In this document: positions 1 through 64,000 of the stretch, piece by piece
Layout: each line of letters begins with the position of its first letter
How positions within the stretch are numbered: position 1 is the stretch's first letter
Assembly (NCBI GenBank): GCA_035603075.1
Contig: DATNLC010000032.1
Location: 27,462-91,461 of the forward strand
Direction: 5' to 3'
From: Candidatus Acidiferrales bacterium
GTDB lineage: Bacteria > Acidobacteriota > Terriglobia > Acidiferrales > UBA7541
Length of the DNA stretch: 64,000 nucleotides
Translations under genes and position numbers: made by a program
Notes under the pieces: model-generated
The model's database searches: none
What the model saw: the letters and a program-made list of their open reading frames with translations, nothing else
What the model was told of the DNA's origin: nothing

Positions 1-108
1 GCGGAAACGCAAGAGGAATTGGATGAGGAACTGCCTGATGGAGAAACCAATATAGAGTTGGACGACGCCGACGAAATTGATGACGATACCGAAGACGAGG
101 AGGACTAA
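1..108 (+). CDS. 3' end of an upstream CDS with a poly-acidic C-terminal tail (partial, function unknown)
   Basis: Frame is open from the window edge. It reads AETQEELDEELPDGETNIELDDADEIDDDTEDEED and ends at TAA 106-108. Confidence 0.4.
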   Translation, partial: AETQEELDEELPDGETNIELDDADEIDDDTEDEED

Positions 109-112
109 ATTA

Positions 113-217
113 ATGGAATGGACAGATCAGGTAATGCTGTGGGCGTTTCGCATTGTGGCTTGGATCGTGGTGCTGTGCGATATCGGGATGATAGCCGCTA
201 AACTATTCAAGAGATAG
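113..217 (+). CDS. small hydrophobic ORF (34 aa), hypothetical
   Basis: ATG 113, TAG 215-217. Reads MEWTDQVMLWAFRIVAWIVVLCDIGMIAAKLFKR, one TM-like helix. Too short for the ORF track and has no clear SD. Confidence 0.2.
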   Translation: MEWTDQVMLWAFRIVAWIVVLCDIGMIAAKLFKR

Positions 218-271
218 TCCGCTATGTTCGTTCCCCGCCGCGACAATACGCTCAATAAAGGAGGGCGCGAT

Positions 272-544
272 ATGCAAATCGGTCACTGGGACGCGGAACG
301 CCTGATCTTTGACGGAGAAATCCTCACCACGGATTCAGGCCGCGAGCTTCCCCTGAAACTCCTAACTCAGCAGGAATATAACAATCTCTGGGAATCCATT
401 CCGATGCGGCAATGCTATCGCATGGAGCAGTCGCCATTCCTCCAGTCGAACGGCTATCGCTGTATCGTGACGGATTCGTTAATAGCGTGCATCAGTCAGA
501 CAGGAAACGGAATTCCGGTGAACGCCAGTGTTTATCCCGCGTAG
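272..544 (+). CDS. hypothetical protein
   Basis: The track ORF is 224-544. AAGGAGGG at 258-265 lies 6 nt before the in-frame ATG at 272 (MQIGHWDAERL...), so the shorter start is preferred. Confidence 0.5.
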   Translation: MQIGHWDAERLIFDGEILTTDSGRELPLKLLTQQEYNNLWESIPMRQCYRMEQSPFLQSNGYRCIVTDSLIACISQTGNGIPVNASVYPA

Positions 545-562
545 AGACAACCCGCGCAACTA

Positions 563-2821
563 ATGGGCATCAAGCGCAAAGACGAGAGCCTGAATGACGC
601 TATAGAGGCGTTGGACGAACTCTTTGTGTCCGACGCGGGCTCTGACTTTAATCGTGCTTGGGAAATAGTCAACGCGCAATTCGATTACTCGGAGTTTATA
701 GACGACCAAATCGAAAAGTGTACATACGATCGACGCTACTACTTGGAGAATTACCACATCATCAAAGACGAGCAGGGTCACCCACAAACTCTCTATCCCC
801 TCCTCGATCAACAGGAGCTAATTCTAGAAACCATCGAGCGTGACTGGACTACGGATGGATGTTACCGCCGCATCATCGTCAAGCCCAGACAGTGCGGAGG
901 CACGATCATCGCGGGCGCTCTGACTTTTCAGGCGACTATTTTCAACGAGCGCATGTTCACTCTGATGATGGCCCAAAACCGGGATACGACTTCGGAACTA
1001 GCACGCCGCATCAAAGATGCGTTTTATAATTTGCCCTGGTGGGCTCGTCCGAGGCGCGAGTCGGAAGTTCAGGACACGCACTACATATTCCAAGAGCCGG
1101 ATGAAAAGAAACGCCTCTCCGATCCGGGATTGGGTTCCACGCTTATCATCTCTAACGCCGCGAAAGAGGCGGGCATTGCGATTGGCAAGACCATAAGGTG
1201 CGCGCACTTTTCGGAAGTCTCTCGCTGGCCCGAGTCCGACGCTTGGACAAGCGACATTGAGCCTTCCATGAATGCGCCCGATACACGCGCCATCATGGAA
1301 TCCACAGGCTATGGCAGGCGCGGGATTTTTTACAACATGTGGCTGGAGGCTGTCGAAGGCGGCGATACGGACTGGAAGCCACTGTTCATTCCGGTGTATC
1401 GTGTCCGCAAATATTTCATGCCTATCCGCAAGAGGGAGCAATTCGTTCTCACCGATAAAGAGAGCGCGTTTCGTGAAAGAATACGAACTATCGGCGATGG
1501 CATCGGAAAGTACACTATTCCCAAAGGCTTTTTCAAGTGGCAGCGCCGCAAGATAAAATCCTATATCAAAAAAGCCCGATCCGCGGAGGGTATCTATCAG
1601 TATCAGGAATCCTATCCCGACACTTGGGAAGTGGCTTTTATTTCTTCCGGTCTATGCGCGTTCCCGAGAACGTGCCTCGACGACCAAGAGAGATTGCATT
1701 GCCGTGATCCGATACTGATCGGCGACGTGGAATACGCGGGTATAGACACGGCACCTAGATTCATCAACCTTCATCCGCCTCGGCCAGAAGAGTTGCTCAG
1801 AAAACCCGAACACGAGAACCGCCTTTGGATATGGGAGGAGCCGGATAGTCTCGACGAATCGACGGAATACTACATAAGCGCAGACGTGGCATCCGGGCAG
1901 GGAAAGGATTTCTCGTCCTGCGACATTTTTCGCTTGGGATTCGGTAAAGATGGATGGACGCAAGTCGCTAACTGGCATGGGAAAATAAACGCCTCTCATT
2001 ACGCGCGGATCATCGCCGCTCTCGGTTACTGGTATCACGGTGCCGAGGTGGCGGTGGAGTACCTCGGTCCCGGCGTTACCACGGGTGACGAACTCAAAAA
2101 CCAATTAGACTACGCCGCGTTGTATCGCTGGCGCGTTATGGATAAGATCAGCGGCAATGCCACTCTTCACGTCCATTGGATGACGAATTACAAAACGCGT
2201 GAAGACATGATCCAGCGCGCGTATGAGGCGTTGATTGATGAGACGGTAAAGATTCGCAACAAACACACAATCGCCGAAATGCGCGACTTTGCCCGGTATG
2301 AAGGAGAGGGACGCGCCGAGGGTATCGACAATAACGACGATTATGTTTTTTCTCTGATGATCGCCATCGCTGCCTCCCATCAGGCCGGCAAAGGTGGCGC
2401 GAATTGGAACGAAGAACATCTGACATCGCGGGGAGATAGAGCGGGACTGATGCCCAGCACGCCTGTCATTTATGCGGTGTACGACCAATACCTCCGGCAA
2501 ATAGTAGACACACAGCACCCGACCGAGAAGGAATGCCAAGATATAATCGACCAGTGCCAAGCGAAAGTGAAGATCAAGCTCCCGTGGATTGTCAGAGGTA
2601 TTCAGGTGACGAAAGCGAACACCATATGGTCGCCTATCTTCGACGGGACGAACCAGACGCCCGAGGCCGAGTTGTACAATCAATTCGGGATCGAACCGAA
2701 ACGTATGAATCCCGATCTGGTGACCGCGTACCGGGATTCGTTTAGACGTGGGCAGCAGGGGCACACTCCCGACGAAATGGGGGAGTTTGTAGGCGTGAAC
2801 GATGCCAGCGACGAAGACTAG
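563..2821 (+). CDS. terL: terminase large subunit
   Basis: 752 aa. Walker-A-like KPRQCGGT and a coupling-like ESTG motif. The C-terminal RNaseH-like nuclease region has acidic motifs (YYISADVASG, DDYVFSLMIA). It lies just upstream of the portal, and about 150 extra C-terminal residues end in an acidic tail. Confidence 0.85.
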   Translation: MGIKRKDESLNDAIEALDELFVSDAGSDFNRAWEIVNAQFDYSEFIDDQIEKCTYDRRYYLENYHIIKDEQGHPQTLYPLLDQQELILETIERDWTTDGCYRRIIVKPRQCGGTIIAGALTFQATIFNERMFTLMMAQNRDTTSELARRIKDAFYNLPWWARPRRESEVQDTHYIFQEPDEKKRLSDPGLGSTLIISNAAKEAGIAIGKTIRCAHFSEVSRWPESDAWTSDIEPSMNAPDTRAIMESTGYGRRGIFYNMWLEAVEGGDTDWKPLFIPVYRVRKYFMPIRKREQFVLTDKESAFRERIRTIGDGIGKYTIPKGFFKWQRRKIKSYIKKARSAEGIYQYQESYPDTWEVAFISSGLCAFPRTCLDDQERLHCRDPILIGDVEYAGIDTAPRFINLHPPRPEELLRKPEHENRLWIWEEPDSLDESTEYYISADVASGQGKDFSSCDIFRLGFGKDGWTQVANWHGKINASHYARIIAALGYWYHGAEVAVEYLGPGVTTGDELKNQLDYAALYRWRVMDKISGNATLHVHWMTNYKTREDMIQRAYEALIDETVKIRNKHTIAEMRDFARYEGEGRAEGIDNNDDYVFSLMIAIAASHQAGKGGANWNEEHLTSRGDRAGLMPSTPVIYAVYDQYLRQIVDTQHPTEKECQDIIDQCQAKVKIKLPWIVRGIQVTKANTIWSPIFDGTNQTPEAELYNQFGIEPKRMNPDLVTAYRDSFRRGQQGHTPDEMGEFVGVNDASDED

Positions 2822-3023
2822 AACTATCGGCGTTACCGACGCTTTCTACTGGGAGCTAGCGGGCAAATTGAAACCCGTAGAAGAGCGTTGCGTCGAATCC
2901 GGCCCGGACGGTACGGGACTTATTTTGTGGTCCAAGAATCCCGAAGGGGAGTGCATCAAATTGCTGTTTCAGATTGAAATAGGAGAATTTGTGAATGCGG
3001 GTGGTGACGGAGAGGACGACTGA
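2802..3023 (+). CDS. hypothetical protein
   Basis: 73-aa ORF overlapping the terL end by 20 nt. Its stop overlaps the next start (TGATG at 3021-3025). Confidence 0.45.
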   Translation: MPATKTRTIGVTDAFYWELAGKLKPVEERCVESGPDGTGLILWSKNPEGECIKLLFQIEIGEFVNAGGDGEDD

Positions 3024-3247
3024 TGACAATAACCATAGCCGATCTGCAATCGGATGCTTATGCCCACAAGCGCGTTCCCGATTCCGATAGTGACGACGAA
3101 TTCAACCCCTGGTTCTCCAAAACCGCTGATGGGCAAGTGCTGCTCACTACCAAACTGGGCTGCCGTGTATATCCGGAAAGTGTTTTGTCGAATTTGAGGG
3201 CGAAGGGAATTACATTCTTGTGGGACTGGATAGAGGGTGAGTTATAA
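3023..3247 (+). CDS. hypothetical protein
   Basis: 74-aa ORF, translationally coupled to the previous ORF. Confidence 0.45.
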   Translation: MTITIADLQSDAYAHKRVPDSDSDDEFNPWFSKTADGQVLLTTKLGCRVYPESVLSNLRAKGITFLWDWIEGEL

Positions 3248-3272
3248 GATATCAAGAATAAGGACAACCGAC

Positions 3273-3746
3273 ATGCCGATCGGAGTGGAGCCGAAACGTA
3301 AATGGTCGCTGGAATCTTTCATTGTCAGCAATATCTGGCGGCTGGAGTGTAAGTATTGGTTCAAACGGCGACCGGATTGGATTCATCCACTCATCGGTCC
3401 ATCATCCGAGTGTAGAGGCAGGTTCTTGGTGTTCATGTTCCGCTGGCGGCAATCGTGCTGGTGGCCTCCGTTCTGGGGGGCACTCTTCCGCTTCGATGAG
3501 GAGTACGATCCCAAGACTCGCGGCTGGCGTGTGGCGATAATAGCCATTCCGCTGTTCGCGTTTAGCTGGCAGTTCCGTTATCCGGCGTTCGATAGTTTGT
3601 GTGTCGAGACTTCGATGTGGGTGAGCGCGCTTCCGGGAATGCCCGATCCGGGAGCGATCATGCCATCAACGTATCGTAAAGTGTGGATGAGTACTCGTCT
3701 CACCGATTACCGATCATGGGAGGAGGCCGCGCGCCATCATGTTTAA
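3273..3746 (+). CDS. hypothetical Trp-rich protein
   Basis: The track ORF is 3237-3746. ATG 3273 follows AAGGA and avoids overlap with the previous gene. Trp/Arg/Phe-rich with hydrophobic stretches. Confidence 0.45.
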   Translation: MPIGVEPKRKWSLESFIVSNIWRLECKYWFKRRPDWIHPLIGPSSECRGRFLVFMFRWRQSCWWPPFWGALFRFDEEYDPKTRGWRVAIIAIPLFAFSWQFRYPAFDSLCVETSMWVSALPGMPDPGAIMPSTYRKVWMSTRLTDYRSWEEAARHHV

Positions 3747-3963
3747 CGAAGAGTGTAAGCGTTTTAATTGTCGTGTCTCAGAGATGTCCTGTGCTCCATG
3801 CGGATGCGGTGGCCACTTAGTCGTCACTAACCACCGTCACGCCGACAACTCGTTCAAGAATTTCGATTCCCCCAATTGGATTGACGAGAGCTGGGCGCAC
3901 AGCATGATAAGCGAGTCGATTGAGCATGTGTCACCGGAGGTGGCTCTGTGCCTGCTCTCCTAA
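3739..3963 (+). CDS. hypothetical Cys-rich protein
   Basis: 74 aa containing CAPCGCGGH. Overlaps the neighbouring ORFs by a few nt. Confidence 0.4.
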   Translation: MFNEECKRFNCRVSEMSCAPCGCGGHLVVTNHRHADNSFKNFDSPNWIDESWAHSMISESIEHVSPEVALCLLS

Positions 3964-4496
3964 AACCTATTGACAGTAATTGCCTCTACGTCTACTGCGC
4001 CGCTTGTGAAGCCAACGGCAACCCCAACGTCATGCTGATGCGCGAGCTTGACAAAGTTAGCTGTCCTCTGGGGCATATCTATTCCGGCCAGCAACTCATG
4101 TCCGTCGCCGGGCACTCCGAACAGGGCGCGACTGTCGCTCCCACATCCAATCTCAACATGGTGAAACTCGTGGACTTTCAACCTGACTCTCCCTTGGATA
4201 CCGACATCAAATGGAATATTTTCGTGCATCCTCAAGTTCGCTCACTGCTTGAGCAGAAGTTTAAGGGGCGATTGTGGGTGACGATCTCTACTCATCTCGC
4301 TGCCCTCGCCGACAATGCGATTGTCATACTGTCGGGTGCGGATGCGGCCAAGTTACGCAAGCGCGGACTGACCACCAGCCCGCAGATCGTAGCGGCGCTC
4401 GATGCCTCCGCCGAACTGGAAAAGGAAGTCGCACGGTTGCAAGCGCAGGTCGAACAATACGCTAACATTTTCCGTCAAGCGGGGGTGACACAGTAA
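3948..4496 (+). CDS. hypothetical protein, N-terminal Cys/His zinc-ribbon-like region plus C-terminal coiled coil
   Basis: 182 aa with a GTG start. Contains YCAAC...CPLGH. The C-terminus LEKEVARLQAQVEQYANIF is heptad-like. Confidence 0.45.
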   Translation: MPALLKPIDSNCLYVYCAACEANGNPNVMLMRELDKVSCPLGHIYSGQQLMSVAGHSEQGATVAPTSNLNMVKLVDFQPDSPLDTDIKWNIFVHPQVRSLLEQKFKGRLWVTISTHLAALADNAIVILSGADAAKLRKRGLTTSPQIVAALDASAELEKEVARLQAQVEQYANIFRQAGVTQ

Positions 4497-4527
4497 CGCT
4501 TGCATCTGCTGGTACAATTCCATCAGC

Positions 4528-6402
4528 GTGGCCACTACTCCCACTCCCGTTATCGGTGAGACTCCTCCATCGGCTGCGCTCGTCTCCGCGCAAGCCAAGG
4601 CGATGATGCTGGAAAAAGAGGTGGTCGAGTACACTGATCGCTTATTTTCCCAAGCCACCGAAGACCCCGACTACGAACGTGAGTGCCGCGAGACCATGAG
4701 GCTCGTGGATTACGTTTACGAAAATCGCCAGTGGCGCGAAGGTTCCAGGTTCTCTCGCAATCGCCCGGTGATGAACAAATCCGCCCGGCACGCATGGGAG
4801 TTGACGGCTCTCCTTACCGATCTGGCCCTCGATTTCCAAGTCAGTGCGGGTACGCTCTCCGGCGAGTACTCCCAGATGCAGGAGATGCTCAACTCCCTGT
4901 GTCTGCACTGGGCTTTAAAAAATTATTTCGAGCAGCGTATCTACGACGTGGTGCTCTACGGTATTCTCCACACCGGACCGGCAAAACTTCAATGGAATTC
5001 TTCTCTGCAAGGCGGCATGGGTGATGTACAACTAGTTCCTATAGCTCCGTGGCAGTGGGCGACTCTGGGCTGCGGCAATGATCCGCAAGAAGCGGAATGC
5101 ATTATGTACTTCCCGGTCGTCACCAAGGACCATCTCATCCGCCGCTTCGGCAAGACGGCGATGCGGGTGGAGTGCGATGCCGATTTCAACAACTCTCTCA
5201 GCGGCGGTTTCAACCGCCCATCGGGCATCAGCAAATCGTCGTGGGCAACGATGGGATCGATGCTGAAAAAGAGAATGGGAGTCAAAGCCTCGGCGGGCTC
5301 GGATGATCCATACCCGAAAGCGGTACTGAAAGAATTTTGGCTCACGGACGACAGCCGGAACGAAGGATCGGTAACGGTGACGGTTGGGCCCGCGGACAGC
5401 AATGGGGAACCACTTGTCAATTGGGCGTACCGCGTCGAACCGGGAGAGATGTTGTATCCGCGCGGGCGCATCATCTGCACCGCAGGCGGAGCAGTCCTCG
5501 AAGACGCTCCCAATCCCTACTGGCACGCTAAGAAACCTTTTCCCGTGTTCCGTCCCAATCGCGTACCGTGGAAGATGTCGGGGAACAGCGTCCTCAAGCC
5601 GTGGGTAGAGATCAACAACATCATCAATAAGATTCTGGGCGGGTCGCTCGATTCGTTGTATTCGATTAACGAGCCCACGCTAATTGGTCCAAAGGGGGCA
5701 CTCCCTAAAGCCGACTGGGACGCTCTTGATCCAGGTGCTGCGGGTGGTAAAATCGCCACCAATAATAATGCACCCGGCAAGCTCGAATTCGCAAAGCGAG
5801 CCGAGTTCCCGTTTGTTGCCGCAATGCAGTACGTGGATACGCTCTCAAAAGAGTTGGATATGTCGTCCACGAACAGCGCAATCTCTCAAGCACTGGGCAA
5901 AAAGCAAGTACCCGGTGAGGGCTCGATCGACAAGATTCTTTCCTCGCGTTCACTTCCTGTCCGCGTACAGACTCGTGCGTTAACCGACTTCGTCGAAGAT
6001 ACTGGATTCATGGGTGTATCGAACATGCTTCAGTTTTATACCGCTGCGCATCGCGTTGCTATTCTCGGCCAGCAAGGATTATCGCCATCCGATTTCCGTC
6101 CTATCTACTCACAGTTTTACAATCAATCCGCCGGCATGAAGCCCGAAGAGTTTGTAAGAAAGTTTCAGTTTGTCATCAAGCCCGACTCGACTCTCGCTAC
6201 CCAGCGCGACGATAAAGTTGCCATCGCAATCGCGTTGCAGAAGCAAGGCGTGCTCAGTGCTCGCGGCATGTTCGCGCGTCTCGACCCCGGATTTAATTTT
6301 GACAAGAACCAGCAGGAATTGATTGCGGAAGCCAAGATCAAAATTGCTCTGGGCGCGGTCGCTGCCGCCGCCACAGGCAAAGGCCAATCTCACAAGAAGT
6401 AA
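4528..6402 (+). CDS. portal protein
   Basis: 624 aa with a GTG start. Lies downstream of terL (five small ORFs between) and upstream of scaffold and capsid. Size and position are typical of portals. Confidence 0.75.
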   Translation: MATTPTPVIGETPPSAALVSAQAKAMMLEKEVVEYTDRLFSQATEDPDYERECRETMRLVDYVYENRQWREGSRFSRNRPVMNKSARHAWELTALLTDLALDFQVSAGTLSGEYSQMQEMLNSLCLHWALKNYFEQRIYDVVLYGILHTGPAKLQWNSSLQGGMGDVQLVPIAPWQWATLGCGNDPQEAECIMYFPVVTKDHLIRRFGKTAMRVECDADFNNSLSGGFNRPSGISKSSWATMGSMLKKRMGVKASAGSDDPYPKAVLKEFWLTDDSRNEGSVTVTVGPADSNGEPLVNWAYRVEPGEMLYPRGRIICTAGGAVLEDAPNPYWHAKKPFPVFRPNRVPWKMSGNSVLKPWVEINNIINKILGGSLDSLYSINEPTLIGPKGALPKADWDALDPGAAGGKIATNNNAPGKLEFAKRAEFPFVAAMQYVDTLSKELDMSSTNSAISQALGKKQVPGEGSIDKILSSRSLPVRVQTRALTDFVEDTGFMGVSNMLQFYTAAHRVAILGQQGLSPSDFRPIYSQFYNQSAGMKPEEFVRKFQFVIKPDSTLATQRDDKVAIAIALQKQGVLSARGMFARLDPGFNFDKNQQELIAEAKIKIALGAVAAAATGKGQSHKK

Positions 6403-6572
6403 CTCTCTCCGAAATAAATTTGCCCTTCGTGGCCTTTGCCGTAGACAAGATTCCAATCTTGCCTTCATCATCCCCATCAGGAACAGTCGGTACCACAGCC
6501 TGCGATCCTGTTCCACGGGCCGGATGGTTGACCCGATTCGATAACTCAAATCTGAGGAAGGAGGACAACATT

Positions 6573-6635
6573 ATGGCTCGACGCAAAGGGCGCGGCAAAA
6601 AGGGACGTAAGGGCGGCCGCAAACATAAGCGCTAA
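6573..6635 (+). CDS. 20-aa polybasic peptide (MARRKGRGKKGRKGGRKHKR)
   Basis: GGAAGGAGG at 6557-6565 lies 7 nt before ATG 6573; TAA 6633-6635. 13 of 20 residues are Arg/Lys/His. The track shows a longer TTG-initiated version (6420-6635). Confidence 0.45.
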   Translation: MARRKGRGKKGRKGGRKHKR

Positions 6636-6758
6636 CCATTCGGTTAGTTAAGTCATCTGCGGGACGGCGAGCGGGGGTCATGCGATACGCGGATTCTCAC
6701 AACCGTCCCGCAACACAATCACCTACAGCGGTAACAGTCTCACTGGGAGCACTCAATC

Positions 6759-7010
6759 ATGGCGAAAGAATCCAAGGGCAAGGGTAAGAACATGGAAGTC
6801 GGAAAGCGTCCCGGACCGGGATCGACTCACGAGTCGTTCGGTGGCAACCCCGGAGATGTGGGGATCGGCGGCGGCACGATGCACATGTTCGGGCATCGCA
6901 AGATGGAATCGGGCGTGTGGCCGGGGAATCCCGTCAGCGTGGACCAGAAGACCGGGTACCCGCAGGGATGGGACGGGAAGAGTATGGGTCCGAAGGCGGG
7001 GAAGAACTAA
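6759..7010 (+). CDS. hypothetical Gly-rich protein
   Basis: 83 aa, Gly/Pro/Lys-rich, located in the head module. Confidence 0.5.
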   Translation: MAKESKGKGKNMEVGKRPGPGSTHESFGGNPGDVGIGGGTMHMFGHRKMESGVWPGNPVSVDQKTGYPQGWDGKSMGPKAGKN

Positions 7011-7022
7011 CAACCGACATTC

Positions 7023-7409
7023 ATGGCTGACTCCTCCAAATCGAAAGGCGCACCGAGTTTCTACTCCGCTGCCGCCGACATGGCAATGGGCGGTAAGAGC
7101 AGCGGTGGCGCTCCGGGTGCTCCTCCTCCGGGTGGCGCTGGCGATCAGTCCGGCGAGGAAGCCAAGATCATGGCTACTCTGCTGGAAGTGTTCGATAAAT
7201 GGGACAAGTTGACCAAAGACCCGAAGAAGAAGGAAAAGATTCAACAGTTGGTATCGCTCGTGAAAGAGATGCAGTCGGGTATGGGTGGGGACAGTGGTGG
7301 CAAGATGCCCCCGAGCGGAGATGCGAATCCAACGCCGGATGCGAGCGCGGCAGGTGGAGCAGGTGGTGCGCCTCCTCCTCCGGGTGGTGGGCAGCAGGTA
7401 CCAGCATAA
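7023..7409 (+). CDS. hypothetical Gly/Pro/Ala-rich protein with a central helical segment
   Basis: 128 aa. Low-complexity ends (GGAPGAPPPGGAG, GGAGGAPPPPGGG) flank IMATLLEVFDKWDKLTKDPKKKEKIQQLVSLVKEMQ. Confidence 0.5.
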   Translation: MADSSKSKGAPSFYSAAADMAMGGKSSGGAPGAPPPGGAGDQSGEEAKIMATLLEVFDKWDKLTKDPKKKEKIQQLVSLVKEMQSGMGGDSGGKMPPSGDANPTPDASAAGGAGGAPPPPGGGQQVPA

Positions 7410-7438
7410 CGATATCGCGGTAATGGGAGACGATTGAT

Positions 7439-8257
7439 ATGGCAAAGACTCTGAGTGAAGAACTATTAGCCCTGATCGCGGATGATCCGGCAGCTACGGC
7501 CCGCGTCAAGGCTGCATTTGCGTCCAAACCGGAACTGATCGCGCGCGACCTCAAAGGATCGGAACTGATCGATATCTGGTCGAATTTCGGCGGCGAGTTG
7601 GAGACTCCCGCCGTGACCACTCCGGCTGTGGTGCATACTCCCGCTCTGCCGAGTTCGGCATCGACATCCGCTGCTGCCACTGTGCCCGTAACCACCAACA
7701 CTAACGACGCCGGTGGATACGCGGCGATCCTCGCCAAACTGGATGGTATCCAGACAGGCATCGACGCCAAGATCAGTGAGCGGTTAAAGAACGTCGTGAC
7801 CGAGGACAAGCTCCCCGCGTACCGATCTGAACTGCTTACCTTGGCAATCAAATCCGCCGACGACTACGCATCCGTGCGCGAGTCCCACCGCGAGGAATTC
7901 AAAGAGCCTCTGGATCGCACGGCGTTTGAAAAGTTCGTCGCCGATTCGACCGCAGCCAATATCAAGTTTCCGTCGATGAAGGCCGCGCACGACACGTTCG
8001 TCGCCGAGAAGCGCACCGCTGCGCAAGCGACCGCGAAGAAAGCTGAGATCGATGCCGCAGTGGCCGAAGCCCTCAAACAGCAACGGTCAAGTACGAGCGT
8101 TCCCGGCCAGACTGTCACTGCTGGCATGAGCCCGGCGGCACAAGTGATCGCGAAAGCGAAGGCGGCTAAGGCCAATAATGGTGGCGAGTCGAATGCGATG
8201 CGCGTGGCGAGATTGCTCGAAGCGCAGGACCGCGCACAGCAGGACATGATTCAGTAG
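7439..8257 (+). CDS. scaffolding protein (candidate)
   Basis: 272 aa, Ala/Lys/Glu-rich and helical-looking, immediately upstream of the capsid gene. GGGAG SD is present. Confidence 0.6.
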   Translation: MAKTLSEELLALIADDPAATARVKAAFASKPELIARDLKGSELIDIWSNFGGELETPAVTTPAVVHTPALPSSASTSAAATVPVTTNTNDAGGYAAILAKLDGIQTGIDAKISERLKNVVTEDKLPAYRSELLTLAIKSADDYASVRESHREEFKEPLDRTAFEKFVADSTAANIKFPSMKAAHDTFVAEKRTAAQATAKKAEIDAAVAEALKQQRSSTSVPGQTVTAGMSPAAQVIAKAKAAKANNGGESNAMRVARLLEAQDRAQQDMIQ

Positions 8258-8290
8258 CACAGTTGTTAACGATTTCAGGAGAACATCGCA

Positions 8291-9265
8291 ATGGCGAACT
8301 TGAGCGATATCCAAGCCGTAACCGTGAATTACGTGAGCGACACTTTTGTCGATAATTTTTTCAAAGTGTCCCCGACCTTCGTCAAAGTCTGGAAGGGCGG
8401 CGAGATGGCCAAGCCCTACCCCGGCGGCGTCCAGATCCAAGCGCCATTCCAATACGCCCCTCTGAAGGCTGGCCCGTTCGCGCCGGGCGGAGTGTTTGAC
8501 ATCTCCTACGTGCAGACCCAGACTGCGATGTTGTTCAATCCCAAATTCAGCTATGCGAACGTCACAGTCCGCCGCACGGACTTGGCTATCAACCGCGGCT
8601 GGCCTGCTGTGATGAACTTTTTGGAGCCTAAAGTCGTGAACGCGGAGCAAGCCCTCGCCCAAACCCTCATCACTCAGTTCTTTGAGGACGGGCAGGGTAC
8701 CGTCTCCCCTCTGATCGCGCTCGACGGTATCCTCGCCGGGTACGACGACGGTACCAATTACCCCACGTATGGTGGGATTACCCGTTCGTCAGTGGGCACG
8801 GGCGCATCCGCCGGCATCAACGGCTATTACTTCAACAACTCCGGCACCACCTGGCCGTTCTCGCTCCAGCAACTCCAGACCGCATTCGGCCAAGCCACGT
8901 TCGGCCCCAACCAGCCGAATTTCATCGCCACCACTCAGTCCATCTACAACTCGTTCTGGGCGAAGATGCTGCCCATGCAGCGGACGATGGAAATCGATCC
9001 CGATTTGCAAGGCGCGGGATTCCGGGCGTTCCGGTTTAACGGCATGAGTGTCGTAGTCGATCAGTATTGTCCGAGCGGGTACATTTTCGGCATGAATACC
9101 GACTACATTGACGCTTACGTCAGCGAGGATCCGGCGTTCAATTTCGGGTTCACGGGCTGGAAGGAGTTGCCGAACAGTCTGGATATGGCGGCGCAGACCG
9201 TATTCGGGGGCAACATTGTCGTGACCGCTCCGAGGCTTGGTTTCATTCTGGCGAGCGTGAGTTAA
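8291..9265 (+). CDS. major capsid protein
   Basis: 324 aa with a strong SD (CAGGAG). Position follows portal and scaffold; size and composition fit an HK97-fold coat protein. Confidence 0.8.
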   Translation: MANLSDIQAVTVNYVSDTFVDNFFKVSPTFVKVWKGGEMAKPYPGGVQIQAPFQYAPLKAGPFAPGGVFDISYVQTQTAMLFNPKFSYANVTVRRTDLAINRGWPAVMNFLEPKVVNAEQALAQTLITQFFEDGQGTVSPLIALDGILAGYDDGTNYPTYGGITRSSVGTGASAGINGYYFNNSGTTWPFSLQQLQTAFGQATFGPNQPNFIATTQSIYNSFWAKMLPMQRTMEIDPDLQGAGFRAFRFNGMSVVVDQYCPSGYIFGMNTDYIDAYVSEDPAFNFGFTGWKELPNSLDMAAQTVFGGNIVVTAPRLGFILASVS

Positions 9266-9274
9266 AATGGCGCA

Positions 9275-9877
9275 ATGAAAAGATCACGCACAAGTATCGG
9301 AGAGCAAGGGGTAGCGCTGGTAATTGCAGAACTCCTTGTTCGTGATTTCAAACCGTATCGCCCAGTCGTGGATGATCACGGTGTTGATATAATGCTGCCG
9401 GACGGCTTGCGCATTCAGGTAAAAGCCGCCAATCTATCTCGCTCTTGGGCCATGAATCGTAAGACGGGAAAGAGTGGTCCTACAGGAAAACTGGCATACC
9501 AGTTTTCTCTTCAACGCACTGTATTTGGCACCAAAGAGAAACTGCAAACAGTCGGTATCACGTATGAATACCGTGATGTCTATCGGGAGTCCGATTTTTT
9601 AATTTTAGTCGGATTCGACGAACGCAGGTTCTGGATTATTCCGACTAGTCTTGTAGACGGCTGTAAGCATGTATCTCTTGTTCAGGGTTTGTCTTATGCC
9701 AAAAAGAGTTTGAGAACGAAATTCTGGTACAGCGTAAGAGAAGGCGAAGGCCGCTGGGATTTATTGCGTGATTGGGATTTCAAACGCAAAACCGATTTGC
9801 CGCAGGTGGATATTGCGGCACTGAATTTGGATGAACCTCGCGATGAGATCGCGTCGTTCGCAGGTTGGATGAACTAG
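9275..9877 (+). CDS. PD-(D/E)XK-type nuclease (candidate free-standing homing endonuclease)
   Basis: 200 aa. Has an N-terminal GE...AELL helix, then VVDDHGVDIML and IQVKAA, giving a D...(Q)xK core. The gene is AT-richer than its flanks: two hand-counted 60-nt lines give 42 and 45% GC, versus 58% in a capsid-gene line. Confidence 0.55.
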   Translation: MKRSRTSIGEQGVALVIAELLVRDFKPYRPVVDDHGVDIMLPDGLRIQVKAANLSRSWAMNRKTGKSGPTGKLAYQFSLQRTVFGTKEKLQTVGITYEYRDVYRESDFLILVGFDERRFWIIPTSLVDGCKHVSLVQGLSYAKKSLRTKFWYSVREGEGRWDLLRDWDFKRKTDLPQVDIAALNLDEPRDEIASFAGWMN

Positions 9878-9889
9878 GAGAGGATCGCT

Positions 9890-10534
9890 ATGGCTTACAA
9901 TGATTTTCCTGTAATCACGTCGAATGCGAAAATCGGATTGGGAATTTACGGGACTGTTGATCCGTGGGTTGCCAACTCCAATAGTCCATTCCCTAACGGG
10001 GCGCAGAACCCCCCCGGAGCTATTTTTATCCTCCCTCCTCCCAATGAAAACACCATAAACCTTTCTGGTGGAGGTTATGGTGAATATACGATGGTGAGAT
10101 ATGTAAAATATCTGTCCACCGCCAACCCCGCTGTCGTCGCTGGCCCCGCGCCCGTCTACTACACCGACAACACGTTCACGACAGTATCCGGTGTATCGAC
10201 CGAATCCGTGGGTGGCGTGAACTTCGCCGCCGGGTGGATGGCACCGAACTCCGGCACCTCCACCACTTACGGTCTCGGCACCACACTGTTCACCAACACC
10301 ATTCTCAACAACGGCGGCAACGGCAGCTACGTGTTCATCATCTTGCAGGGGTTTGTGCCGGGTGCAGTATCGGCCACCTCTGTGGTTGCAGGCGATTATC
10401 TGATCGGCGCTGCCACTAACTTCACCACGGCGCGCTCCGCAGCAGGCACTGCCCCTCCTAACACGCCCATGGGAGTTGCGATAACTGCTGTGTCGGGTGG
10501 ATTCAGCGACGTGAAAGCAGTGTTGATACCGTAA
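9890..10534 (+). CDS. hypothetical virion protein (possible head decoration)
   Basis: 214 aa, Gly/Thr/Ala-rich and beta-like. SD is GGAGAGGA. Lies in the head module before the terminator. Confidence 0.4.
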   Translation: MAYNDFPVITSNAKIGLGIYGTVDPWVANSNSPFPNGAQNPPGAIFILPPPNENTINLSGGGYGEYTMVRYVKYLSTANPAVVAGPAPVYYTDNTFTTVSGVSTESVGGVNFAAGWMAPNSGTSTTYGLGTTLFTNTILNNGGNGSYVFIILQGFVPGAVSATSVVAGDYLIGAATNFTTARSAAGTAPPNTPMGVAITAVSGGFSDVKAVLIP

Positions 10535-10577
10535 TCGATAATGGTTGCAGTATGGGAGTTGAGAGAGGATTTGAGCT

Positions 10578-10958
10578 ATGGCATTGACAGTCGTCGGCAT
10601 ACAGGAATCGCATGTGCTGCTCGGTCTCGGGCTGATGCAACGGTCGTATCTCGCCGTCCCCGGCACCAGCGATTACGTGACAGGCGGATACGCGATTACG
10701 ACCACGCTGACCGGGTTTCTGAAATTGCAGACCGCGTGGATATCGGGATCGAACTCGACGGCATCTCCGGCGAGTGGCGGCTGGTACGCGGAGTGTGTGT
10801 TTCCCATCGCACAGTTCGGGGCGGTGGCAACCGGAGCCGGGTTCGACGGGTACGCACAGTTTTTGCTTAAGGTGTATGTTGCGAGCACAGGCGTTGAACT
10901 CGCGAGCGGCGGGAACCTAACCGGGGCAATCTGGGCTTTCACCTGTCAGGGTTTTTAG
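10578..10958 (+). CDS. hypothetical virion protein
   Basis: 126 aa with an SD (GAGAGAGGA). It is the last gene before the hairpin terminator. Confidence 0.45.
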   Translation: MALTVVGIQESHVLLGLGLMQRSYLAVPGTSDYVTGGYAITTTLTGFLKLQTAWISGSNSTASPASGGWYAECVFPIAQFGAVATGAGFDGYAQFLLKVYVASTGVELASGGNLTGAIWAFTCQGF

Positions 10959-11008
10959 GCCGCAACAAGTTTCTGTACCGGGGATGTTCGTCCACCCGCT
11001 GCCACAAG

Positions 11009-11045
11009 AGAGCCGACTTCCTCCCAGAGTCGGCTCTTAGTTTTA
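11009..11045 (+). terminator. rho-independent terminator after the head module
   Basis: 10-bp perfect stem, AGAGCCGACT (11009-11018) with AGTCGGCTCT (11028-11037), and a 9-nt loop. It is followed by TAGTTTTA. Confidence 0.6.
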
Positions 11046-11077
11046 GGATGGGAGTGAGAGAGTAAGAGAGGGCCAAC

Positions 11078-12106
11078 GTGCCGATCACGCCGCCGCCGCA
11101 AATCCCCGGACTCGTGAACGCCAACGGCACCGCTCCGTTTACACAGCAGTATAACTTCGGTCAGGCGATCGGAAACGTGGCCAGTTTTTGTCCATGGGTG
11201 AGCATCCCGCAAATCCAGAATTTTCTGAACGACGCGCTGAGAGAGTGGACGGATTCGCGCTCATGGTATGGGAACCTGCAAAAAGGCCAGATCGTCACCT
11301 CCGGTGTCTACAACACTGGATCGGTCACACTCACGTACGGGTCGGCATCCGTGCAAGGTATTGGCACCGCATGGACTCAGACCCTCAACGGTCTCCCGAT
11401 CACCCAGCAGTCGTTCCGGGCCGGGTACTACTCTCCGATCTACAACATCATCGCGCTCGATCCATTAGCGCAGGTGTTGACGCTGGAGTTGCCGTGGGGG
11501 AATCCGACGATTACCTCGACCGGATATTTTCTGTCTTCCTATTATTTCAGCTTCCCCAACATCAAGTCCTTCTACAGTATCAAGAACCTCCAACTCTACT
11601 ACCGTTTGGCCACGGGTTATCCTCAAGCCCTCATCGAGAACATCGACCCATCGCGGCTCATCACGATGTTCCCGCGACTGGCTGCCACGATGCCGCCCGA
11701 TCCAAGCGGCAACTTCCAGATAGAGTTGTGGCCTGCGTCGAACATCCAGACCGCGTACCCGTTTCTGGCGTTCACGCAATCGACTCCGTTGGTGAACGAT
11801 CTCGATAATTTCCCCGCATTTACAAGGGTAGACGCATTGATCTCTTACGCTACATCCCAAGCCATGATGTGGAGGCCGAAGGATAATCCTAATTATTCCG
11901 AAGCCACGGCATTGGCGTTGTCCGAACGCAAGATGAAAGAGTACCAGCAACGGTTATCGTCCGCCGCCGCTGCGGACGAGGCTCTGTGGCGCGCGGATAT
12001 CGTGCTGGCGAGCGAGATGCAGTGGCCAGTGATCGACATATATTCTGGGGTGTTCGCTTGGGGCGGTGATACTCTCGCGGCGATGACCGCGCAGGGGAGC
12101 TGGTAA
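11078..12106 (+). CDS. virion structural protein, paralogue family member 1 (adaptor/tail candidate)
   Basis: 342 aa with a GTG start. The C-terminal pattern (ISYATSQAMMWRPKDNPNYSEATALAL) resembles those of the 20981 and 22372 products. Confidence 0.45.
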   Translation: MPITPPPQIPGLVNANGTAPFTQQYNFGQAIGNVASFCPWVSIPQIQNFLNDALREWTDSRSWYGNLQKGQIVTSGVYNTGSVTLTYGSASVQGIGTAWTQTLNGLPITQQSFRAGYYSPIYNIIALDPLAQVLTLELPWGNPTITSTGYFLSSYYFSFPNIKSFYSIKNLQLYYRLATGYPQALIENIDPSRLITMFPRLAATMPPDPSGNFQIELWPASNIQTAYPFLAFTQSTPLVNDLDNFPAFTRVDALISYATSQAMMWRPKDNPNYSEATALALSERKMKEYQQRLSSAAAADEALWRADIVLASEMQWPVIDIYSGVFAWGGDTLAAMTAQGSW

Positions 12107-12131
12107 TAGACAATACGGGTACAATAACTCA

Positions 12132-12611
12132 ATGGCACTTTACGCTCAAATCTGTTCGGCTTGCGGTCACGAGTTCGAGATCATCCGCACCCGGTATGAA
12201 GACCCGCGCCCATGTCCCGAGTGCCACTCCCTCGATACCGACCAAGTAATCACCGCAGCGGTGTTCAAGTTCGTAGCCCGCGATTATGGCATCAAACGTG
12301 GGGCCGCGCACAACCCGTACCAGAACTTGACACTGCAACACATCCGGGGCGAAGACGGAAAGCCAATCACTGTGAACTCCGAGGCCGAGTTACATGCAGC
12401 CGAGAAGAAATACAATTTCATCCACGCGGCGTCTTATGGCGCAGAGAAGGAAGCGCCTCAACACGCTAGTTGGGCTGGCGATATCACCCACGGCAAACCT
12501 CGGATATGGAATCACGATCCGGCGGCGTATGTGAATCCGGGGGGAGTGAGTACCGGACTGGCGGCGGACCCACACAAAGACACAATCGTGGATCTGCCGA
12601 ATGCGACATAG
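12132..12611 (+). CDS. FmdB-type zinc-ribbon protein
   Basis: The N-terminus MALYAQICSACGHEFEIIRTRYEDPRPCPEC matches the CxxC...CPxC FmdB-family ribbon pattern. 159 aa. Confidence 0.55.
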   Translation: MALYAQICSACGHEFEIIRTRYEDPRPCPECHSLDTDQVITAAVFKFVARDYGIKRGAAHNPYQNLTLQHIRGEDGKPITVNSEAELHAAEKKYNFIHAASYGAEKEAPQHASWAGDITHGKPRIWNHDPAAYVNPGGVSTGLAADPHKDTIVDLPNAT

Positions 12612-12629
12612 ATCGAGACAGGAGATGGA

Positions 12630-12998
12630 GTGATGGCTGTTAAACCCAAGTTCGATAACTTTGACGCTCACACGGTTCCGCAGCGCAACATGCCAGCGAG
12701 TGTAGGCGCGCACATCCCCCCTGTCCGCACCGCTGCTACCTCTCTCGATACTTGGACGGACCCGAAGAGTGTGCGTACTCGCCAGGAGTACGACTGGCGT
12801 AACGGTGGAATGAAAACCGTCACTCCCTCCATCATCGACCACGCGCGCGCATCGGTGAATCGCGGCCAGTTCAAATCCGTGACCGCCGAGCGCACGCATC
12901 CGAGTCCTGTAAATGACTACTGTTTCGGCGGAGCAATCGCCTCGTCGCCTGCGGTACCGAAGTCGAAATCCAAGTCCTTGAAGAAGAAAGGTCGGTAG
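12630..12998 (+). CDS. hypothetical protein with a basic C-terminal tail
   Basis: 122 aa. GTG 12630 or ATG 12633 follows AGGAG. The C-terminus is KSKSKSLKKKGR. Confidence 0.45.
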   Translation: MMAVKPKFDNFDAHTVPQRNMPASVGAHIPPVRTAATSLDTWTDPKSVRTRQEYDWRNGGMKTVTPSIIDHARASVNRGQFKSVTAERTHPSPVNDYCFGGAIASSPAVPKSKSKSLKKKGR

Positions 12999-13004
12999 CC
13001 GCTC

Positions 13005-13613
13005 ATGTACCGCCAAATCCCATCCACGTTCACGATCAACACCTCGAACACTCCGCAGCCTCTATTCGGCTCGTGGGTGACGGCGGGTGCCGGATTCACC
13101 CAGCCTGCGGGTGCGCCGCTCACTCTCACTCTGGGGACCGCGCTCGCTTCAGGTAACGACGCTTCGATGTTCCAACCCGGCGAACCCGCATGGTTGATCG
13201 ACCCGAATGGCGCACATGCCGAGACAGTTCGTATCCAGTCCATCTCCGCCAACACCGTCACCCTCGGGAATCAAACCGACTCGTCCTACCAAGGCGTCAA
13301 CCCCGTTACCCGGTTTGCTCACGCCGTCGGGGCGCTTGGAACGGGCACCTTCATCATGCCCAAGATCGAGTGCAACAACTTTCTGGTCGATCTCGAAGAT
13401 GGCGGCGCGGGCGCATTCCTCTATATAGGCTGCCAGTACAACATGACGGCGACCGCGTATCGAATATATAAATTAGCCAAGACCACAGCGGGGAATCAGC
13501 CGTTCTATTATTCGTCGGCGATGTATTCGCCTGGCAACCCCGTCTCAATCTACCAGCTATTCGTGATGGGGACCAATCCGGACGCTTACTGTCTCTCTTT
13601 GGAGATCGCGTGA
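13005..13613 (+). CDS. hypothetical virion protein
   Basis: 202 aa. Its stop overlaps the next start (TGATG at 13611-13615). Confidence 0.45.
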   Translation: MYRQIPSTFTINTSNTPQPLFGSWVTAGAGFTQPAGAPLTLTLGTALASGNDASMFQPGEPAWLIDPNGAHAETVRIQSISANTVTLGNQTDSSYQGVNPVTRFAHAVGALGTGTFIMPKIECNNFLVDLEDGGAGAFLYIGCQYNMTATAYRIYKLAKTTAGNQPFYYSSAMYSPGNPVSIYQLFVMGTNPDAYCLSLEIA

Positions 13614-14554
13614 TGCGCGCACGTCTGCTGGTTGTTGCACTGATCCTCGCATCCACTCTCTCCCTCGCCCAGCAGTCCGGCGGCGGTGGCGGTCAATCGG
13701 GTGGGGGTTCGGGTACTCTCACCGGGCTCAACGTCGAGAACAACGGGACTACCCAAGGTACCGTCGTCTCGGGCACACCCGTACTTAATTTCATCTCGGG
13801 GTGCTCGTCGGCTGTACTCAGTGGATCGACATTCGGGATCACATGCACAGGTGGCGACACTATTACCTCGCCCAACTCCACGCTGACCGTAGGCGGAACA
13901 AGTTCGGCGACCACGCTTGATCTCAATCTGGGTAACGCGAACACTTGGGCCGGCACGCAGACATTCGGAACCATCATCCCCACCACAATCGGAGGTTCTC
14001 CTAATTTCAGCCAAACTACCGGGACGGCTCCTTTTAGCGTGGCAAGTACAACGGTCGTTACAAATCTCAATGCTGGGTCACTAAACGGCAAGACCTTTGT
14101 CAACCCCGGACCTATTGGAAGCACAACGGCTGCGGCAGGCGCATTCACCACAATGACCGCAACCCAACTACTCTCTACGGGGATCGTGGACGGTCAAGCT
14201 CCTGTAACCATCACCACAGGCACCACGGCCACGCTCGGAGGAACATACAATTCCGGCTATACGATCAACCACGAAGCCACTGCGGCCACTGGAGTGACTT
14301 ATACCCTGCCTACAGCGGCAGCGGGTAAGCAGTATTGCATCAAGAATGGCTACAACGGTACGGCCGGCGATACTGGAGCATTGACGCTGGTAACAAGTGC
14401 GGCTGGGCAGTTCATTGTGTACAACGGCGCAATCTCGGCGACTCACGGACAGATCGCCTCGGGCGGGGCATTGGGAGACGCTGCGTGTGTAGTGGGGATT
14501 GATGCGACCCACTGGGAAGCGTACGTTCAGCAGGGGACGTGGACGCTCACTTAG
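13613..14554 (+). CDS. tail-fibre-like protein with an N-terminal signal-peptide-like segment
   Basis: Starts MRARLLVVALILASTLSLAQQ, then a Gly-rich linker. Fibre-type motifs follow (STLTVGGTSSATTLDLNLGNANTWAGTQTF, VVTNLNAGSLNGKT). An alternative GTG start lies at 13610. Confidence 0.6.
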   Translation: MRARLLVVALILASTLSLAQQSGGGGGQSGGGSGTLTGLNVENNGTTQGTVVSGTPVLNFISGCSSAVLSGSTFGITCTGGDTITSPNSTLTVGGTSSATTLDLNLGNANTWAGTQTFGTIIPTTIGGSPNFSQTTGTAPFSVASTTVVTNLNAGSLNGKTFVNPGPIGSTTAAAGAFTTMTATQLLSTGIVDGQAPVTITTGTTATLGGTYNSGYTINHEATAATGVTYTLPTAAAGKQYCIKNGYNGTAGDTGALTLVTSAAGQFIVYNGAISATHGQIASGGALGDAACVVGIDATHWEAYVQQGTWTLT

Positions 14555-14556
14555 GT

Positions 14557-15360
14557 ATGAGAAGAATCCTCCAATTGGCTTTGATGGTTCTGCTGGCCTT
14601 GTCCGCATCGGCGCAGATCATCATGATCCAGCAGGTAGCGAATTCCATGCCGCCACAAACTCCGAGCGGGCCGACGTATCAGTACATCGCAGCGGAGAGC
14701 GGATATTGTTCCAACACAGGCGGGAACACGAATTGCACGGGCAACACTACCTCTATCAGCACGTTGGTCAATACAGTAAACGGCGATCTTGTAGTCGTGA
14801 ATTGTCAGCGGCTTAATACTATCGGCGTCCAAGGGGTAGCAGTTAGTGACGTGAACGGGGAGACTTGGGTGGATGAGGCCGATTTATCTCCCAACAATGG
14901 AGCTACAGGTATGTCCTCCTTATTCGTTGCCTTAATCGCGAATGGCGGCTCGGGAGATGAGGTTTCCTGCACCAAGAATACAGGTGGAACCGTCGCATCG
15001 CTGTCCATGACGATTGATGCTTTCCGTTCCTCAAGCGGATGGACCAATCAAGGCGATGGGACGCCAACCGATCAGGGTACATTGAATTATGTTCTTGCCA
15101 GTCCCGCTGGTCCCTGTACGGTGACCGCATCGGGAGCGACTTCGCAGGCGAATGAACTGGTTTACGGTTCTTGCTTTGCGGCTACCGGAACAGTAAGTTC
15201 GGCCAGCGGTTATACGACAGCGCAAAACAATACTTTCACTTCGGTCGGTCAGGTTTACACTGCCTACAAGCCGATCACCGCAATACAAACGCCAACCTTC
15301 ACCACTAACGGAACGCTCACCGATCCGCAGAGTTTAATCCTCACATTCGCACCAAACTAA
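14557..15360 (+). CDS. exported-looking hypothetical protein (fibre/spike accessory)
   Basis: ATG 14557 lies just after the previous stop. The N-terminus is MRRILQLALMVLLALSASAQ. The body is Ser/Thr/Gly/Asn-rich. Confidence 0.5.
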   Translation: MRRILQLALMVLLALSASAQIIMIQQVANSMPPQTPSGPTYQYIAAESGYCSNTGGNTNCTGNTTSISTLVNTVNGDLVVVNCQRLNTIGVQGVAVSDVNGETWVDEADLSPNNGATGMSSLFVALIANGGSGDEVSCTKNTGGTVASLSMTIDAFRSSSGWTNQGDGTPTDQGTLNYVLASPAGPCTVTASGATSQANELVYGSCFAATGTVSSASGYTTAQNNTFTSVGQVYTAYKPITAIQTPTFTTNGTLTDPQSLILTFAPN

Positions 15361-15372
15361 AGGAGACTTAAA

Positions 15373-15531
15373 ATGCCAACGTCAGCACCCGGAACCTTCG
15401 ATTACAAATTCAACGTAAGTGGCCGCGTAGGAACCACAGCCGGAAGCACTCTGCCGACGCCGGAACAGGTCATGGCCGTGCTGCAAGCTGCCTGCGACGC
15501 TGGCGGCGACGGTTGGACGGTAACGAAGTAG
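15373..15531 (+). CDS. small hypothetical protein (52 aa)
   Basis: AAGGAG at 15360-15365 lies 7 nt before ATG 15373; TAG 15529-15531. Below the ORF-track length cut-off. Confidence 0.4.
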   Translation: MPTSAPGTFDYKFNVSGRVGTTAGSTLPTPEQVMAVLQAACDAGGDGWTVTK

Positions 15532-15615
15532 CGCGTAGGCTCTGGCGAAAGGCCGTGGACTGGATCGTTGAAGTCGCGGCCATTTCAGCCTACCTATTAC
15601 AAAGCAAGGAAATAA

Positions 15616-18600
15616 ATGCGGAAATGGCTCGTCATCGCCGTCTTGTTGTGCGCTCGATTGTGGGCGCAATCCGCTCCCGCGCAAGTGTCCTATGCCGCAA
15701 CTAATTTGCCCAACTTTTTTGTAGATGCCAACAACTTCGCCATCGGCATCTACTCCGGTCCCGTACTGTTCTCCCAACTCTCCTCGCTCACAGCATCCAA
15801 TCTCGTTTACGTTCAAGACGGACTCCTCGGCTCCAATCCCTGTACAGGTGGCGGGACCGGAGCGTTCGCTCAATTTATCGCTGGGTCGTGGAATTGCTCA
15901 ACGGCGTCGTCGGCGCAAGCGCTTCCATTCGTGGTTATCCCATCCGGTCTGTCTGCCGCTATTCCATCCGCCATCTCCGCATGTCCTCAAACCTCCGGGT
16001 CTGCGGGATGTGATATTTGGCTATCCGCCGGAGCGTATCCAGTTAGCGCGGCACTCACCACAAGCACCCTTAAAGGCGTTCATCTTCACGGCATTGGTTC
16101 CACAGGCACGGGTGGTTGCGCTACGGTTGTTCAAACTAGTGGGCCTATTTATGGCCTCACTGTTGGCAATGGTACATCGCCTAACTCTTCCGGTTTCCAG
16201 ATCGACAACATCTGCTTTCAAGACACAACTGGGAATGGTCTCGGCGCTATGGACTTCCGCGCTACCCGCGATGCCGTAGTGACTGGTGTGGCTGCGTTCG
16301 GATACCAGGTTGGGACGTACGCCGAGCTGGATGGCGGTTCCAATTTCACGCAATTCATTCATTTCTACAATCCCTACTCGTGGCAGACCAAGTTCGGTAT
16401 TCAGACCAACAATAAAGTGGCCAGCATCTACGTCTGGGGCGGGGAGTTTAACTGCCAGAACTCCGGGCTGACCGACGTGATCGCCAATTCTGTCGCTCTT
16501 GACCTCGGGTACACACACCAAGTAGCGTCTACAGGGAGCACGTCCGAGTCGTCATTCGAGGTTCAGTCCCAGAACTGCCAGATCGGTATCGGTACCTTTA
16601 ACTCCGGCGGGAATAAGTTCCTCAACAAAGCGATCGAGAACACTCTCGTTCCGCGCGGATCGGGAACATACGGCGTTTATCTCAGCGGCGATACGCCGTC
16701 CCTTGCCAACGGCAACTACCTTGATGGGCTGCAAATTACAGGCGCTGGCACGGGCATATATATCGGTCCCAACGTCACCAACACGACGACGCACGAACTT
16801 ATCGTCAATGGCACAACTGGCATCGACTACTTTGGAGACACCGGAGCCGAGACGACTGTCCGGCGCACGGTCAACAAGCGCCTGACCGGGTGGCAGACCA
16901 ATCTCGCTACGATATCCCGCTCCTCTAATGTTGTTACCGCAACCACTACCGCCAACGGAACCAACGGGTTGCTTTGTATCGCCCAAGGCGCAAAAGTAAA
17001 AGTATTCCAAGTGACAGGCGGTACGACCGATTTCAACGGATCGTTCCCGACGACGGGAGTGACGTGTAACAACTCGGCAGGCACGACGACATTTACATGG
17101 GCACAGACTGGGGCCAACGAATCGGGCACAATTAACACTTCTGGCTGCAACGGCAACGGCTCCTGTGTTGCGGGGTTGTCTACGCTCGCAACATCGGGGG
17201 CGGGCGTAATCGAAGTCACAGGCGATAACGTTACCCAGAATATCGTCCTGCAAACACCGTCTTTACCTAATCAGGAAAACTTCGTTCAGTCGTCGCTCGC
17301 TGGCACCGCCAATCTGTTCTTTGACGGTGTGCGCACTACGATCAACGAAAACAACTCCGGTCTCGTCCACCTCGTCGATGGCGGGACGGTAATCTATAAC
17401 GGCACAGGTGTCTACACTCCCCAGCCCACCGTGGTTACCGGCGGCAACGGCGTCGTCAACACCTCCGGCACCACAGTCACGTGGTCAAGCGGGAACTTCT
17501 TTGGCCTTGGCTGGGCTGGCCAGATCACGATCAACAATGTGGTGTATACGATATCCAGTGTCACTAACCAGATCACTCTGGTACTGACTGCGACTGCTGG
17601 TACGCAATCCAGCGTGAACTACAACGCCTCGGGTATCCCCGGCGTGCCACCGTGTTCGTCGCCGCTGGGTGGTGTGTGCCAATCCTCCGACGATAAACAG
17701 GTGATTGTATTTACTAACACAAACGGAGCCACTCTCTGCCTGCCCCCGATCAGCGCTGGCTACCCGGTGCGTTATAAGTTCGGCGTGGAGTTCGAGCCGG
17801 GTTCGCTAGTGCCACAGTACGTTTCAATCACCCCACCGGGATCGACATCGTTCTATTCCCAGTCTTGTCTGGGTACCGCGGCGTTGTTTCGGGGATTGTC
17901 CACCGCTCACAACATGACGGGCAATAAGGGAATGTGGATTCAGAACAACGGCGCGAACTGGGAAGCGGTGTCGGGCGATCCAGATGTCACACTCGACCAA
18001 ATCGGGAACTCCCTGTTCAACACATCCACCAATCTCAACCCTCTCACCAGTGGGTCGTTTGCCGGCTCCGGCTCCGGCGCTAACAATGGCCAAGACTGGC
18101 TCGAACAGGGTGGATCGTCGAATTCCACTGGTGGACGAGGCGCAGACCGAAAGAATATCTCCGGTCCCGATTCCGCCTCGGGCACAAATGGCAGCGTCGG
18201 CCAAATCCAAACGTTCAACGCCGGGATCGGGCTGGCTACCAAAACCGGATTCATCGTTAGAACGTGCGCGGATGTCGTGGGTACGGACTGCTTGGCTGTC
18301 CCTGCGGGTAACTCGGGTGCGGTACGGTTGACGGTATCGGGTACCGACACTGCTGGAGTACTGGGTATTGTGTCTTCCGGAAGCGGCCAAGGCACTCCGG
18401 TGCAAGTGCAACTGGATGGCGTGTACGGCCACAACCTCACGGATGGTGCGGTCGTCGAATCCTCCTGTACCGCAGGCCAGTTCTATGGAATCGCAGGTGG
18501 AGGACTGGATAACGGCGCTGGTGTGTGCTCGTCAGTGGATAGTTGCGGGCGCGCCGGAATAGCACTTCTGGCCACCACCGGAACATGTAACTCTTCTACT

Positions 18601-18951
18601 CCGTGTCACGTGCCCATTCGCATTGCGCCAGCTAGTTGTGGCACATCTGGAAGCGGTACGACAACGACCATCGCCAGCGGCACGATAACTCTCGGTACCT
18701 CGGCAATCGCATCCGCGTCGTGCGCGTCAGTCGTGACGGTGACGGCAACCGGAGTTCTTAGCACCGATGACGTGATGGTGGACTTCAATTCCGATCCGAC
18801 ATCGACAACCGGGTACGCGCCATCTACATCGGGGACGTTGACGATTATCAAGTGGCCGTCGGCAAACGCGATCAACGTGAAAACCTGCAACTCTACCGTG
18901 AGCAGTATTACCCCCGGAGCCGTGGTTTTAAACTATCGCGTGGTGCGCTAG
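15616..18951 (+). CDS. tailspike-like protein with a right-handed beta-helix (pectin-lyase-fold-like) region and an N-terminal signal-like peptide
   Basis: 1111 aa. The N-terminus is MRKWLVIAVLLCARLWAQSAPAQ. Repetitive beta-helix-like rungs appear (GFQIDNICFQDTTGNGLGAMDFRATRDAVVTGV, VASIYVWGGEFNCQNSG). The remainder is Thr/Gly/Ser-rich. Confidence 0.6.
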   Translation: MRKWLVIAVLLCARLWAQSAPAQVSYAATNLPNFFVDANNFAIGIYSGPVLFSQLSSLTASNLVYVQDGLLGSNPCTGGGTGAFAQFIAGSWNCSTASSAQALPFVVIPSGLSAAIPSAISACPQTSGSAGCDIWLSAGAYPVSAALTTSTLKGVHLHGIGSTGTGGCATVVQTSGPIYGLTVGNGTSPNSSGFQIDNICFQDTTGNGLGAMDFRATRDAVVTGVAAFGYQVGTYAELDGGSNFTQFIHFYNPYSWQTKFGIQTNNKVASIYVWGGEFNCQNSGLTDVIANSVALDLGYTHQVASTGSTSESSFEVQSQNCQIGIGTFNSGGNKFLNKAIENTLVPRGSGTYGVYLSGDTPSLANGNYLDGLQITGAGTGIYIGPNVTNTTTHELIVNGTTGIDYFGDTGAETTVRRTVNKRLTGWQTNLATISRSSNVVTATTTANGTNGLLCIAQGAKVKVFQVTGGTTDFNGSFPTTGVTCNNSAGTTTFTWAQTGANESGTINTSGCNGNGSCVAGLSTLATSGAGVIEVTGDNVTQNIVLQTPSLPNQENFVQSSLAGTANLFFDGVRTTINENNSGLVHLVDGGTVIYNGTGVYTPQPTVVTGGNGVVNTSGTTVTWSSGNFFGLGWAGQITINNVVYTISSVTNQITLVLTATAGTQSSVNYNASGIPGVPPCSSPLGGVCQSSDDKQVIVFTNTNGATLCLPPISAGYPVRYKFGVEFEPGSLVPQYVSITPPGSTSFYSQSCLGTAALFRGLSTAHNMTGNKGMWIQNNGANWEAVSGDPDVTLDQIGNSLFNTSTNLNPLTSGSFAGSGSGANNGQDWLEQGGSSNSTGGRGADRKNISGPDSASGTNGSVGQIQTFNAGIGLATKTGFIVRTCADVVGTDCLAVPAGNSGAVRLTVSGTDTAGVLGIVSSGSGQGTPVQVQLDGVYGHNLTDGAVVESSCTAGQFYGIAGGGLDNGAGVCSSVDSCGRAGIALLATTGTCNSSTPCHVPIRIAPASCGTSGSGTTTTIASGTITLGTSAIASASCASVVTVTATGVLSTDDVMVDFNSDPTSTTGYAPSTSGTLTIIKWPSANAINVKTCNSTVSSITPGAVVLNYRVVR

Positions 18952-19448
18952 AGATGCGTCATATTGTTACGACTGTGATCCTGTGCAAAGCCCTTTGGCC
19001 AACACTTTTTCAGGGCTATATTCCTTATCTGTTTTCTATCCACCCCATATTTTCTTGCAAGGGGTCTTGCCCCGTGAACGGGATCACCACGGATATATTC
19101 TCCTCGTATGCGGTTAATGCCATCAGTGTTTACTTTAACATTGCATGCGTACTTGCCGCGTCTACGTGCATCGCGTTCGTTTTCCAGCCTAGTTCCTTGG
19201 CGCAGATGAAAGGGATTAAAGCACGCCGGTGTGTGACAGGAGTGAAGAGTTTCCGGATATGGCCAAAATCCATTAGTGGCAAGAAAAGACACGCGATGGG
19301 CCGTTGTGTCTCTTCCCTTAATACTGAGTTTCCCGTAACCATCCGCATTGACAGAGAAAGGCCACAATATACATTTGTCTGGAGAGCAACTAGTTATGGT
19401 TCTGAGAAGGAATTGGAGACAGGTTTCTGTGTTAGCCTTACGTGGCAT
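18948..19448 (-). CDS. HNH homing endonuclease
   Basis: Reads CILWPFSVNADGYGK...AHRVSF...LHSCHTPACFNPFHLRQGTRLENERD, followed by an HTH-like tail. AAGGAG lies 5 nt before ATG 19448 (the track ORF extends to 19532). The gene is antisense to the late operon. Confidence 0.8.
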   Translation of the reverse strand: MPRKANTETCLQFLLRTITSCSPDKCILWPFSVNADGYGKLSIKGRDTTAHRVSFLATNGFWPYPETLHSCHTPACFNPFHLRQGTRLENERDARRRGKYACNVKVNTDGINRIRGEYIRGDPVHGARPLARKYGVDRKQIRNIALKKCWPKGFAQDHSRNNMTHL

Positions 19449-19535
19449 CTTCGCTCCTTGATAGCGAGGGTGTGGGGCGGTTGGCTGTTTACAGCAGTCA
19501 GTCGCCCAGTTGATGTTAGCACGGGAGTGCATCTA
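18952..19535 (-). mobile_element. AT-richer insertion carrying the free-standing HNH endonuclease gene
   Basis: Hand counts of two 60-nt lines inside give 47 and 50% GC, against 62% in a line of the flanking spike gene. The gene sits between two spike/fibre genes on the opposite strand. Confidence 0.5.
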
Positions 19536-20324
19536 GTGACGCGTTATTTATTTGTGTTAATAGCGCTTTGTACTTGTGCTTGGACGCAAACATCCACGTT
19601 CAATAATTTGGATGATTCATTATCTAACTGGCAAAACCCACCATGCTACGGTACATCCTGCGCGGGCGGCACAGGTACCGCTACTGCCTATTTTCAAACC
19701 ATTAACCACTCTGTCCCCTCCATTGATGGGGAATCTATGGAGATCGGCTTCACCGGACCCACCCTCACTGACGGCGAGACCACTAATGTGCTATGGCCAC
19801 GTAAGGTAGGCGCGAACAATTCCGCTACGTGGTTCGTCGGCACATGGGCGTTCTACCTCCCATCCACATCCAATATCACTGCACTGGAAGTCGATCAATT
19901 CCAGTTCAACTCCGGCCAGCGATTCATGTTCGGCACCGAGTGCGATCTCGGAGCGTTTCTCCGGATATGGAATCAATTAACTACAAGCTGGGTCGCTACC
20001 ACGGTCGCCTGCCCGGTATTCACTACCAACACCTGGCACACGGGACAATTTGTCACCCACCGCGTACCGGGGGATACGTCCTGCGCCAGCGGCAATCCGT
20101 GCATGCACTTTGACACTTTTACGATGGACGGCGTGGTGCATAATCTCAATCTTACTGAACCGTCGGCACCGTCATCCGACCCCGACAACACTGGGTTTCA
20201 ATTCCAGATTGACATGAATGCATCCGGTGGGAATGTGCTCGAATATCTCGATCTGGTAGACTTCTCGGAGGGAACGGGAGCGCCTGCCACTGGTGGAGTG
20301 AGCGCGATAACGGTGGGACCATAG
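19536..20324 (+). CDS. exported-looking jelly-roll/lectin-like protein (candidate carbohydrate-binding)
   Basis: GTG 19536 follows GGGAG. The N-terminus is (M)TRYLFVLIALCTCAWTQTS. The body (ATWFVGTWAFYLP...EVDQFQFNSGQRFMFGTECD) is beta-rich. The upstream part of track ORF 18852-20324 is antisense to the HNH gene and was rejected. Confidence 0.5.
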   Translation: MTRYLFVLIALCTCAWTQTSTFNNLDDSLSNWQNPPCYGTSCAGGTGTATAYFQTINHSVPSIDGESMEIGFTGPTLTDGETTNVLWPRKVGANNSATWFVGTWAFYLPSTSNITALEVDQFQFNSGQRFMFGTECDLGAFLRIWNQLTTSWVATTVACPVFTTNTWHTGQFVTHRVPGDTSCASGNPCMHFDTFTMDGVVHNLNLTEPSAPSSDPDNTGFQFQIDMNASGGNVLEYLDLVDFSEGTGAPATGGVSAITVGP

Positions 20325-20333
20325 GAGTGCATA

Positions 20334-20519
20334 GTGAAAGAACACCGTAGGATGCGCGCCAAGTCGAATATTGTTCCTCCTGACGAATTTGCCTCGACGG
20401 TAGTCCGGACAATCAACGAGTCAGCGGTCGGCCTTCGCGGTCGCAAACGCCGGGAATTCATAGGGTGGGCGCGAAAGTGGTGGATCGACCAATTGCGTAA
20501 AAAATCTAAGGAGACCTAG
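20334..20519 (+). CDS. small basic hypothetical protein
   Basis: 61 aa. GTG lies 6 nt after AGGAG. Confidence 0.4.
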   Translation: MKEHRRMRAKSNIVPPDEFASTVVRTINESAVGLRGRKRREFIGWARKWWIDQLRKKSKET

Positions 20520-20520
20520 T

Positions 20521-20700
20521 ATGCCGATGCTCACGTTGCACAACGATCTCAATCAATCCGGCGAAGTGTATGTCGATTCCACCGCGATCACGTCGGTCAC
20601 TCCATTTGGCTCCGGTGCCGCGATTGGGCTGAGGGATGCGCCGACAGTCACGGTAGCCGAATCGCCGTCAATGGTCGCTGCGAAGATGCGGGGAGAGTAG
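20521..20700 (+). CDS. small hypothetical protein (59 aa)
   Basis: AAGGAG at 20508-20513 lies 7 nt before ATG 20521; TAG 20698-20700. Confidence 0.4.
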   Translation: MPMLTLHNDLNQSGEVYVDSTAITSVTPFGSGAAIGLRDAPTVTVAESPSMVAAKMRGE

Positions 20701-20981
20701 TGGGCGCAAAAATCCATGATATGGGAAACGGCGATCGAGGCCAGCGCCTTTACGCCTTCCACTGCCCCGGCTGCGGCTACGGTCACAACTTTGAAGTCCC
20801 CCGCTGGACGTGGAACAGTTCACACGATAAACCGACATTTACGCCATCCCTGTTGTGTAACAAGGATTTTCCTGAGTCACGTTGTCATTCAAATGTGACT
20901 GATGGGAAGATACAATTCTACGGCGATTGCCATCATTCTTTACGGGGACAACTGGTCGATATTCCGGATTGGGACGACTGA
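20700..20981 (+). CDS. Cys/His-rich zinc-binding-like protein
   Basis: 93 aa. Contains HCPGCGYGH...CHSNVTDGKIQFYGDCHHSLRGQ. The GTG start overlaps the previous stop. Confidence 0.45.
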   Translation: MGAKIHDMGNGDRGQRLYAFHCPGCGYGHNFEVPRWTWNSSHDKPTFTPSLLCNKDFPESRCHSNVTDGKIQFYGDCHHSLRGQLVDIPDWDD

Positions 20982-22033
20982 TGTCCATCCCGATTCCCAA
21001 CCCGATCTACCTTCAAGCTCTCGACGGCTCGACATGGGTACCCGCCGTCGATAATACCGGGCGCGCCGATACTACCTCTCTCACCCCTCCTCCCGGCCAG
21101 TCCACAATTCCGTGGTACGAGTTGAACGATGTCTCGAACGGACTCACATATCGGCTGGTCGTGCAACCGTGCCCAAGTGTGCCCACTGGACCGAGCGGTG
21201 AGCTGCATATCGACGAGACGGTCTCCAATCCCAGTGCGCCCAATCAACTCCTCGTCTCCGCGCCCAACGGGATCGTTTACTTTCTCAATATCTCGAATGG
21301 ACGATTGCAATCCGGTCTCGCCGTGCCTGCAAACGCTTCCTGCTCCACGCTCATCAGTTCTCTTGCACTCCGCGTCCTCGACCGTCTTGAAGAAAGCGAG
21401 ACCGCCCCGATTTTCTGGAATCTCCCTCTCGAAGTCCTGACCGCTATCGTCGAGGCCATGAACGACCTGACCCTCCTCGTTGGCCGTCCCGTGATCGGCG
21501 TGCAACTCCCGTTCAATCTCAACCCGAACTCCGTCTGGCAGTATTTCCCGAAAGGAATCCTGTGCTTCACCGACATCTACGGCCCCTCGTCCCCGCTCCG
21601 CAAGCAAACTCTATTCGATTACGATTACATCCAGTTCAATTCCGGCTCCGACTGGGAGAACGACACTTCCACGTCCGGTCCCTCAACCTGGGCTCCCTTG
21701 GGGACGACTATGTTTATTGTTCACCCGGCGTCGAGTGCGCCGCAACAGGTAACGGTCAATGCCATCCTATATCCGGCTCCGACGCCTTGGCCGTATAGCG
21801 CGAGCCTGACCGTCCCGTTTCATGATGAATTCTTCGCGGCGCTGGAGTCCTACGCCGCACATATTCTGAGATTCAAGGAAAGCGGAGTGGATTTCAGCGC
21901 GTCGATGGCATTGTACGGGGACTATCTCACGCAAGCCGAGAGGATGAGCCAGATCGAAACCCGAAAGGACTCGCTATTATTTTCGCGTTCATTTGGTGTA
22001 CCATTTGGAACAAATCCGATTCAGAAAAGGTAA
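20981..22033 (+). CDS. virion structural protein, paralogue family member 2
   Basis: ATG 20981 overlaps the previous TGA (TGATG). 350 aa. The C-terminal pattern is LESYAAHILRFKESGVDFSASMALYGDY. Confidence 0.5.
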   Translation: MSIPIPNPIYLQALDGSTWVPAVDNTGRADTTSLTPPPGQSTIPWYELNDVSNGLTYRLVVQPCPSVPTGPSGELHIDETVSNPSAPNQLLVSAPNGIVYFLNISNGRLQSGLAVPANASCSTLISSLALRVLDRLEESETAPIFWNLPLEVLTAIVEAMNDLTLLVGRPVIGVQLPFNLNPNSVWQYFPKGILCFTDIYGPSSPLRKQTLFDYDYIQFNSGSDWENDTSTSGPSTWAPLGTTMFIVHPASSAPQQVTVNAILYPAPTPWPYSASLTVPFHDEFFAALESYAAHILRFKESGVDFSASMALYGDYLTQAERMSQIETRKDSLLFSRSFGVPFGTNPIQKR

Positions 22034-22038
22034 TCACG

Positions 22039-22359
22039 ATGGGACAGCCGATCAACAGCAACTCTATCGACCTCAAAAAGTATAAATCCTCCACCATCCG
22101 ACCTTGTCCTCATTGCCGTCCCGAGACCGCGATCATCGACCCGCAGGCACCCGCGTGCAAGACCTGCATGGGATTCAACTTCGTCCAAGACTGTCTCAAC
22201 TGCGGTGGCGACGGCATGTATAAGGGATCGGCGGCGGCGTTCGGCGGCGGGGATGTTCTGCACGCTTCGACGTGTAACCACTGCGGTGGTAAGGGTATGT
22301 ATCCTGCCCGTGGACCCGCAACCGAGGAAATTGTAGCGCCCACGCTCGCCGCCGTGTAA
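22039..22359 (+). CDS. stand-alone DnaJ-type cysteine-rich zinc-finger protein
   Basis: 106 aa with four CxxC units: CPHC, CKTCMG, CLNCGGDG and CNHCGGKG. The last two fit CxxCxGxG exactly. Confidence 0.55.
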   Translation: MGQPINSNSIDLKKYKSSTIRPCPHCRPETAIIDPQAPACKTCMGFNFVQDCLNCGGDGMYKGSAAAFGGGDVLHASTCNHCGGKGMYPARGPATEEIVAPTLAAV

Positions 22360-22371
22360 TACTGTTCGGCA

Positions 22372-23544
22372 ATGGCACAGGTCGGCGTCGGATTCCGCAC
22401 TGTATGGTCCGTGATGCTCGAAATGTCGTTCGAGCTAGTCGAACCGTATATCTATTCGACTACGATTGGTGCCGTCGCCGCGCCCGGTGTCGCGACTATC
22501 ACAGTCAATTCCCTCGGCGTACCCGTCCCGGCCTGCTATCCCGGCGCGCAACTCATTATCGATAGCGGGCTGTCGGAGGAGATCATATCCGTCATATCCT
22601 CCAACTCCAACGTCACCCCACCCACCATCACTGCAATATTTGCGCTCCCGCACGCGGCCAACGTCCCGTTGATCGGTGCCACGTTTCCAACACAAGCGGT
22701 ATCGGGAGATTACTTTTTCTCGCAAGGTGAAATCCTCGGCTATCTGGCGCGCGCGCAGAACGTCATGTTGTCGGATGTCCCTATTGTGTTCGCGCTCAAC
22801 TACCAGACCGTGCAGTACGGCCAGACGCTCCAGCCGTTTCCATGCGATGTGGTCGAATGCCACAGGATCGCATCATCGTATGCGAACGTGGCGCTGTTGT
22901 CGCTCTCCCGGCTCAACAACGTGGTCACTGCGGTCTCGCTGTCCCCGCATGGACTCTCGGTCAACGAGAAATTCGCAGTCCTGTCTGCGCCCGATCCCAA
23001 CTTTGATGGGGCGTTTCGAGTGAGCACGGTGGTGTCTCCGACATCATGGTCATACCCGCAGATCGGGCCGAACGAGTCGATCTCCGGTGGCGGTTATGCA
23101 GGGCTGTGGCTGAGACTGCTGGAGGTATCGCAGGAACAGTTAGCAATGCAGAACCCGCAGTTCGCGCAGACGTTCATCACCAGTTTGCGATCATGGTATG
23201 AAGACCGTAGCGGCATCTACCAGTACGGACTCGGTGGCCGTCCCGCATCCAACTTTCCAGTCGAAGTGTTGTGCTCAGTGCGCGACAGTGACAGCCTCGC
23301 CATGACGGACGGCTTTCTGGTGCCAGATGTAATGCTCCACGCCGTCCGCTGGCTGGCGTTGCATTACTGCCTCGCAAAGGACGGTGAGCAGCGCGACCCA
23401 GCCCGCGCTCAGTATTGCAAGATGCGTTACGATAAGATTGTCATGGCAGTGCGGCGATGGTCTGGTTGGGTCGGCGGTCTCGGTGGGCGAGCAGAGCAGC
23501 AGATGGCGATGGCGGGAGCAGGCGCAGGCAAAGGTAGACGCTGA
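22372..23544 (+). CDS. virion structural protein, paralogue family member 3 (adaptor / tail tubular A candidate)
   Basis: 390 aa, immediately upstream of the 1143-aa protein with overlapping stop/start (TGATG). The C-terminal pattern is VRWLALHYCLAKDGEQRDPARAQYCKMRY. Confidence 0.45.
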   Translation: MAQVGVGFRTVWSVMLEMSFELVEPYIYSTTIGAVAAPGVATITVNSLGVPVPACYPGAQLIIDSGLSEEIISVISSNSNVTPPTITAIFALPHAANVPLIGATFPTQAVSGDYFFSQGEILGYLARAQNVMLSDVPIVFALNYQTVQYGQTLQPFPCDVVECHRIASSYANVALLSLSRLNNVVTAVSLSPHGLSVNEKFAVLSAPDPNFDGAFRVSTVVSPTSWSYPQIGPNESISGGGYAGLWLRLLEVSQEQLAMQNPQFAQTFITSLRSWYEDRSGIYQYGLGGRPASNFPVEVLCSVRDSDSLAMTDGFLVPDVMLHAVRWLALHYCLAKDGEQRDPARAQYCKMRYDKIVMAVRRWSGWVGGLGGRAEQQMAMAGAGAGKGRR

Positions 23545-26500
23545 TGGCTCAGGACACCAAGTACACATCGAAAAGTCTGATTCTACGCAGCAAGGGTCTC
23601 GTTGCTCGTAACGTCCCCGACCAACCCCCAGACATAAGTTACTTCCTGAATATGGATGGTGCCCAAGAACGAGAGGAAAACGCGATCAGTACGAGGTGGG
23701 GCCAGACCATCATCAACCGTTCGCCCGATGGCACTTCCGGGGGCACCAACTATTTCCTCCCCGCCGTTCCCGTCATCCTCTCCCGGCTCCGCTCTCTCAA
23801 TGGCCAGACATACCGCTACGCTGCGCTCGCCGACGGCTCTCTATGGCGTCGGGCAGCCGACACGCAAGGCCCGTACACTCAAATCGCGACTGGACTCTCG
23901 GGTCAAAAGTTTACTGCGCTCACGCAGACATGTTTTGAGACGGCACAACCGTACCTGTTCTGCTATGACCCCCTCAATCCCATCAAGGATTCAGGCACTG
24001 GCACTCCATCCCGTATTGGCATCGTCCCCCCCGTCGTCCCCATCACGGCCCAGCAGTACGCACCGCAGATTGTATTGATAGACAGTTTCCAGTCCACATC
24101 TGGGTATGGCGTCTCCGGCTCCCTCTCCACCGCTGCGACTGTCGCTGGCACCGCTGGCACCCCGCAACTTTCCGGCAACTATGACCAGTACACGGACGCC
24201 ACTCTGTCTTACGCCGCCGCGCCCGACGGGATGATTGGACTGTCCTCCACTCTTGCTGACTCCGCTCTGCGTCTCAAGTTCAACACCAACCGCGCCAACA
24301 ACACTTACGATATTGTTGCCCTCAACAACGCCTACTCTCCCACCGACTCATTCGTATTCAAACAAGTCCTGTTCTCGTTCCCGGCATCCGCAACCACCAA
24401 CATCGGTAAATCGGTATCCCTCAATTTCGGCAACTACCAGTCCGCGGACCTGATCGTGCTGGTGATGAAGGTCTCGGACCCGTCCGCAGTACAGTCGATC
24501 TCGGTGCAGTTCGATGTGAATGCCAGCGGATACGGTGCCACGTATTACACCAAATCCATCATTCCAGTTTCCTACCAGGGCGGGCTCTCCGATCCCCTCG
24601 CCAATGACCCGGCATCGCAAATGGTCAACGAGGTGTTTCAGTTGGCCACGGGAATCGTCAATATCCAGCAACTTGGACAAGCCTCCAACCTCCCCGGCAA
24701 TGACCCGAATCTTCCCATCGTACAGCCATCGCAAATGGCGAGTGGTGGGCCGGGCGATACTGGCGCATGGTCGGTGATCTATATGCAGTTGGGGGATTTC
24801 CTCCCCGTCGGCAACGCCGGCACTCCGGGATGTGATTGGAGCGCTGTGACGGGCTGGCAGGTGCAGGTGACCACAACCTCGGCGGGGGGCACGGATATCG
24901 CGTTCAACGGACTGTACATTCAGGGGTCGCCGACCGCGAATGGTATTGGTACGAACGCGGGCGCGTCTAGTTACGGCGGTATCGGATATGACGCGCGATA
25001 CATTTACTGGAACGCGAACACGGGTACGCCGTCCAACCCGTGCTGGGAGGCGATGTTCTCGATCACTCCCTCCAATCCTGGTGGCTCATCCACGCTCGTC
25101 GTCCTGCGTCAAGCCATCAACATGCAGGGGCAATACTCCGCCGATCCGCAAGTCACCCACGTCCGCATGTACATCCGTGGCGGGCTCTATGGCCAGAACT
25201 GGTACTATGCGGACCAGTTTCCCAACATTACCGGGAATGGGACATTCAACTACAAATACATCCTCCCCGATTCCGCGCTCTCGCAGGGCAATATTCTCAA
25301 CCTGCAAGCCGATGTGCCTGTCACTTCCAATCTCCAGACCCCGATCAACACTACGCTGTCCGCTCCGCTCGCACCACTCCCCGCTGGGACTAACACTCCC
25401 ACTTTGGTCACAGTCACAGTGGCAGGCACACCAGTATTTGTACGGAATCAGATTGTAGTCATCGGTACCCCGCAGAATTTGGAGCAGGCGTTTGTGGTCG
25501 CAGGTGGGACCGGGACGTTCACGTGTTATATATTTTTGCCACATGCCGCTGGCGAACCAGTCCAGGCGTATTCGCAGCCCGCAGTGTCGTGTAATCTAGC
25601 GGCCCAAGGGTATAACCAAACGTGGCTGGCGGGTGATCCGAACAACCCGCATTTCCTGTATTACACTCCGGTTGGATATCCGGAAAATTGCCCTCCACAG
25701 AACTACATCCCCGCGCCGGGCGGGCCGGGAGATCCAATCTCGGCGGTGATCAATTTCCGTGGCACGGTGTTCGTGCGGACATACTCGACGTGGTACCAAG
25801 TGTTTCCCGGATCGCCGCCGTACATGCAGAGCACTGGCAGCAAGCACGGGTCGCCCGCGAGTTTCGACTGGTCGATCACGGAGAGCGCTATCTGGTTTGT
25901 CGGATGGGATGGAATCCGTACATTCCGTGGCAGCGATGGCGACTACATGTCGCTGATTATCGAGTGGCTATTCCGGGATATTGGCCTGCCTCAAACTCCC
26001 GTGCCCGATGTGAATCTCAATCTCCTGTCCAACGTCGTGTCCGCGTTCAAGAACAACACCGTTACCTTCATTTACACAGATATCAACGGGATACAACGCC
26101 GTTTGCGCTACAGCACGAGCTACAAACGGTGGCGGAATGATTCAGTTCCCGCGACCGCGATATTCACCGAGATCGACACCAATAAACTTTTGTATTCGAT
26201 TCCGATCACGGCAGGCAATCAATTCGGCTGGGCGATTGTGTATGAGGACATCACCAAAGATTACGACGACGGTGGGTGGTTGAACGGTGTGTTGGTCCAG
26301 ACCCCGATCAACATTACGCTGGAGACGCCTTACTTAGACCTTGGCACCCCGAATAACCAGAAGGTGTGGCAGAACCCAACCGTAGACGCCAATCCCAACG
26401 GTCAGACCCTTGCCGTCATAATGTTGTTTGACGACAACAACGGAGCGGTCGCGCCTATTACGCTGGGAAACATAACGGGCACCGTCAGGGATAAATTCCA

Positions 26501-26975
26501 GTTCGACATCAACGATGGAGAGGGGATCGAGGCGTACCGGGCGAGTATCGTGATCACCGGTAGCGTGACCGCCGCACCGATCATCTATCAGGCGGATATC
26601 GAAACCGCAGTGCTGCCGGAACAACGTGCAGTGCTGGACAGTTACTGGCATAAGTTTGGGACGGACGAATCTAAACTCATCAAGCAGGGGTACTTCGATT
26701 ACACAGCGTCTCTGCCTGTCGATGTCAATCTCTACGCGGACGGCAGCCCGATCCCGTACTATTCTTTTACTCTTCCCGCCAACCCCACCCGGAGCGAAGT
26801 GCCCGTCCGTGTACGATTTCCCGCTTTGAAACCGCGTCTGTTCCGGTGCATAATGACGAGTACCAGTCCAAATCCGGCGGAGAACGACTTGCAGGTGTGG
26901 AGCGCGATCCAAATCGATCAAAAGCCTATCTGCATCGGCAAGGGCTACACGAGATCGGAGTTGTCGTCGTCGTAA
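23544..26975 (+). CDS. large tail protein (nozzle / tail tubular B-like candidate)
   Basis: 1143 aa. It sits after an adaptor-like gene and before the fibre and ejection genes. The N-terminus (SLILRSKGLVARNVPDQPPDISYFLNMDG...RWG) recalls podovirus nozzle N-termini. Confidence 0.4.
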   Translation: MAQDTKYTSKSLILRSKGLVARNVPDQPPDISYFLNMDGAQEREENAISTRWGQTIINRSPDGTSGGTNYFLPAVPVILSRLRSLNGQTYRYAALADGSLWRRAADTQGPYTQIATGLSGQKFTALTQTCFETAQPYLFCYDPLNPIKDSGTGTPSRIGIVPPVVPITAQQYAPQIVLIDSFQSTSGYGVSGSLSTAATVAGTAGTPQLSGNYDQYTDATLSYAAAPDGMIGLSSTLADSALRLKFNTNRANNTYDIVALNNAYSPTDSFVFKQVLFSFPASATTNIGKSVSLNFGNYQSADLIVLVMKVSDPSAVQSISVQFDVNASGYGATYYTKSIIPVSYQGGLSDPLANDPASQMVNEVFQLATGIVNIQQLGQASNLPGNDPNLPIVQPSQMASGGPGDTGAWSVIYMQLGDFLPVGNAGTPGCDWSAVTGWQVQVTTTSAGGTDIAFNGLYIQGSPTANGIGTNAGASSYGGIGYDARYIYWNANTGTPSNPCWEAMFSITPSNPGGSSTLVVLRQAINMQGQYSADPQVTHVRMYIRGGLYGQNWYYADQFPNITGNGTFNYKYILPDSALSQGNILNLQADVPVTSNLQTPINTTLSAPLAPLPAGTNTPTLVTVTVAGTPVFVRNQIVVIGTPQNLEQAFVVAGGTGTFTCYIFLPHAAGEPVQAYSQPAVSCNLAAQGYNQTWLAGDPNNPHFLYYTPVGYPENCPPQNYIPAPGGPGDPISAVINFRGTVFVRTYSTWYQVFPGSPPYMQSTGSKHGSPASFDWSITESAIWFVGWDGIRTFRGSDGDYMSLIIEWLFRDIGLPQTPVPDVNLNLLSNVVSAFKNNTVTFIYTDINGIQRRLRYSTSYKRWRNDSVPATAIFTEIDTNKLLYSIPITAGNQFGWAIVYEDITKDYDDGGWLNGVLVQTPINITLETPYLDLGTPNNQKVWQNPTVDANPNGQTLAVIMLFDDNNGAVAPITLGNITGTVRDKFQFDINDGEGIEAYRASIVITGSVTAAPIIYQADIETAVLPEQRAVLDSYWHKFGTDESKLIKQGYFDYTASLPVDVNLYADGSPIPYYSFTLPANPTRSEVPVRVRFPALKPRLFRCIMTSTSPNPAENDLQVWSAIQIDQKPICIGKGYTRSELSSS

Positions 26976-26982
26976 CTATGCT

Positions 26983-27405
26983 ATGACTGCCGCCGCCACA
27001 GCCACTGCGCCGTTGATTGAATCCCGCACTCCATCCACTTCCATTCCCACTCCCACTCCCACTCCTCAATTGTGCTCTGGTACTCTCCGTTGCAAACTCA
27101 AGCGCTCCCGGAAACAGTTAGCCGACCTGACACCTGAAACTCGCGCCAAAGCCCTGATCCCAAAAGTACGACCATGCAAGGCGATGGCAGTGTATCGCGT
27201 GGGCCGCGCGCTGTACTGCGATTTTTGCTTCAACAAATATATAGAGACGCATTGGAACGACATTGGCAGGGTAGAGCGACTGAGCGACGACGAGGAGGAT
27301 TTTGTATGCGCGGGTAGAGGGGGGAAGAAAGCGAGGCGGAAGGTGGATAGGGATAGCGAGCCGATATGCCAAGTTCCCAAACCGCATGCACGCCGGGGAC
27401 GGTAA
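26983..27405 (+). CDS. hypothetical basic Cys-containing protein
   Basis: 140 aa. Has a Thr/Pro-rich N-terminus, a CDFCFNKY motif and a basic C-terminus. Confidence 0.4.
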   Translation: MTAAATATAPLIESRTPSTSIPTPTPTPQLCSGTLRCKLKRSRKQLADLTPETRAKALIPKVRPCKAMAVYRVGRALYCDFCFNKYIETHWNDIGRVERLSDDEEDFVCAGRGGKKARRKVDRDSEPICQVPKPHARRGR

Positions 27406-27411
27406 CCTCTC

Positions 27412-28401
27412 ATGCCTACCCAGCAGCCCATCCCCACCTCCCCACTCCAGCACATCACTCTCACTCCCGATGACCTCGCCGATCCCGACCAATTCATCGG
27501 CCTTCTCAATTCCATCCATCTCAACCAGAACCAAATGATCAACTCCATCCTCGGGCACGCCGGCGCACCTCCAGTCCTAAAAGCCGGGGCCAACTTCGGC
27601 GGCAACCCAGTCTCAAACGTCGGTGATCCCGTGGCTGACGGCGATGTCATCACCAAAGCGTTCGCCAACAATAACTATGGCGCATCGGTGGTCGCGCAGG
27701 CGATCCAAGCCCTCGGATCATCGGCCCCCGTGATGCAGTCTTACCGCCGCCTCAACGACCGCGTGCAACGGGAGAACTATTCGTCGTTCCTCAACTCGGT
27801 GACGAACACCAGTCCCACGGCGAATACCGCTACCTTGTCCGAGGGTGCAGTCTCGGGTGGCACGATCCCCATCACCGTATCCGCCGGGCTCCACCAATAT
27901 CTCGATGGCAGCACGGTCCCATTCCAATCCCGCACGGATACTCTGACTCTCCCTGCGTCGTTCTCTCTCGCCTCCCTTACCCGATCTGGGAACATCGTGA
28001 CCGCGGTGACCTCCGCCGCCAACACAGTCGCAGTCGATGATGGTGTGGGAATCGGGGGCGCGATCAACTCCGAATGGCAGGGGAATTTCGTTGCGCTCAC
28101 CGTCACCCCGCCCGATACGTTCACGTATTTCCAGCCGGGACCGGATGACTCAACGACAGGCGGGCTGGTGTCGTTGCTGGCAACTTATTACTACATCCGC
28201 ACCACAGGGCAGACGAAACTGGGACTGGTATCGGTTCCCACCGCCGATACGTGGTCGGCGCGCACTGGTGCGTCATTCGACAAGTCCACGATCATCGCTG
28301 TCGTTATTTTGAATTACCAGGGTTACGATTTATTGAATTCTGCCGGGGGTGCGACTCCGCCGTCTACAGGCGCGGCGGTGCCTGTCGTAAGGAGAATGTG
28401 A
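27412..28401 (+). CDS. tail fibre / fibre-adaptor protein
   Basis: 329 aa. Contains GGNPVSNVGDPVADGDVITKAFANNNY, a motif class common near tail-fibre N-termini. Confidence 0.55.
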   Translation: MPTQQPIPTSPLQHITLTPDDLADPDQFIGLLNSIHLNQNQMINSILGHAGAPPVLKAGANFGGNPVSNVGDPVADGDVITKAFANNNYGASVVAQAIQALGSSAPVMQSYRRLNDRVQRENYSSFLNSVTNTSPTANTATLSEGAVSGGTIPITVSAGLHQYLDGSTVPFQSRTDTLTLPASFSLASLTRSGNIVTAVTSAANTVAVDDGVGIGGAINSEWQGNFVALTVTPPDTFTYFQPGPDDSTTGGLVSLLATYYYIRTTGQTKLGLVSVPTADTWSARTGASFDKSTIIAVVILNYQGYDLLNSAGGATPPSTGAAVPVVRRM

Positions 28402-28721
28402 TGGCCGAGACTGTAATAGAGATAAAATCCATGTCACGTAACGGAGTCACCGGGCACATCGAAGTGGATGTGTGTGTGGTTGAGATCGCAGACGACAAGA
28501 CCGAGACACGGGGCGTACCCGAAACGGAAGGGATTGACCCGTTGGCGTTGGCGAAACGCTATCACTATCACAAGGACAAAACGGCAGATGGATCGGTCGA
28601 GGATGCTCAGGTACATATCCAGAGGTGGCTGGCGGAAGTGAAAGAGCGGATGGTACAGCGGCACAAGGCCCGGACTGCCGCCGTGGGGGAGTTGCAATCG
28701 CTGGTAGGGAAACGCCTCTAA
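28401..28721 (+). CDS. hypothetical protein
   Basis: 106 aa. ATG overlaps the previous TGA (TGATG), with AAGGAG upstream. Confidence 0.45.
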   Translation: MAETVIEIKSMSRNGVTGHIEVDVCVVEIADDKTETRGVPETEGIDPLALAKRYHYHKDKTADGSVEDAQVHIQRWLAEVKERMVQRHKARTAAVGELQSLVGKRL

Positions 28722-28730
28722 AAATAGCTC

Positions 28731-28759
28731 TTGAAATTGTCTGACACTTGTATTACATT
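28731..28759 (+). promoter_or_regulatory. sigma70-like promoter for the RHH gene, probably giving a leaderless transcript
   Basis: TTGAAA (28731-28736), a 17-nt spacer, then TACATT (28754-28759). ATG 28767 is 7 nt downstream of the -10 box, and no SD is present. Confidence 0.4.
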
Positions 28760-28766
28760 TCCTCTC

Positions 28767-28925
28767 ATGGCGATCCGCCGTAAGGACCCCAAGAAAATGA
28801 TCTCCGTTCGGCTGGAACGGAGTCTCCTTGCGAGGGTGGAAAGATATGCACGCCAGTTGGGATATGGCAGGTCGGCGGCCATCCGGCGGATCGTTCAATT
28901 GTGGTCGAAAGGGACTATCGCATAA
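28767..28925 (+). CDS. ribbon-helix-helix (CopG/Arc-type) DNA-binding protein
   Basis: Reads MAIRRKDPKKMISVRLERSLLARVERYARQLGYGRSAAIRRIV, which fits a beta-strand/helix/helix RHH pattern. 52 aa. Confidence 0.6.
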   Translation: MAIRRKDPKKMISVRLERSLLARVERYARQLGYGRSAAIRRIVQLWSKGTIA

Positions 28926-29224
28926 TGTCTCCCACTGAAGAAGATATCTCTACCGCTGCCCAATCCGTCGTCTCCTACACTATCGCGATCACGCCCAACA
29001 TGGCGGCGACCGAGTTGGCGAGTGAGTTGCGTAAAATCCGCGACCTCCTCAACCGTGCGTATCGGAACGCGCTACTCGAAGACAAAATGAACATTGCTCA
29101 TCCCGCGATGCAGGGGTTGATGGCGGCGACGGTGAATGTAGAGGGGTCGGCGAATGCGGTCGATCCGCCTAGAGTACTCGGAGCCGTGGATGACAGAGTG
29201 GTGAGAGGGATGGGGAGGGCGTGA
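28925..29224 (+). CDS. hypothetical helical protein coupled to the RHH gene
   Basis: 99 aa. TAATG overlap with the RHH stop. Confidence 0.45.
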   Translation: MSPTEEDISTAAQSVVSYTIAITPNMAATELASELRKIRDLLNRAYRNALLEDKMNIAHPAMQGLMAATVNVEGSANAVDPPRVLGAVDDRVVRGMGRA

Positions 29225-29382
29225 TGGGATTTGGAATTCCGCTAGCGACGCACGAATACACCAGACCAGAGCAATCGACGCCTATGTGTCCAACTACCGG
29301 AGTCCCATGCAGTCAATGCGAGTGCGGCGGAGTCGGATGCGGTGAATCGGCAGAGTCGAAAAAGGGCGATGACACCAAATGA
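29224..29382 (+). CDS. 52-aa Cys-rich peptide
   Basis: TGATG overlap at 29222-29226. Reads MGFGIPLATHEYTRPEQSTPMCPTTGVPCSQCECGGVGCGESAESKKGDDTK. Not in the ORF track because it is under 60 aa. Confidence 0.4.
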   Translation: MGFGIPLATHEYTRPEQSTPMCPTTGVPCSQCECGGVGCGESAESKKGDDTK

Positions 29383-29726
29383 GTATCTCTTTCGATCTCC
29401 CCAATCGGCCACTGTCCTTCTTCGCCTTCCACGCCTTGTACCGCGAGTGGTCGTACATGATCGCCAGTTGGTCTGTCTGTCTCGCCATCCTGACCGCGTT
29501 CTTCCACCTCGCCGCATGCTACATATTCGCGTCATCCGTAATTCTGTCGTTGTGCTTTATCGGGCTACTGACTTTGTTCTACGAACTTTCTCAGCACACG
29601 CCATCTTCCTATACCGAATGGCGGAGATTCCTTATCGTCATGCTAGGGTATTGGTCAATTATCACATTCGCCGCCGGGCTGGTTGTTGGCTCATACCAGT
29701 TTTGCAATCGAGGTCTTCCGCAATGA
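29379..29726 (+). CDS. small integral membrane protein (about 3 TM)
   Basis: 115 aa with ATGA overlaps at both ends. Hydrophobic stretches include MIASWSVCLAILTAFFHLAA, IFASSVILSLCFIGLLTLFY and FLIVMLGYWSIITFAAGLVVG. Confidence 0.55.
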   Translation: MSISFDLPNRPLSFFAFHALYREWSYMIASWSVCLAILTAFFHLAACYIFASSVILSLCFIGLLTLFYELSQHTPSSYTEWRRFLIVMLGYWSIITFAAGLVVGSYQFCNRGLPQ

Positions 29727-30049
29727 CCACCACCAATTTCTCCCACGCTCTCCCCGACACACTGACCCGCGAACAGATCGAGACCTCGGTCATCGTCATG
29801 GTGAGCGAGCAGTCCGGCCTGCCAGTCACGCTCACGACCGATCTCAGACAGATCAAACTGGATTCGCTCGATTACGTGTCATTGGCCTCGTGGATGGAGT
29901 CGGAGTTCAATCTCCCGCCGATATCGGATGTCGACCTGTTTCGGTTTCAAGTCGTGTCACAGTTGGTCGACTACGTGGTCGCAGCCAAAGCAGAGTTGGC
30001 GAAAGCGGCGGAGTCGAGAGTAAGACAGGAAGCGGAGCAAACGGTGTGA
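29723..30049 (+). CDS. acyl carrier protein-like (phosphopantetheine carrier) protein
   Basis: 108 aa. SEQSGLPVTLTTDLRQIKLDSLDYVSLASWMESEFNLPPISDVDL...QLVDYV aligns by eye with E. coli AcpP ([41 protein letters not shown]..AIDYI), including the DSL serine. Confidence 0.7.
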   Translation: MTTTNFSHALPDTLTREQIETSVIVMVSEQSGLPVTLTTDLRQIKLDSLDYVSLASWMESEFNLPPISDVDLFRFQVVSQLVDYVVAAKAELAKAAESRVRQEAEQTV

Positions 30050-30050
30050 T

Positions 30051-30248
30051 ATGGGAGTCGTCCCCGGACCATACGACGTTCACGGCTGGCACGCTTTCAG
30101 GAGTGGCTGGCAGGGTGAGTCTTGGTGCGCGGAATGCGACTGCTTGGGATCTCGGCACGTATCCGAACAGGAATATGAATCTCGTAAAGCGGAATTTGAA
30201 GCGGATGCCAAGCGTTTTAACCGAATGTGCGAAGAAGAGGAGATATGA
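30051..30248 (+). CDS. small hypothetical protein (WCAECDC motif, acidic C-terminus)
   Basis: 65 aa, starting 1 nt after the ACP stop. Confidence 0.4.
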   Translation: MGVVPGPYDVHGWHAFRSGWQGESWCAECDCLGSRHVSEQEYESRKAEFEADAKRFNRMCEEEEI

Positions 30249-30249
30249 G

Positions 30250-30618
30250 ATGAATCGCAGACTGTTTCTGGGCAAGGGCGTGATGGGGATGGTGGGGGCG
30301 ATCGCGGCGGCAATAGCAGTACCATTTACGAAGAATGAGCGCTCGTTCCAAGAGGAAGCTGCCGCCAAGGCGGTGGAAGAAATAACGTTCGAGCGGCGGG
30401 TGCGGGCGGCAATGCAGCGTGCGGATTGGGACGCTCTCGATCCCAAATCTCCGGGTGCATTCATCCGCAAGAGTAACAATGTCGCAGGCGATTTGGAGTT
30501 CACGCGCAAAGCGGATTTCCCGTACAAAGATTCTGTTAAGGGTTTGAAGGAGTTGCATATCCGTTTGGATCGATTGGCGCGCGCACTCCGGGCCAATGCC
30601 GTAGAGGATATTACCTAG
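30250..30618 (+). CDS. Tat-signal protein carrying a portal-like segment
   Basis: The N-terminus MNRRLFLGKGVMGMVGAIAAAIAVP fits a twin-arginine RRxFL motif plus an h-region. Residues RADWDALDPKSPGAFIRKSNNVAGDLEFTRKADFPY parallel the portal segment KADWDALDPGAAGGKIATNNNAPGKLEFAKRAEFPF. Confidence 0.55.
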   Translation: MNRRLFLGKGVMGMVGAIAAAIAVPFTKNERSFQEEAAAKAVEEITFERRVRAAMQRADWDALDPKSPGAFIRKSNNVAGDLEFTRKADFPYKDSVKGLKELHIRLDRLARALRANAVEDIT

Positions 30619-31329
30619 GTGAGCGATTCCATCCTCTCTGTATTCGCCGCCGACGATTGGCGTATGGGCGACCTCCAAATAGTCCCCTATGACCGCCGCC
30701 GCGTTGACATCTTCGGCACCGGATACCTGCTTCATTTGTACAACGAATGTCTCCTGTCCCGCCCGACCGACCCATACGGCATCCTCAGCGACGTATTCTG
30801 CGGAATGACCGACCTGTCCGCCGATGCGATCTGCTCTTATCTCGCCAACAAACCTATCAGTCTCCTCTGCGTCCACACCTCCGCTACCGAATTCACTCCC
30901 GCTGGATTCTGCTGGCCAACGGAAGTGATACGAGCGCAATCGACCAGCTCGGCATTCTGTGCGTTCGCATTTTTCCGCAACTGGTGGGGAACTCCCGAAT
31001 GCACCGTACTCGGAATGCTGGGTATCGCCTACCTGTTCGAGAGTTTGGTATTGACCGCCATCCACGGGCAACGGTACGCTACTAACGAGCCTGCCGCACG
31101 GTGGATGCGGCAATTCGGAGCCAAGGATATCGGGGTGGTCCCATATCTGTTACGCTCCCACGACGGCGGACTCGAAGCGTGTACGGTATCGACACTGTTA
31201 CGGGCGGATTTTGAAGCGTACACTCGCAAACAGTTAATCACACTCGCGGGAGCGGCGGTCACGAATGGGCAAGTCGGGGAACAATCTCAACGACGTGAAC
31301 CCGCAAGTCCAGCAATCCCTTCTGTCTAA
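30619..31329 (+). CDS. GNAT-fold-like (acyl/acetyltransferase-like) protein, tentative
   Basis: 236 aa with a GTG start next to the previous TAG. The C-terminal half (AFCAFAFFRNWWGTPECTVLGMLGIAYLFESLVLTAIHGQRYATNEPAARWMRQFGAKDIGVVP) resembles a GNAT core ending in N..A.r....GF. It overlaps the next gene by 65 nt. Confidence 0.35.
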   Translation: MSDSILSVFAADDWRMGDLQIVPYDRRRVDIFGTGYLLHLYNECLLSRPTDPYGILSDVFCGMTDLSADAICSYLANKPISLLCVHTSATEFTPAGFCWPTEVIRAQSTSSAFCAFAFFRNWWGTPECTVLGMLGIAYLFESLVLTAIHGQRYATNEPAARWMRQFGAKDIGVVPYLLRSHDGGLEACTVSTLLRADFEAYTRKQLITLAGAAVTNGQVGEQSQRREPASPAIPSV

Positions 31330-31879
31330 TTCCACGGCACTCACAAATATAGCTTCCCAGCAGAGTCAGAATGCCGAGCAACTCTACAATCTGACGGAGC
31401 CGGGGCTGGTGACCGCAGAGGACCAGTACCAAAAATTGGCATCCGGCGATCCTGCCGCGATCATGCAGGCCATTGCTCCAGCGGCACAACAGACAGCCCA
31501 AGCCACTGCTGGTGCCCGCGCTAATATCATGGCGAATGATCCATCTGGCGGCGAGAAGAACCTTGCACTGGAGCAAACCGACGTTAACCGCGGCGCGCAG
31601 ATATCCAGTGCGGCATCGGGGGCTACTCTCAATGCTCCGAACGCACTGGGTCAACTCGCTAGCCAAGGGATCAGTGAATCTACGGCAGCGACCAATTCTG
31701 GTATCAGTGGGCTGTCCAACGCCAATCAGGGGATATCGTCGTTGCAGGGGTTGGAATACCAAGGGGAGCAAATCTCCGCTCAGGAAAAAGGATCGACGCT
31801 CGGCGCGTTAGGGAGTCTGGCCGGCGCAGGTGCAAGCGCGTATGGATCGTATGCGGCGTTGGCGTTGTTAGCGGCATAA
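31265..31879 (+). CDS. internal virion / ejection protein candidate (small)
   Basis: 204 aa, Gln/Asn/Ala/Ser-rich with a hydrophobic C-terminus (LGALGSLAGAGASAYGSYAALALLAA). It is the first of three genes in the position of podovirus core proteins. Confidence 0.45.
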   Translation: MGKSGNNLNDVNPQVQQSLLSNSTALTNIASQQSQNAEQLYNLTEPGLVTAEDQYQKLASGDPAAIMQAIAPAAQQTAQATAGARANIMANDPSGGEKNLALEQTDVNRGAQISSAASGATLNAPNALGQLASQGISESTAATNSGISGLSNANQGISSLQGLEYQGEQISAQEKGSTLGALGSLAGAGASAYGSYAALALLAA

Positions 31880-31900
31880 GCGGCGTAACTGTACAACTGT

Positions 31901-33625
31901 ATGTCCACATCTCCCGCCACTCCCGACTACTCTCCAACCAGTAAAACGCCGTACCGCGCGCCGGAAACTCCTCCGCTCCCCGAGATCGCCGCGCCGCCCG
32001 CCCATGCCGACATGCAACAACCAGCCGCTCCGTCGATGGTCGGCGGCAAGACCAAAGGGATAGCGGTTATTGCCACCCTCGCCGACTCGATTCTTCGCGG
32101 CGCGGTGCGCGGGCGGGATTACGCCAACCAGGTCAAGGCCCAAAAACAGCAGCGGATGGCACAGGGGCTGAACTACAACTATCAAACGGCGCGCAACAAC
32201 TATCTCGGCATGCTCAAGTCGGGTGCCGATCCCAACTCCAAACAAGTCCAGGAAGCCAAGAACGCCGCCGACGCCGCATGGGAGATCCAGCAGCAGTTCT
32301 ACCAGAATATGTTCGGGCAGGATCAGGGCAAAAAGGGAAAGAGCAAGAAGTCGTCATCCAACTCCAGTTCCCAGAGCGGAAGTGATCCACAATCTCAACA
32401 GCCGAATCCGATGGCGATGTGGGCGTCCGGTGATCCCGTGCAGAGATTGCAGGCGGCGATGATTATCAGGCAGAAGGCGGGGCCGGATTACCAGGGAGAG
32501 GCGGCGCAATATACGAGTCCACAGTACCGTCGCCAGATAGAACTGATGCGCGGTGAGCAGCGCGTCGAGGGAGATATCCAGCAGAAGCGGATCGACCTGC
32601 ATGATCTCCAGGGTATGGACCCGGCGAAACTGACTCCCGATCAGGAGTCGAAACTGGAGCGGTTGCGGACTGACCCCGAGTTGTTCCCGCAGATGGCGAA
32701 GGGGGACAAAAAGATCAGCCAGTATGTCGGGCAGGACGGCAAGGAGCACTTGATCTGGCAAAAGCCGGATGGAGAAACGTACGAGTCATTGGGTACGGGT
32801 GATGTTCGCAAGCCCGTGTCGGAGACCAAGCCGATACGTGCATGGTCTAAAGACACTCACGGCAAGCCATTCAGTGTCGAAGTCGATCCCAAGACTAACC
32901 AGATAATTCCCGGCACGGAGAACCATGATCTCGTGCCGCCGAGCGATACCAAACAGATATTCGACACCGTGCGTACAGGCGAGTTCAGTTGGAAAGACGA
33001 ACAAGGGCAATTGCACCGGACGCAGACATCTACGACGACCGAACACGTGCCGAGGGGCACAGCAGGTGGAGCAGCACACGCTGCGCCATCGGGATCGGGG
33101 TCAGCGTCCGGTGGCGGTGGCATTCCCCCTTCCACTCCCGGTGACCGCATTATTGGATCGACTGGCCCAACCGGGCAGACTAAATCCCGCGCTGACGCCG
33201 CCGACTCGGTGATGAAACTATTGCCTCAAGTCCGCGACCTGATAAAAGACCCGCAGGTACGCGAGCAACTCGGCGCTCTTCCCGGCAGGTGGTCGGAGGT
33301 GGAAGCCAAACTGGGCACACTCGATCCTAAGACCAGAGAACTACTGGGCGCGCTCAAATCCGTATACTCTCTCGCGGGCGCGATGCACGGCTGGCGAAGC
33401 GTAAAAGTAGCCGATGAATTCGAGAAAGCCTACGGTGGGCTGCATACCGATCCGGATTCGCTGCTTGCGGGCATGGATGCGATGGAGAAGACGGCGAAGG
33501 CCGTGTATGAGACCGGATACAAGCATCCAGACAAGAGTGCGGGCGGAGGAGACGGTAAGTCCAATGCTCCGTTGCCGTCTGAACTAAAAAATAAACTGGA
33601 TACCGATTTTGGTCCCGCAAAGTAG
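31901..33625 (+). CDS. internal virion / ejection protein candidate (medium)
   Basis: 574 aa. Pro-rich N-terminus, Gln/Lys-rich helical middle, Ser-rich and Gly-rich low-complexity tracts. Confidence 0.45.
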   Translation: MSTSPATPDYSPTSKTPYRAPETPPLPEIAAPPAHADMQQPAAPSMVGGKTKGIAVIATLADSILRGAVRGRDYANQVKAQKQQRMAQGLNYNYQTARNNYLGMLKSGADPNSKQVQEAKNAADAAWEIQQQFYQNMFGQDQGKKGKSKKSSSNSSSQSGSDPQSQQPNPMAMWASGDPVQRLQAAMIIRQKAGPDYQGEAAQYTSPQYRRQIELMRGEQRVEGDIQQKRIDLHDLQGMDPAKLTPDQESKLERLRTDPELFPQMAKGDKKISQYVGQDGKEHLIWQKPDGETYESLGTGDVRKPVSETKPIRAWSKDTHGKPFSVEVDPKTNQIIPGTENHDLVPPSDTKQIFDTVRTGEFSWKDEQGQLHRTQTSTTTEHVPRGTAGGAAHAAPSGSGSASGGGGIPPSTPGDRIIGSTGPTGQTKSRADAADSVMKLLPQVRDLIKDPQVREQLGALPGRWSEVEAKLGTLDPKTRELLGALKSVYSLAGAMHGWRSVKVADEFEKAYGGLHTDPDSLLAGMDAMEKTAKAVYETGYKHPDKSAGGGDGKSNAPLPSELKNKLDTDFGPAK

Positions 33626-33637
33626 AATGGTCGTGAT

Positions 33638-35779
33638 ATGGCTGACTCGAATGCAGCGTCCGCTCCCGCCGCTCCCGCCACTACCGCTGTCGATCCAGCC
33701 GTAGCCTCCGCAACCTCCCCATCCAAACTAACTATTCCGCAATTCGCGTCTGAAATCCGCAAGCGCAAGCCGGGATACGATGGATTGGCTGACGATGTGC
33801 TTGTCCGCGAGGTTCTCGCCCGCCGTCCCGACTACACACAATACATCCAGACCGCTGAACCGCGTCCGCGACTCAAGAATAATCGTGAACCGTCATTCGA
33901 TCAGCGCACACAGAAGTTCTTTGAAAACCACCCAAAGATCAGGGAAGCGGCACTCGGTGCGGCATCGGGGTTGGGCATACCGGAGTCCCTGCATCCAGTC
34001 GCCGATATGGCGAAAGGGTTCGTTCACACTGTCGCCGATGCCCCGCAAACTACAGATGAGCAGGCGCTGGTGTCACATGATCCGAACGCGCGTATCCTGC
34101 TCCCCGCGTACCGCATGGTTAAGGGGATTATTCAACAGACCTACGGATATGGTCAGGAGGCGTTTGACTCTATCGACTGGGGGAAGATGAAATTCAAGCC
34201 CGGCGATGAAGGTGCCCCCAAGACCGCGCATGCGCTGGCCGGGCTGGCGACTGAGATCGTGTCCATGATCGCGGGTGGAAAGAAAGTTCCCGAAGCGGGA
34301 GAGGCGGCGGTACATGCCGGAGGGACAGCGGCAAAGGTGGTCACAGAGGGTCCGACTGTCACCGCGCAGCGTATGGCGGGGACGGGACCGAGACTGGCCA
34401 CAAAAGTCGCAGAAGGGGTAGTCGAGGAATCCGATAAAGCCGCAGCCGGAGCGGCCAAAGCCAAGACTGAGTTCACCGATAAATTGTCTGAGCACCGCGC
34501 TGGAAAAGTGGAAGCATCGCGGATTGAAACTCAACACGAAGGGTTGAAGCGGGCGCAAGCGGCTGCTGCCGAGAAGGCAATCGAGAACGCCAAGTCTACT
34601 CACAAAGCGGTGAGGTCGGCGCTGGATCAGCGGTGGAATGGACTGCGAGAAAAAGTAGGAGTAGACGCTCCGGTAGAAGCACCTCCACTATACAGCGCGG
34701 TCGAGAGCGGGAGGGCAATGCTTGCCGGCGTTCCCGCCGACCTCAAGATATTCAATGACATCGTAAAAGAAGTTACCGAAAAGGGGGAAAAGGTAGAAAA
34801 CGAGCGTGGTGAACTACAGGGTGTTCCGAAGCAGTCCATCCCGTTTGACGATGCACGGACTCAGTATTCCGTGATCGGCGAGAAAGCTTACGCCGCAGAT
34901 GGGATCGTTCGCAAGGCGCTGTTTCAGTTGTACGACGCATACGATAAAGCGTTGAACGTCACTGCCAACAAAGCGGGTGCGGGTGCGGACTATACCGCCC
35001 TCAAGCGCGACTGGAAATCCTATATGCAGGACTGGCACGATATGAGCGGGCAGGCGACGGGCGGGAGTCCGCTGGCGAGATTGTACCGGGCCAATCCAAC
35101 GGATGTAGATGTAGCGAAGGGAATCGCATCCGGTAAGTTTGGGAATCGTTTACTACAAACTATGGGCAAGTACCGCAAATTCGGAGCCGACCCGGAACTG
35201 GCACAGTCCATGCGAAAGTACGTGGCGGTTGAGAAGGCGTTGCCGAATAAAGTCAAGGTACCGCCAAAGCCTGAATACACGTCGCCGGGTCCGGTACGTC
35301 CACCGAACCTTGAGGACATCATTCAGAAGACGAAGGAAGCCAAAATCGAGCAAGCGAAGGAAGCCAAGGATAAATCTCTAACGTTATCTAATCGCGATGC
35401 CGTGCTTGGCGGACTTTCGGCTGCTGGTGTATTCGGTTTGCACAACATATCTTGGGCGCTCCCCTATATGGTAGCCCGCGTTGGAGAAGCTGTATTGGTC
35501 AGTTCCGAAATGGGTCAGCGGTGGCTGTCACGGATTACGCCACAGGACATAGCCGCGATCAACGAGGTACTAGCCAAAGCCCCGGACAAGCGTGTGCCCG
35601 TCCAGAATGCAATCACGCAAGGACTGGTCGAGAAAGCGCGCAAGGGAGAAAAGTTGCCACCGTTAAATACTTTCTCGGGGCTGTTGTCACGGGCGCAAAT
35701 GGGTGCGATATTGAAAGTGGCGGCACCGCCAGCGGTACCAGCGGGACAACAACAGCAGCCGCCGCAACAAGTTCAGTAG
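33638..35779 (+). CDS. internal virion / ejection protein candidate (large)
   Basis: 713 aa, Ala/Lys/Glu-rich and helical. Has a hydrophobic segment near the C-terminus (LGGLSAAGVFGLHNISWALPYMVARV) and a poly-Q tail. Confidence 0.45.
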   Translation: MADSNAASAPAAPATTAVDPAVASATSPSKLTIPQFASEIRKRKPGYDGLADDVLVREVLARRPDYTQYIQTAEPRPRLKNNREPSFDQRTQKFFENHPKIREAALGAASGLGIPESLHPVADMAKGFVHTVADAPQTTDEQALVSHDPNARILLPAYRMVKGIIQQTYGYGQEAFDSIDWGKMKFKPGDEGAPKTAHALAGLATEIVSMIAGGKKVPEAGEAAVHAGGTAAKVVTEGPTVTAQRMAGTGPRLATKVAEGVVEESDKAAAGAAKAKTEFTDKLSEHRAGKVEASRIETQHEGLKRAQAAAAEKAIENAKSTHKAVRSALDQRWNGLREKVGVDAPVEAPPLYSAVESGRAMLAGVPADLKIFNDIVKEVTEKGEKVENERGELQGVPKQSIPFDDARTQYSVIGEKAYAADGIVRKALFQLYDAYDKALNVTANKAGAGADYTALKRDWKSYMQDWHDMSGQATGGSPLARLYRANPTDVDVAKGIASGKFGNRLLQTMGKYRKFGADPELAQSMRKYVAVEKALPNKVKVPPKPEYTSPGPVRPPNLEDIIQKTKEAKIEQAKEAKDKSLTLSNRDAVLGGLSAAGVFGLHNISWALPYMVARVGEAVLVSSEMGQRWLSRITPQDIAAINEVLAKAPDKRVPVQNAITQGLVEKARKGEKLPPLNTFSGLLSRAQMGAILKVAAPPAVPAGQQQQPPQQVQ

Positions 35780-35837
35780 TCGATTAAACCCGCTATTTAG
35801 GGCGCGCATCTAGCGGGTATGCCAGCAGAGGCCGTTC

Positions 35838-36158
35838 ATGGCGGTCAAACTGGATGCTGTGGGCGTCTATGCTTCCCCTACACAGAATGTAAACAAGAAG
35901 CAGCCTAATTTTATGATCGTCGATCTCAACGGCATCTACGTCGAACACTCACTCGTTGCGGTGATCAGGGAATCGTCTCTCGACTCCGATCAGACCGTGA
36001 TTTTCACGCCGGGGCAGTCTGCTATTGATGGCGGTCACCTGATCGACATGCCCGTTGAAGAAGTGATCGAGGCGTTGAACGCTTCCCACATGCAGGCCAT
36101 CGCAGAACGGTTGCTGGAGGACGCCGAAGCGGAACGGTTATCGGCTGCTCAAAGTTGA
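35838..36158 (+). CDS. hypothetical protein
   Basis: 106-aa ORF after a hairpin-containing spacer. It overlaps the convergent minus-strand gene by 10 nt. Confidence 0.45.
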   Translation: MAVKLDAVGVYASPTQNVNKKQPNFMIVDLNGIYVEHSLVAVIRESSLDSDQTVIFTPGQSAIDGGHLIDMPVEEVIEALNASHMQAIAERLLEDAEAERLSAAQS

Positions 36159-36733
36159 TCGATTCCCAAAATGTGATCCAATTCCCGCACCATCCTCATC
36201 GCCCCGCTTGGCGACAACGGGAACCCATCTCTCACCGCGTCCGCAAGCGCTTTAGCGTCTACAAATCTTGCCAGCAACTCGCACGCCCGCATCGCTTTCA
36301 GTATCGGGTCGCGTATCTGCTTGATCCTTTTGATCTCGGCGTCGATGGTCGCCGCATATTGTCTTGGCCGCCGAATCACTACCTCACTCAATCCAGCCAG
36401 CCACAACAGCAGGCTGATCCGATCCAGATGTTTCATCTCCACCACATGCCCGCCCTTCCGGCATAAAGGGCGATTAGCAAGAGTAGCCAGCCGTTGCAGC
36501 AGACGATGCAGAGAGGTGACGGATATCCATCCCCCCTGCTTGACGGGAATCGCGGGCGCAATCGAGCACAGTTGCCTCAGCCGGACGGAACTGACGAAGA
36601 TGCCGAGTTCGTTGGTGTGTTTTCGGCTCTTTCGCCGGTAGGCGAATCCTCGTGAAACAAGAATAGTGGATACTTCATGCAGGGATATCACGGGGCGGTC
36701 GTTGAAAGGGCGAGGTTTAGGCGTCCGAGCCAC
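36149..36733 (-). CDS. antisense hypothetical protein (possible HTH DNA-binding), moron-like
   Basis: 194 aa with a GTG start at 36733. Apart from the HNH gene, it is the only minus-strand gene in the late region. The C-terminal LADAVRDGFPLSPSGAMRMVREL is HTH-like. No SD is present. Confidence 0.5.
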   Translation of the reverse strand: MARTPKPRPFNDRPVISLHEVSTILVSRGFAYRRKSRKHTNELGIFVSSVRLRQLCSIAPAIPVKQGGWISVTSLHRLLQRLATLANRPLCRKGGHVVEMKHLDRISLLLWLAGLSEVVIRRPRQYAATIDAEIKRIKQIRDPILKAMRACELLARFVDAKALADAVRDGFPLSPSGAMRMVRELDHILGIDQL

Positions 36734-36739
36734 AGTGCG

Positions 36740-36747
36740 ATTATAAT
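36740..36747. promoter_or_regulatory. palindromic ATTATAAT reading as a TATAAT -10 box on both strands in a 23-bp divergent spacer
   Basis: On the plus strand, TATAAT 36742-36747 lies 9 nt before ATG 36757. On the minus strand, TATAAT (36745 down to 36740) lies 6 nt before GTG 36733. Neither direction has a good -35 box or an SD. Confidence 0.35.
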
Positions 36748-36756
36748 GGCCTCAAT

Positions 36757-36981
36757 ATGGCGATGGAAATTATCTCTCATCCAGCGTCGGGGAATATCGC
36801 GCAGGTCGGCTACGATGCTGACTCTCAGGAATTGATCGTTGTGTTCAAGTGGAAATCCGCGACATACAAATATTCCAACGTGAGCGGTGACGAGGCCAAC
36901 GGGTTCTCGCAAGCCCTGTCCGCCGGTGATTATCTCAACCAGTTCATCGTCCCGCAGCACCCCGGTGAGCGCATCTCGTAA
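36757..36981 (+). CDS. KTSC-domain protein
   Basis: 74 aa. SGNIAQVGYDADSQELIVVFKWKSATYKYSNVSGDEANGFSQALSAGDYLNQFI fits the KTSC pattern (S.I..vgYD...L.v.F..g..Y.Y..V....f..a.S.G.y.n). Confidence 0.65.
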   Translation: MAMEIISHPASGNIAQVGYDADSQELIVVFKWKSATYKYSNVSGDEANGFSQALSAGDYLNQFIVPQHPGERIS

Positions 36982-36993
36982 TCGTCTCCTCGT

Positions 36994-39099
36994 GTGGCCT
37001 TTTGCCGTCGCCGCTCTATCTCCCCCTCTGCTACCCTCGACACGAGCACGACTATATCGCTACTACAATCCCTCATGGCGAGGTTCGATCCCGACATGCG
37101 AGCGTCACGCAAACGCTTTACCCGGCCAAAGAAAATGCAGGCCATTCGCCGCAAGCCAGTCGGCGACGGCACGGCAACCAGTCGTTATATGAACTCCACC
37201 GCTGGGCGTGCGGCCATGAAAGAGGCGTTGGGTGTCCAACGTCACAAACAAGCCAACATCTGCGCGGACTGCGGACGATGGTTGCCGTGGGAGAGCGCAC
37301 GATTTAAGTATCATGAGTGTCCGGATGGAGTCGAGAACGTAGCCACCCACAAAGGTAAATGTCCTGTCGATGCCAATTTGGGGGCGGTGCACGAGGGAGG
37401 ACCAACGCTGTCATCGGTGATCATTCCCGTGATTGTCGCGATTGCGTTGTGTCTGGCCGCTCCCAGTTTTATGCACGCGCAAGGCGGGTCGATTAGCGGA
37501 ATGGTAATCCAGCCGGGTCCACCGAATGGAACTGGCGGTCCTGCTCCGTCTGCTGCCGTCCGCGTGTGCCCCTACATCGGAGGCTCCGGCACTCCATGCT
37601 CACCGACCGCCAATTTATTTCTCGATCCCGGATTGACGATTGCATCACCGAATCCAGCGACATCAGATAGTTTTGGCAATTACAGTTTGTGGGTGTCTCC
37701 CGGTGCGTACTTGGTTCAAGTCGTACCGATTAATGGTTTCCTTTACAGTTATCTGGTCCAAGCTGTCGCTGGCACCGTTACCTCGGTTGGGCTTTCGATG
37801 CCATCCACGGTATTCTCCGTATCTGGCTCCCCGGTCACTGGTTCGGGTATTCTGGCTGTAACCTTTCTACCCCAATCCGCCGGACTCGTATTCGCCTCCC
37901 CAACCAACGCATTCGGGCTGCCTACATTTCGTAACTCCGCACCCGGCGATTTTGGCTCCCAGTCCGCGAACACCGTGCTCGGCAATTGCACTTCGGCCTC
38001 GGCCTCCCCCCTGTTCTGCGCACTCACTGCATCAATGATTCCATCCACGCTAAACTCCACCGCATTCTCCGGCCAAATCTCCGCTCCCTCTCTCGTACTC
38101 AACTCCGGTACCCCGCTTACCACCACCAACCAGTCCGGCACAGGGTCCATCGTTCTCACAAACAGCCCAGTCATCACCACCCCTACCATAGACTCCTGTC
38201 CGCAACTAAGTGGCGTTGGGGCTTGCAGCACGATACAGAACTATTCCATCACCGGAACCGCGCTCAACACCCTCACCAAACTTGCCAATACAGGCGGCGT
38301 TGCGGCGGTCGTCGCAGCTTCCACATCAGATACAGGTGGCGTAATCGGAGTCGTTATCGCAGGTGCCGGGACATCGGGCAGCGCCAGCGTGATCACAAGC
38401 GGAGCCGCTCAGTGTCAATTCGACGGATCAACGACCGGAGGGGACTATATCCAGATCAGTTCGACTCTGGCCGGGTACTGCCACGATACGGGAATCGCGC
38501 CACCCCTGTTTCCTTCCTCCGGGGGGCAGGTGGTAGGGAGATCCGCCGGAACCTTCGGCGGCGCAGGCGTCTATTCGATGCTGTTCGAGCCCGAGGCGCA
38601 GGCGGGTGGCGTTAGGACATTGTGCGCGAGTGGAACGCTTACCACTGTCAACGCCAACACCAATAGCGTGCAGACTATCGAAACGTGCCCGATTCCAGCG
38701 GGCGCACTCAACTCTATCGGTAAAACGTTCCGGGCGACATTCTACCTGCAAGTCGCTCCCAGCGGGACGTCCAACAGCCTCCTGTATTTCAATATGGGCG
38801 GATCACCTACGCTGGCTGGCGGCGGATTATTAGCATTCCAAGGCTCAAGCGCGGTCAGTTGGGAAATCAGTGCGCAGGCGACTTGCACGACGACCGCCAC
38901 AGGCATAAGCGGCGCAATCACCTGCGCGATCACTCCCACGGTCGTTGGGGGGACAGCGTCATATACCATCCTCAATAACGTCTACTCGGGCATTAATCTG
39001 ACGCAACCTCTGTATGCGGGGACGGCGTGTTTGTTTCTGACTGCTAGTTCGTCCAACTCGTGCGCACAATCAATGTTCAGCGTGGAGCAATTGAATTGA
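36994..39099 (+). CDS. tail-fibre-like protein with an in-frame N-terminal basic Cys/His module, an internal TM/signal-like segment, a carboxypeptidase-regulatory-like domain and fibre repeat modules
   Basis: 701-aa ORF. Residues of about 28-130 are basic with CADC...YHEC. Then comes VIIPVIVAIALCLAAPSFMHAQ, then GSISGMVIQPG...SFGNYSLWVSPGAYLVQV, then VTSVGLSMPSTVFSVSGSPVTGSGILAV. The true start is uncertain (36994, 37075 or about 37387-37417). Confidence 0.5.
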   Translation: MAFCRRRSISPSATLDTSTTISLLQSLMARFDPDMRASRKRFTRPKKMQAIRRKPVGDGTATSRYMNSTAGRAAMKEALGVQRHKQANICADCGRWLPWESARFKYHECPDGVENVATHKGKCPVDANLGAVHEGGPTLSSVIIPVIVAIALCLAAPSFMHAQGGSISGMVIQPGPPNGTGGPAPSAAVRVCPYIGGSGTPCSPTANLFLDPGLTIASPNPATSDSFGNYSLWVSPGAYLVQVVPINGFLYSYLVQAVAGTVTSVGLSMPSTVFSVSGSPVTGSGILAVTFLPQSAGLVFASPTNAFGLPTFRNSAPGDFGSQSANTVLGNCTSASASPLFCALTASMIPSTLNSTAFSGQISAPSLVLNSGTPLTTTNQSGTGSIVLTNSPVITTPTIDSCPQLSGVGACSTIQNYSITGTALNTLTKLANTGGVAAVVAASTSDTGGVIGVVIAGAGTSGSASVITSGAAQCQFDGSTTGGDYIQISSTLAGYCHDTGIAPPLFPSSGGQVVGRSAGTFGGAGVYSMLFEPEAQAGGVRTLCASGTLTTVNANTNSVQTIETCPIPAGALNSIGKTFRATFYLQVAPSGTSNSLLYFNMGGSPTLAGGGLLAFQGSSAVSWEISAQATCTTTATGISGAITCAITPTVVGGTASYTILNNVYSGINLTQPLYAGTACLFLTASSSNSCAQSMFSVEQLN

Positions 39100-42000
39100 C
39101 ACGGCGAGCGATACAAAGGTTGGCTATCGTACTGCTCGGGTTGTGCGCGATCGCATCCGCCCAGTTGACCAATGTCGCAGTCACCGCGATGACGCCGACA
39201 TCGGCCACCGTATCATGGACCTCGGTCGCGCCATCATCGACGCAGGTCTATTTCGGACTCAACGGGCATCTGAATTCCTATACGCCGCTCAACCCGGCGC
39301 TGGTCACGTCCCACACCGCCACCCTCACCGGGCTGATCGTGCCATCGCCGGGATCGATCATCTCCTATGCCGCGGTGTCCGTGGATGGATCGGGGAACAA
39401 ACTTACCTCTCCCACGCAACAGTTCGTTCTCTGCTCCTCCGGTCAATCCGGGATGGTACAGACCTCGGGCACGATCAACAACTATTACGAGTACGGCGGG
39501 ATGACATTAACATGGACCAATCAATCCGGCCAGTCCATCACGCCTACTGTCTGCGGCACGCCGATCCCCACCACGATTACCAAATCCCTCGACGGCGGCG
39601 GGTCGTTCTCGGCTCCCGTGCCTGACTCGCTGCAAATTGTCCCCTCACCGTCGCAGTGGACGGCGACTGCAAACTCCGTCGGCGGCATCGGAGTGTTTTC
39701 GATTGCACCCGTCACCATCACGGGGCCATCGTTCAACCTGTCAGCGCCGTTGCAAGTTGGCGCGATCGGCCAGACCATCCACGTCTGGTGGGATGCCGCT
39801 ACCAACACTTTCTACCCTCCGCTTCCCGGCACAGGCTCCGTCACCTCAGTCGGCCTCGGCGTCCCCGGAGGATTCCAGGTCTCAGGCTCCCCAGTCTCCG
39901 GCGCGGGCATTCTCACATGGGGTCTGCCAGTCGGTTGGGGCACGGGATCGTTATTAGTCGGCAACGGTGCCAATTCCGCGACGGTATTACAACCGGGGTC
40001 AAGTGGCACCTGCATCGTGTCTAACGGCACTGGAGTAGCGCCGACATACCAGACATGCGGTACGGGGACGATTACGGGACCAACCACGGGAGGTGGACTG
40101 GTTCTCACGGGATCGACTCTCGGCAACCAGATATGCGGCACAGGTCAGGTACAGTCTTATAACGGCACCGCATGGGTATGCAGTGGCGCGGGAAACGTAT
40201 CCACATCCACGGTGGTGAGCCAGAATATCGTGCAGCCTCCGGGGACGCAATTTTCCGCCAACAACGTAGATGGCATCCGGTATGTGGACCTGAGTCCGGG
40301 AACCTTCAACTGGTCGCAAACCATCTCCGTCGCGCTCACCGCCAACACCCCGGCAACAGTCACGATCACCCCGTGCCCGCTTGGGATATGGGGCACCGAT
40401 ACCACGTCCTATATCAAGCTCTCGAATGGATCGACCACGGAATACGATCCGTTAACGGGGTCGGGAACATGCACGGCAGGAGCAACTTCGGGGACGATTA
40501 AATTCACTCCGCAGAACACCTTTACGGCGACCTCTATCGGATCGGCGACGGCAGGTATTCAGGAAGCCCTGAACGATGCCTCCGGGCAGGCCAGCGCGGG
40601 ATCGCGGCGTGGTAATTACGCGCTGAAATTCCAGCCCACGAATCCCCCAGCGACGACCTACTACCAGATCAACGCGCCGATCACAGTTCCAGTGGGGATC
40701 GCGGATATCGACGCCTCGGGCGCGTCGTTTGACTGCGAATCGACACAAGGCGCGTGCTGGTATTTTACGGCGGGCGAGATACTATTCCACGGAGCGCGGG
40801 TCGGAACCAAAAATCAGATTGTAGCGGCGGCGATTACAGCCACCGCGTGCGCCTCAAATGTTCGTACTTACACCACCACGCTGAATCCTCCGGTTGGATC
40901 CGTCGTGGATGTGCAAGGAACCGATCTGCCGCAATACTGGGGACGGTACCGGGTGGCCACCACTTCCTCAACCTCGTTCACTGCCACTGTGATCCCCACC
41001 GGCGCGGCAGCTACGTGCTCCAATCAATCGACGACAGCGACGCCGGGCGGCGTGGCCATCGACAAGACGTTTATCGAAACCAACGCCGACAACGGGCTAC
41101 ATGTCTCGGACATTTATTACGATCTTCCCGGCTGGGATCCGGGGTATTTGCTGACTTCGCTCATTGTGGTGGATAACGATCAGGATTTCCGGGCGGATAG
41201 AGTTTACACATCCTTCGATGGCTCGTCTCCGAATTCCTGCACCGCGATTTACTGTCCCCAGGTTTTCTACGCGCCGGGCGGTACGGCAGGGAATCCGCTG
41301 GGCAGCATCCACAAGTCCAACTTAAGCGTGAGCGGCGCGGCGAACGGAGTCAAATGGCTGGCGGGTGAAACCATTTCTATCGGGGATGCGACGATCATAC
41401 AGGGCGCTCCGCAGTATTCGGTGATGGCGGGGCAGATGCGCGGCGGCAGCGGCGGCGTGGCTACTTCCGGCCTGTACAACGAAATCGGCGGCGCATTCAA
41501 TCCGCTCTATGTAGCGGCGGGACTGACCACTGCGCAATCGCAGGCGGAAGCGGGCGTCAACGTAGTCGGCGGATTTCTCGATTTGCACACCCAGGTCGGA
41601 GGATTCTCGCCGGGAATTACGGGATCGCTGCCGACCTTCGCCACCGGCGGTTCGACGTTATACCTCTACTCTGCGGTGATCTGCGACGGCACCAATTGCA
41701 CGCTGCCACTACCCTTCGGGCAGGCGGCTCCCGCAAGCAGCGCCTCCTACACCATTGCGTGGCCGCACTACGGATCGCAGACCGGCTCGACCGTCACTTA
41801 CTGGATTTTGAAGACCAGCGGCATTGGCGGAATTTTCAATTTCCCTTTCCCTTATGGGACAGGAAACTGGTCGATTGCGTCTTCGGCCTTTGCCCAATGT
41901 TCCGGGCTGATCTGCACTACCACGGATTCCACATCGACGACGCTGCAACCTTACACCGTGCTGAGTTTTCCGACGCTGATTCCTTATCTTCCGGGCTGGC

Positions 42001-45000
42001 CGGGGTCGGTTGTGTTAGGCAACGGCGCGACGATGTACTCCGATTCGGGGGTTCCCTCAAGCGTAGTGGTGACTTCCAATAACTCTCCGGCAGTCTATGC
42101 AACGCGGCTGGATCAACTGACGCCGGGCGTCTATGCCAGCTCGCTATCGAATACGACGCTGGTGTCCGGGCCGGGGGGAACGACGTTCAGCACTGGCGGC
42201 ACCATGCTGCAAAACGGCGTTAACTCCTCGAACGGGAATGGATCGATGGCTCCGAACCTTAAAGGACGGTTGATCTTCGAGCCGAATTCGAGTTTGACCG
42301 ATCCACTGAACTCGACGCACGTCATCACGATTAACGATTCCAATCCTGCGAAGACACTGGCCGATCCCTCGCATCGTCCAGTCAACGACGTTAACGACGT
42401 ATACATTGGACTGGATCAGGGGGCGGCGGCAACCAACGCTCAGGCAGGGTTGAGTTTCGGCGCACCCATGGCCATCTCTAACTACATCGGCAACGTGGGC
42501 GATGGAGTGAGTTGGGGAGAACGGCTGACCGCCACGTCGAAGACGTTTCAGGTCGCACAAACCAATGTGCTGGGAAAGTTGTACGTCAACGGAATCACCA
42601 TCGGACCGGCGTTTCCGATACAACTTGTGCCACCATCCACCGATCTCTTCACCGGCTCGGGCGGTCTGGGCGGCAATTGGACGATATTCTGCGGAACCTG
42701 GACCAAAGCCAGCGGGCAGGCGACAGCCACGGCCACGTGCAGCAACAGTTACACGGCGGCGGCGTATACGGGTGGCGGAACCGTGGCCGCGAATCAGTTC
42801 AGCAGCGTGAAATTGGCAGCCTTTAACACTCCGGGATCGCTGATGGGGGCGGCGGTGCGGGTTTCGACTTCGGCGGAGACTTACGATGCCTGTCTGGCAT
42901 TAGGCGGAGGGTCGGTGTTGCAGGAAATGGTGGCTGGAACCGGCACCAATATCGGAACCCCCTCCTCGGGGCCGGCAGTGCCGATTGGCGATACGCTGGA
43001 GACGGTCGTTTTAGGCAACCAGTTGACTTGTTACGACAATGGCGTGCCCATCATTACAGGAACGTCCTCGATTTCTTCCGGCTATCCGGGCATCGCGGGC
43101 GGAGACAACGTAGGGTTCGTCTCGAATTTCCAAGGCGGGCCTCTGAATTATGACGTGAATGGAACTCTTATTTTCCCGGCATATGCCTCGGCGGGTTATC
43201 AATGCGCGCACTTCGATCCCACTGGGACCCTTTTACCGACCGGCTCGGATTGCGGATCAGGCGGAGGCGGCGGAGGAGTAACCAGTGTGGCTATGACCGT
43301 TCCGTCATGGTTATCGGTTGCGGGATCGCCAATCGTCACTTCGGGCACTCTGGCGGTGACTGCGGCTACGGGACAGACCGCGCACAAAGTCATCGGTACG
43401 GGAACGGGATCGTCGTTTTCTCCAGTCAGTCTGGTTACGGGGGATCTGCCGTTCACATACTCCGGTAACACCACTGAATTGGGAACCGTAAGTGGCGCGC
43501 TCACCCCCACACACACAATTGTCTCTGATGCCAGCGGCAATCTGATCGATTCTGGAACCACGGGCGGCTCGGGGACGGTTACGTCGGTCGCGATGACGGT
43601 GCCTAGTTGGCTAGCAGTGACAGGAAGCCCAGTGACGGGTGCGGGTACACTTGCGGTCGCAGCCGCAACCGGTCAAACATCCCATAAGGTGATCGGGACC
43701 GGCACTGGAACATCCTTCGGTGTGGTCAGCCTCGGGACTGCCGATCTGCCATTCACGTATAGCGGAAACACAACCGAACTGGCGACTGCCACAGGTACTC
43801 TCACCAACGGTCATTGTGTATCTATCGATGCCAACGGAAACTTTGTAGATTCCGGAGTGCTCGGGTGCAGTGGCAGCGGCGGCGGGGGAGTGACATCGGT
43901 GGGATTGGCTGCGCCGACCGGGTTTGGTATCACGGGTAGTCCCGTCACCACATCAGGAACACTTACGCTTGCTATGCCAAGCGGATGGACCACCGGAGAC
44001 ATGTTGCTGGGTAATGGCTCCAACTCCGTCACCCGCCTCGCTATCGGAGCCAGCGGCACATCTCTTCAATCGAACGGCACCACCGCGTCGTGGCAGACGG
44101 CGGGCACGGTGTCGAGTGTGGCTCAGACTTTTACCGGCGGACTGATATCGGTCGGCGGCTCTCCGATCACCTCTACGGGTACTCTCGCGCTTACAGTCGC
44201 GGGCACATCGGGCGGCATTCCATATTTCTCGTCATCGTCTGCGTGGGCGTCATCGGCAGCCCTGACCGCTAATCTGCCTGTGATCGGCGGCGGCGCTGGC
44301 TCGGCCCCTACCGTGGGATCGGTCACGGGCAATACCACTAAATTCGCGACCAGCACGGGTGCGCTCACCAATGGCCATTGCGTGTCGATTGACGCAAGCG
44401 GCAATTTCGTAGACTCCGGTGTGTCGGGATGCGGCGGCGGCAGCACAGGCAGCATCACCGTCAATAGCGGATCGGCGCTCACGTATCCGGTTAATTTCGC
44501 CAATTCCGCTGCGGTCACCGGGTTGCAGATCGTGTTTACGAATCCATCGGGATCGAATGTCGCGGCGGCGATCAGCGGCGCGCTTACCAATGCTGGGCTA
44601 GTCAATTCCACAGTTACCCTAAATGGACAGTCGATCAGTCTCGGCGCGTCCGGTAACGTCAATGCCGGAAATACCATTCATTCCATCGCGCTGAACGAAG
44701 GCAACGGGAATCAAATCGGCGCGACCGCGACTGGCACATCGGGACAACCATTATTGTCCGGCGGATCGGGAGCCGATCCCGCGTATGGACCGCTCAATAT
44801 CAGCAATTCGTCCAACATCACGGGGCTGGTGCCGACCGCTAATCTGCCGCTGACCGTGATGTATACCAACGTCGCCAACACGATCTCATCCGGGGATAAA
44901 CTGACCGTGACTCCGAGCAGCACCACCTCGGGATTCAATCTCGGATCGGTCACTGTGGACCCGTCGAGTCTGGCTGGCGGCGACATATGGTTCCGGACGG

Positions 45001-46403
45001 ACTTGAATCAGATATCGTACTACGATGGCTCCAATACCCAACTGGTGATGGATCAGAATACACCCGTTTCGCTGGCACAACTCAACAACTCGGTGCCTGC
45101 CGTGGGCATGATCCCGTATGTGAATGTCGGAGCGACTGCGTTGTCGTGGCTGACCGATCCCGCGAACAATTGTTATCTGGCGGCGGGGAGTAGTGGTCCG
45201 TTTTGGGATTCCAATCTTTGTTACAACACGGGCACGGGAACGCTGACTGTCACGGGCGCGGGTGGGATCACGACTGCCGCGCTCCACCTAACGGGGCCAG
45301 CGTACATCACTACGACGATTCCCGGAGGAGCGCCTGCTTTACCGGGAGCAAGCCAGTCCGCATTGGCCGTAAACACCGACGGGCACTTCTATGAATCCGC
45401 CAGCAACGGTGCATTCTCCAGATTTCTGGTTGCCAGTCTGCTCACGGGAAACACTACAAATGTGGTGAGTGGCGCGAGCACAATCGCCACCGCTCCCAAC
45501 AACGATCTGATCTGCGGGGATGGGTCGGGAAACGTAAAGGACTGCGGGTCGGCTTCCGCCATGCTGCCGTTGGCTACCGGACATCTATACGCAGGCGTAT
45601 TCGGAGCCGCAGCGGATGCGGGTACGGATTTTACCCTCAATACCAGTACGCACACATTCGCGGCGGGATCGACGGGTATATTCACTCTGGCTGCCGCCTC
45701 TGCCGCGACTGGATTCAAGGTCCCCACGGCGACTGGTGCCGCGCCGACCGCCGATGGGCAGGTAGCGTTCAACTCCACCACTCACTATCTCGTGTTCGGT
45801 TCCAATGGATCGACCAGAACGGCTGCCAGCGCGGCATCGAGTGTCGCATCGGCTCCGGCTAACGACGTAATCACGGCTGATGGAAGCGGCAACGTTCAGG
45901 ACTCGGGCACTCTCCTATCAAGTCTGGCCCCACTGGCGTCTCCCGCGCTGACGGGTACTCCCACTGCGCCAACTCCGAGCACCGGAGACAATTCCACGAC
46001 AGTTTCTACTACAGCTTTTGTCAAGAATCAGAATTACGCTTTACAGAGCAAAGTGGGGGCGGTATTCCAAGTCACCGCCAGCTCCATCACGGGTATCGTG
46101 GGCGCTGATTTCGCCGGGTCGATGCGAGCCGATCACACACTGACCGTACAAAACATCACGGCGTCGGCGGCAGCTCTGGCGACCTGCACCACAAATCCAA
46201 CGATCACATTCCTGGAATGCGGCACTTCGGCGACATGCGCGAGTCCAACCACCATAGGCACGGTTACAGTCACGGCGGCCAACGCCATCGTCAACGGCAC
46301 AGTCAGCAGCACCACCGTCAACTCCGGCGATTACGTGGTTGGGGAGGTTACCGCCGGAGCGTGCGCTACGTTATCCAATCTGAGCGCGGCAATGGCTTAC
46401 TAG
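39060..46403 (+). CDS. giant tail fibre protein (2447 aa) with a signal-like N-terminus, an FN3-like domain and repeated fibre modules
   Basis: The N-terminus after a possible TTG at 39096 is (M)TRRAIQRLAIVLLGLCAIASAQ. It has an FN3-like stretch (TNVAVTAMTPTSATVSWTSVAPSSTQVYFG), several VTSV..P....V.GSP.T..GTL modules and the fibre motif SPALTGTPTAPTPSTGDNSTTVSTTAFV near the C-terminus. Confidence 0.7.
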   Translation: MRTINVQRGAIELTRRAIQRLAIVLLGLCAIASAQLTNVAVTAMTPTSATVSWTSVAPSSTQVYFGLNGHLNSYTPLNPALVTSHTATLTGLIVPSPGSIISYAAVSVDGSGNKLTSPTQQFVLCSSGQSGMVQTSGTINNYYEYGGMTLTWTNQSGQSITPTVCGTPIPTTITKSLDGGGSFSAPVPDSLQIVPSPSQWTATANSVGGIGVFSIAPVTITGPSFNLSAPLQVGAIGQTIHVWWDAATNTFYPPLPGTGSVTSVGLGVPGGFQVSGSPVSGAGILTWGLPVGWGTGSLLVGNGANSATVLQPGSSGTCIVSNGTGVAPTYQTCGTGTITGPTTGGGLVLTGSTLGNQICGTGQVQSYNGTAWVCSGAGNVSTSTVVSQNIVQPPGTQFSANNVDGIRYVDLSPGTFNWSQTISVALTANTPATVTITPCPLGIWGTDTTSYIKLSNGSTTEYDPLTGSGTCTAGATSGTIKFTPQNTFTATSIGSATAGIQEALNDASGQASAGSRRGNYALKFQPTNPPATTYYQINAPITVPVGIADIDASGASFDCESTQGACWYFTAGEILFHGARVGTKNQIVAAAITATACASNVRTYTTTLNPPVGSVVDVQGTDLPQYWGRYRVATTSSTSFTATVIPTGAAATCSNQSTTATPGGVAIDKTFIETNADNGLHVSDIYYDLPGWDPGYLLTSLIVVDNDQDFRADRVYTSFDGSSPNSCTAIYCPQVFYAPGGTAGNPLGSIHKSNLSVSGAANGVKWLAGETISIGDATIIQGAPQYSVMAGQMRGGSGGVATSGLYNEIGGAFNPLYVAAGLTTAQSQAEAGVNVVGGFLDLHTQVGGFSPGITGSLPTFATGGSTLYLYSAVICDGTNCTLPLPFGQAAPASSASYTIAWPHYGSQTGSTVTYWILKTSGIGGIFNFPFPYGTGNWSIASSAFAQCSGLICTTTDSTSTTLQPYTVLSFPTLIPYLPGWPGSVVLGNGATMYSDSGVPSSVVVTSNNSPAVYATRLDQLTPGVYASSLSNTTLVSGPGGTTFSTGGTMLQNGVNSSNGNGSMAPNLKGRLIFEPNSSLTDPLNSTHVITINDSNPAKTLADPSHRPVNDVNDVYIGLDQGAAATNAQAGLSFGAPMAISNYIGNVGDGVSWGERLTATSKTFQVAQTNVLGKLYVNGITIGPAFPIQLVPPSTDLFTGSGGLGGNWTIFCGTWTKASGQATATATCSNSYTAAAYTGGGTVAANQFSSVKLAAFNTPGSLMGAAVRVSTSAETYDACLALGGGSVLQEMVAGTGTNIGTPSSGPAVPIGDTLETVVLGNQLTCYDNGVPIITGTSSISSGYPGIAGGDNVGFVSNFQGGPLNYDVNGTLIFPAYASAGYQCAHFDPTGTLLPTGSDCGSGGGGGGVTSVAMTVPSWLSVAGSPIVTSGTLAVTAATGQTAHKVIGTGTGSSFSPVSLVTGDLPFTYSGNTTELGTVSGALTPTHTIVSDASGNLIDSGTTGGSGTVTSVAMTVPSWLAVTGSPVTGAGTLAVAAATGQTSHKVIGTGTGTSFGVVSLGTADLPFTYSGNTTELATATGTLTNGHCVSIDANGNFVDSGVLGCSGSGGGGVTSVGLAAPTGFGITGSPVTTSGTLTLAMPSGWTTGDMLLGNGSNSVTRLAIGASGTSLQSNGTTASWQTAGTVSSVAQTFTGGLISVGGSPITSTGTLALTVAGTSGGIPYFSSSSAWASSAALTANLPVIGGGAGSAPTVGSVTGNTTKFATSTGALTNGHCVSIDASGNFVDSGVSGCGGGSTGSITVNSGSALTYPVNFANSAAVTGLQIVFTNPSGSNVAAAISGALTNAGLVNSTVTLNGQSISLGASGNVNAGNTIHSIALNEGNGNQIGATATGTSGQPLLSGGSGADPAYGPLNISNSSNITGLVPTANLPLTVMYTNVANTISSGDKLTVTPSSTTSGFNLGSVTVDPSSLAGGDIWFRTDLNQISYYDGSNTQLVMDQNTPVSLAQLNNSVPAVGMIPYVNVGATALSWLTDPANNCYLAAGSSGPFWDSNLCYNTGTGTLTVTGAGGITTAALHLTGPAYITTTIPGGAPALPGASQSALAVNTDGHFYESASNGAFSRFLVASLLTGNTTNVVSGASTIATAPNNDLICGDGSGNVKDCGSASAMLPLATGHLYAGVFGAAADAGTDFTLNTSTHTFAAGSTGIFTLAAASAATGFKVPTATGAAPTADGQVAFNSTTHYLVFGSNGSTRTAASAASSVASAPANDVITADGSGNVQDSGTLLSSLAPLASPALTGTPTAPTPSTGDNSTTVSTTAFVKNQNYALQSKVGAVFQVTASSITGIVGADFAGSMRADHTLTVQNITASAAALATCTTNPTITFLECGTSATCASPTTIGTVTVTAANAIVNGTVSSTTVNSGDYVVGEVTAGACATLSNLSAAMAY
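43278..43877 (+). repeat. tandem 100-aa coding module duplicated inside the giant fibre gene, conserved at protein level and recoded at DNA level
   Basis: Copy 1 starts at 43278 and copy 2 at 43578 (300-nt period). Both read VTSVAMTVPSWL.V.GSP...GTLAV.AATGQT.HKVIGTGTG.SF..VSL.T.DLPFTYSGNTTEL. More diverged copies lie at about 43890, at about 39838 and in gene 36994-39099. Confidence 0.8.
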
Positions 46404-46417
46404 TACAGTGGATCGTA

Positions 46418-49400
46418 ATGCGAAAATGTCTACTCACCCTCGCTTTAGCCGGGATTTGCACTGTGTCTCAGGCGCAGACTCTATGGAACGGCATCCTCGA
46501 CCCATCGCGCGCGATAGTATGGAATCCCGGCGCGCCGCTGATTAACGAAACCCGGACCCAGTGCGGCTCTACTATCGCGGCCTATACTGGAACCGCTGCG
46601 ACGATCAACAACGCGATTGCCGCGTGCGGCGCACACCAATATGTTCTTCTCGGTGCTGGCACATTCACTCTTTCATCGGGTATCAACTTCTTCAAAACCG
46701 GAACCACACCCAACAGTTATGTGACTCTCCGTGGTCAAGGCGCGAACTCGACGTTTATCGTCTTCTCGGGTTCGATCTCCAATTCCAATTACTGCAACGG
46801 TCACGATGTCTGCGCGGCGGGGGGAGACAACAACTACGCGAACGGCGGCGCGATTAACAGCGCAAATTGGCTGGGGAGTTGTATCACACTCCCATGCACA
46901 TCCGGGACCTACGCCAAAAACGCAGCCTATGTGTTATTGAGCGCCGACACCAATCTCTCCAACGGTGCACCACTCATCCTCGACCAGATCGACAATCAGA
47001 CCGACAACGGCAACCTCTACGTCGGGTGCGAGATTTACGATCAATCCAATCCCTGCTACAACGGTACCTCGACCAGCGGATTCCAGCGCGGGGATGGATC
47101 GCTCACCACTGTTCGCGGCCAGCAGCAAATCGTCAACGTCAACGGCACGATAACGGGCACGGGACCGTACACGGTACCGATCTCCCCCACCATTTACGCC
47201 GCGAACTGGAATTCCGCTCAATCTCCCGGCGCGTGGTGGTCGTCTATCCCTGTATACGGCGATGCAGTCGAAGACCTGTCGCTCGACCACACCAACAACG
47301 GGTCCACTGCGACGGATGGTATTATTTTCTACAACTGCACCGGATGCTGGGCGAAGGGTATCCGCAGCATCCGCAATAGTTCCACCTCCGCCAATTGGGG
47401 ACACGTGGATCTGGCATCGTGCAACAAATGCACCGTCCGGGATTCCTACTTTTGGGGATTCGCGTGCGGCACATCGGGAGGCAGTTGCGACACCTACGGC
47501 ATCCCGGCGCAGACCGCATCGGATGATCTGGTGGAGAATAATATTTCCCAACTCCCCGGCGAGACGCAGTTCTACAATTCCGACTGCGAGGGGTGCGCGG
47601 CGACATACAATTACGCCGCTGGCACGGGATTCAGTTCCGCGGGCTCCAACTGGCTGGGTGCGCCGAACCAGTTCCACTCGATAGTCCTGTTCGCGCTGGC
47701 CGAGGGGAATATCACCGCCGCCTACTATGGCGATAATTTCCACGGCTGCCACGATCTCAACACGTTTTTCCGCAACCGCTGGGACGGCTATCAGACCAAT
47801 CAAGGATACGTGACCAGTTCCGAAACCGTTCCTCTGCGCATGAACCCCTGTGATCGGTATGAGAATGGAATATTCAACGTCATTGGCAGCCAGTTGCTGC
47901 ACCAGCTCTACTCCTCGTCGCCGCCGGGCACCAACCTGTATACGTCGGTAGTCGGTCTCGGCACCTACCCCGAAGTAGGTCTGGCATGCGGGCCATCGAG
48001 TGGATTGATCGCGTGTGCGGATTCACTGGTCGCCACCACCCGGTATCTGTGGGGTAATTACGCGGAATGCAGATCGACCTCCACGTCGGCAGAATGTAAC
48101 GCCCAGAGTTTCAACTCCGCAGAAGTCCCCAGCAGCGGCCTCCCCGGTGGACTGTATCAAAACGCGGTACCATCCACGCACACTGCGCCACCGTCATTCC
48201 TGTATTCCTCGCAGCCATCGTGGTGGCCCGCGGGAAAAGTGTGGCCACCTGTGCATCCCGAAAACACCACAGGCGGGAACGCCGGCCAGTGCTACAAAAC
48301 ATCCACGGGCATCGCGCCATGCACCGACACGGGAGTCACATTTTGCTCCTCGGAAGCCACCAATGCCAGTCAATGCGGTAGCGGGGAGTCGTTTGCCCTG
48401 TCCGCTGGTGGCCGCGTCACCTCCAACCCCGCGATGGACTGCTACCTCAACACAATGAGCGGAGCGGCGAACGGCACCGGAGGCCCGTATGCGTTTGACA
48501 GGCTAACGTGTTACCCGGCAGCGAGCACTGCACCGGTAGTGTCGTTGTCCGCAACCACCCTGACATTCGGCCCACAGGCATCGGGGACTACCTCTGCTGG
48601 GCAGTCCATCACGGTCACCAACACGGGAACGGCCACCCTCAACATCTCATCCATCGCGATCGCCAATGTTCTGCCCACGAGCACGCAATTCGCGAACACC
48701 ACCACATGTGGATCGACATTAACCGCCTCGTCCAGTTGCACGATCACGGTCACATTCCACCCGACATATTTCGCACCCAAGACCGCTACTCTCGTCCTGA
48801 CCACAAACGCAACCTCCAGCCCGAACAACATCTCGCTCACCGGGATCGGTGCCCCGGCTGGCAGCAACATGGTACTCTATCAATCCGGCACCCATCCAGC
48901 GCAGCAAATCAACGCCTACGCTCCCCCGATCAATTCCAGTGTCAGCACATACTCCCACCTGATCGGCTCGGGGACGGGGATTCTGAATCTATTCACGCCG
49001 GGACAGTACCTGACTGGCGTCACTTGGTTCCCTAACGTAGGCTGCACGGCGTCCAACTGCACGGGAGCCAACGGCACCTACCTCGATCACGTCGGCACGT
49101 CTTCCATCGCGGGCGGTGGATGCCCGAATATCGTGTTCTCGGGGTCATCCCCGCAGGACATCGACAATGTGGTCGATAAAGTGGCCGCGCTCGGATACTG
49201 GAACAATTTCATCCCCGTCAATACCAGCTACGGCGCGGGCGGCGGGACAGGCAACACCGCGACTCCGGGATATGAGTTCACTCAGGATTGGGCGGATAAT
49301 CTCGACACCGATTGCGCGCACCAGAGCGGGGTGTTGTCCCGACAGAATAGCGGCTACTATCTTCCCGGTGACTACATCCTGTTCGGCGGACAGTACTGGC

Positions 49401-52400
49401 AGATGACCAAACTGACGTGCAGTAACGCGACTGGCACCGATACCCATTACGATGCCTGTAAGACTGCCACGTCTCCACCCGCATGTCTGCTCACTCCCAG
49501 TTCGCCATGCGTAGATGGAACCGGATCGTGCTCGACCGGGAATGCGGCATGCTGGACGCTCACTCCCAGCAGCGGCTTACACGCTCCTCCACAGGATGGC
49601 TGGTGCGATTCGACGTACCCCGGCAGTTTGTCGCTTCCTTGCTACTCGCTCGTGGTCAACGGCACCGCATCGATCAACGGCAGCGGAGTAGCGACGATTA
49701 CGGTAAGCAGCATTCCGACATACGCCAACGGTAACACGGGATTCATATCCGGAGTCAGCGGCGTCAACGGCTCCAATTTCAATTGCGGGTCGGCAACCAG
49801 CACCACCGCTACCATCCAGTCCATCAACCAGTCCACGAATCAGGTCTCCTATACATGCTCCCCGGCGCTCACTACGACTGCATCCACAACGCTCACCGGA
49901 GGCCAGATCAGCGCCGCTCATTCCCTCAACATCAATACCGCGCCACTACCCTTGCTGCAAGCCACATTCCCGATCCCGTATGAGTTGCCGAACCGGGTGA
50001 GACTGCAATCCCTGTGGGCGTCGATGGATACGCATTACAAAAACTCCATCGGGTATATCCGGATGGGACTCAGTAAGGGCGGCGAGTCCTCTCAAGACAA
50101 CAGCAACCTATGGCCGTGGTATACCGCGAACCAGTATCTGAGCTACGAAAAAGTCATGTATGCGTTTGAGTCCGGAGCGGGTGGCGGGACGGACTTTGCC
50201 TGCGTGGGGAATCTGAATACCAACCCGAATCAGGAAGCGGTCTATATTTATGGCGCGAATTGCGGCGGGGACAACAACGCTCTCAGCACCGATCACGCTT
50301 ATACGCTCGGATGTTATGCATCGACTCCAGCCCCCGCGTGGTGTGGGACGGTCACGTATAACAGTGGCGTCCCCGCCGACGGGTCACTTCTCCACGGTGG
50401 CAACTGGGCGGAGTTGTTCAAGACCTACAACACGACCACACCGAACGGTGACTATCCAACACAAACCATCCAGACCACGAATGCATCGAATCCGGGTTCG
50501 ACACCGGGGAATTGCTCAGTAAACACTTGTGCCAATGGCACCTGCACCGTGCCTAGTGGATCGCAGCCGATAACCGGATCGCTATCCATCGACACCGGAT
50601 GCACCAATACCACTCTCACCGGCGGAGGACCGTTCCCGGCACCCAATGGTTACCCCGGCGATCTCCCACTGATCCAGCAGTATCTGGCGACCAACTTAGA
50701 GGCTTACTTTTGCGACATCGCGCTGATGCTGGACCCGAATTACCCGCCGAGTGGGTGCTCATCGTATTCCCAGACCACATACGCGCCTTTGTATAAGAGT
50801 GCAGCCTCGACGTTTCTGACGCAATCCACCACTGTGCCTGTATTCACCAGCGCGGCGACCGCGTTCTTTACGATCAATGTGTTTAACACGTTTACGGTCG
50901 CGGCTACAGGGACGCCAACGCCGGCGTTTACGATTATTGGCGGGACGCTGCCGTCGGGAGTCACATTTGTAGACAATGGCACGGGAAACGCAACATTGAG
51001 TGGCACACCGACAACGGTGGCGGTAGTGACGTTGACTATTCACGCGGCCAACTCAGCCGGATCGGTCAACCAGACATTCACGCTCAATATCATCCCCGGT
51101 GGATCGTGTTTTGGGTGCAGTGGGGTGGGAACGGGGCAGTTTGTAATCAGTGGCGCGGCCAGCAATTTTCCCACTACTCCCGCCGATGACATGTATTGCG
51201 GCACGTCGGGGACTCCGACATGGGGCGTGAGTGATGGGCCTGCGACATTGCCGACTGATTGCCTGAATACCAATCCGGCCAACTCCCCCGCGACCGGATC
51301 GGTGGTGAATGTGACCACGGCAGGACAATTAACGACCGCGCTGGCAGCGGCATCCTGTGGCCAACAGATCACTCTCGCCGCCGGATCGTCGTTCTCGGGG
51401 AATTTCACCGCACCCGCCCTCAGTTGCCCATCGAATAACTGGCTGATTATTCAGTCCTCGGCGGTGTCGTCTCTCCCCGTCTACAGCGCGCGTTATTCGA
51501 CTACTTACGAAGGCGCGACCGTGTATCTACCGCAATTCAGTCCGTGCTACTCGGGGGTAACCTCTCTTACTGGCCGTCCGACCATGCACTGCCCGAGCAC
51601 TCCGGGCACCTACACGGCACAGATCATCACGCCCAATTCGACCGCCGCGCTCACACTGTCCGCCAACACATCCAATGTCCGATTTATCGGGATCGAGTTC
51701 ACCCGCACCGCGTCCACTGGTCTCACCACTCAACTTATCGGCATGGGCGGGGTGGGGGGGATTTCGCACGTCATCTTCGACCGGGTATGGTGCCACGGTG
51801 ACGAGAATCAGGACGAGACCACCAGATGTTTCAGCGCGACACAAACCGACCACGTAGCGGTCATAGACAGTTATTTCAACGATTTCTATTGCATCTCAGT
51901 CTCGGGCGCGTGTGTCGATTCCCAAACTCTCATCACTGGCCTCGACGCAGCCAACACCACGGGCGAGAACACGCTCAAAGTGGTCAACAACTACCTTGAA
52001 GCTGCCGGGGAGACAATGGAGTTCGGCGGCGGTGCGGCGACCGCGGTCCCTTACAATTTCGAGATCCGGCTCAATTTGATGACGAAACCGTTGCAGTGGA
52101 ATCCATCCGATCCGAGTTATAACGGCGGCATCGGCGGGCATGCCTTGGTTGTCAAAAACCTATACGAAATGAAAACGGGGAATCTAACGTTATTCGAGGG
52201 GAATCAGTTATTCAACGTCTGGGCAGGATTCACGCAAACCGGTACGGCTATCCCAATCGGTGCCAAGAACCAAAGCGGCGGCTGTTCCGTGTGCGAGATC
52301 ACCAACCTGGTCATGCGGTATTCGACGGTTAACACGGCGGGCTTGATGACGGATATCAGCATCGGTCCCAGCGACACCAACGCGATGGCGGCGGCGCAAA

Positions 52401-53005
52401 ACGCTATCTCGGTCCACGATCTGATCGGTGACAATCTGGGGTACTCGACGTGCAACTCGTGCTCGGTGACCAATCCCATGATCGGGTTGACGGAAAGCGA
52501 CCAGTACATCACATCGACCGCGCAAGCCGAGCACAATGTCACCGTCAATCACGTCACGATGGTGGGGGCGAACGGAGCCACGGCATTGCAGGGAGCGTTG
52601 GGATTGTCGGGGATGTTGCAATCGACCGGGTTCCAGATGTACGGGATGACGTTTACGAACAACGTGTTCGTGACACAGGACTTCGGCACTCAGAACGTGC
52701 TCGGGAACGGCAGCGTTAACTGCGCTTATGGAGTCACAGCGGGCGCGGCGGCGATCAACGCGTGCTGGACCGGATCGACGTTTGGCGGGAATTGCATTAT
52801 CGGGACGCCGACGAGAACGTGGCCGGGGGTGAATAATGTGACCAGTATCGCAACACAATCCAGCGTTTATACAAGTTGGAATAACGGCGAGAACGGCACG
52901 TATACTATCGCGGCTGGAGCCTGCAAGGGGATAGGCACTGACACTCTCGATCCGGGAGCGAATGTGAGTGAAGTAGCGAGCGTAATCGCGGGCAACCATC
53001 CATAG
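46418..53005 (+). CDS. giant multidomain spike/depolymerase-like protein (2195 aa) with a signal peptide, two beta-helix regions and Ig-like domains
   Basis: ATG 46418 gives MRKCLLTLALAGICTVSQAQ. Beta-helix-like rungs appear (IIFYNCTGCWAKGIRSIRNSS..HVDLASCNKCTVRDSYFWGF). An Ig-like module follows (LSATTLTFGPQASGTTSAGQSITVTNTGTATLNISSI). A He_PIG-like motif is present (GGTLPSGVTFVDNGTGNATLSGTPT). A second beta-helix region includes VRFIGIEFTR...VIFDRVWCHGD...VVNNYLEAAGETMEFGGG. Confidence 0.65.
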   Translation: MRKCLLTLALAGICTVSQAQTLWNGILDPSRAIVWNPGAPLINETRTQCGSTIAAYTGTAATINNAIAACGAHQYVLLGAGTFTLSSGINFFKTGTTPNSYVTLRGQGANSTFIVFSGSISNSNYCNGHDVCAAGGDNNYANGGAINSANWLGSCITLPCTSGTYAKNAAYVLLSADTNLSNGAPLILDQIDNQTDNGNLYVGCEIYDQSNPCYNGTSTSGFQRGDGSLTTVRGQQQIVNVNGTITGTGPYTVPISPTIYAANWNSAQSPGAWWSSIPVYGDAVEDLSLDHTNNGSTATDGIIFYNCTGCWAKGIRSIRNSSTSANWGHVDLASCNKCTVRDSYFWGFACGTSGGSCDTYGIPAQTASDDLVENNISQLPGETQFYNSDCEGCAATYNYAAGTGFSSAGSNWLGAPNQFHSIVLFALAEGNITAAYYGDNFHGCHDLNTFFRNRWDGYQTNQGYVTSSETVPLRMNPCDRYENGIFNVIGSQLLHQLYSSSPPGTNLYTSVVGLGTYPEVGLACGPSSGLIACADSLVATTRYLWGNYAECRSTSTSAECNAQSFNSAEVPSSGLPGGLYQNAVPSTHTAPPSFLYSSQPSWWPAGKVWPPVHPENTTGGNAGQCYKTSTGIAPCTDTGVTFCSSEATNASQCGSGESFALSAGGRVTSNPAMDCYLNTMSGAANGTGGPYAFDRLTCYPAASTAPVVSLSATTLTFGPQASGTTSAGQSITVTNTGTATLNISSIAIANVLPTSTQFANTTTCGSTLTASSSCTITVTFHPTYFAPKTATLVLTTNATSSPNNISLTGIGAPAGSNMVLYQSGTHPAQQINAYAPPINSSVSTYSHLIGSGTGILNLFTPGQYLTGVTWFPNVGCTASNCTGANGTYLDHVGTSSIAGGGCPNIVFSGSSPQDIDNVVDKVAALGYWNNFIPVNTSYGAGGGTGNTATPGYEFTQDWADNLDTDCAHQSGVLSRQNSGYYLPGDYILFGGQYWQMTKLTCSNATGTDTHYDACKTATSPPACLLTPSSPCVDGTGSCSTGNAACWTLTPSSGLHAPPQDGWCDSTYPGSLSLPCYSLVVNGTASINGSGVATITVSSIPTYANGNTGFISGVSGVNGSNFNCGSATSTTATIQSINQSTNQVSYTCSPALTTTASTTLTGGQISAAHSLNINTAPLPLLQATFPIPYELPNRVRLQSLWASMDTHYKNSIGYIRMGLSKGGESSQDNSNLWPWYTANQYLSYEKVMYAFESGAGGGTDFACVGNLNTNPNQEAVYIYGANCGGDNNALSTDHAYTLGCYASTPAPAWCGTVTYNSGVPADGSLLHGGNWAELFKTYNTTTPNGDYPTQTIQTTNASNPGSTPGNCSVNTCANGTCTVPSGSQPITGSLSIDTGCTNTTLTGGGPFPAPNGYPGDLPLIQQYLATNLEAYFCDIALMLDPNYPPSGCSSYSQTTYAPLYKSAASTFLTQSTTVPVFTSAATAFFTINVFNTFTVAATGTPTPAFTIIGGTLPSGVTFVDNGTGNATLSGTPTTVAVVTLTIHAANSAGSVNQTFTLNIIPGGSCFGCSGVGTGQFVISGAASNFPTTPADDMYCGTSGTPTWGVSDGPATLPTDCLNTNPANSPATGSVVNVTTAGQLTTALAAASCGQQITLAAGSSFSGNFTAPALSCPSNNWLIIQSSAVSSLPVYSARYSTTYEGATVYLPQFSPCYSGVTSLTGRPTMHCPSTPGTYTAQIITPNSTAALTLSANTSNVRFIGIEFTRTASTGLTTQLIGMGGVGGISHVIFDRVWCHGDENQDETTRCFSATQTDHVAVIDSYFNDFYCISVSGACVDSQTLITGLDAANTTGENTLKVVNNYLEAAGETMEFGGGAATAVPYNFEIRLNLMTKPLQWNPSDPSYNGGIGGHALVVKNLYEMKTGNLTLFEGNQLFNVWAGFTQTGTAIPIGAKNQSGGCSVCEITNLVMRYSTVNTAGLMTDISIGPSDTNAMAAAQNAISVHDLIGDNLGYSTCNSCSVTNPMIGLTESDQYITSTAQAEHNVTVNHVTMVGANGATALQGALGLSGMLQSTGFQMYGMTFTNNVFVTQDFGTQNVLGNGSVNCAYGVTAGAAAINACWTGSTFGGNCIIGTPTRTWPGVNNVTSIATQSSVYTSWNNGENGTYTIAAGACKGIGTDTLDPGANVSEVASVIAGNHP

Positions 53006-53060
53006 GAGATTGTTGACGCGGGTGGTACGATATCAGTGAAAGGAAAGGACCCCTCCGATA

Positions 53061-53471
53061 ATGAAACGACTGATCTGTACACTGGCACTGTTGTCGATCT
53101 GGCTCGCGTTGCCGACCGTATCCGCTGCCGCGCAATCGACGGTTGCAGGAACGGGCCAATTCACATGGACCGTGACTGGATTCGGCGAGACCGGAACTGG
53201 AACCTATACATGTCAGAGTGGTCCCGGTACTCTGTTTCCGCCCTGCCAGATCGTCGATGACACCACGCATGTACCGCCGCAGTTGGGTGTGGCGTTCACG
53301 ATGACGATTCCAACGGTTGGGCCGAAGACGAGCGTCACATGCACGCTAACAAGTGGAACATTGCCATCGTGGATGACGCTGAAATCGAGCGGGATTAACT
53401 GTGTGTTGACGGGGACGCCGACTACGACCGGGGCGGGTACGAGTATCGCATTGAGCTTCACTGGAAGTTAA
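53061..53471 (+). CDS. small exported Ig-like (He_PIG-like) protein
   Basis: The N-terminus is MKRLICTLALLSIWLALPTVSAAAQ. The C-terminal motif is SGTLPSWMTLKSSGINCVLTGTPTTTGAGT. Confidence 0.5.
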   Translation: MKRLICTLALLSIWLALPTVSAAAQSTVAGTGQFTWTVTGFGETGTGTYTCQSGPGTLFPPCQIVDDTTHVPPQLGVAFTMTIPTVGPKTSVTCTLTSGTLPSWMTLKSSGINCVLTGTPTTTGAGTSIALSFTGS

Positions 53472-53765
53472 ATGCGGCGACTGCTCATTTTCGGGTGCTT
53501 GATGCTCTGTGGTTGTGCCGCCAAAACCCCTGCGGCTGCTCCAGCGATAGCCGCGCCGGACATTGGCATCATCCAGCCACCGCCGATGCAAGTGCTCGAA
53601 GTTTCGCTCGGCGAGCGGGTCAATCGCGCGCTATATCGGGCAGGCAATTGCCGTATCACCGCTGGTACATTTCCCAAGGGATTAAAACTATCCCGCCAGA
53701 GTGGATCGTGCTGGGCATCCGGCGTGGCGTTACAAGCGGGAGTGTTTCGGTTTATCGCAAACTGA
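53472..53765 (+). CDS. small lipoprotein with a degenerate He_PIG-like motif
   Basis: MRRLLIFGCLMLCGCAAKT has a lipobox-like L-C-G-C. Further in, it reads AGTFPKGLKLSRQSGSCWASGVALQAGVF. Confidence 0.5.
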   Translation: MRRLLIFGCLMLCGCAAKTPAAAPAIAAPDIGIIQPPPMQVLEVSLGERVNRALYRAGNCRITAGTFPKGLKLSRQSGSCWASGVALQAGVFRFIAN

Positions 53766-53777
53766 CAGGAGTCGTTT

Positions 53778-54740
53778 ATGTCCAATCCCAAAGTCGCTCT
53801 CAACGTCGCCTTCCCCTCCGATCCCACTGCGGTCGCCAAATATCTCCTGCCCAACAAAACCGTCACCGGCGCGCTGATCGGGGTGAACTGGTCCTCTATC
53901 GACAACGGCAAGAGCTACAATTTCGCTTCCGTCGATCAGCAGATCGCTACGTGGACCAAAGCAGGCAAAGTGGCCAACCTCGTGATCTGGGCGGTGTCAG
54001 ATTCGGGCTCCGGCCAGTATGGCAATGCCTCAACTCCGCAGTACATCTGGGACGGATTAGGCCCCGAAAATTACACCACGCTCGACACCCAGGCTGGCTC
54101 ACAACGGATACCGAACTATTTCGACGAATTCTACCAGCAGCGATGGCAGTTGTTCATCCAGAATCTCGCAGTTCACTGCCGGGGGAAAGTGGGCTACATC
54201 CGTCCCGGTCTGGGTCATGGCGGGGAAACAATCCCCGGCGCGGGCTGGCAGAACAGTCCCGCATTCAAGCAGTGGGGTGTCACGGTTGAGACGTGGATGG
54301 CGTACCTGAATAATTGCCTCGAATATCTTGGGGAGTTCAAGGGCATAGATTGGGCAGTTGGAATTACGCCGATGGGGAGTCCGAGCACACAGGTTCCCGA
54401 CTTTCTGGCTGGAGTTGCCGCGTCACTCGGTTTCCAGTTCGGCTCTCAGGGACTTGAGTTGAGCGACCTGACCGCGAAAGTGACGACCGCGAACTGGCTG
54501 GGAAACTTCGCTAAATATCCGAACGTCAGGCACGAGTTGCAAACTATCGCCGCATCGTGCCCGCAGAACAATTGTCCGACGGGATCGCTGGTGGAATTGG
54601 TGCCATTCGCGGTCAAAAATGGATGCGATGTGCTGGAATTGTATTGCTCCGACTGGATGATCGCGTATGATCCCGCTAATCCTCTATACGCGGAGTACGG
54701 CAAACAGTACGCCACTGTGCTCGAATCGGTGAACGGATGA
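53778..54740 (+). CDS. TIM-barrel glycoside-hydrolase-like protein (tentative)
   Basis: 320 aa with no signal peptide. Patterns such as GVNWSSIDNGKSYNFASVDQQIATWTKAGKVANLVIW and YIRPGLGHGGE resemble GH clan A enzymes. The assignment is weak. Confidence 0.3.
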   Translation: MSNPKVALNVAFPSDPTAVAKYLLPNKTVTGALIGVNWSSIDNGKSYNFASVDQQIATWTKAGKVANLVIWAVSDSGSGQYGNASTPQYIWDGLGPENYTTLDTQAGSQRIPNYFDEFYQQRWQLFIQNLAVHCRGKVGYIRPGLGHGGETIPGAGWQNSPAFKQWGVTVETWMAYLNNCLEYLGEFKGIDWAVGITPMGSPSTQVPDFLAGVAASLGFQFGSQGLELSDLTAKVTTANWLGNFAKYPNVRHELQTIAASCPQNNCPTGSLVELVPFAVKNGCDVLELYCSDWMIAYDPANPLYAEYGKQYATVLESVNG

Positions 54741-55228
54741 ACTGGTCTCTCGCATGGCACTGGCTCTGGTTTTTTATCGGTGCCCTTACCTACATGGCGC
54801 AGCGCGCGTATTACGGCGTGCAGGGACCGCGTCCGGTTGCGACCAGTTATCCGAACTACGTTTACCGCTGCTGGGGACCATTGCTGTTCCGGTTTGTCGT
54901 TGACAGCGCCTTTTACTGGGCAACGTTTACTCCGATTCTGCTGGCAGGAATGTTGCACGCCCTCGGTTGGGAGACATTCGCGTCGGAAGTGGAAGGCGTG
55001 ACTCAGTACGGCGTATTTGCGCTGGCGTTCGGGCTGGTAATCGATGTAGCGGTGGATTTCAGCGTCACCAAGATACCGCTGCTGAAAGATATCTGGCCGC
55101 AAATGCCGCCTGCGTTACCTCAACCCGCCGTCGTACAGTCCGCGATTGTCGAAACTACACAAACCACCAAAGTGACAGAATTAGCGACGAAGACTACCAT
55201 GATCCCGGACCCGAAGGAGTCCAAATAA
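54737..55228 (+). CDS. integral membrane protein (3-4 TM), holin candidate
   Basis: 163 aa with an ATGA overlap to the previous gene. Hydrophobic helices are followed by a polar C-terminal tail. Confidence 0.45.
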   Translation: MNWSLAWHWLWFFIGALTYMAQRAYYGVQGPRPVATSYPNYVYRCWGPLLFRFVVDSAFYWATFTPILLAGMLHALGWETFASEVEGVTQYGVFALAFGLVIDVAVDFSVTKIPLLKDIWPQMPPALPQPAVVQSAIVETTQTTKVTELATKTTMIPDPKESK

Positions 55229-55473
55229 TGCTGGCAACAATATCCAGTTGGATGCTGCGTCTACCGGATGCGGGCGGCGGCGATCTGATTCACTTCCTCG
55301 TTGGATTCCTGATCCTGTGCTGCGTAATCGCGTGCGTGATCATTCTGGTCAAATGGCTGTGCGGGCTGATGGGAGTCACCATCCCTCCGCCACTGATGGC
55401 CGTGCTGGGGATTATTCTGTTCATCATCCTGTTGCTGATGCTGCTCAACTACAGCGGTTACTACCGGTTCTGA
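55228..55473 (+). CDS. small 2-TM membrane protein, holin/antiholin candidate
   Basis: GAAGGAG lies 8 nt before ATG 55228, which overlaps the previous TAA. 81 aa. It has two strongly hydrophobic helices (LIHFLVGFLILCCVIACVIILV and LMAVLGIILFIILLLMLL). Confidence 0.5.
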   Translation: MLATISSWMLRLPDAGGGDLIHFLVGFLILCCVIACVIILVKWLCGLMGVTIPPPLMAVLGIILFIILLLMLLNYSGYYRF

Positions 55474-55521
55474 CGAGCCGGCAATACGCTGTCCGGATTA
55501 TGGAAAATGTAATAAAATTCG

Positions 55522-55549
55522 TTGCAAGCCACTCCGTCGAGACTAGACT
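55522..55549 (+). promoter_or_regulatory. sigma70-like promoter candidate
   Basis: TTGCAA (55522-55527), a 16-nt spacer, then TAGACT (55544-55549). AGGAG and ATG 55563 follow. It lies in an AT-rich 89-nt spacer. Confidence 0.3.
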
Positions 55550-55562
55550 AGGAGCGCTGTGA

Positions 55563-56231
55563 ATGAACAGTATCCACATCACGGACTGGGCTGGGTTATT
55601 GGAGTGGTCTTTCTGCTTCTTCGCGATCTGTTTATTCGCGTGGGCATTCTTGAGAAACGCGATCGTGCACGCACTTCGAGGTCTGGGGTGGATGCGCGGC
55701 CCGGCGAACAGGGAAGAGATAGCGCACGCGATCAAAGTGAAAGAGAGACTGATGGATCTCAGTAAGAAACCCAATGGCAGCGGCGAGTGGGGCAAGGCGA
55801 GGTTGTTTGGCGCGTGGATCGCCGGGGTATTGATGACGGTCGCAGTCACAGCCGTATTTACAGTCAAGCACGACCGGGAAATCAAGCGGCTGCAACTTGA
55901 GAACCAGCAATTAAAAATGGAGCTGTCGGTCAGTCCCGACACCTACACATGGTTTGAGGTACTGAGGGTATACGATGCGTGGGATTTCCAGTTGCAGTTC
56001 ATCAACGGCGGAAACCCGTTCGATATCCATTTCGACCACGATGGATCGGAACTAAAACTTGGATGGGATGAGGGCATGATCGTCGAATCTATGACATTCC
56101 GCCCGACATCCACCGGCAACACCGTGGCTGCACATAATCTCGGTATGCGGATTCACCGCAATACTGCTACCGGGAAATTCATCGACTACAGGAGCGCAGC
56201 GTGGATTACAACGATGCAATCGCAGCGGTAA
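55563..56231 (+). CDS. membrane protein with two TM helices and a coiled-coil segment (lysis accessory candidate)
   Basis: 222 aa. TM-like WSFCFFAICLFAWAFL and LFGAWIAGVLMTVAVTAVFTV, then KRLQLENQQLKMEL. Confidence 0.45.
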   Translation: MNSIHITDWAGLLEWSFCFFAICLFAWAFLRNAIVHALRGLGWMRGPANREEIAHAIKVKERLMDLSKKPNGSGEWGKARLFGAWIAGVLMTVAVTAVFTVKHDREIKRLQLENQQLKMELSVSPDTYTWFEVLRVYDAWDFQLQFINGGNPFDIHFDHDGSELKLGWDEGMIVESMTFRPTSTGNTVAAHNLGMRIHRNTATGKFIDYRSAAWITTMQSQR

Positions 56232-56401
56232 ACGCCGGTAAGTACGCATGGCGTTCTGAGTGGAATGGCGCTTACATCTACCTCTACGAAGGGCAGATTG
56301 TCCAGAGTACGGCAACTGGGCCATACCATCCATACATGCCGACGCCGGCGGATCAGCAAGCGCAGGATTTTGACACCGGAGACCACCCGCCACACCCTTA
56401 A
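56201..56401 (+). CDS. DUF2829-like small protein (the family that includes the anti-Thoeris sponge Tad2)
   Basis: GTG start 6 nt after AGGAG. MDYNDAIAAVNAGKYAWRSEWNGAYIYLYEGQIV...YMPTPADQQAQDF follows the DUF2829 pattern (f..Al.alk.Gk...R..W.g..i.l ... p...D..a.Dw). Confidence 0.5.
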   Translation: MDYNDAIAAVNAGKYAWRSEWNGAYIYLYEGQIVQSTATGPYHPYMPTPADQQAQDFDTGDHPPHP

Positions 56402-56416
56402 AAGGAGCTTCGTTGA

Positions 56417-56785
56417 TTGAGCGCCACTCCGCCAACCGAGATATACGTCACTCTCCCGGTCGTCCAGTTTATCGACCGGGAGATCGGCCATTTGGGGGAG
56501 AAAACCACATTGCGCGCCGATCTGGAGGCAATGGCGGTCAGGCTGAACCATTTGGAAATTCTGCGGCGTTTGGATGAGTTAAACCACGCTCACGTTCAGG
56601 CAACAGCCGACAAGCAAGAGCTACTTCCGCGACAATTGTTCGAGCAATTCGCCAATGAGAACGCGAAGTGGCGGGAGGCAGTAACGAAGTCGATCAGCGA
56701 GTCCGTAGGCTCTAACCGCACACTGATTGTCGTGGTAGGATTCATTTTTACTTCCATCACTATCCTGATGAGATTTCTGAAATAA
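56417..56785 (+). CDS. tail-anchored coiled-coil membrane protein
   Basis: TTG start 9 nt after AAGGAG. 122 aa, helical, with a single C-terminal TM (TLIVVVGFIFTSITILMRFL). Confidence 0.4.
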   Translation: MSATPPTEIYVTLPVVQFIDREIGHLGEKTTLRADLEAMAVRLNHLEILRRLDELNHAHVQATADKQELLPRQLFEQFANENAKWREAVTKSISESVGSNRTLIVVVGFIFTSITILMRFLK

Positions 56786-56799
56786 GCCGAGTGGGATGA

Positions 56800-56991
56800 T
56801 TGGTACGCCGCATAACTTTGCACTGTCTCTTGACCACCCCTGAGTCCATACGAGCGGAGATCGAACGGCTGGGGGAAGACAAACTTAAGATGACGGACAC
56901 GGGGCTGATACGGATCGTGGACTGGATCATAGAGAGTTTGCGGGAGAGATTGGATAAACTGGAAACGAGAGAGAAGAGGCCACCGAAATGA
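56800..56991 (+). CDS. small hypothetical protein
   Basis: 63-aa ORF with a TTG start. Its stop overlaps the next ATG (ATGA). The start is uncertain. Confidence 0.3.
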   Translation: MVRRITLHCLLTTPESIRAEIERLGEDKLKMTDTGLIRIVDWIIESLRERLDKLETREKRPPK

Positions 56992-57899
56992 TCACCAACT
57001 ATTACGATCTCGTGCAATCCATACTCCCGGCGTGGAACGGGAGACTGGCTGGCCACCACATCGGGTACCTCGCTGACGGTCACGTTCACCGCGCGGTGCC
57101 ATATAACGCCGCTGACCTCAAGGTAATGGCCAAGCGCCTCTCCCTGATGCGCGCCGCCGGATTCGACATGCTGATCGAAACCTGGCAGGGACCGTGGGCG
57201 ACGGCGTGCCATGCGGACGCGATAGCCAACTCGGCATTGTGTACCGAGATGGGAATGCAGTTTGCGCTCCTTCTCGATCCGGGTGGGATGCAGAAATGGC
57301 TCCCCAATCAGTCCCAGGCTACGATCACCGCGAATGTTGTAGCTGCACTGGAATCAGCCGCGCCCATGATTGCCGCATCCAGCTATGTCCCCGAAAAATT
57401 CATTCTCGATTTCAATACGGGAGCTAACTTGTCAACGTTGGCGAAGGCATTTCCGAGCTACAACTTTCTCGCGCAAGGATCGGGATTTAGTTGGATCTCT
57501 ATTCCTAAATTAAACTCGAAAGCGTACTTGTCTCCGGATGATCTCTCGTGCAATTCCCTATCCGTTGCTAACCTCAAATCCCAGCACTCCAACCCCGCCA
57601 TGAAGGTTGCGAGTTTCTGTTTCGAGTTCGATGACTCGGGGATGCCACTACCATCGGGGGTGCAATCGATGGCGACGTTTCTGGCGGCGGGCGGCAACCG
57701 GGACTTTACGCAGTCCTGCTGGGGTGGGCCAGCACGACGGTTATACTCTTACTCCGGCCAGTTCGCGCGGCAGCAGATTGCGACAATCAACCCAAGCACA
57801 CCGATTATCGCAGCGGTTACGATTACAGACTACGACGAGAATACCGCGCTGGAGCCCAAATTAGCCGAGGCCGCAGGAGTCAACTGGAGCACGCTGTAA
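56988..57899 (+). CDS. hypothetical enzyme-like protein (possible glycosidase fold, weak)
   Basis: 303 aa. LMRAAGFDMLIETWQGPW and QFALLLDPGG resemble TIM-barrel hydrolases. No motif was confidently recognised. Confidence 0.3.
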   Translation: MITNYYDLVQSILPAWNGRLAGHHIGYLADGHVHRAVPYNAADLKVMAKRLSLMRAAGFDMLIETWQGPWATACHADAIANSALCTEMGMQFALLLDPGGMQKWLPNQSQATITANVVAALESAAPMIAASSYVPEKFILDFNTGANLSTLAKAFPSYNFLAQGSGFSWISIPKLNSKAYLSPDDLSCNSLSVANLKSQHSNPAMKVASFCFEFDDSGMPLPSGVQSMATFLAAGGNRDFTQSCWGGPARRLYSYSGQFARQQIATINPSTPIIAAVTITDYDENTALEPKLAEAAGVNWSTL

Positions 57900-58270
57900 T
57901 GTGGACCTACGTCATATCCAACGGCTACCTTGGCCACGATGGCCAGCATATCGATACCGGATACAGTGGCCACCCCCCGTATGTGAACGATGTAACCGCA
58001 ATCGCGATCAGGAATGTCGGCCCCCTGCCAACGGGATTCTACACATTTGACGCCGCCATCGACAGCCCGCAACTCGGCCCGTGCGCGATCCCACTCACAC
58101 CCGACCCGGCCAACTTTATGTTCGACCGATCCGGTTTCTTTGTGCATGGTGATAAAGTGGAAGCCCCCGGAGCCCATCTCGCGTCCGACGGCTGCATGAT
58201 CTTCGGACACTCTACCCGCATGATGATCGATTTGAGCACCGATAAACAGTTGCAGGTGGTAGCATATTGA
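57899..58270 (+). CDS. Tlde1/DUF2778-like L,D-transpeptidase-fold protein (candidate peptidoglycan-acting lysin)
   Basis: 123 aa. GYSGHPPYVNDVTAIAIRNVGPLPTGFYTF...IPLTPDPANFMFDRSGFFVHGDKVEAPGAHLASDGCMIF matches the DUF2778 pattern, including the HG...S.GC catalytic-type motif. Confidence 0.65.
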   Translation: MWTYVISNGYLGHDGQHIDTGYSGHPPYVNDVTAIAIRNVGPLPTGFYTFDAAIDSPQLGPCAIPLTPDPANFMFDRSGFFVHGDKVEAPGAHLASDGCMIFGHSTRMMIDLSTDKQLQVVAY

Positions 58271-58301
58271 GGTTGAGGCAGTGACGGAGGGAGATACCGA
58301 T

Positions 58302-58838
58302 ATGGCCAACAATAACAAATGGCGACCAGTCACGCAGGGACCAGCGGCGGAACAGTCACAAGTGGCACAAGCGGCGCAGGGAGTCGACGATACACCCAAT
58401 CAGGGCATCAATCCCAGCCCGAATGGCGATCCTCCGGCTCCAGCCCTCACCGATAGTCAATCGGCCACCAATCCACCCGCCACGGGGCAGGAATCGGCTT
58501 CAACTACCGATCTAGCCGCTCTCGTCGCCAACCTGTCCCCGGAACAGTTAGCCAGGGTCCGGCAACTGGCCAACGCCCACGGCATCGCGTCCAATATCGG
58601 TCCCCGCAAGCTACCCAACGGCAACGTGGTGATCGAAGTCGAGATCCCCGCCGAGGCGGTTGAGCCGTTGTCTGTATGGGCCGAGGCTGCCGGAGAGCCA
58701 CTCGCTGCGTTCATCTCCAAAGTGGCAGGGGATGCGATCGTCAATTACACGTTCGGCGACTGGGGGGCGGTGGCGACGATGGCGACGGTGCCAGCGCCTG
58801 TAACCGCGGCTACACCCGAGCCCGTAACCGCAAAGTAG
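58302..58838 (+). CDS. hypothetical protein with a disordered Pro/Gln/Ala-rich N-terminal half
   Basis: ATG 58302 follows GGAGGGAG (the track starts at GTG 58281). 178 aa. Confidence 0.45.
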   Translation: MANNNKWRPVTQGPAAEQSQVAQAAQGVDDTPNQGINPSPNGDPPAPALTDSQSATNPPATGQESASTTDLAALVANLSPEQLARVRQLANAHGIASNIGPRKLPNGNVVIEVEIPAEAVEPLSVWAEAAGEPLAAFISKVAGDAIVNYTFGDWGAVATMATVPAPVTAATPEPVTAK

Positions 58839-58845
58839 GCCAACC

Positions 58846-59199
58846 GTGCCATTTGCCAATCTGCCGCCGCAAGGCACTCTCTATATCCAAAACTTTAACG
58901 GGATCGCATGGGCTCAACCGGGGGGGCCGAACACACCCGTTTATCCACAACAACAGATCGGCGTGCAGTACCAATTCGAGCCCACACCGGGATCGATTAT
59001 CTGGTCGGAGAATAGTGGATTGTGGTCGTTCTCGTGCTCTCACTGGGCTATGGAGCCAATGATATTTCAAGATTTCGATGAGATGCTGGGAGTAAGTGTT
59101 GCTGTGATTACGTGCCCGATTTGCACCTGCGTGAGTCGTTACCAGAGCCCTTACTCCAGCATCCACGACGTGTTCGCGTACCCGATAATCATTCCCTAG
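58846..59199 (+). CDS. hypothetical protein
   Basis: 117 aa with a GTG start. It is the last rightward gene, and its stop shares CTAG with the convergent gene. Confidence 0.4.
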   Translation: MPFANLPPQGTLYIQNFNGIAWAQPGGPNTPVYPQQQIGVQYQFEPTPGSIIWSENSGLWSFSCSHWAMEPMIFQDFDEMLGVSVAVITCPICTCVSRYQSPYSSIHDVFAYPIIIP

Positions 59200-59651
59200 C
59201 CGTCACCCTTCGCCATCCACTCGCACAACCCCAGCAACTCCCTCATACTCACTCCCAGTCCGTCCGCATACTCGAATAAAGTCCCCATAATCGGCGTCGC
59301 TTTATTCGTTTCGATCTTACATACATGTGTGCGAGGTTTGTGCAGGACGCGCGCCAGTTGTGCCTGAGACAAGCCCATACGGACGCGGAGATACCAGACG
59401 ACGAATGGCAGCCAGAACAACACATCACACGCGGGGCGATAACGGGCTGGAATGGCAATCGGTACAGTCATAATAGGCTCGGATACTGTCTCGACCACTT
59501 CCACAGGTTCAGCGAACTCCGTGCGGCACCGCCTGCACTTACCGTTTACCGTCTCGAATTGCCGCAACTCGCAATGCCTGCACCGGACGACATTGCGAGG
59601 CGGGACGGAGGGTGACGCAACTATAGTTCCGGACTGAACGACAGAGCCCAT
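59196..59651 (-). CDS. XRE-family HTH transcriptional regulator with an N-terminal zinc ribbon
   Basis: ATG 59651 (the track ORF extends to 59750 but would overlap the upstream gene). Contains CRHCELRQF...GKCRRCRT, then MGLSQAQLARVLHKPRTHVCKIETNKATPIMGTLFEYADGLGVSMRELL. Confidence 0.7.
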   Translation of the reverse strand: MGSVVQSGTIVASPSVPPRNVVRCRHCELRQFETVNGKCRRCRTEFAEPVEVVETVSEPIMTVPIAIPARYRPACDVLFWLPFVVWYLRVRMGLSQAQLARVLHKPRTHVCKIETNKATPIMGTLFEYADGLGVSMRELLGLCEWMAKGDG

Positions 59652-59655
59652 ATCG

Positions 59656-59991
59656 TTATGCCAGCGGCGCGATCGGTTGCAACTGTGTAGGGTCCACTTT
59701 CGACTTCGCCACCGTATCCGCGGCCAGCGCGGCGGCAATCGCATCGTCAAGGCCAGCGATAATCGACAGCGCGGACTGCGGCAAGTTGGTCTGGGATTTC
59801 AACGTGGCGATAACGCCGGCCAGCGCGGCCAGCACAGTGGTCGGGTCCAGTGTCGTAGTCACCCCCGAAGCCACCACGGCGTTGAGCGACGAGAATATCG
59901 CGGCGACGATGGACTTGATGGAGGTGGAGACTTGGGGAAGGTTCTGGACGACGGAGGAGAGAAGGGATGCGATCAGCAATGCGAAGGACAT
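59656..59991 (-). CDS. hypothetical hydrophobic/amphipathic Ala/Ser/Leu-rich protein
   Basis: 111 aa. GGGAGGAAAA SD lies before ATG 59991. Confidence 0.5.
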   Translation of the reverse strand: MSFALLIASLLSSVVQNLPQVSTSIKSIVAAIFSSLNAVVASGVTTTLDPTTVLAALAGVIATLKSQTNLPQSALSIIAGLDDAIAAALAADTVAKSKVDPTQLQPIAPLA

Positions 59992-59993
59992 GA

Positions 59994-60404
59994 CTATTTT
60001 CCTCCCGTGACTTGGGCTGCGATACCCGTAATATCGGACTGGACTTTGTTGATCGCGGCAGTGACGGGAGCGGTTGCAGATGCACTACTGTTTCCACCCG
60101 CCGCCCGCCACGCTTGGTACACAGTGTTCGCGGTATCGTAGTCGGAGATCGCCTGATTCAATACCATCTTGAGCGTCAGCGTCTCAGTCACCTTCCCACT
60201 CGCAACATCGGCCTTGAAGGAATTCAACGCGGCCTGCGCATCATACAGTACGCGATAACTGTAGGCGTCGAAGGTTGACAACTGTCCCGGCACTGGAGCG
60301 ACTGCCGCGTGGTTAGCGCACGCGTTTGTCAGGAGTGAAAGCGAAAGCAGCATAAGGAGCGGCGGCAACAGCCTCCGCATCGGTCGATACTTCGATATCG
60401 GCAT
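59994..60404 (-). CDS. lipoprotein candidate
   Basis: GAAGGGAG lies 5 nt before ATG 60404. Reads MPISKYRPMRRLLPPLLMLLSLSLLTNAC, a signal peptide plus lipobox-like TNAC. The mature part is helical. Confidence 0.5.
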   Translation of the reverse strand: MPISKYRPMRRLLPPLLMLLSLSLLTNACANHAAVAPVPGQLSTFDAYSYRVLYDAQAALNSFKADVASGKVTETLTLKMVLNQAISDYDTANTVYQAWRAAGGNSSASATAPVTAAINKVQSDITGIAAQVTGGK

Positions 60405-60657
60405 TGGTACTCCCTTCGTTGGTTGGAATTGGTGCAATTGTAGTCGAATTCGTCCGGCTGTCAAGGAACGGTTGGAGAATGCGATGGAGGCAGGATTCTC
60501 CGCAGATTATTTTGACGCCGTTTTCCTTGGAACCAAAATCACTCCAGTGCTCGATTACAAAATGCTGATCGGAGCCGTCGAAGACCAACAGCCATTTGTT
60601 AGCGATCTTCTTCTCGGCACCGCACACGTCGCAGCAAGCTTTGGTCGTCCAGCCCAT
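60313..60657 (-). CDS. hypothetical Cys-containing protein
   Basis: AAAGGAGG lies before ATG 60657 (MGWTTKACCDVCGAEKK...CGESCLH). It overlaps the lipoprotein gene start out of frame. Confidence 0.45.
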   Translation of the reverse strand: MGWTTKACCDVCGAEKKIANKWLLVFDGSDQHFVIEHWSDFGSKENGVKIICGESCLHRILQPFLDSRTNSTTIAPIPTNEGSTNADIEVSTDAEAVAAAPYAAFAFTPDKRVR

Positions 60658-60866
60658 TACGATTGCCTCCTTTCTGGATTCCTCCACACCAGATACGCCC
60701 GCTTGCTGTGCGCGTGCGCGACCAATGCCTCGCACGGCCATTCCTGACACGCGAGTACTGGTCCTCCACTGTGATCACATTGAGTCACCGCGTCGTGGAG
60801 ATCGGGAGTGTAGGTGTTGGTGCGCGGGGATTTGACGAGCGTGCGGAATGGATGACCGTTGGCCAT
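60657..60866 (-). CDS. small hypothetical protein
   Basis: 69 aa. GGAGGA lies 10 nt before ATG 60866. Its stop overlaps the next start (TAATG). Confidence 0.45.
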   Translation of the reverse strand: MANGHPFRTLVKSPRTNTYTPDLHDAVTQCDHSGGPVLACQEWPCEALVAHAHSKRAYLVWRNPERRQS

Positions 60867-60870
60867 ATTG

Positions 60871-61185
60871 TTACCGTCCTCCCACTCCCGGCATTGCCAT
60901 CGTCGCCTTTACAAAATGCCGCATATCCGCGTTGTCGTCGGTATACGCTATGTCGTGCAATTGCATCCCTAGTTGCAGGATCGGCGGGTTGTCGAAATAC
61001 ATCTCGAACAGTTCATGGTTGGGACGCATGAACCAGAAGATGTGAGAGTTGACGTAAACGACCTGGCAGTCCCAAGTGTGTTTGAGTGGGTGATGCCACT
61101 TGCGGATCGCGGAATCGGTGCCCATGCCGATCCAGAACCAGCACAGAGCGATGAACAGCATGAGAGGGAGAGCGCGACGGTTCAC
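60871..61185 (-). CDS. hypothetical protein with an N-terminal TM anchor
   Basis: GTG 61185 overlaps the upstream stop (GTGA). Reads (M)NRRALPLMLFIALCWFWIGMG. Confidence 0.4.
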   Translation of the reverse strand: MNRRALPLMLFIALCWFWIGMGTDSAIRKWHHPLKHTWDCQVVYVNSHIFWFMRPNHELFEMYFDNPPILQLGMQLHDIAYTDDNADMRHFVKATMAMPGVGGR

Positions 61186-61619
61186 AGTTCGTCCTCGTCT
61201 GGTTTGCCGACCTGCACATACCTCGATCCTTTGCCCGTCTTCATGCACTCCGCGATCACCATCGCGCTGACCCCCTTCTCCAGCAACTTTTTGGCATCCA
61301 CTCTACGGCTTCCCTTCTTCTCCACGATGTTCACTGGGTAGCCAATGCAGGTTACGTGCTCCTCTCCAGCGACATCCAGCGCGGTGACCAGAGCCTCCTT
61401 CAATTCTTTGAGGATACCGTTGCGGAACTTGATCTCGTTCTGGATGTCGGTCACCTTATCGACCATTTGGTCGAAAGTCAGCAACTTTTCGCCGTCTTTG
61501 AGCTTGATCCGTTGCTTGAATCGTTTAAGTTCCGGTATCGAGTCCCATTCCTTCACGGGCATCGACTGTTCGATCTCCGCCGCCAGTCTTGCCATCTGCG
61601 CGCGCGCTAAAGCTGTCAT
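61182..61619 (-). CDS. hypothetical protein (coiled-coil N-terminus)
   Basis: 145 aa with SD-like GAGAGGA upstream. Confidence 0.5.
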   Translation of the reverse strand: MTALARAQMARLAAEIEQSMPVKEWDSIPELKRFKQRIKLKDGEKLLTFDQMVDKVTDIQNEIKFRNGILKELKEALVTALDVAGEEHVTCIGYPVNIVEKKGSRRVDAKKLLEKGVSAMVIAECMKTGKGSRYVQVGKPDEDEL

Positions 61620-61635
61620 GAAATTGTCGTCCTCT

Positions 61636-61857
61636 CTATTGTTCGATTTCGTTCTTGGTCAATTCCCGCTGAATACGCATCCACATATCGTAGGGTACAA
61701 GCACCGCCTCCTCTTCGATCTGCCAGATGTCGTCGAAATGCTTGAACGCTTCGATTTCACATCGTTGCATCTCGCGGACCTTGGTCTTGAATCGAGTAAA
61801 CGTGTGGTATTTGACCCGCTCATCAAAGAATAGTGCCATCACCCGTTCCCCCACCAA
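61636..61857 (-). CDS. small hypothetical protein
   Basis: 73-aa ORF overlapping the end of the upstream AbrB-like gene. An alternative ATG lies at 61839. Confidence 0.4.
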   Translation of the reverse strand: MVGERVMALFFDERVKYHTFTRFKTKVREMQRCEIEAFKHFDDIWQIEEEAVLVPYDMWMRIQRELTKNEIEQ

Positions 61858-62032
61858 TCACTATCTCCATCCTTCCATTCGCGCCAGCCACCAATTCCAC
61901 CACCTGTCCATCCCCTACACCCATCAGATCGACAATCTCCTCGGGCACCGTCATCTCGGTCACGGTATGGACGGTCGATGAGTACTGATGGCGGCGGAGG
62001 CGAACCGACCGAGTTACAGTTTCACTAGCCAT
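61823..62032 (-). CDS. AbrB/SpoVT (MazE-like) swapped-hairpin DNA-binding protein, copy 2
   Basis: 69 aa. EMTVPEEIVDLMGVGDGQVVELVAGANGRMEIV fits the AbrB-domain pattern (tIPkeir..lgl..Gd.v.i....g.i.i). Confidence 0.6.
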   Translation of the reverse strand: MASETVTRSVRLRRHQYSSTVHTVTEMTVPEEIVDLMGVGDGQVVELVAGANGRMEIVIGGGTGDGTIL

Positions 62033-62273
62033 CCGCTTTTGTGACCTTGATCCACTTCTCCGTTCTATGCGCTTTCACCAGCACCGTATCCCCGGCCTCC
62101 AGTCCCGTCAACTCCACCACCGCTTTGGGGATCGTCATGGCCAGTCCGCTGTCCTTGGCTTTCCCTCGCGACCGGAACACGGTCATGGCGCGGATCACAA
62201 CGTTCCCGCCCGTATCGACTGGCGGGCTGGTCGAGCGCTGCTTTGCCGTTCTCTCCGTTCCCCTCTTTGTCAT
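62025..62273 (-). CDS. AbrB/SpoVT (MazE-like) swapped-hairpin DNA-binding protein, copy 1
   Basis: 82 aa. AMTIPKAVVELTGLEAGDTVLVKAHRTEKWIKV fits the AbrB-domain pattern. Preceded by a strong promoter, with no SD. Confidence 0.65.
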   Translation of the reverse strand: MTKRGTERTAKQRSTSPPVDTGGNVVIRAMTVFRSRGKAKDSGLAMTIPKAVVELTGLEAGDTVLVKAHRTEKWIKVTKADG

Positions 62274-62298
62274 ATCGTTAGCATATCGTTAGATATCG
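62271..62298. repeat. 11-bp direct repeats (CATATCGTTAG x2 plus a partial ATATCGGCGAT) at the AbrB gene start; operator candidate
   Basis: On the plus strand, 62271-62281 and 62282-62292 are identical. ATATCG recurs at 62272, 62283 and 62293. The repeats overlap the -10 box and the start codon. Confidence 0.75.
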
Positions 62299-62308
62299 GC
62301 GATGTCAA
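62280..62308 (-). promoter_or_regulatory. sigma70-like promoter driving the AbrB pair (leaderless)
   Basis: Read on the minus strand: TTGACA (62308-62303), a 17-nt spacer, TATGCT (62285-62280), then 6 nt to ATG 62273. Confidence 0.55.
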
Positions 62309-62327
62309 GGAAAATCCGCAACTTATC

Positions 62328-62546
62328 TCAACTCCCCTGATCCGACCACTCCATGCCGCAACTATCGCACACGATATTGCCCTTGCGGATAATCAGGACG
62401 TGGCCGGTCCCATCCTCACGTTGACACTTGTCCAGTTTCTCTCTGTAACGAGATACTGCGTCAACAAGACTTGTGGGAAGCAAACGATATCGTGTTGTTG
62501 TCGGAACTATTTTCACCTGCACATCCTCATTGGCTGCGATAACCAT
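62328..62546 (-). CDS. small hypothetical protein
   Basis: 72 aa. AAAGGAG lies before ATG 62546. CDSC motif near the C-terminus. Confidence 0.5.
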   Translation of the reverse strand: MVIAANEDVQVKIVPTTTRYRLLPTSLVDAVSRYREKLDKCQREDGTGHVLIIRKGNIVCDSCGMEWSDQGS

Positions 62547-62575
62547 AATTAGTTCTCCTTTGATCGACTTACGAT

Positions 62576-62887
62576 TTAGAATTCAAACTTAAACTTATGG
62601 GACGGAGGTATGGCGGTTAGCCACTGTCCTCCGTCCGTTCCACGAGCGCCACTATTGCAGTCCAATAGCGATTGCCTGCGCCGCAGAAATTGTTGTGCGC
62701 TGGTGCCGCTGTACCCAGCCACGCACTCATCGCAGTTGTACAATTGCATCCTCGGCTGTCTCTCGCCGTTCACGATTAATTCGTGCCCACATTCCAATTT
62801 CACCACCCACTGCCTGCACGGCACGTCGTCGCTGTACGGGGATTTGGCGATCTTGACGGGACGCATTCTCAATCGACGGATGCCCAT
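62576..62887 (-). CDS. Cys/His zinc-binding-like hypothetical protein
   Basis: ATG 62887 lies 1 nt from the polymerase stop codon 62891-62889 (ATGtcaTGA; the track starts at 62920). Contains CRQW..LECGH...CDEC. Confidence 0.5.
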   Translation of the reverse strand: MGIRRLRMRPVKIAKSPYSDDVPCRQWVVKLECGHELIVNGERQPRMQLYNCDECVAGYSGTSAQQFLRRRQSLLDCNSGARGTDGGQWLTAIPPSHKFKFEF

Positions 62888-62888
62888 G

Positions 62889-64000
62889 TCAGTGTTTCGC
62901 CGCTCCCCAGCTTGGCCCAAAATCGCCCTCCGCCTCTAGCGGCACCCTCAGCTGCGTCGTCGTTGTCAGCGCCCCTATCACCACTCGATGCACCAACTCC
63001 CGGCACTCCGGCTCATCCGGCAATTCGTGAATCACTTCATCATGAACGGGCAGTAAAGGCTCCACCCCCGCCACGCGCCTCAACCCATCCCACATCGCCA
63101 TCATGGCGCGTTTCAGTATCGTATTCGCACTAGTCTGGATCAGATGCGCGTACGAGCACCTCTCGGCTTCCGCTCTTACCTTGGGAATCGGCGACCATAT
63201 CTGAGGCAGATATCTCATCCTGCCACTCAGGGGATCGACCGCCAATCCAGTCGCTCTGGTTCGCTCCATGCAATCACTCTGAAACCGTTTCGCGCCGGGG
63301 TAGATCTCATACCACGTATCGAGCATCGACTGGCAATCGTCTTCGGTCCATCTCGATCCGTCCTGCCGGTACGCGCGGAACTTGATCATCTGGATACGCA
63401 GCCCGTATGCCTGGCCGCCGTTGATGATAAAAAAATTGACCACCTTCCCGGCCTGGCGCTGGTACTTTTCGATCCGCGATATCGGAGTTCCAAACATATC
63501 CGACGCCGACCGGGTATGCACGTCCCATTTCAGCTTCTCATCGTCCTTTGCCTCATGGCCCTTGATGAATATCTCGCACAACTTCTCATCCCGCGACAGA
63601 TGCGCGAACGTTCTCATCTCCACGGTACTCAAATCGGCATCGTGAATTACTTTGCCCTCCGGTGCCACGAACCCATATCGGCATTCCGAGCCCAATTCCG
63701 ACCGCACCGGGATGGACAGCAGATTCATCGGCTCGGCGGTGGATATCCGGCCCGTGACTTGTCGAGTGAGTTTGAATGTCGCTCGTGCGCGCCTATCCCC
63801 AGTGGACGCCATCAACCTCAGCGGCTTGACATACGTGCCCTTGAGTTTGCTGGCCTCGCGGTAATCTTCGATATGCTCGATGATCGGGGATAACGGTAGC
63901 AACTCCTCCAGACACTTATCGTCGGTAGACCCCCTCACGTCCCCGGACTCCCCGCCATCCGTCATGCGCGGTGGGGTCAATCCCAGTCCCCCCTTCGATA
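62889..64000 (-). CDS. family A DNA polymerase, C-terminal (palm/fingers) part; the N-terminus lies beyond the window
   Basis: TGRISTAEPMNLLSIP resembles TGRLSS.PNLQNIP. Motif A is DLSTVEMRTFAHLS, motif B is RQAGKVVNFFIINGGQAYG and motif C is LPVHDEVIHE. The frame stays open to position 64000. Confidence 0.85.
   Translation of the reverse strand, partial: SKGGLGLTPPRMTDGGESGDVRGSTDDKCLEELLPLSPIIEHIEDYREASKLKGTYVKPLRLMASTGDRRARATFKLTRQVTGRISTAEPMNLLSIPVRSELGSECRYGFVAPEGKVIHDADLSTVEMRTFAHLSRDEKLCEIFIKGHEAKDDEKLKWDVHTRSASDMFGTPISRIEKYQRQAGKVVNFFIINGGQAYGLRIQMIKFRAYRQDGSRWTEDDCQSMLDTWYEIYPGAKRFQSDCMERTRATGLAVDPLSGRMRYLPQIWSPIPKVRAEAERCSYAHLIQTSANTILKRAMMAMWDGLRRVAGVEPLLPVHDEVIHELPDEPECRELVHRVVIGALTTTTQLRVPLEAEGDFGPSWGAAKH

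What the first reader, a model, noticed from the sequence alone, without database searches (positions are those of the whole stretch)
29224..31329. Phage-borne acyl-carrier-protein-like gene in a coupled small-ORF cassette with a GNAT-like gene, immediately upstream of the ejection-protein genes
29723-30049 encodes a 108-aa protein that aligns by eye over its whole length with acyl carrier proteins, including the DSL serine that normally carries 4'-phosphopantetheine. The phage protein reads SEQSGLPVTLTTDLRQIKLDSLDYVSLASWMESEFNLPPISDVDL..QLVDYV. E. coli AcpP reads [41 protein letters not shown]..AIDYI. The gene sits in a chain of ORFs joined by overlapping or abutting stop/start codons (TGATG 29222-29226, ATGA 29379-29382, ATGA 29723-29726, then gaps of 0-1 nt). 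The chain holds a 52-aa Cys-rich peptide, a 3-TM membrane protein, the ACP-like protein, a 65-aa ORF, a Tat-signal protein and a 236-aa protein whose C-terminal half resembles a GNAT acyltransferase core. Directly downstream are three low-complexity proteins in the position of podovirus internal-core/ejection proteins. A carrier protein inside a virion module suggests a tethered acyl group being transferred to a virion or ejection protein, or to the host envelope. This would be loosely analogous to acyl-ACP-dependent lysine acylation of RTX toxins. I do not know of a described phage system like this; the functional link is inference.
Basis: partly seen in the sequence, partly recalled or inferred. 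Interest (0 to 1): 0.78.

Follow-up and report, generated by a model that had tools for sequence, protein, structure and literature searches.

The report
Phage carrier protein beside gp13-type acyltransferase
A soil podovirus carries a genuine acyl-carrier-protein gene just upstream of the GNAT-fold "internal virion protein A"-type gene that precedes its DNA-ejection proteins, and related phages keep this pairing, which hints that this long-enigmatic assembly protein is a real acyltransferase fed by a carrier protein.

Summary
ORF 29723-30049 is a real acyl carrier protein. It scores 33.7 bits on Pfam PP-binding (cut-off 20.8), models as a four-helix ACP, and keeps the LDSL serine in all 21 related clusters. 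ORF 30619-31329 is a GNAT fold over its whole length (pLDDT 87.6; Foldseek E 2e-9), not only its C-terminal half. It links by profile to Pfam Acetyltransf_3.

The ACP sits zero or one gene upstream of the GNAT in 14 distinct phage loci. Every ACP of this subfamily with readable context is followed by the GNAT.

A GNAT-like gene in front of podovirus ejection genes is already described. It is the "internal virion protein A" slot (T7 gp13, P22 gp14; Hardies 2016), whose biochemistry is unknown. Four related loci have the GNAT without the ACP. The 65-aa and 122-aa ORFs are strain-specific inserts.

Two further points emerged. The next gene, in the IVP-B position, keeps an N-terminal M-G-(G)-K/P-G/S across all loci. 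The GNAT's CoA-pyrophosphate loop is non-canonical (W-G-T-P-E).

Best reading, still inferred: the phage ACP supplies or partners an acyl transfer by the IVP-A-type GNAT onto an ejection protein. This is a new variant of a known kind.

The parts
23544..26975 (+). 1143-aa tail protein in the 'tubular tail B / nozzle' position (cluster C3). It marks the upstream border of the internal-virion-protein module.
   Evidence: It follows the SU10-adaptor-like genes 20927-22033 and 22372-23544. A ~1140-aa homologue is conserved in all related loci. It has no Pfam hit, so the role is assigned by position only.
28901..29224 (+). 107-aa conserved small protein (cluster C4) of unknown role. It is translationally coupled to the next ORF.
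   Evidence: Homologues are present in 13 of the 17 loci compared. The stop/start overlap TGATG lies at 29222-29226. No family hit.
29224..29382 (+). 52-aa Cys-rich ORF (cluster C13), found only in close relatives.
   Evidence: Homologues only in L021 and L014, which are 92-95 % identical relatives. No family hit.
29379..29726 (+). 115-aa membrane protein with three hydrophobic segments (cluster C6). It is the conserved neighbour upstream of the ACP and GNAT.
   Evidence: Homologues sit directly upstream of the ACP, or of the GNAT where the ACP is absent, in about 12 loci. Conserved motifs are YE(M/F)D, YE and NYT..RY. No significant family hit.
29723..30049 (+). 108-aa acyl carrier protein (cluster C8). 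Ser48 in the invariant L-D-S-L motif is the predicted 4'-phosphopantetheine site. A ~20-residue helical C-terminal extension follows the ACP core.
   Evidence: Pfam PP-binding 33.7 bits, above the 20.8 cut-off. PDB ACP hits. AF2 pLDDT 80.4 with helix II starting at Ser48. Foldseek top 50 are all carrier proteins. LDSL is invariant in 21 cluster representatives. pI 4.4.
30051..30248 (+). 65-aa ORF, strain-specific filler between ACP and GNAT.
   Evidence: No homologue in any related locus. Window 30043-30619 has no blastn counterpart in L021 or L014. No family hit.
30250..30618 (+). 122-aa ORF with an N-terminal MNRRLFLGK plus hydrophobic stretch (looks like a Tat or signal anchor). It is a strain-specific insert.
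   Evidence: Same evidence as for the 65-aa ORF. The twin-arginine motif was read from the sequence. No family hit. No signal-peptide predictor was available.
30619..31329 (+). 236-aa GNAT-fold acyltransferase-like protein (cluster C0) in the IVP-A (T7 gp13 / P22 gp14) position. The core is residues 1-215. The tail 216-236 is disordered and overlaps the next gene.
   Evidence: AF2 pLDDT 87.6 with GNAT topology. Foldseek PDB E=2e-9. BFVD hits include a DUF2824 protein and 'Internal virion protein A'. The family profile reaches Acetyltransf_3 proteins. There are 24 invariant residues, many of them polar.
31265..31879 (+). 204-aa protein in the IVP-B (first ejection protein) position (cluster C1). 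It has a conserved N-terminal M-G-K-S/G and a Gly/Ala-rich hydrophobic C-terminus. It is the candidate acyl acceptor.
   Evidence: Conserved in all loci directly after the GNAT. M1 and G2 are invariant and K3 and G4 nearly invariant, while the next ~10 residues vary. Distant loci start MGGPS. hhalign against T7 gp14 is not significant, E=0.24.
31901..33625 (+). 574-aa low-complexity protein in the IVP-C (second ejection protein) position (cluster C7).
   Evidence: Conserved synteny and size of 574-743 aa in relatives. Its size class matches P22/epsilon15-type ejection proteins listed in PMC8954989. No family hit.
33638..35779 (+). 713-aa protein in the IVP-D (third ejection protein) position (cluster C10).
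   Evidence: Conserved synteny and size of 713-918 aa. The size class is as in PMC8954989. No family hit.

Best explanation
The 236-aa protein is this podovirus's version of the IVP-A-type (T7 gp13 / P22 gp14-like) GNAT-fold morphogenesis factor. It is encoded between the tail-tube/nozzle gene and the three ejection-protein genes.

In this phage clade a dedicated, FAS-type acyl carrier protein is encoded zero or one gene upstream and is co-expressed with it in the late operon.

Proposed mechanism:
1. The host AcpS-type transferase puts 4'-phosphopantetheine on Ser48 of the phage ACP.
2. Host enzymes (the fatty-acid synthase, or an acyl-ACP synthetase) load an acyl group onto it.
3. The GNAT takes the acyl group from the acyl-ACP thioester and N-acylates a virion component during assembly.
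4. The most likely acceptor is the conserved N-terminal Gly2 or Lys3 (M-G-K-G/S) of the IVP-B-position protein encoded immediately downstream. This would prepare that protein for its envelope-inserting role at ejection.

Shown here: the ACP identity and its conserved serine; the GNAT fold and its homology to Acetyltransf_3; the conserved synteny and co-divergence of ACP and GNAT; the conserved N-terminus of the downstream protein; and the non-canonical CoA-pyrophosphate loop.

Inferred: phosphopantetheinylation, the loading step, the direction of transfer, the nature of the acyl group and the acceptor.
For: ACP:
- It is a true ACP.
- It forms a distinct subfamily of about 20 clusters (E 1e-26 to 1e-39), separated by a gap from generic ACPs (next hit 1e-13).
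- L-D-S-L is invariant in the subfamily, which argues for a modified, working carrier rather than a relic.

GNAT:
- The 236-aa protein has the full GNAT fold.
- Its profile finds a second tier of phage proteins, of which 34 of 40 are Pfam Acetyltransf_3. hhalign between the two tiers gives E=2e-37.
- It has 24 invariant and 36 nearly invariant positions, many polar or Cys (D12, Y24, D25, C61, D69, Y74, E127, Y138, S191, D197). This looks like an enzyme rather than a scaffold.

Linkage:
- The ACP lies 0-1 genes upstream of the GNAT in 14 distinct loci: window, L021, L014, L001, L022, L023, L002, L005, L015, L006, L012, L019, L026 and L027. The stop and start often overlap.
- The two loci reached from the ACP side (L026, L027) also carry the GNAT.
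- Pairwise ACP and GNAT identities correlate (r=0.63, Mantel p about 2e-4).

Donor site:
- Aligned through the tier-2 profile to SpeG, the canonical Q-x-x-G-x-A pyrophosphate loop (QGKGLA) corresponds to W123-G124-T125-P126-E127-x.
- Pro replaces the key Gly. This fits a donor that lacks the ADP-pyrophosphate moiety.

Acceptor:
- The downstream protein keeps M-G-(G)-K/P-G/S at its N-terminus in all 15 loci examined, while the following residues vary.
- Its start overlaps the disordered GNAT tail and imposes the only conserved motif there, N-G-Q.
- The best structural relatives include N-terminal protein acetyltransferases (RimJ, and RimL-like proteins).

Position: the gene sits where T7 IVP-A and its P22/epsilon15 homologues sit. 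Those are acetyltransferase-like, non-structural and required for morphogenesis (PMC4819975).
Against: - The GNAT occurs without any nearby ACP in L007 (57 % identity), L003/L004 (38 %), L018 (43 %) and the distant L024 and L029. All keep the same W-G-x-x-E loop and the same MG... N-terminus downstream. The phage ACP is therefore dispensable for the class.
- The slot around the ACP is a hot spot for insertions. It holds the 65-aa and 122-aa ORFs here and an IS1595/RelA_SpoT/Trypsin_2 block in L021. Linkage could partly reflect a permissive site.
- No phosphopantetheinyl transferase, acyl-ACP synthetase or FAS gene was detected among the window ORFs scanned with Pfam. The proposal depends wholly on host enzymes.
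- None of the known acyl-ACP-dependent GNAT-like families (HlyC/TAAT, LuxI, FeeM) matched in the Pfam scan of the 236-aa protein at E<=1, and none appears among the top 50 structural hits. The closest solved structures are acetyl-CoA enzymes.
- Conservation of the first four codons of the downstream gene could reflect translation initiation rather than modification.
Confidence: 0.4

Rival explanations
1. The ACP and GNAT are functionally independent. The GNAT (IVP-A type) uses acetyl-CoA or another acyl-CoA, or host acyl-ACP, as in its ACP-less relatives. The phage ACP is an accessory gene (an auxiliary metabolic or host-takeover gene) that landed in a permissive slot of the late operon. It acts on host lipid or fatty-acid metabolism, or on an unknown target.
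For: - ACP genes of unknown role are already annotated in unrelated phages (PHROG 5934 'moron, auxiliary metabolic gene'; Erythrobacter phage R6L, PMC5463345).
- The GNAT is present without the ACP in L007, L003, L018, L024 and L029.
- The same intergenic slot accepts unrelated inserts.
- The closest solved structures are acetyl-CoA-dependent GNATs.
Against: - This ACP subfamily was seen only in this gene neighbourhood.
- It is always within one gene of the GNAT, across GNAT identities of 42-95 %.
- Its divergence is correlated with that of the GNAT.
- A free-floating moron would not be expected to keep one address over that divergence.
- The GNAT lacks the canonical pyrophosphate-binding Gly.
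Confidence: 0.3
2. Non-catalytic roles. The GNAT-fold protein is a scaffold or chaperone for loading ejection proteins, as Pfam labels T7 gp13 ('probable scaffold protein'). The acidic ACP-fold protein is a co-chaperone or assembly factor. It might act the way acyl-ACP stabilises LYR-motif assembly factors in mitochondria, or simply as an acidic partner of the ejection proteins.
For: - T7 IVP-A is required for morphogenesis but not retained in virions (PMC4819975), and Pfam calls it a probable scaffold protein.
- The best sequence matches of the ACP in the PDB are the ACP subunits of mitochondrial complex I.
- No catalytic activity has been reported for any IVP-A in the papers searched.
Against: - The invariant LDSL serine and the many invariant polar and Cys residues of the GNAT are hard to explain without chemistry.
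- The tier-2 relatives pass Pfam GNAT thresholds.
Confidence: 0.15
3. Reverse direction. The GNAT loads the carrier. It transfers acetyl or another acyl group from CoA onto holo-ACP, as the GNAT loading domain does for the ACP of the curacin CurA module. The acyl-ACP then serves another enzyme, from host or phage, for example in modifying the envelope with the help of the conserved upstream membrane protein.
For: - GNAT-plus-ACP loading pairs exist in polyketide initiation (established knowledge of CurA GNAT_L-ACP_L). The CurA ACP appears among the structural hits of the phage ACP (rank 22).
- A conserved small membrane protein (29379-29726) always precedes the pair.
Against: - No ketosynthase, MBOAT or other downstream acyl-ACP-using enzyme was detected in the window.
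- The GNAT is conserved without the ACP in several relatives, so the ACP cannot be its obligatory substrate.
- The membrane protein has no enzyme-like family match.
Confidence: 0.08

Closest known systems
Internal virion protein A class of podoviruses (T7 gp13, Pfam PF11090 / phrog_308; P22 gp14, DUF2824 / phrog_651; the 'acetyltransferase family' gene of phiRIO-1-like phages; Hardies et al. 2016, PMC4819975)
   Same: - It holds the same place in the genome, between the tail-tube B/nozzle gene and the first ejection-protein gene, followed by three ejection-type proteins of matching size classes.
- It has the same fold class: acetyltransferase-like by HHpred in the literature, GNAT by AF2 and Foldseek here.
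- BFVD structural hits include a DUF2824 protein (E=6.6e-6) and proteins named 'Internal virion protein A' (E=1.1e-4 and 6.2e-4).
   Different: - There is no sequence-level membership. It has no PF11090, DUF2824, phrog_308 or phrog_651 hit, and hhalign against T7 gp13 and P22 gp14 gives E 0.07-0.7.
- It is larger, a complete 215-residue GNAT core against 138-151 aa.
- In this clade it is preceded by a dedicated ACP and a small membrane protein. The papers found do not report this for T7, P22, epsilon15 or phiRIO-1-type modules.
Acetyltransf_3 / RimJ-RimL-type GNATs (PA3270, TTHA1799, RimJ, SpeG)
   Same: - These are the best structural matches (E 2e-9 to 1e-6, TM up to 0.74 normalised to the target).
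- The family is linked by profile through tier-2 phage proteins that pass Pfam Acetyltransf_3.
- Motif B (N-x-x-A-x-x-F-x-x-x-G-F) is conserved.
   Different: - The 236-aa protein itself has no direct Pfam hit.
- The Q/R-x-x-G-x-G/A pyrophosphate loop is replaced by W-G-T-P-E-x.
- It sits in a virion-assembly context.
- It has many conserved cysteines.
Acyl-ACP-dependent GNAT-like acyltransferases with a dedicated carrier (RTX toxin-activating acyltransferases HlyC/CyaC/ApxC; N-acyl amino acid synthase FeeM with ACP FeeL; LuxI-type synthases)
   Same: - The logic would be the same: a GNAT-like fold takes an acyl chain from an ACP thioester and N-acylates an amine. In RTX toxins that amine is a Lys next to a Gly.
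- Gene adjacency of carrier and transferase resembles feeL/feeM.
- These comparisons rest on established knowledge of those systems.
   Different: - No sequence or profile similarity was detected (no Pfam hit at E<=1).
- None is among the top 50 structural hits.
- The acyl donor here is untested.
Phage-encoded acyl carrier proteins annotated as auxiliary metabolic genes (PHROG 5934; e.g. Erythrobacter phage vB_EliS-R6L ORF32)
   Same: It is a small acidic PP-binding protein encoded by a phage and of unknown function. It gives a weak PHROG 5934 hit (E=8e-4). PMC5463345 states that the function of phage ACPs remains unclear.
   Different: - Here the ACP forms its own subfamily.
- It has a fixed address in the virion/ejection module next to a GNAT.
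- No GenBank phage matches it by tblastn.

Membership tests
Acyl carrier protein / PP-binding (PF00550) | Profile match above the curated threshold | tested here: met
   33.7 bits against a gathering cut-off of 20.8, E=4.5e-8. The homologues in L001, L002 and L005 also pass, and L006 scores exactly at the cut-off, 20.8 bits.
Acyl carrier protein / PP-binding (PF00550) | Conserved D-S-L serine at the N-terminus of helix II (the phosphopantetheine attachment site) | tested here: met
   L46-D47-S48-L49 is invariant in 21 cluster representatives. Helix II starts at residue 48 in the model. The motif aligns with the ACP LDSLD.
Acyl carrier protein / PP-binding (PF00550) | Four-helix ACP fold, acidic protein | tested here: met
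   AF2 pLDDT 80.4 with helices 16-31, 48-61, 69-74 and 78-106. All top 50 Foldseek hits are carrier proteins, with TM up to 0.82 normalised to the target and rmsd 1.4-2.5 A for most. pI 4.2-4.7 in 10 homologues.
Acyl carrier protein / PP-binding (PF00550) | Actual 4'-phosphopantetheinylation and acyl loading | not testable with these tools
   This needs mass spectrometry. No PPTase or loading enzyme was found in the window.
GNAT superfamily (Acetyltransf_3-like) | GNAT fold topology (beta1-alpha1-alpha2-beta2-4-alpha3-beta5-alpha4-beta6-7) | tested here: met
   The AF2 secondary-structure order matches. There are 375 PDB matches at E<=1e-3, and the top ones are all GNATs.
GNAT superfamily (Acetyltransf_3-like) | Sequence-profile membership | tested here: inconclusive
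   There is no direct Pfam hit at E<=1. The link is transitive: the family profile reaches tier-2 proteins at E 1e-22 to 1e-9, of which 34 of 40 hit Acetyltransf_3. hhalign between tiers gives E=2e-37, and the tier-2 profile hits SpeG at E=2.6e-9.
GNAT superfamily (Acetyltransf_3-like) | Q/R-x-x-G-x-G/A acetyl-CoA pyrophosphate-binding loop between beta4 and alpha3 | tested here: not met
   The corresponding residues are W123-G124-T125-P126-E127-x. Pro is invariant at the position of the motif Gly.
GNAT superfamily (Acetyltransf_3-like) | Acyl-transfer activity and identity of the donor | not testable with these tools
   No biochemical data.
Podovirus internal virion protein A (T7 gp13 / P22 gp14 class) | Gene position between the tail-tube B/nozzle gene and IVP-B, ahead of three ejection-protein genes | tested here: met
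   The synteny is nozzle (1143 aa) ... GNAT - 204 - 574 - 713 aa. It is conserved in all loci long enough to show these genes. The position is defined in PMC4819975.
Podovirus internal virion protein A (T7 gp13 / P22 gp14 class) | Sequence membership in PF11090 / phrog_308 or DUF2824 / phrog_651 | tested here: not met
   No such hits. hhalign against T7 gp13 gives E=0.2-0.7 and against P22 gp14 E=0.07-0.34.
Podovirus internal virion protein A (T7 gp13 / P22 gp14 class) | Acetyltransferase-like fold shared with IVP-A proteins | tested here: met
   BFVD hits: DUF2824 protein of Aeromonas phage 4_4572, E=6.6e-6; 'Internal virion protein A' of Vibrio phage N4, E=1.1e-4; and of Podoviridae sp. ctiVc2, E=6.2e-4. 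The literature reports that T7 IVP-A matches acetyltransferases.
Podovirus internal virion protein A (T7 gp13 / P22 gp14 class) | Required for morphogenesis or infectivity but absent from mature virions | not testable with these tools
   This needs genetics and virion proteomics.
Acyl-ACP-dependent GNAT-like acyltransferases (HlyC/TAAT, LuxI, FeeM) | Sequence or structural similarity to a family member | tested here: not met
   No Pfam hit at E<=1. None is in the top 50 Foldseek PDB hits; lower ranks were not visible.
Acyl-ACP-dependent GNAT-like acyltransferases (HlyC/TAAT, LuxI, FeeM) | Use of acyl-ACP as donor | not testable with these tools
   Only indirect evidence: conserved adjacency to a dedicated ACP and a degenerate CoA loop.
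T7-type ejection protein IVP-B (gp14) | Sequence homology to T7 gp14 | tested here: not met
   hhalign of the 11-sequence alignment A8 against T7 gp14 gives E=0.24. The assignment rests on position and size only.

The most novel reading that the evidence does not exclude
The phage makes its own holo-acyl-ACP pool. The IVP-A-type GNAT uses it to attach a fatty acyl chain to the N-terminal Gly or Lys (G-K-G) of the first ejection protein. The result would be a lipidated protein packed in the capsid that anchors or inserts into the host outer membrane at the start of DNA ejection. This would give the first enzymatic function for the T7 gp13 / P22 gp14 class and the first case of carrier-protein-dependent lipidation of a phage virion protein.
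Probability: 0.15. Interest if true: 0.85.

Novelty: new variant of a known kind. Interest (0 to 1): 0.6.

Why it matters
The IVP-A genes of podoviruses (T7 gene 13, P22 gene 14) have been known for decades to be needed for infectious particles. They are not retained in the virion, and in the papers I could search no biochemical activity was described for them.

A clade in which this GNAT-fold protein is tightly and durably linked to a dedicated acyl carrier protein gives a concrete, testable hypothesis: IVP-A is an acyltransferase that modifies an ejection protein. It also names a candidate acceptor site, the conserved MGKG N-terminus of the next gene.

If this is right, protein acylation would become a step in podovirus virion maturation. 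It would also give phage-encoded ACPs a function; they are currently filed as auxiliary metabolic genes of unclear role.

If it is wrong, the finding is still a clean annotation. It defines a new phage ACP subfamily and a large, complete-GNAT version of IVP-A in uncultivated phages known only from metagenomes.

Tried and rejected
- **ACP-GNAT complex model.** No interface model exists.
- **Natural ACP-GNAT fusions.** Longer family members (P0036, P0041-43, P0057, P0067) are fused to an unknown ~160-aa domain, not to an ACP. That domain has no Pfam hit and no counterpart in the window or the neighbouring genes.
- **GenBank phages.** tblastn with the GNAT, a tier-2 GNAT and the ACP gave no match. 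The terminase only finds relatives at about 25 % identity. There is no cultured relative.
- **Host assignment.** The genome-collection scan found one 1.7-kb fragment in a Chloroflexi MAG. That is too short to trust.
- **Direct homology to T7 gp13, T7 gp14 and P22 gp14.** hhalign against single sequences was not significant.
- **Widening the tier-2 sample.** Two alignments were too divergent for the locus finder. Two single-protein scans found nothing. One subset alignment gave L029.
- **Carrier-loading genes.** A search for PPTase, acyl-ACP synthetase and FAS genes among the window ORFs found none. The replication half of the genome lies outside the window.
- **GNAT isoelectric point.** It gave no informative signal of an ACP-binding basic surface (pI 5.3-8.4).
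- **Literature.** Searches for phage ACPs, acylated ejection proteins, DUF2824 and IVP-A acetyltransferases found nothing beyond Hardies 2016 and generic mentions.

Full report
**1. Setting**

The window is a phage genome segment packed with + strand ORFs. It has no tRNA genes.
- Large terminase: 563-2821 (PHROG).
- SU10-type portal: 4528-6402.
- SU10-type adaptor domains: 20927-22033 and 22372-23544.

It is therefore a podovirus-like structural module. The nearest cultured phages share only about 25 % terminase identity.

**2. The observation**

ORF 29723-30049 is a bona fide acyl carrier protein:
- Pfam PP-binding scores 33.7 bits against a cut-off of 20.8.
- A weak PHROG 'acyl carrier protein' hit and several sub-threshold NCBIfam ACP models agree.
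- phmmer against the PDB returns only carrier proteins among the 60 chains listed, with LDSLD aligned to the attachment motif.
- The AlphaFold model (21-sequence alignment, pLDDT 80.4) has the four ACP helices, with Ser48 at the start of helix II.
- Its 50 best Foldseek PDB matches are all carrier proteins, mostly type II FAS ACPs. TM reaches 0.82 normalised to the target, with rmsd about 1.5-2.5 A for most.
- The protein is acidic, pI 4.4.
- A profile search finds about 20 clusters of a distinct subfamily (E 1e-26 to 1e-39), then a gap to generic ACPs at 1e-13. L-D-S-L is invariant across the subfamily.

ORF 30619-31329 has no Pfam hit. Only faint GNAT signals appear at the sequence level: phrog_4470 at E=0.14 and PDB 2z0z at E=2.
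- It has 24 metagenomic homologues.
- With these the AlphaFold model is confident (pLDDT 87.6, pTM 0.81) and has the complete GNAT topology.
- Foldseek matches PA3270-type, TTHA1799, RimJ and SpeG GNATs at E down to 2e-9.
- An exhaustive profile search finds 185 relatives. Below the core family lies a second tier of 190-230-aa proteins.
- Of 40 second-tier proteins, 34 hit Pfam Acetyltransf_3. The two tiers align at E=2e-37. The tier-2 profile hits SpeG at E=2.6e-9.
- The protein is therefore a GNAT over its whole length.

**3. Co-occurrence**

I collected loci through exact-protein look-ups and pattern scans. I then searched them with HMMs of the ACP and GNAT families.

| Group | Loci |
|---|---|
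| ACP 0-1 genes upstream of the GNAT (14 distinct loci) | window, L021, L014, L001, L022, L023, L002, L005, L015, L006, L012, L019, L026, L027 |
| GNAT without an ACP | L007, L003/L004, L018, and the tier-2 loci L024 and L029 |

- In the first group the stop and start codons often overlap.
- L019 carries a truncated-looking ACP.
This is an inference only.
- Both ACP-side look-ups (L026, L027) found the GNAT downstream.
- ACP and GNAT pairwise identities correlate (r=0.63, Mantel p about 2e-4). The pair has therefore been inherited together.
- The GNAT-only loci are documented.

Clustering of neighbours gives this conserved order:

nozzle-size protein (~1140 aa) - ~140 aa - ~330 aa - ~97 aa - (C12) - ~100 aa (window 28901-29224) - small membrane protein (29379-29726) - ACP - (optional ~103-aa ORF) - GNAT - ~200 aa - ~620 aa - ~800-900 aa.

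- The 52-aa Cys-rich ORF occurs only in near-identical relatives.
- The 65-aa and 122-aa ORFs are unique to this phage. Window 30043-30619 has no counterpart in L021 or L014, although the flanks are 92-95 % identical.

**4. What is already known**

Hardies et al. (PMC4819975) described this gene position. [quoted passage not shown] Epsilon15 and P22 have homologues in the syntenic position, and most phiRIO-1-like phages have an acetyltransferase-family gene there.
- The position holds a small non-structural gene that matches acetyltransferases by HHpred.
- T7 'internal virion protein A' (gp13) is one of these.
- It is required for morphogenesis but is not kept in the virion.

My GNAT model supports the same fold class. 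The BFVD library returns a DUF2824 protein at E=6.6e-6; I recall DUF2824 as the Pfam family of P22 gp14, but this was not checked here. It also returns two proteins named 'Internal virion protein A', at E=1.1e-4 and 6.2e-4.

Sequence-level membership is not met:
- T7 gp13 is PF11090 / phrog_308 and P22 gp14 is phrog_651.
- The present family hits neither.
- hhalign against the single sequences is insignificant.

The three downstream proteins (204, 574 and 713 aa) match the size classes of P22/epsilon15-type ejection proteins (PMC8954989). They show no significant similarity to T7 gp14. The 'GNAT before the ejection genes' is thus a known arrangement. The ACP and the small membrane protein in front of it were not reported in any paper I could find.

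**5. Clues to mechanism**

*(a) The GNAT looks like an enzyme.* It has 24 invariant and 36 nearly invariant positions down to 38 % identity. These include D12, Y24, D25, C61, D69, Y74, E127, Y138, N156, S191 and D197.

*(b) The donor loop is unusual.* Through the tier-2/SpeG alignment, the canonical loop Q-G-K-G-L-A corresponds to W123-G124-T125-P126-E127-x. An invariant proline sits where the motif glycine offers its backbone NH to the CoA pyrophosphate.
- This fits a donor without an ADP-pyrophosphate group, such as acyl-phosphopantetheinyl-ACP.
- However, the same loop occurs in the ACP-less relatives.

*(c) The gene after the GNAT starts with a conserved N-terminus.* The start is M-G-K-G/S, M-G-G-K-G, M-G-G-S-S-K-G, M-S-G-K-G or, in tier 2, M-G-G-P-S. 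This holds in all 15 loci examined. One of them, L026, reads I-G-K-G with no standard start codon at that position.
- The next ~10 residues vary.
- This start overlaps the disordered GNAT tail. It explains the only conserved motif there, N-G-Q, which is the other reading frame of ATGGGCAAG.
- After methionine removal the protein would expose Gly-Lys. That is a plausible site for N-alpha or N-epsilon acylation by a RimJ/RimL-like enzyme.

*(d) No loading machinery is visible.* No PPTase, acyl-ACP synthetase or FAS gene is detected in the window. Loading would depend on host enzymes. This is plausible because the ACP resembles FAS-type ACPs.

**6. Interpretation**

The best-supported reading (confidence about 0.4) has three parts:
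1. The phage ACP is the dedicated partner, most likely the acyl donor, of the IVP-A-type GNAT.
2. The GNAT acylates a virion component during assembly.
3. The N-terminus of the IVP-B-position protein is the leading candidate acceptor.

The main rival (about 0.3) is that the ACP is an independent accessory gene in a permissive slot and the GNAT uses acyl-CoA. The ACP-less relatives and the insertion-prone neighbourhood support that rival. The fixed address and co-divergence of the ACP oppose it. Non-catalytic roles (about 0.15) and reverse loading of the ACP by the GNAT (about 0.08) are less likely.

**7. Verdict**

- The ACP, the GNAT and their linkage are real.
- The GNAT-before-ejection-genes arrangement is a known kind.
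- The small ORFs in the 'cassette' are mostly incidental.
- Acyl transfer remains inferred.

I rate this a new variant of a known kind. It is of moderate to high interest because it makes the old question of what IVP-A does directly testable.

Noticed in passing
window 30043-30619: The 577-nt segment holding the 65-aa ORF and the 122-aa ORF (N-terminus MNRRLFLGK, Tat-like) has no counterpart in L021 or L014, although the flanks are 92-95 % identical. L021 has a different 194-nt segment with an unrelated 65-aa ORF. The gap between ACP and GNAT is a variable insertion slot.
   Followed up: partly
L021 1034-5062 (relative of window 28715-28922): A ~4-kb insert on the opposite strand carries Trypsin_2, RelA_SpoT and IS1595-type transposase genes inside the tail/IVP module of a phage that is 95 % identical here. 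It may be a mobile element bringing an alarmone synthetase and a protease.
   Followed up: no
L019 321-2099: In this divergent relative the GNAT ORF continues into an HNH_3 + AP2 homing-endonuclease-like C-terminus (453 aa in total). The upstream ACP-like ORF seems truncated after helix II. This could be decay of the pair or an assembly artefact.
   Followed up: partly
proteins P0036, P0043 (N-terminal) and P0041, P0042, P0057, P0067 (C-terminal): Some GNAT family members are fused, in either order, to an unknown ~160-aa domain (motifs EESRxTIxAQ, GxGxYxFxP, GxHxxLLGH). The domain has no Pfam hit and no counterpart in the window. It may be another functional partner of the GNAT.
   Followed up: partly
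window 31265-31329 (overlap of the GNAT 3' end and the 204-aa gene start): This stretch is dual-coding. The conserved MGK(G) start of the downstream gene is read as N-G-Q in the GNAT frame. That is the only conserved motif in the otherwise disordered GNAT tail.
   Followed up: yes
window 29379-29726: A small three-segment membrane protein with conserved YE(M/F)D, YE and NYT..RY motifs precedes the ACP/GNAT in about 12 loci, including some that lack the ACP. Its function is unknown. It could belong to the same process.
   Followed up: partly
window 39060-46403 and 46217-53005: Two giant ORFs of 2447 and 2262 aa follow the ejection module. The first has no Pfam hit. The second has one Ig-like ASH/HYDIN-type domain. 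They are probably fibre or host-interaction proteins.
   Followed up: no
window 53000-64000 and 36757-36981: Small-gene region with a Tlde1 (L,D-transpeptidase-like) domain protein at 57899-58270, a He_PIG Ig domain at 53061-53471 and a weak LapA domain at 55563-56231. A KTSC domain hit probably belongs to 36757-36981. That assignment is inferred from the sequence and from a KTSC gene at the matching position in L007. Somewhere among the 55 ORFs scanned together there are also a Tad2-like (Thoeris anti-defence) domain and DUF6527, zinc-ribbon, DnaJ-CXXCXGXG and RHH domains. The individual ORFs for these were not pinned down.
   Followed up: partly
window 36149-36733 (minus strand): This 194-aa ORF is the only sizeable minus-strand ORF lying between + strand genes (between the ejection module and the 701-aa gene). 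It was not examined.
   Followed up: no

Follow-up and report, generated by a model that had tools for sequence, protein, structure and literature searches.

How does a short reading frame in the late gene block of a phage come to carry a piece of the portal protein behind what looks like an export leader, and what might its product do? The frame encodes a protein of 122 residues and lies in a 64,000-nucleotide stretch of DNA, called the window here; it is also an annotated gene call on a 102.7-kb soil-metagenome contig in ENA. The phage is podovirus-like and ~103 kb in size. From TerL, the gene order continues through the portal, the major capsid protein, two adaptor-like genes, and a gene for a 1143-aa protein to a run of small genes, among them conserved multi-TM and acyl-carrier-protein (ACP)-like proteins, followed by the cassette that holds the frame and by large proteins, as long as 2447 aa, that carry no annotation (Table 1). 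The first-pass annotation had placed the frame next to internal-core genes, which is plausible from the gene order, although the genes concerned belong to no recognizable families. Portal relatives are found on contigs binned to Terriglobales, Acidobacteriaceae, Terracidiphilus, and other Acidobacteriota MAGs; the binning, although short of proof, points to a diderm host within the Acidobacteriota.

Table 1. Positions of the features discussed, given in window coordinates unless a contig is named
Feature	Position	Strand	Basis or remark
TerL	563-2821		
Portal gene, 624 aa, podovirus type	4528-6402	+	PF23899 SU10_portal, 29 bits; phrog_1216; Foldseek
Source-type segment of the portal gene, aa 389-444	5692-5859	+	AF2 model
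Major capsid protein	8291-9265		
Two adaptor-like genes	20927-22033 and 22372-23544		
Conserved multi-TM protein, could be a holin	29379-29726		Two genes before the 122-aa ORF
Left flank, conserved: ACP-like gene (PP-binding)	29723-30049	+	Orthologues in L002-L005, L007, and L008
Variable cassette	30043-30619	+	577 nt; unrelated 194 nt in L003
65-aa Cys-containing ORFan of the same cassette	30051-30248	+	Not found in relatives
Shine-Dalgarno site GAGGAG of the 122-aa ORF	30237-30242	+	7 nt before the ATG; sequence reading
122-aa ORF (P0001), chimeric accessory gene	30250-30618	+	Intact ATG-to-TAG frame
Putative N-terminal signal or signal-anchor, aa 1-24	30250-30321	+	Hydropathy and charge bias
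Portal-derived module, aa 52-107: clip helix ADWDALDP, NN, G-x-LEF, FP, then helix	30403-30570	+	Alignment
Right flank, conserved: 236-aa gene, no recognized family	30619-31329	+	24 homologues, 38-95% identity
155-aa ORF (P0119)	L054 (IMGVR_UViG_3300018017_000034), 13333-13800	-	Degenerate DNA scan for DWDALDP

Origin of the portal-like segment

The frame at 30250-30618 on the forward strand and the sequence of its product were found as the first-pass annotation had described them. Its ATG lies 1 nt past the stop codon of the upstream 65-aa ORF, and its own stop codon directly adjoins the GTG start of the next gene. Searches of Pfam, PHROGs, and NCBIfam gave no informative match for the 122-aa protein or its neighbors, and in Pfam and PHROGs it had no portal match. 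Three parts can be distinguished in the protein: a signal or signal-anchor at the N-terminus, then a linker, and lastly a module of ~56 residues.

It is the module that resembles the portal. BLASTP aligned aa 52-107 of the 122-aa protein with aa 389-444 of the portal without gaps, with 23 of 56 residues identical and 36 of 56 positive (E=3e-13). The Smith-Waterman score was 123, compared with 32.3 +/- 4.7 (maximum, 56) in 2000 shuffles (z=19); the shuffling control that the first-pass annotation had proposed therefore came out far on the side of a true relationship, and chance similarity was rejected. When the 122-aa protein was compared by tblastn with the whole 64-kb window, the portal was the sole significant second match, and the similarity is both significant and specific to the portal clip region. 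At the DNA level, identity over the 168-nt shared segment is 54%, and the match at 20 of 23 positions that had been claimed between 30421-30443 and 5710-5732 was reproduced.

The portal itself matches family profiles weakly (Pfam SU10_portal, 29 bits; phrog_1216). An AF2 model built from 41 family members (pLDDT 77) retrieved the portals of Pan3, N4, SU10, T7, and P22 in a Foldseek search, with E values down to 5e-16. In this model, a helix at residues 356-381 is followed by a strand at 385-388, a short helix at 394-397, strands at 408-411 and 420-421, a helix at 429-446, and a low-confidence loop, which as modeled is the canonical layout of stem helix, clip, stem helix, and tunnel loop. In portals generally, the clip consists of three strands and one helix placed between the two stem helices, and clip domains, besides making contacts between subunits, provide the site where terminase and tail dock (PMC12847820). 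The first-pass annotation had suggested mapping the shared segment onto a predicted portal structure, and the segment fell on the clip domain and the ascending stem helix. More exactly, the copied piece is, according to the model, the clip without its first strand, together with most of the ascending stem helix, and ADWDALDP spans the clip helix. In SPbeta, the clip helix of the portal is bound by the defense protein SpbK, which becomes active when it is clustered on the 12-mer, and a mutation in the helix escapes SpbK (PMC12847820; PMC11984713).

The earlier proposal of a segment copied from the portal is thus upheld, with the source located in the clip and second stem helix. When the clips of the SU10, N4, T7, P22, and SPbeta (YonE) portals are taken as the reference, aa 52-107 of the 122-aa protein are homologous to the clip and second stem helix of its own portal. 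Unlike a portal, the protein has ~56 of the 624 residues, lacks the wing, crown, tunnel loop, and first stem helix, is fused to a membrane-targeting leader, and is 41% identical to its source; ring formation by such a protein would be conjecture. With 122 aa against about 600, and with aa 52-107 alone aligning, it is not a full portal comprising wing, stem, clip, and crown. A single-sequence AF2 model of the 122-aa protein was all-helical and of low confidence (pLDDT 58), did not reproduce the clip fold, and was set aside as uninformative. In a global alignment (A3), the N-terminus of the protein is scattered.

Comparison with the wider portal family indicates when the copy was made. Scored against the 41 family portals, the segment matched its own portal best (123), followed by that of the closest relative, P0003 (121). 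The sequence APGKLEF is present in the window portal and in P0003 only, the remaining family portals having AP-x-A-P-EF, and the 122-aa protein has VAGDLEF. Because the derived G-x-LEF is common only to the 122-aa protein, its own portal, and P0003, the duplication can be placed inside this sublineage. On these sequence comparisons, the module arose by partial duplication of a portal gene of this sublineage.

Identity between the segment and its own portal is 0.55, 0.62, and 0.43 at the first, second, and third codon positions, respectively. Over the same 56 codons, the portal genes of the window and P0003 have a third-position identity of 0.38-0.40 and encode proteins that are 86% identical. 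Since the third-position identity of the copy is close to the value for the portal orthologues, the duplication is about as old as the split between the window phage and P0003. Nei-Gojobori estimates for copy and portal were 1.39 for dS and 0.61 for dN, and at 9 of the 23 identical residues the codons differ, 4 of these residues lying within ADWDALDP. Synonymous sites are near saturation, and the copy is therefore old. Its protein has diverged ~4-fold faster than the portal (41% versus 86% identity at similar synonymous divergence), with ADWDALDP and a few other positions retained. That 122 codons stay open and the motif is kept, with synonymous change close to saturation, indicates that the frame has been translated and has been under at least partial constraint. 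Overall, the copy is weakly constrained, and a rough estimate suggests that dN/dS on its own branch may be near 0.8. We are highly confident of the anatomy and origin described here, and the 122-aa ORF is probably a functional gene.

A homing endonuclease lies beside the portal gene in the P0003 phage and near TerL on the L054 contig described below. As the cause of the duplication, a homing endonuclease beside the portal was considered and set aside as unsupported, none being present in the window.

The leader and its predicted topology

The protein opens with the leader MNRRLFLGKGVMGMVGAIAAAIAVPFTKNER, in which an n-region, MNRR, leads into an RRLFLGK motif, a Gly/Ala-rich core (GVMGMVGAIAAAIAV, 53% Gly/Ala), and a possible cleavage site between AIA and VP, with K28 and R31 following. 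The 15-residue core has a mean Kyte-Doolittle value of 2.2, and the maximum over 19 residues is 1.87. The flanks carry charges of +3 (N side) and 0 (C side), and the leader has no cysteine. When the starts of all ORFs of 50 aa or more were compared in the six frames of the 64-kb window, this N-terminus alone had both RR-x-hydrophobic-hydrophobic and a run of 13 or more uncharged, hydrophobic residues. By simple hydropathy and charge rules, the straightforward prediction is a convincing signal or anchor, and an N-in/C-out orientation is predicted because of the difference in charge between the two flanks. With an N-terminal export or anchor signal present, the core of the first-pass proposal, in which such a signal is joined to a piece of the portal, still stands.

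That proposal had gone further and called the leader a twin-arginine signal. The RRxFL motif and hydrophobic core on which it relied are there, but the assignment to the Tat pathway was not supported by curated models. TIGR01409 (cutoff, 16.7 bits) gave no match to the 122-aa protein even at E<=10, a search in which the HMMER filters may hide very weak matches, whereas in the same run it scored the Escherichia coli control leaders of TorA and FtsP at 17.0 and 21.1 bits, both above the cutoff. Pfam TAT_signal (PF10518; cutoff, 22.7 bits) likewise left the 122-aa protein unmatched; of the two controls, it picked up one, with a score under its cutoff.

It is possible, if doubtful, that the protein is a genuine Tat substrate, one that would fold in the cytoplasm and be exported by Tat alone or with a bound partner. 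Aligned with S/T-R-R-x-F-L-K, the sequence N-R-R-L-F-L-G-K matches at RR, F, and L, with N in place of S/T and the K one position late. Other features of the Tat type are a Gly/Ala-rich h-region of weak to moderate hydrophobicity, an A-x-A site, and basic residues past the core. There is also a weak resemblance (TIGR01416, E=0.068, well short of the cutoff) to the N-termini of Rieske proteins from proteobacteria, signal-anchors that Tat inserts. In addition to failing the curated models, however, the leader is shorter than typical Tat leaders (about 23 aa), has a 2-residue n-region before RR, and carries its lysine one position off; moreover, an RR pair before a transmembrane segment is also expected from the positive-inside rule. 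The leader could equally be a Sec/SRP signal-anchor or an SAR-like domain.

A variable slot and a second clip-derived frame

A word-indexed search of 5.8 billion proteins matched the 122-aa protein to itself only. An exhaustive phmmer search of 1.84 billion representatives returned the protein itself, one family portal (E=2e-5), and two giant repetitive proteins, judged to be compositional matches; among INPHARED phages, there was no significant match, and scans of IMG/VR and GTDB genomes found no homologue. The portal family is well sampled, with 91 portal homologues, many of them on 50-100-kb contigs.

By anchoring on the conserved downstream 236-aa gene, we found the corresponding slot in nine relatives. 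In L003, whose flanks are 92% and 94.6% identical to those of the window at the nucleotide level, the slot holds an unrelated 194 nt with a different 65-aa ORF. It is empty between the ACP-like and 236-aa genes in three family members (L004, which is the P0003 phage, L005, and L008), and it holds a 39-aa ORF in L002 and an unrelated 145-aa ORF in L007. Three further members (L006, L009, and L010) are arranged differently, without a recognizable ACP-like gene. The first-pass annotation had counted absence from related phages against its own reading, and absence is what we observed: the gene is missing from all nine relatives examined, including the one with 92-95% identical flanks. Its absence from so close a relative implies that the gene is dispensable. 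Because content differs between conserved flanks in close relatives, the slot is a hypervariable accessory region, and we conclude that the 122-aa ORF is a real, lineage-restricted accessory gene in a hypervariable slot of the late operon. It is an accessory-region ORFan that came about when part of a structural gene was duplicated.

The genes housed in accessory regions evolve fast and target host defenses, the cell surface, or other viruses (bioRxiv 10.1101/2023.04.06.535777). The slot resembles the regions described there in lying between core genes, in varying among near-identical genomes, and in holding small, fast-evolving ORFans. It differs from known accessory regions, most of which are early regions of enterobacterial phages, in its position inside the late virion-gene block and, as judged by a sigma-70 scan, in having no promoter or terminator of its own. 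That scan found neither a sigma-70-like promoter nor an intrinsic terminator flanking the cassette, although the promoter type of the host may differ; by the same scan, the cassette is not a moron with its own promoter and terminator, and the 122-aa gene is therefore presumably read within the late operon. L003 carries a RelA_SpoT gene. A link to antagonism between portal and RelA/SpoT was dropped, since the T7 clip is not the binding surface (PMC13483052).

Clip sequence outside a portal gene was encountered a second time in this phage family. When IMG/VR was scanned at the DNA level with a degenerate pattern for DWDALDP, nine portals and many chance matches came back together with one small ORF, which encodes a 155-aa protein on L054, a 13.9-kb contig of a family member whose portal is 57% identical. 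Residues 8-49 of this protein (PKGAMPAADFDGL...VKYNNNSPAVPTF) match the clip of its own portal; within them, PKGAMPAAD is identical to that portal at 9 of 9 residues, with 6 synonymous differences. A second piece, residues 114-153 (...RADWDALDPALAGGKI), corresponds to residues 374-413 of the window portal (E=4e-9). The ORF lies upstream of TerL, adjoins a gene for a 195-aa protein with an N-terminal transmembrane segment, and is present on 8 contigs of the protein collection. Like the 122-aa ORF, it is a small non-portal frame with clip sequence (R-A-D-W-D-A-L-D-P) and saturated synonymous sites; unlike it, it has two partial clip copies, no signal peptide, and another genomic position. Outside the clip motif, the 155-aa and 122-aa proteins could not be aligned, and the L054 ORF appears to be an independent event. 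With this second ORF and its two clip-derived pieces, the family has put the clip to new use on more than one occasion. Further scans, for RADWDALDP in JGI metagenomes and for KYNNN[AS]P in IMG/VR, revealed, apart from full portals and chance matches, no clip-derived small ORF beyond L054/L066. A loop of a multi-TM protein in L005 contains RADWDEINPP, a third and fainter similarity (pairwise E, 1e-3; marginal after multiple comparisons).

Possible roles of the 122-aa protein

The reading that we prefer, which taken as a whole stands a little short of an even chance, is an envelope-targeted accessory protein with a clip-derived module for binding or self-association. The protein would be inserted in the inner membrane N-in/C-out, then cleaved or left tethered, so that the module would face the periplasm. 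There the clip would be used much as in the portal ring, for subunit packing or as a docking surface, and the module would either drive self-association at the membrane or bind a partner that recognizes a clip-like surface. Because the clip packs subunits and docks terminase and tail, and because SpbK binds its helix, a reused clip is plausibly a module of this type. An envelope function is favored by the predicted C-out topology, with which a cytoplasmic assembly role, named by the first-pass annotation alongside a portal mimic and a decoy, would fit poorly; a role in capsid assembly is also unlikely because near-identical phages lack the gene. The likeliest role would be a dispensable one at the envelope, as is typical for genes of accessory regions, either a block on the entry of related phages or control of lysis timing, and that more specific assignment is doubtful. 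Counting against the envelope reading is that, to our knowledge, none of the partners of the clip is found in the periplasm; terminase and adaptor work in the cytoplasm or extracellularly.

A precedent for the architecture is offered by Sp, Imm, and RI of T4, which are small and dispensable, combine an N-terminal signal or anchor with a periplasmic domain, and act on superinfection or lysis timing. The 122-aa protein is similar to them in size and predicted topology and has no sequence similarity to them; their functions are known by experiment, whereas we infer its role. We know of none among the three that is derived from a virion protein.

The same architecture could belong to the lysis machinery itself, as an i-spanin or an RI-like antiholin, proteins in which a transmembrane or SAR segment at the N-terminus precedes a helical domain in the periplasm. 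Size fits, the gene lies in the late operon two genes past the possible holin, the Gly/Ala-rich core resembles SAR domains, and T4 RI has a comparable layout (PMC8385771). An essential lysis function is nevertheless hard to reconcile with absence from close relatives, and no recognizable endolysin or holin is nearby. No lipobox ORF was found within or adjoining the gene, hence no o-spanin partner, embedded or adjacent; on this ground a two-component spanin was rejected despite the transmembrane segment, and a lysis component of any sort is highly improbable. Alternatively, the clip may be aimed at the cytoplasm. A decoy that mimics the portal surface could titrate a host defense sensor, terminase, or adaptor, or hold it at the membrane, without being the dodecamer that activates. 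Such a role would accord with the SpbK precedent of binding, activation by clustering, and escape by clip mutation, with the clip helix ADWDALDP being the best-kept part of the copy in spite of synonymous changes, with the location of the gene in an accessory region, and with the L054 product, which has no signal peptide and would be cytoplasmic. We consider it unlikely nonetheless: the predicted topology places the module in the periplasm, no defense system is known for these hosts, a match between late-operon timing and portal synthesis is something that we infer, and binding is purely conjectural.

It is also conceivable that the protein does nothing, illegitimate recombination having dropped a portal fragment into an open frame whose leader-like N-terminus is fortuitous. 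A singleton ORFan that is missing from all relatives examined and whose protein has diverged to 41% identity, where portal orthologues at similar synonymous divergence keep 86%, is what such an accident would leave. It would not readily leave 122 open codons at near-saturated synonymous sites, an ideal Shine-Dalgarno site with exact gene junctions, codon-position identity in the order second, first, third, or an N-terminus that is unique among the six-frame ORF starts of the 64 kb, and in L054 an independent clip-derived ORF retains the motif through synonymous changes. A functionless by-product therefore seems improbable to us, and the envelope-targeted accessory protein remains our preferred reading.

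A broader conjecture, which we regard as very unlikely, is that small proteins with the clip helix (R-A-D-W-D-A-L-D-P) form, in this Acidobacteriota phage family, a recurrent accessory class of non-activating decoys or membrane sinks for a clip-recognizing host sensor or rival-phage protein. If such a class exists, it would be a countermeasure to clip-sensing immunity of the SpbK/Avs type, with the window protein as its membrane-targeted version and the L054 protein as a soluble one.

Whatever its role, the locus is a clear case of a new phage gene in which a targeting leader has been joined to a piece of an essential virion gene, the piece encoding the docking surface that the portal exposes. 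The surface in question, the clip, is bound by terminase, by the tail, and by at least one characterized bacterial immune sensor, and the occurrence of clip fragments in a separate small ORF of L054 suggests a reusable module and not a one-off. If the 122-aa protein does bind clip partners, it would provide a handle on portal-sensing defenses, on phage-phage exclusion in a poorly studied phylum, and on the birth of ORFans; if it is inactive, it would still be a well-dated partial gene duplication in a phage hotspot.

Clip-like sequences in related phages

Two separate pieces derived from the portal clip, the docking domain of the portal protein, were found in the 155-aa ORF of the related phage contig L054 (aa 8 to 49 and aa 114 to 153), in which peptide motifs are retained despite saturated synonymous sites. 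This ORF has no signal peptide. The gene order in L054 is the 155-aa ORF, the 195-aa protein, a 367-aa ORF, a NUMOD4-HNH endonuclease, and TerL.

A further clip-like segment lies in a conserved multi-TM protein encoded two genes 5' of the variable slot (window 29379-29726), where, among the relatives, only the L005 orthologue has the loop RADWDEINPP...SN. The loop is similar to aa 57 to 79 of the small protein (13/27 identical; pairwise E=1e-3), a marginal likeness that could have arisen by chance. All three nonportal copies start with R-A-D-W-D, and none of the aligned portals has R at that position.

Genes in the cassette and near the portal gene

The 122-aa gene shares its cassette with a 65-aa ORFan that, like it, is absent from relatives; at the same place, L003, the relative 92-95% identical to the window, has an equally long but unrelated ORF. 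The acyl carrier protein (ACP)-like gene is kept across the phage family (orthologues in L002 to L005, L007, and L008) within the virion-gene block, an unusual setting for such a gene.

In the phage carrying P0003, the closest portal relative, a homing-endonuclease-like gene lies directly 3' of the portal gene. The window lacks a gene of this kind; the sole ORF in the region after its portal gene (6403-7438) is that at 7023-7409, which encodes 128 aa rich in Gly and Pro.

Other features of the window and of L003

Just 5' of the late genes shared with the window, and on the strand opposite to them, L003 carries transposase, RelA_SpoT, and protease genes, all of which the window lacks at the corresponding location; they could represent an inserted mobile element or a misassembly.

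Locations of the features discussed
Feature	Sequence	Coordinates	Strand	Details
ACP-like gene	window	29723-30049		PP-binding
65-aa ORFan	window	30051-30248		four cysteines (WCAECDC...C)
Adaptor-like gene 1	window	20927-22033		Pfam SU10_adaptor, 31.4 bits, above cut-off
Adaptor-like gene 2	window	22372-23544		Pfam SU10_adaptor, weak match, 20.6 bits
Giant ORF, 2447 aa	window	39060-46403		
Giant ORF, 2262 aa	window	46217-53005		
Family A DNA polymerase domain	window	62889-63980	-	Pfam E=5e-68
HNH_3/AP2 homing-endonuclease-like gene	L019	2359-2890	-	P0003 phage
IS1595-family transposase, RelA_SpoT-domain protein, and trypsin-like protease genes	L003	99-3391		ENA WILH17-1 scaffold_1827
Multi-TM protein gene	L005	1-543	+	orthologue of window 29379-29726
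155-aa ORF	L054	13333-13800	-	IMGVR_UViG_3300018017_000034 = JGI Ga0187872_10003060
195-aa protein gene	L054	12749-13336	-	N-terminal transmembrane segment; adjoins 155-aa ORF

Neither of the two giant ORFs, which overlap by 187 nt according to the listed coordinates, matches any phage family; in the 2262-aa product, aa 774 to 878 form an Ig-like domain of the ASH/HYDIN type. The two adaptor-like genes lie near each other and may encode paralogous head-to-tail adaptors. The DNA polymerase domain, located at the end of the window, marks where a replication module in the opposite orientation starts.

Follow-up and report, generated by a model that had tools for sequence, protein, structure and literature searches.

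The tailed phage encoded in the window (the whole stretch of 64,000 nt analysed here) carries Sec-type N-terminal signals on eight genes for fibres, spikes and small accessory proteins, five of them in 37417-53765 and three in 13613-18951, and on none of 35 other genes. The reading we favour, with a probability of about 0.6, is that these proteins are exported through the Sec pathway, fold in the periplasm, and at lysis either dock onto particles or are released as free depolymerases. An earlier sequence-only reading had reported export-type signals on five consecutive products of a tailed phage, giant fibre and spike proteins with their small neighbours, at odds with ordinary cytoplasmic assembly. 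Of the three explanations that it listed without preferring one, uncleaved helices are disfavoured here, and separate export as free enzymes and unconventional particle maturation are both compatible with the data. The anomaly is borne out, the five sequences quoted (four N-terminal, one internal) all lie where they had been placed, and all five signal carriers are real; the count was too low, however, by the three genes of the first cluster (Table 1). Textbook accounts, to our knowledge, all place the assembly of tailed-phage virions and their fibres in the cytoplasm, and no precedent for tail fibres that carry signal peptides or mature in the periplasm turned up in a literature search.

Table 1. 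Features of the window discussed in the text; a slash marks the predicted cut, and mature Cys counts leave out the signal.
Feature	Position	Strand	Signal and other details
Conserved tail protein, 342 aa	11078-12106		without signal
First signal-bearing fibre gene, 313 aa	13613..14554	+	MRARLLVVALILASTLSLA/QQSGGGGG, signal 13613-13669; 4 mature Cys
Signal-bearing protein, 267 aa	14557..15360	+	MRRILQLALMVLLALSASA/Q; 6 mature Cys
Signal-bearing fibre or spike, 1111 aa	15616..18951	+	MRKWLVIAVLLCARLWA/QSAPAQ; 27 Cys in total, 26 without signal
Cys-rich protein, 456 aa	18954..20324	+	no clear signal; 16 Cys
Tail adaptor, Pfam SU10_adaptor (E 3.1e-7)	20927..22033	+	without signal; part of tail core
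Basic Zn-ribbon-like ORF	37075..37416	+	runs in frame into next gene
Signal-bearing fibre, 560 aa	37417..39099	+	(M)IIPVIVAIALCLAAPSFMHA/QGGSIS, signal 37417-37479; 15 Cys, 14 mature
Tail fibre, 2435 aa	39096..46403	+	MTRRAIQRLAIVLLGLCAIASA/Q, signal 39096-39161; 37 Cys in total, 36 mature
Spike, 2195 aa	46418..53005	+	MRKCLLTLALAGICTVSQA/Q, signal 46418-46474; 74 mature Cys
He_PIG Ig-like protein, predicted to be exported, 136 aa	53061..53471	+	MKRLICTLALLSIWLALPTVSAAA/Q; 4 mature Cys
Lipoprotein-like protein, 97 aa	53472..53765	+	MRRLLIFGCLMLCG/CAAK; He_PIG-like C-terminus by eye
Presumed lysis region	54737..58270	+	membrane proteins 54737-55228 and 55563-56231; Tlde1-domain protein 57899-58270

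Terminase, portal and major head protein of the window match PHROGs, and together with the SU10-type adaptor they identify it as a tailed phage, whose genes are co-oriented and closely packed with an even GC content of 0.55-0.60. A protein 100% identical to one from the window is labelled in databases as 'Candidatus Acidoferrales bacterium' (a MAG, Acidobacteriota), and the nearest isolates, compared by capsid protein, are the Tunturiibacter phages. The 342-aa tail protein shows weak similarity to the N-termini of tail and tail-fibre PHROGs, is kept in all relatives, and may itself be the actual fibre or receptor-binding protein. PDB sequence searches with this protein, with both giants (the 2435-aa fibre and the 2195-aa spike) and with a 1143-aa protein gave nothing useful. 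Searches of the species genomes with the capsid protein, and of viral contigs with the 320-aa protein and the N-terminus of the 560-aa protein, returned no loci. Downstream of the signal-bearing genes lies a region presumed to act in lysis; the relative L017 repeats the same order of giants, He_PIG protein, small hydrophobic protein (membrane-spanning by eye) and Tlde1.

Signals were called with an n/h/c-region heuristic of our own, which at the true N-termini flagged seven of the eight fibre-type genes and none of the 35 others. Its background rate was 34 of 14,233 pseudo-N-termini (0.24%), and chance is therefore excluded as the source of the signals. When applied to a Vibrio podophage related via its terminase, it flagged 1 of 38 CDS and none among the large tail proteins. 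A basic n-region (MR, MK or RR) is present in seven of the window genes, the exception being the gene at 37417, while the uncharged h-region runs are 10-15 residues long in six genes and, with the c-region included, 19-21 in the other two. Small residues at -3 and -1 precede the predicted cut (ASA/Q, SQA/Q, AAA/Q, MHA/Q, SLA/Q, LWA/Q), and Gln occupies +1 in about 30 of 36 proteins across loci, although the way in which cut sites were chosen gave some preference to [AGS]Q. These features point to working Sec signals that would direct export and be cleaved, by signal peptidase I in seven proteins and, for the remaining one, at a putative lipoprotein-type site. The Tat motif S/T-R-R-x-F-L-K does not occur among them; the sole near-match, T-R-R-A-I-Q in the 2435-aa protein, was rejected as a Tat signal, since it belongs to a 22-aa signal with a strongly hydrophobic h-region, and a 36-Cys protein needing oxidative folding is an unlikely Tat cargo.

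The starts of the signal-bearing genes are backed by Shine-Dalgarno (SD) sequences and stop/start overlaps. The sequence-only reading had allowed that better start codons downstream might remove the hydrophobic segments, but such starts would leave coding-like gaps unexplained and break conservation. Two gene boundaries are nonetheless revised here. What had been taken as a 701-aa ORF with an internal signal is two genes in one frame, a Zn-ribbon-like gene followed by a 560-aa fibre gene that probably starts at GTG 37417. In L016 the Zn-ribbon is a separate 90-aa gene (14882-15154) with a stop after HKGKCA, in L025 it is absent, and in both the orthologue of the 560-aa fibre has its own ATG and a canonical signal, with n-regions MRLRAH and MRRQ. 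The hydrophobic segment is thus real, but it is the N-terminus of the second gene and not internal. With no basic n-region and a distance of 16 nt from the SD, the GTG 37417 start gives the weakest of the eight signals; the N-terminal ~230 aa of this fibre are conserved and its C-terminus is variable. The 2447-aa ORF of the sequence-only reading, opened at GTG 39060, most likely starts at TTG 39096 with the product M-TRRAIQRLAIVLLGLCAIASA/Q, as the TTG overlaps the preceding stop (TTGA) and has GGAG 8 nt upstream.

The assignment of these products to tail fibres and beta-helix depolymerase-like proteins is upheld by domain comparisons. After its signal, the 2435-aa fibre comprises an FN3-like domain (weak match), modules A (aa 7-350) and B (aa 300-1170), and a C-terminal tail-fibre module that matched six tail-fibre PHROGs in a segmented search (best 8e-7). 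The full-length giants had no match among PHROGs, matches being seen only after they were cut into segments, and in tblastn the fibre C-terminus matched none of the GenBank phages. The AlphaFold model of module A was unusable (pLDDT 36). The spike starts at ATG 46418, 15 nt past the previous stop; its signal leads directly into a beta-helix depolymerase-like module, behind which come an Ig domain of the choice-of-anchor-D/ASH type and one more region at the C-terminal end. In Foldseek searches of the N-terminal module, phage tailspike depolymerases came out on top with E 2e-8, but at TM 0.2-0.28 and from a model with pLDDT 58; AlphaFold models residues 2-15 as a helix. Spike homologues likewise place the signal directly ahead of the same beta-helix-like module. 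The homology of the spike with P0003 was missed by BLASTP with composition adjustment, and phmmer was used instead for the all-against-all comparison.

Two small genes follow the spike. The 136-aa protein has an orthologue with a signal in L017, located 3' of the giant genes there. The 97-aa protein carries the lipobox-like sequence L-C-G/C noticed earlier, which departs from the canonical [LVI][ASTVI][GAS]C by the Cys at -2; an alternative signal peptidase I cut at CAA/K is possible, and two more Cys lie beyond the putatively lipidated one. A role as o-spanin, suggested by its Pro-rich IIQPPPMQ, was set aside in view of the He_PIG-like C-terminus and of the missing adjacent i-spanin partner.

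The first cluster begins directly 3' of the conserved tail genes. Syntenic counterparts of its 313-aa fibre in L002, L013, L009, L004 and L012 all open with a divergent signal, followed by a QQ(S)GGGG run in all of these except L012. The 1111-aa protein is homologous to residues 160-1092 of a 2063-aa signal-bearing protein of L017. In the adjacent 456-aa protein, residues 195-442 match the N-terminal domain (10-277) of a 2551-aa signal-bearing giant of L017, and whether it belongs to the exported set is uncertain.

The number of Cys residues in the mature protein is even in 34 of the 36 signal-bearing proteins across loci (p=9.7e-9), and in 20 of 22 when orthologues are collapsed (p=6e-5), while control ORFs without signals comprise 81 with even and 91 with odd counts. 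Four window proteins have an odd total that turns even only upon removal of the signal. Cys density is 2.4%, against 1.0% for comparison. Even mature counts suggest disulfide-bonded proteins that fold and mature outside the cytoplasm, although disulfides formed after lysis could be another source of the parity.

The same layout recurs in the IMG/VR relatives L002-L013 and L016, and in L017, L025 and L026, the last of which carries a P22-type Phage_stabilise tail gene. It is also found in cultured phages, as comparison with homologous fibres of related phages, proposed in the sequence-only reading, revealed: the podovirus Tunturi_1 has signals on gp12, 13, 14, 16 and 17, and the siphovirus Tunturi_4 on gp113, gp114 and, from an upstream start, gp111. 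Contigs of independent origin and the circular genomes of cultured, purified phages share this gene order. Signal sequences diverge across lineages, but the n/h/c form and the A-x-A/Q cleavage context are kept, the comparison spanning 36 proteins from at least four phage lineages; even P0049, a fibre 98% identical, retains the A-x-A/Q cut site with a different signal tail. Among the fibre proteins N-termini are conserved and C-termini swapped, the Tunturi_4 paralogues gp111 and gp113 share N-termini, and L016 has a single 639-aa signal-bearing protein in place of the giants. The signal-bearing genes stand where the structural module has its fibres or tailspikes, and they do so in four different genome architectures. 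In L026 they stand directly downstream of Cys-free, signal-less proteins that were read as ejection proteins, and in P22-type genomes the tailspike gene is placed downstream of the ejection-protein genes. Signal-bearing relatives are also encoded by cells, namely P0005 among housekeeping genes and P0012 within a cluster for polysaccharide biosynthesis that also contains Wzy_C and glycosyltransferases. To judge from these sequence comparisons, the window proteins contain real fibre or depolymerase modules that are partly common to cellular secreted proteins.

According to the favoured reading, the fibres, spikes and small Ig-like accessory proteins would be made late, threaded through the host Sec translocon, cut just ahead of Gln and folded in the periplasm, where their many Cys would pair into disulfides. 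Terminase, portal, capsid, adaptors, the presumed nozzle and the ejection proteins have no signals and would be assembled in the cytoplasm. The exported proteins would form the phage's set for binding and degrading surface polysaccharides, with modules partly common to cellular secreted enzymes in exopolysaccharide gene clusters. They would not meet the particles until lysis opens the inner membrane, when they would either leave as free depolymerases or dock (two-compartment assembly). The stricter proposal that tailed phages of Acidobacteriota form two-compartment virions, in which DNA-filled capsids with bare tail cores arise in the cytoplasm and all receptor-binding fibres and spikes, with their Ig-like helpers, are exported by Sec, trimmed to (pyro)Gln, disulfide-bonded and docked at lysis, is advanced tentatively, the odds being somewhat against it. 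The Tunturi paper contains no mass spectrometry or virion proteomics.

The exported proteins might also never enter the virion and act as free enzymes or surface remodellers, the receptor binder being a signal-less core protein such as the 342-aa one. They would then strip or modify exopolysaccharide, O-antigen or receptors, on the infected cell from the periplasm outward and on its neighbours after lysis, which would aid progeny release and block superinfection or re-adsorption, with the lipoprotein acting like T5 Llp. Free depolymerases are known (PMC6116005), and comparison with Pfam, PHROG and PDB recognised no virion-anchor (particle-binding) domain at the mature N-termini. As the spike's beta-helix follows its signal directly, as in the cellular homologues, one of which lies in a polysaccharide gene cluster, free enzymes fit this protein at least as well as virion spikes do. 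The universal presence of the 342-aa protein and its weak resemblance to tail-fibre N-termini suit such a scheme too, but a determinant of host range is expected to vary, and this protein is conserved. The 2435-aa protein, moreover, ends in a genuine tail-fibre module, the genes hold fibre and tailspike positions in all four architectures (that of a P22-type tailspike in L026), and conserved N-termini with swapped C-termini, along with those shared by gp111 and gp113, suggest docking to a common partner. A purely extravirion role is on this evidence rather unlikely.

Much less probable is that the hydrophobic N-termini are not used for export, whether as leftovers of captured host genes or as uncleaved helices for trimerisation, docking, assembly or anchoring (the last two being a possibility raised by the sequence-only reading and now disfavoured), with the proteins assembled in the cytoplasm. 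Cytoplasmic assembly is the rule for the tailed phages that have been studied, and signals could have been captured together with the modules common to cellular secreted proteins. An unused signal would decay, however, whereas the n/h/c form and the -3/-1 site before Gln persist despite divergence; the h-regions, mostly 10-15 residues, are too short for stable anchors; Cys parity becomes even only once the signal is removed; and the small accessory proteins bear signals as well. A hydrophobic signal on a cytoplasmic protein of 2000 aa would in any case be taken to Sec/SRP. An artefact, through wrong starts, a chimeric contig or host genes beside a prophage, is largely refuted and has only a slight chance of being correct: the contig is indeed labelled as a MAG, several starts are GTG or TTG and the 701-aa ORF was mis-delimited, but the recurrence of the gene order in independent contigs and cultured phages, the tight co-oriented packing with SD sequences and stop/start overlaps, and the even GC content all speak against it.

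Parallels to the export-based reading exist in other phages. In Inoviridae (pIII/pVIII), the protein that binds the receptor bears a cleavable Sec signal, and its disulfide-bonded domains reach their fold in the periplasm, as is proposed for the window fibres; those phages, however, are extruded at the membrane with every coat protein membrane-inserted, whereas the phage of the window is a tailed one with a dsDNA genome that encodes terminase, portal and a packaging module of the HK97 type. The podophage tailspike depolymerases (P22 gp9, LKA1 gp49, AP22 gp54, Klebsiella K1 lyase) offer, in their right-handed beta-helix, the best structural match of the spike N-terminal module, and they too are encoded in the structural module with swappable C-terminal parts, but they have no signal peptide and few Cys, they bind the particle through a dedicated N-terminal domain, and their folding is cytoplasmic. 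Late attachment is physically plausible, since tail-less heads of P22 accept tailspikes in vitro.

Late proteins of tailed phages are known to reach the envelope before lysis via host Sec and signal peptidases, as do Lys44 of Oenococcus phage fOg44, the SAR endolysins (P1 Lyz, phage 21 R), the T4 RI antiholin and o-spanin lipoproteins (PMC6116005). Those are small lysis effectors, while here roughly 7,000 fibre and spike residues per genome are concerned and the capsid and tail core would stay cytoplasmic. Prophages of Porphyromonas gingivalis possess five signal-bearing 'Q-rule' genes of unknown function that were read as host-surface modifiers (Matrishin et al. 2023, PMC10367356); these phage genes also copy the host signal-peptidase-I context with Gln at +1, but they belong to Bacteroidota and are not fibres. 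The abstract of the Q-rule paper describes the rule as Bacteroidetes-specific, and Acidobacteria are absent from its main text (Bochtler et al. 2018, PMC5837995). The 97-aa protein, a small putative lipoprotein predicted to be exported and encoded beside fibre genes, recalls T5 Llp and lipoproteins of the Cor type, whose genes adjoin those for receptor binding; it differs in having a He_PIG-like Ig domain and a non-canonical lipobox.

In several lineages of acidobacterial phages the proteins for host recognition resemble obligate Sec substrates that acquire disulfides in the periplasm. In that case virion assembly would be divided by the inner membrane, or else these abundant soil phages would secrete large enzymes active on polysaccharides during infection. 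Two-compartment assembly, if true, would be the first extracytoplasmic maturation of virion parts in Caudoviricetes, and may be an adaptation giving disulfide-hardened fibres that last long in acidic soil. Auxiliary 'glycoside hydrolase' genes of soil viruses may need a different reading, and receptor-binding proteins of these phages may need periplasmic or oxidising expression for folding. As Tunturi_1 and Tunturi_4 are in culture, the question is directly testable. Such genes are dropped by annotation pipelines or given wrong starts, as seems to have happened with Tunturi_4 gp111.

The window belongs to a tailed phage, or prophage, of Acidobacteriota, since it carries structural genes (see table), encodes a 2195-aa product 100% identical to the NCBI entry 'MAG TPA: choice-of-anchor D domain-containing protein [Candidatus Acidoferrales bacterium]' on a contig of ~102.7 kb, and has as closest isolates by capsid protein, at 25% identity, the podophages Tunturi_1 and Tunturi_2 of Tunturiibacter (Microbiome 2025, PMC11924767). 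Every large gene is encoded on the + strand, GC is 0.52-0.60, and a search of the window for tRNA genes found none. Between the two adaptor-like tail genes, a 106-aa protein (22039-22359) contains 8 Cys arranged in DnaJ-type CxxCxGxG zinc-finger repeats, and may be an assembly chaperone.

Structural and signal-bearing genes of the window (Cys counted in the mature chain, predicted signal removed)
Feature	Position	Strand	Basis or location	Mature Cys
Large terminase	563-2821	+	PHROGs	
Portal	4528-6402	+	PHROGs	
Major head protein	8291-9265	+	PHROGs, E 7.6e-25	
Signal-bearing gene	13613-14554	+	just downstream of conserved tail genes	4
Signal-bearing gene	14557-15360	+	just downstream of conserved tail genes	6
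Signal-bearing gene	15616-18951	+	just downstream of conserved tail genes	26
SU10-type tail adaptor	20927-22033	+	Pfam	
Second SU10-type adaptor copy	22372-23544	+	Pfam, weaker match	
Signal-bearing gene, 560 aa	37417-39099	+		14
Signal-bearing gene, 2435 aa	39096-46403	+		36
Signal-bearing gene, 2195 aa (spike)	46418-53005	+		74
Signal-bearing gene, 136 aa	53061-53471			4
Signal-bearing gene, 97 aa	53472-53765			2

The sequence-only reading had placed genes with export signals at 36994-53765. Those it named do carry signals, and every N-terminal or internal sequence it quoted was located, but the range was too narrow, as three further signal genes lie outside it. A simple self-written heuristic of n-, h- and c-regions was positive at the true N-termini of 7 of 8 fibre-type genes versus 0 of 35 other window genes, with a background of 34 positives in 14,233 pseudo-N-termini of window proteins (0.24%). 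In a Vibrio podophage related by its terminase, one small protein among 38 CDS scored positive, and none of six large tail proteins did. The start codons hold up, with SD sequences and stop/start overlaps in support. The gene taken earlier to encode 2447 aa most likely starts at TTG 39096, with the product M-TRRAIQRLAIVLLGLCAIASA/Q (slashes mark predicted signal-peptidase cuts); this TTG overlaps the preceding stop as TTGA, with GGAG 8 nt upstream. The spike starts at ATG 46418, 15 nt beyond the preceding stop, and both the 136-aa and the 97-aa genes have ATG starts, the latter gene abutting the stop of the former.

An ORF of 701 aa had been described as containing an internal signal; the hydrophobic segment is real, but two genes are fused here, and the segment is the N-terminal signal of the second. 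The stretches compared were window 37075-39099 and those of two related phage loci, L016 (14882-16853) and L025 (2409-3779). L016 has a KTSC gene, a separate 90-aa basic Zn-ribbon gene with its own stop, and a fibre gene that opens with an ATG of its own and the signal MRLRAHLLILIALIWGAPVFTHA/QGGSIS, and in L025 stops precede the fibre gene, whose signal is MRRQLGLLILLTSAASLAWG/QGASIS; since both fibre genes start separately with their own signal, the 'internal' segment is the orthologue of that signal. The SD in the window is identical to that of the relatives (GAGGGAGGACCA), but ACG stands where ATG is expected, and the Zn-ribbon frame continues unbroken into the fibre gene, the stop of the upstream gene being missing. 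This signal, the weakest of the eight, lacks a basic n-region and probably starts at GTG 37417; a fusion product of 37075-39099 would sit in the membrane in type II orientation, its Zn-ribbon in the cytoplasm.

Comparison of homologous N-termini in related phages, as proposed earlier, found the signals again, divergent in sequence and alike in form. In every sufficiently long IMG/VR relative (retrieved via capsid protein matches of 73-93% identity), the syntenic counterpart of gene 13613 has a signal of unrelated sequence, followed in all but one (L012) by a conserved QQ(S)GGGG run. The run, QQ(S)GGGGG..GGG, stands directly after the cut (window 13670-13720, L002 15907, L013 15281, L009 15735, L004 14310), and in 5 of 6 relatives it is the sole conserved part of this first fibre protein, the remainder of which differs, with lengths of 313 to 1701 aa. 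On L017, a 62-kb JGI contig, all of the 922-, 2063-, 2551- and 130-aa (He_PIG) proteins have signals, followed by a small hydrophobic protein (recognised by eye) and a Tlde1-domain protein, which repeats the window's gene order. L025 has three signal-bearing genes in a row, and the 63-kb contig L026, which has a P22-type Phage_stabilise tail gene, encodes five signal-bearing proteins (771, 450, 1586, 1765 and 189 aa) after Cys-free, signal-less proteins read as ejection proteins. In cultured Tunturi_1, gp12, gp13, gp14 ('tail spike protein'), gp16 and gp17 ('virion structural protein') all start with signals, for example MKKFIQLALLFILPAAASA/QT. In the unrelated siphovirus Tunturi_4, signals are present on gp113 and gp114, and on gp111 ('tail fiber protein') if an upstream ATG is used; gp15 and gp16, which are core tail proteins, lack them. 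With this ATG, gp111 also regains an N-terminus that has 54% identity to the gp113 one, and the deposited gp111 start (record 80433; region L019 30076-33171, PP885687 record 80076-83171) appears too far downstream. The Tunturi paper (PMC11924767) mentions neither signal peptides nor mass spectrometry. Because signals are found in the IMG/VR relatives, L017, L025, L026, Tunturi_1 and the unrelated Tunturi_4, the trait tracks host phylum over four or more phage architectures.

The signals vary in sequence and keep their form and an A-x-A/Q context. In a survey of the window signals, L001, L016, L017, L019 (Tunturi_4), L025 and L026, about 30 of 36 phage proteins have Gln at +1, the choice of cut site having partly favoured Gln. 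A +1 Gln (…A/QT…) after the signal-peptidase-I cut also occurs in many cellular homologues, among P0004-P0016 and P0050-P0068.

Cysteine parity is independent evidence that supports folding outside the cytoplasm. Mature Cys counts are even in all eight window proteins, four of which have an odd total that becomes even only after signal removal. Over all loci 34 of 36 proteins are even (binomial p=9.7e-9), or 20 of 22 with obvious orthologues collapsed (p=6e-5), versus 81 even and 91 odd signal-less ORFs of the same loci (Fisher p=5e-8). An even-Cys bias is a known signature of disulfide-bonded exported proteins, and it also backs the predicted cleavage sites. Signal-bearing proteins have a Cys density of 2.4%, against 1.0% for the remaining proteins of the window. 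Cys is entirely absent from the large proteins encoded immediately upstream of the fibre cluster (window 31901-35779, 574 and 713 aa; L026 2356-6335, 298, 512 and 512 aa), in sharp contrast to the adjoining Cys-rich exported proteins. A misfit in this otherwise clean exported/cytoplasmic split is a 456-aa protein (18954-20324) with 16 Cys and without a clear signal; over its C-terminal half it shows homology to the N-terminal domain of an L017 giant that does have one.

The tail-fibre identity proposed earlier is upheld by six 'tail fiber protein' PHROGs matching the last 400 aa of the 2435-aa protein (best 8e-7). Its first module, the signal plus an FN3-like domain (~330 aa in total), is common to a 652-aa L025 protein and the homologues P0056, P0059 and P0060, which otherwise differ; its second (aa 300-1170) recurs in many proteins with signals, of which some are encoded on chromosomal contigs of 0.56-0.60 Mb, and the third is the C-terminal block. 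The spike has a ~700-aa module directly after the signal, as do its homologues behind their own signals. A beta-helix depolymerase-like region had been suggested here, and the AlphaFold model (pLDDT 58, pTM 0.65) does show a signal helix followed by a beta-helix, with phage tailspike depolymerases as top PDB matches (Klebsiella K1 lyase, 2e-8; LKA1 gp49; AP22 gp54), but at TM-scores of only 0.2-0.28. Among cellular homologues, P0005 is encoded on a contig of 0.9 Mb between LepA, DnaG and RpoD genes, and P0012 lies within a polysaccharide cluster (glycosyltransferases, Wzy_C, pyruvyl transferase). The 136-aa protein consists of a He_PIG Ig-like domain, and a similar domain is visible by eye in the 97-aa protein. 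Fibre proteins are mosaic from one relative to the next: the window 1111-aa protein matches part of the 2063-aa L017 protein, the N-terminus of the 2551-aa L017 protein matches the 456-aa window protein and the rest of it the 2195-aa window protein, and what the 560-aa window protein has in common with a 536-aa L016 protein is limited to its first 230 aa. Between the 46418-53005 product and P0003, BLASTP with compositional adjustment gives only 33 bits and HMMER 1053 bits, the homology being obvious by eye; BLAST-based pipelines easily miss such composition-biased giant fibres.

The best-supported reading is that the Sec signals are functional, and that fibres, spikes and the small proteins that accompany them acquire disulfide bonds and mature in the periplasm. 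Capsid and tail core, which have no signals, would be assembled in the cytoplasm, and the exported fibres and spikes may join the particles once lysis proteins breach the inner membrane, a role presumed for membrane proteins at 54737-56231 and the Tlde1-domain protein at 57899-58270. The exported proteins might instead act only as free depolymerases or surface remodellers, as no particle-binding domain is recognisable in them and the spike beta-helix begins right after the signal, as in cellular enzymes; in support of virion attachment stand the tail-fibre module of the 2435-aa protein, gene positions in the structural module (in L026, downstream of the presumed ejection proteins), conserved N-termini with swapped C-termini, and the lack of another variable candidate for host recognition. 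That the signals are an artefact, or that the hydrophobic N-termini are uncleaved helices, an option raised in the sequence-only reading, is disfavoured: the conservation pattern, h-region lengths, Cys parity and cultured phage genomes count against both. The Tlde1-domain (L,D-transpeptidase-like) protein is kept downstream of the fibre genes in the window and in L017 (19794-20165); no classical endolysin family was detected, and this protein may be the endolysin.

Coat proteins of filamentous phages also use Sec. Known Sec use by phages further includes signal-peptide and SAR endolysins, T4 RI and spanins (PMC6116005), and in P. gingivalis prophages a few genes of unknown function have signals obeying the Bacteroidetes Q-rule (PMC10367356, PMC5837995). 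The +1 Gln of the present phages resembles this rule (N-terminal pyroglutamate), a rule that in its authors' account is Bacteroidetes-specific, the main text of their paper making no mention of Acidobacteria (PMC5837995). A full-text literature search found no description of signal peptides on tailed-phage fibres or of periplasmic fibre maturation. There is a substantial chance, though below even odds, that a two-compartment route of virion assembly, categorically new, lies behind these signals, and the cultured Tunturi phages make this testable. Outside the structural module, a gene on the - strand (59994-60404) encodes the signal- or lipoprotein-like N-terminus MRRLLPPLLMLLSLSLLTNAC/A, and may be a superinfection-exclusion or moron gene.
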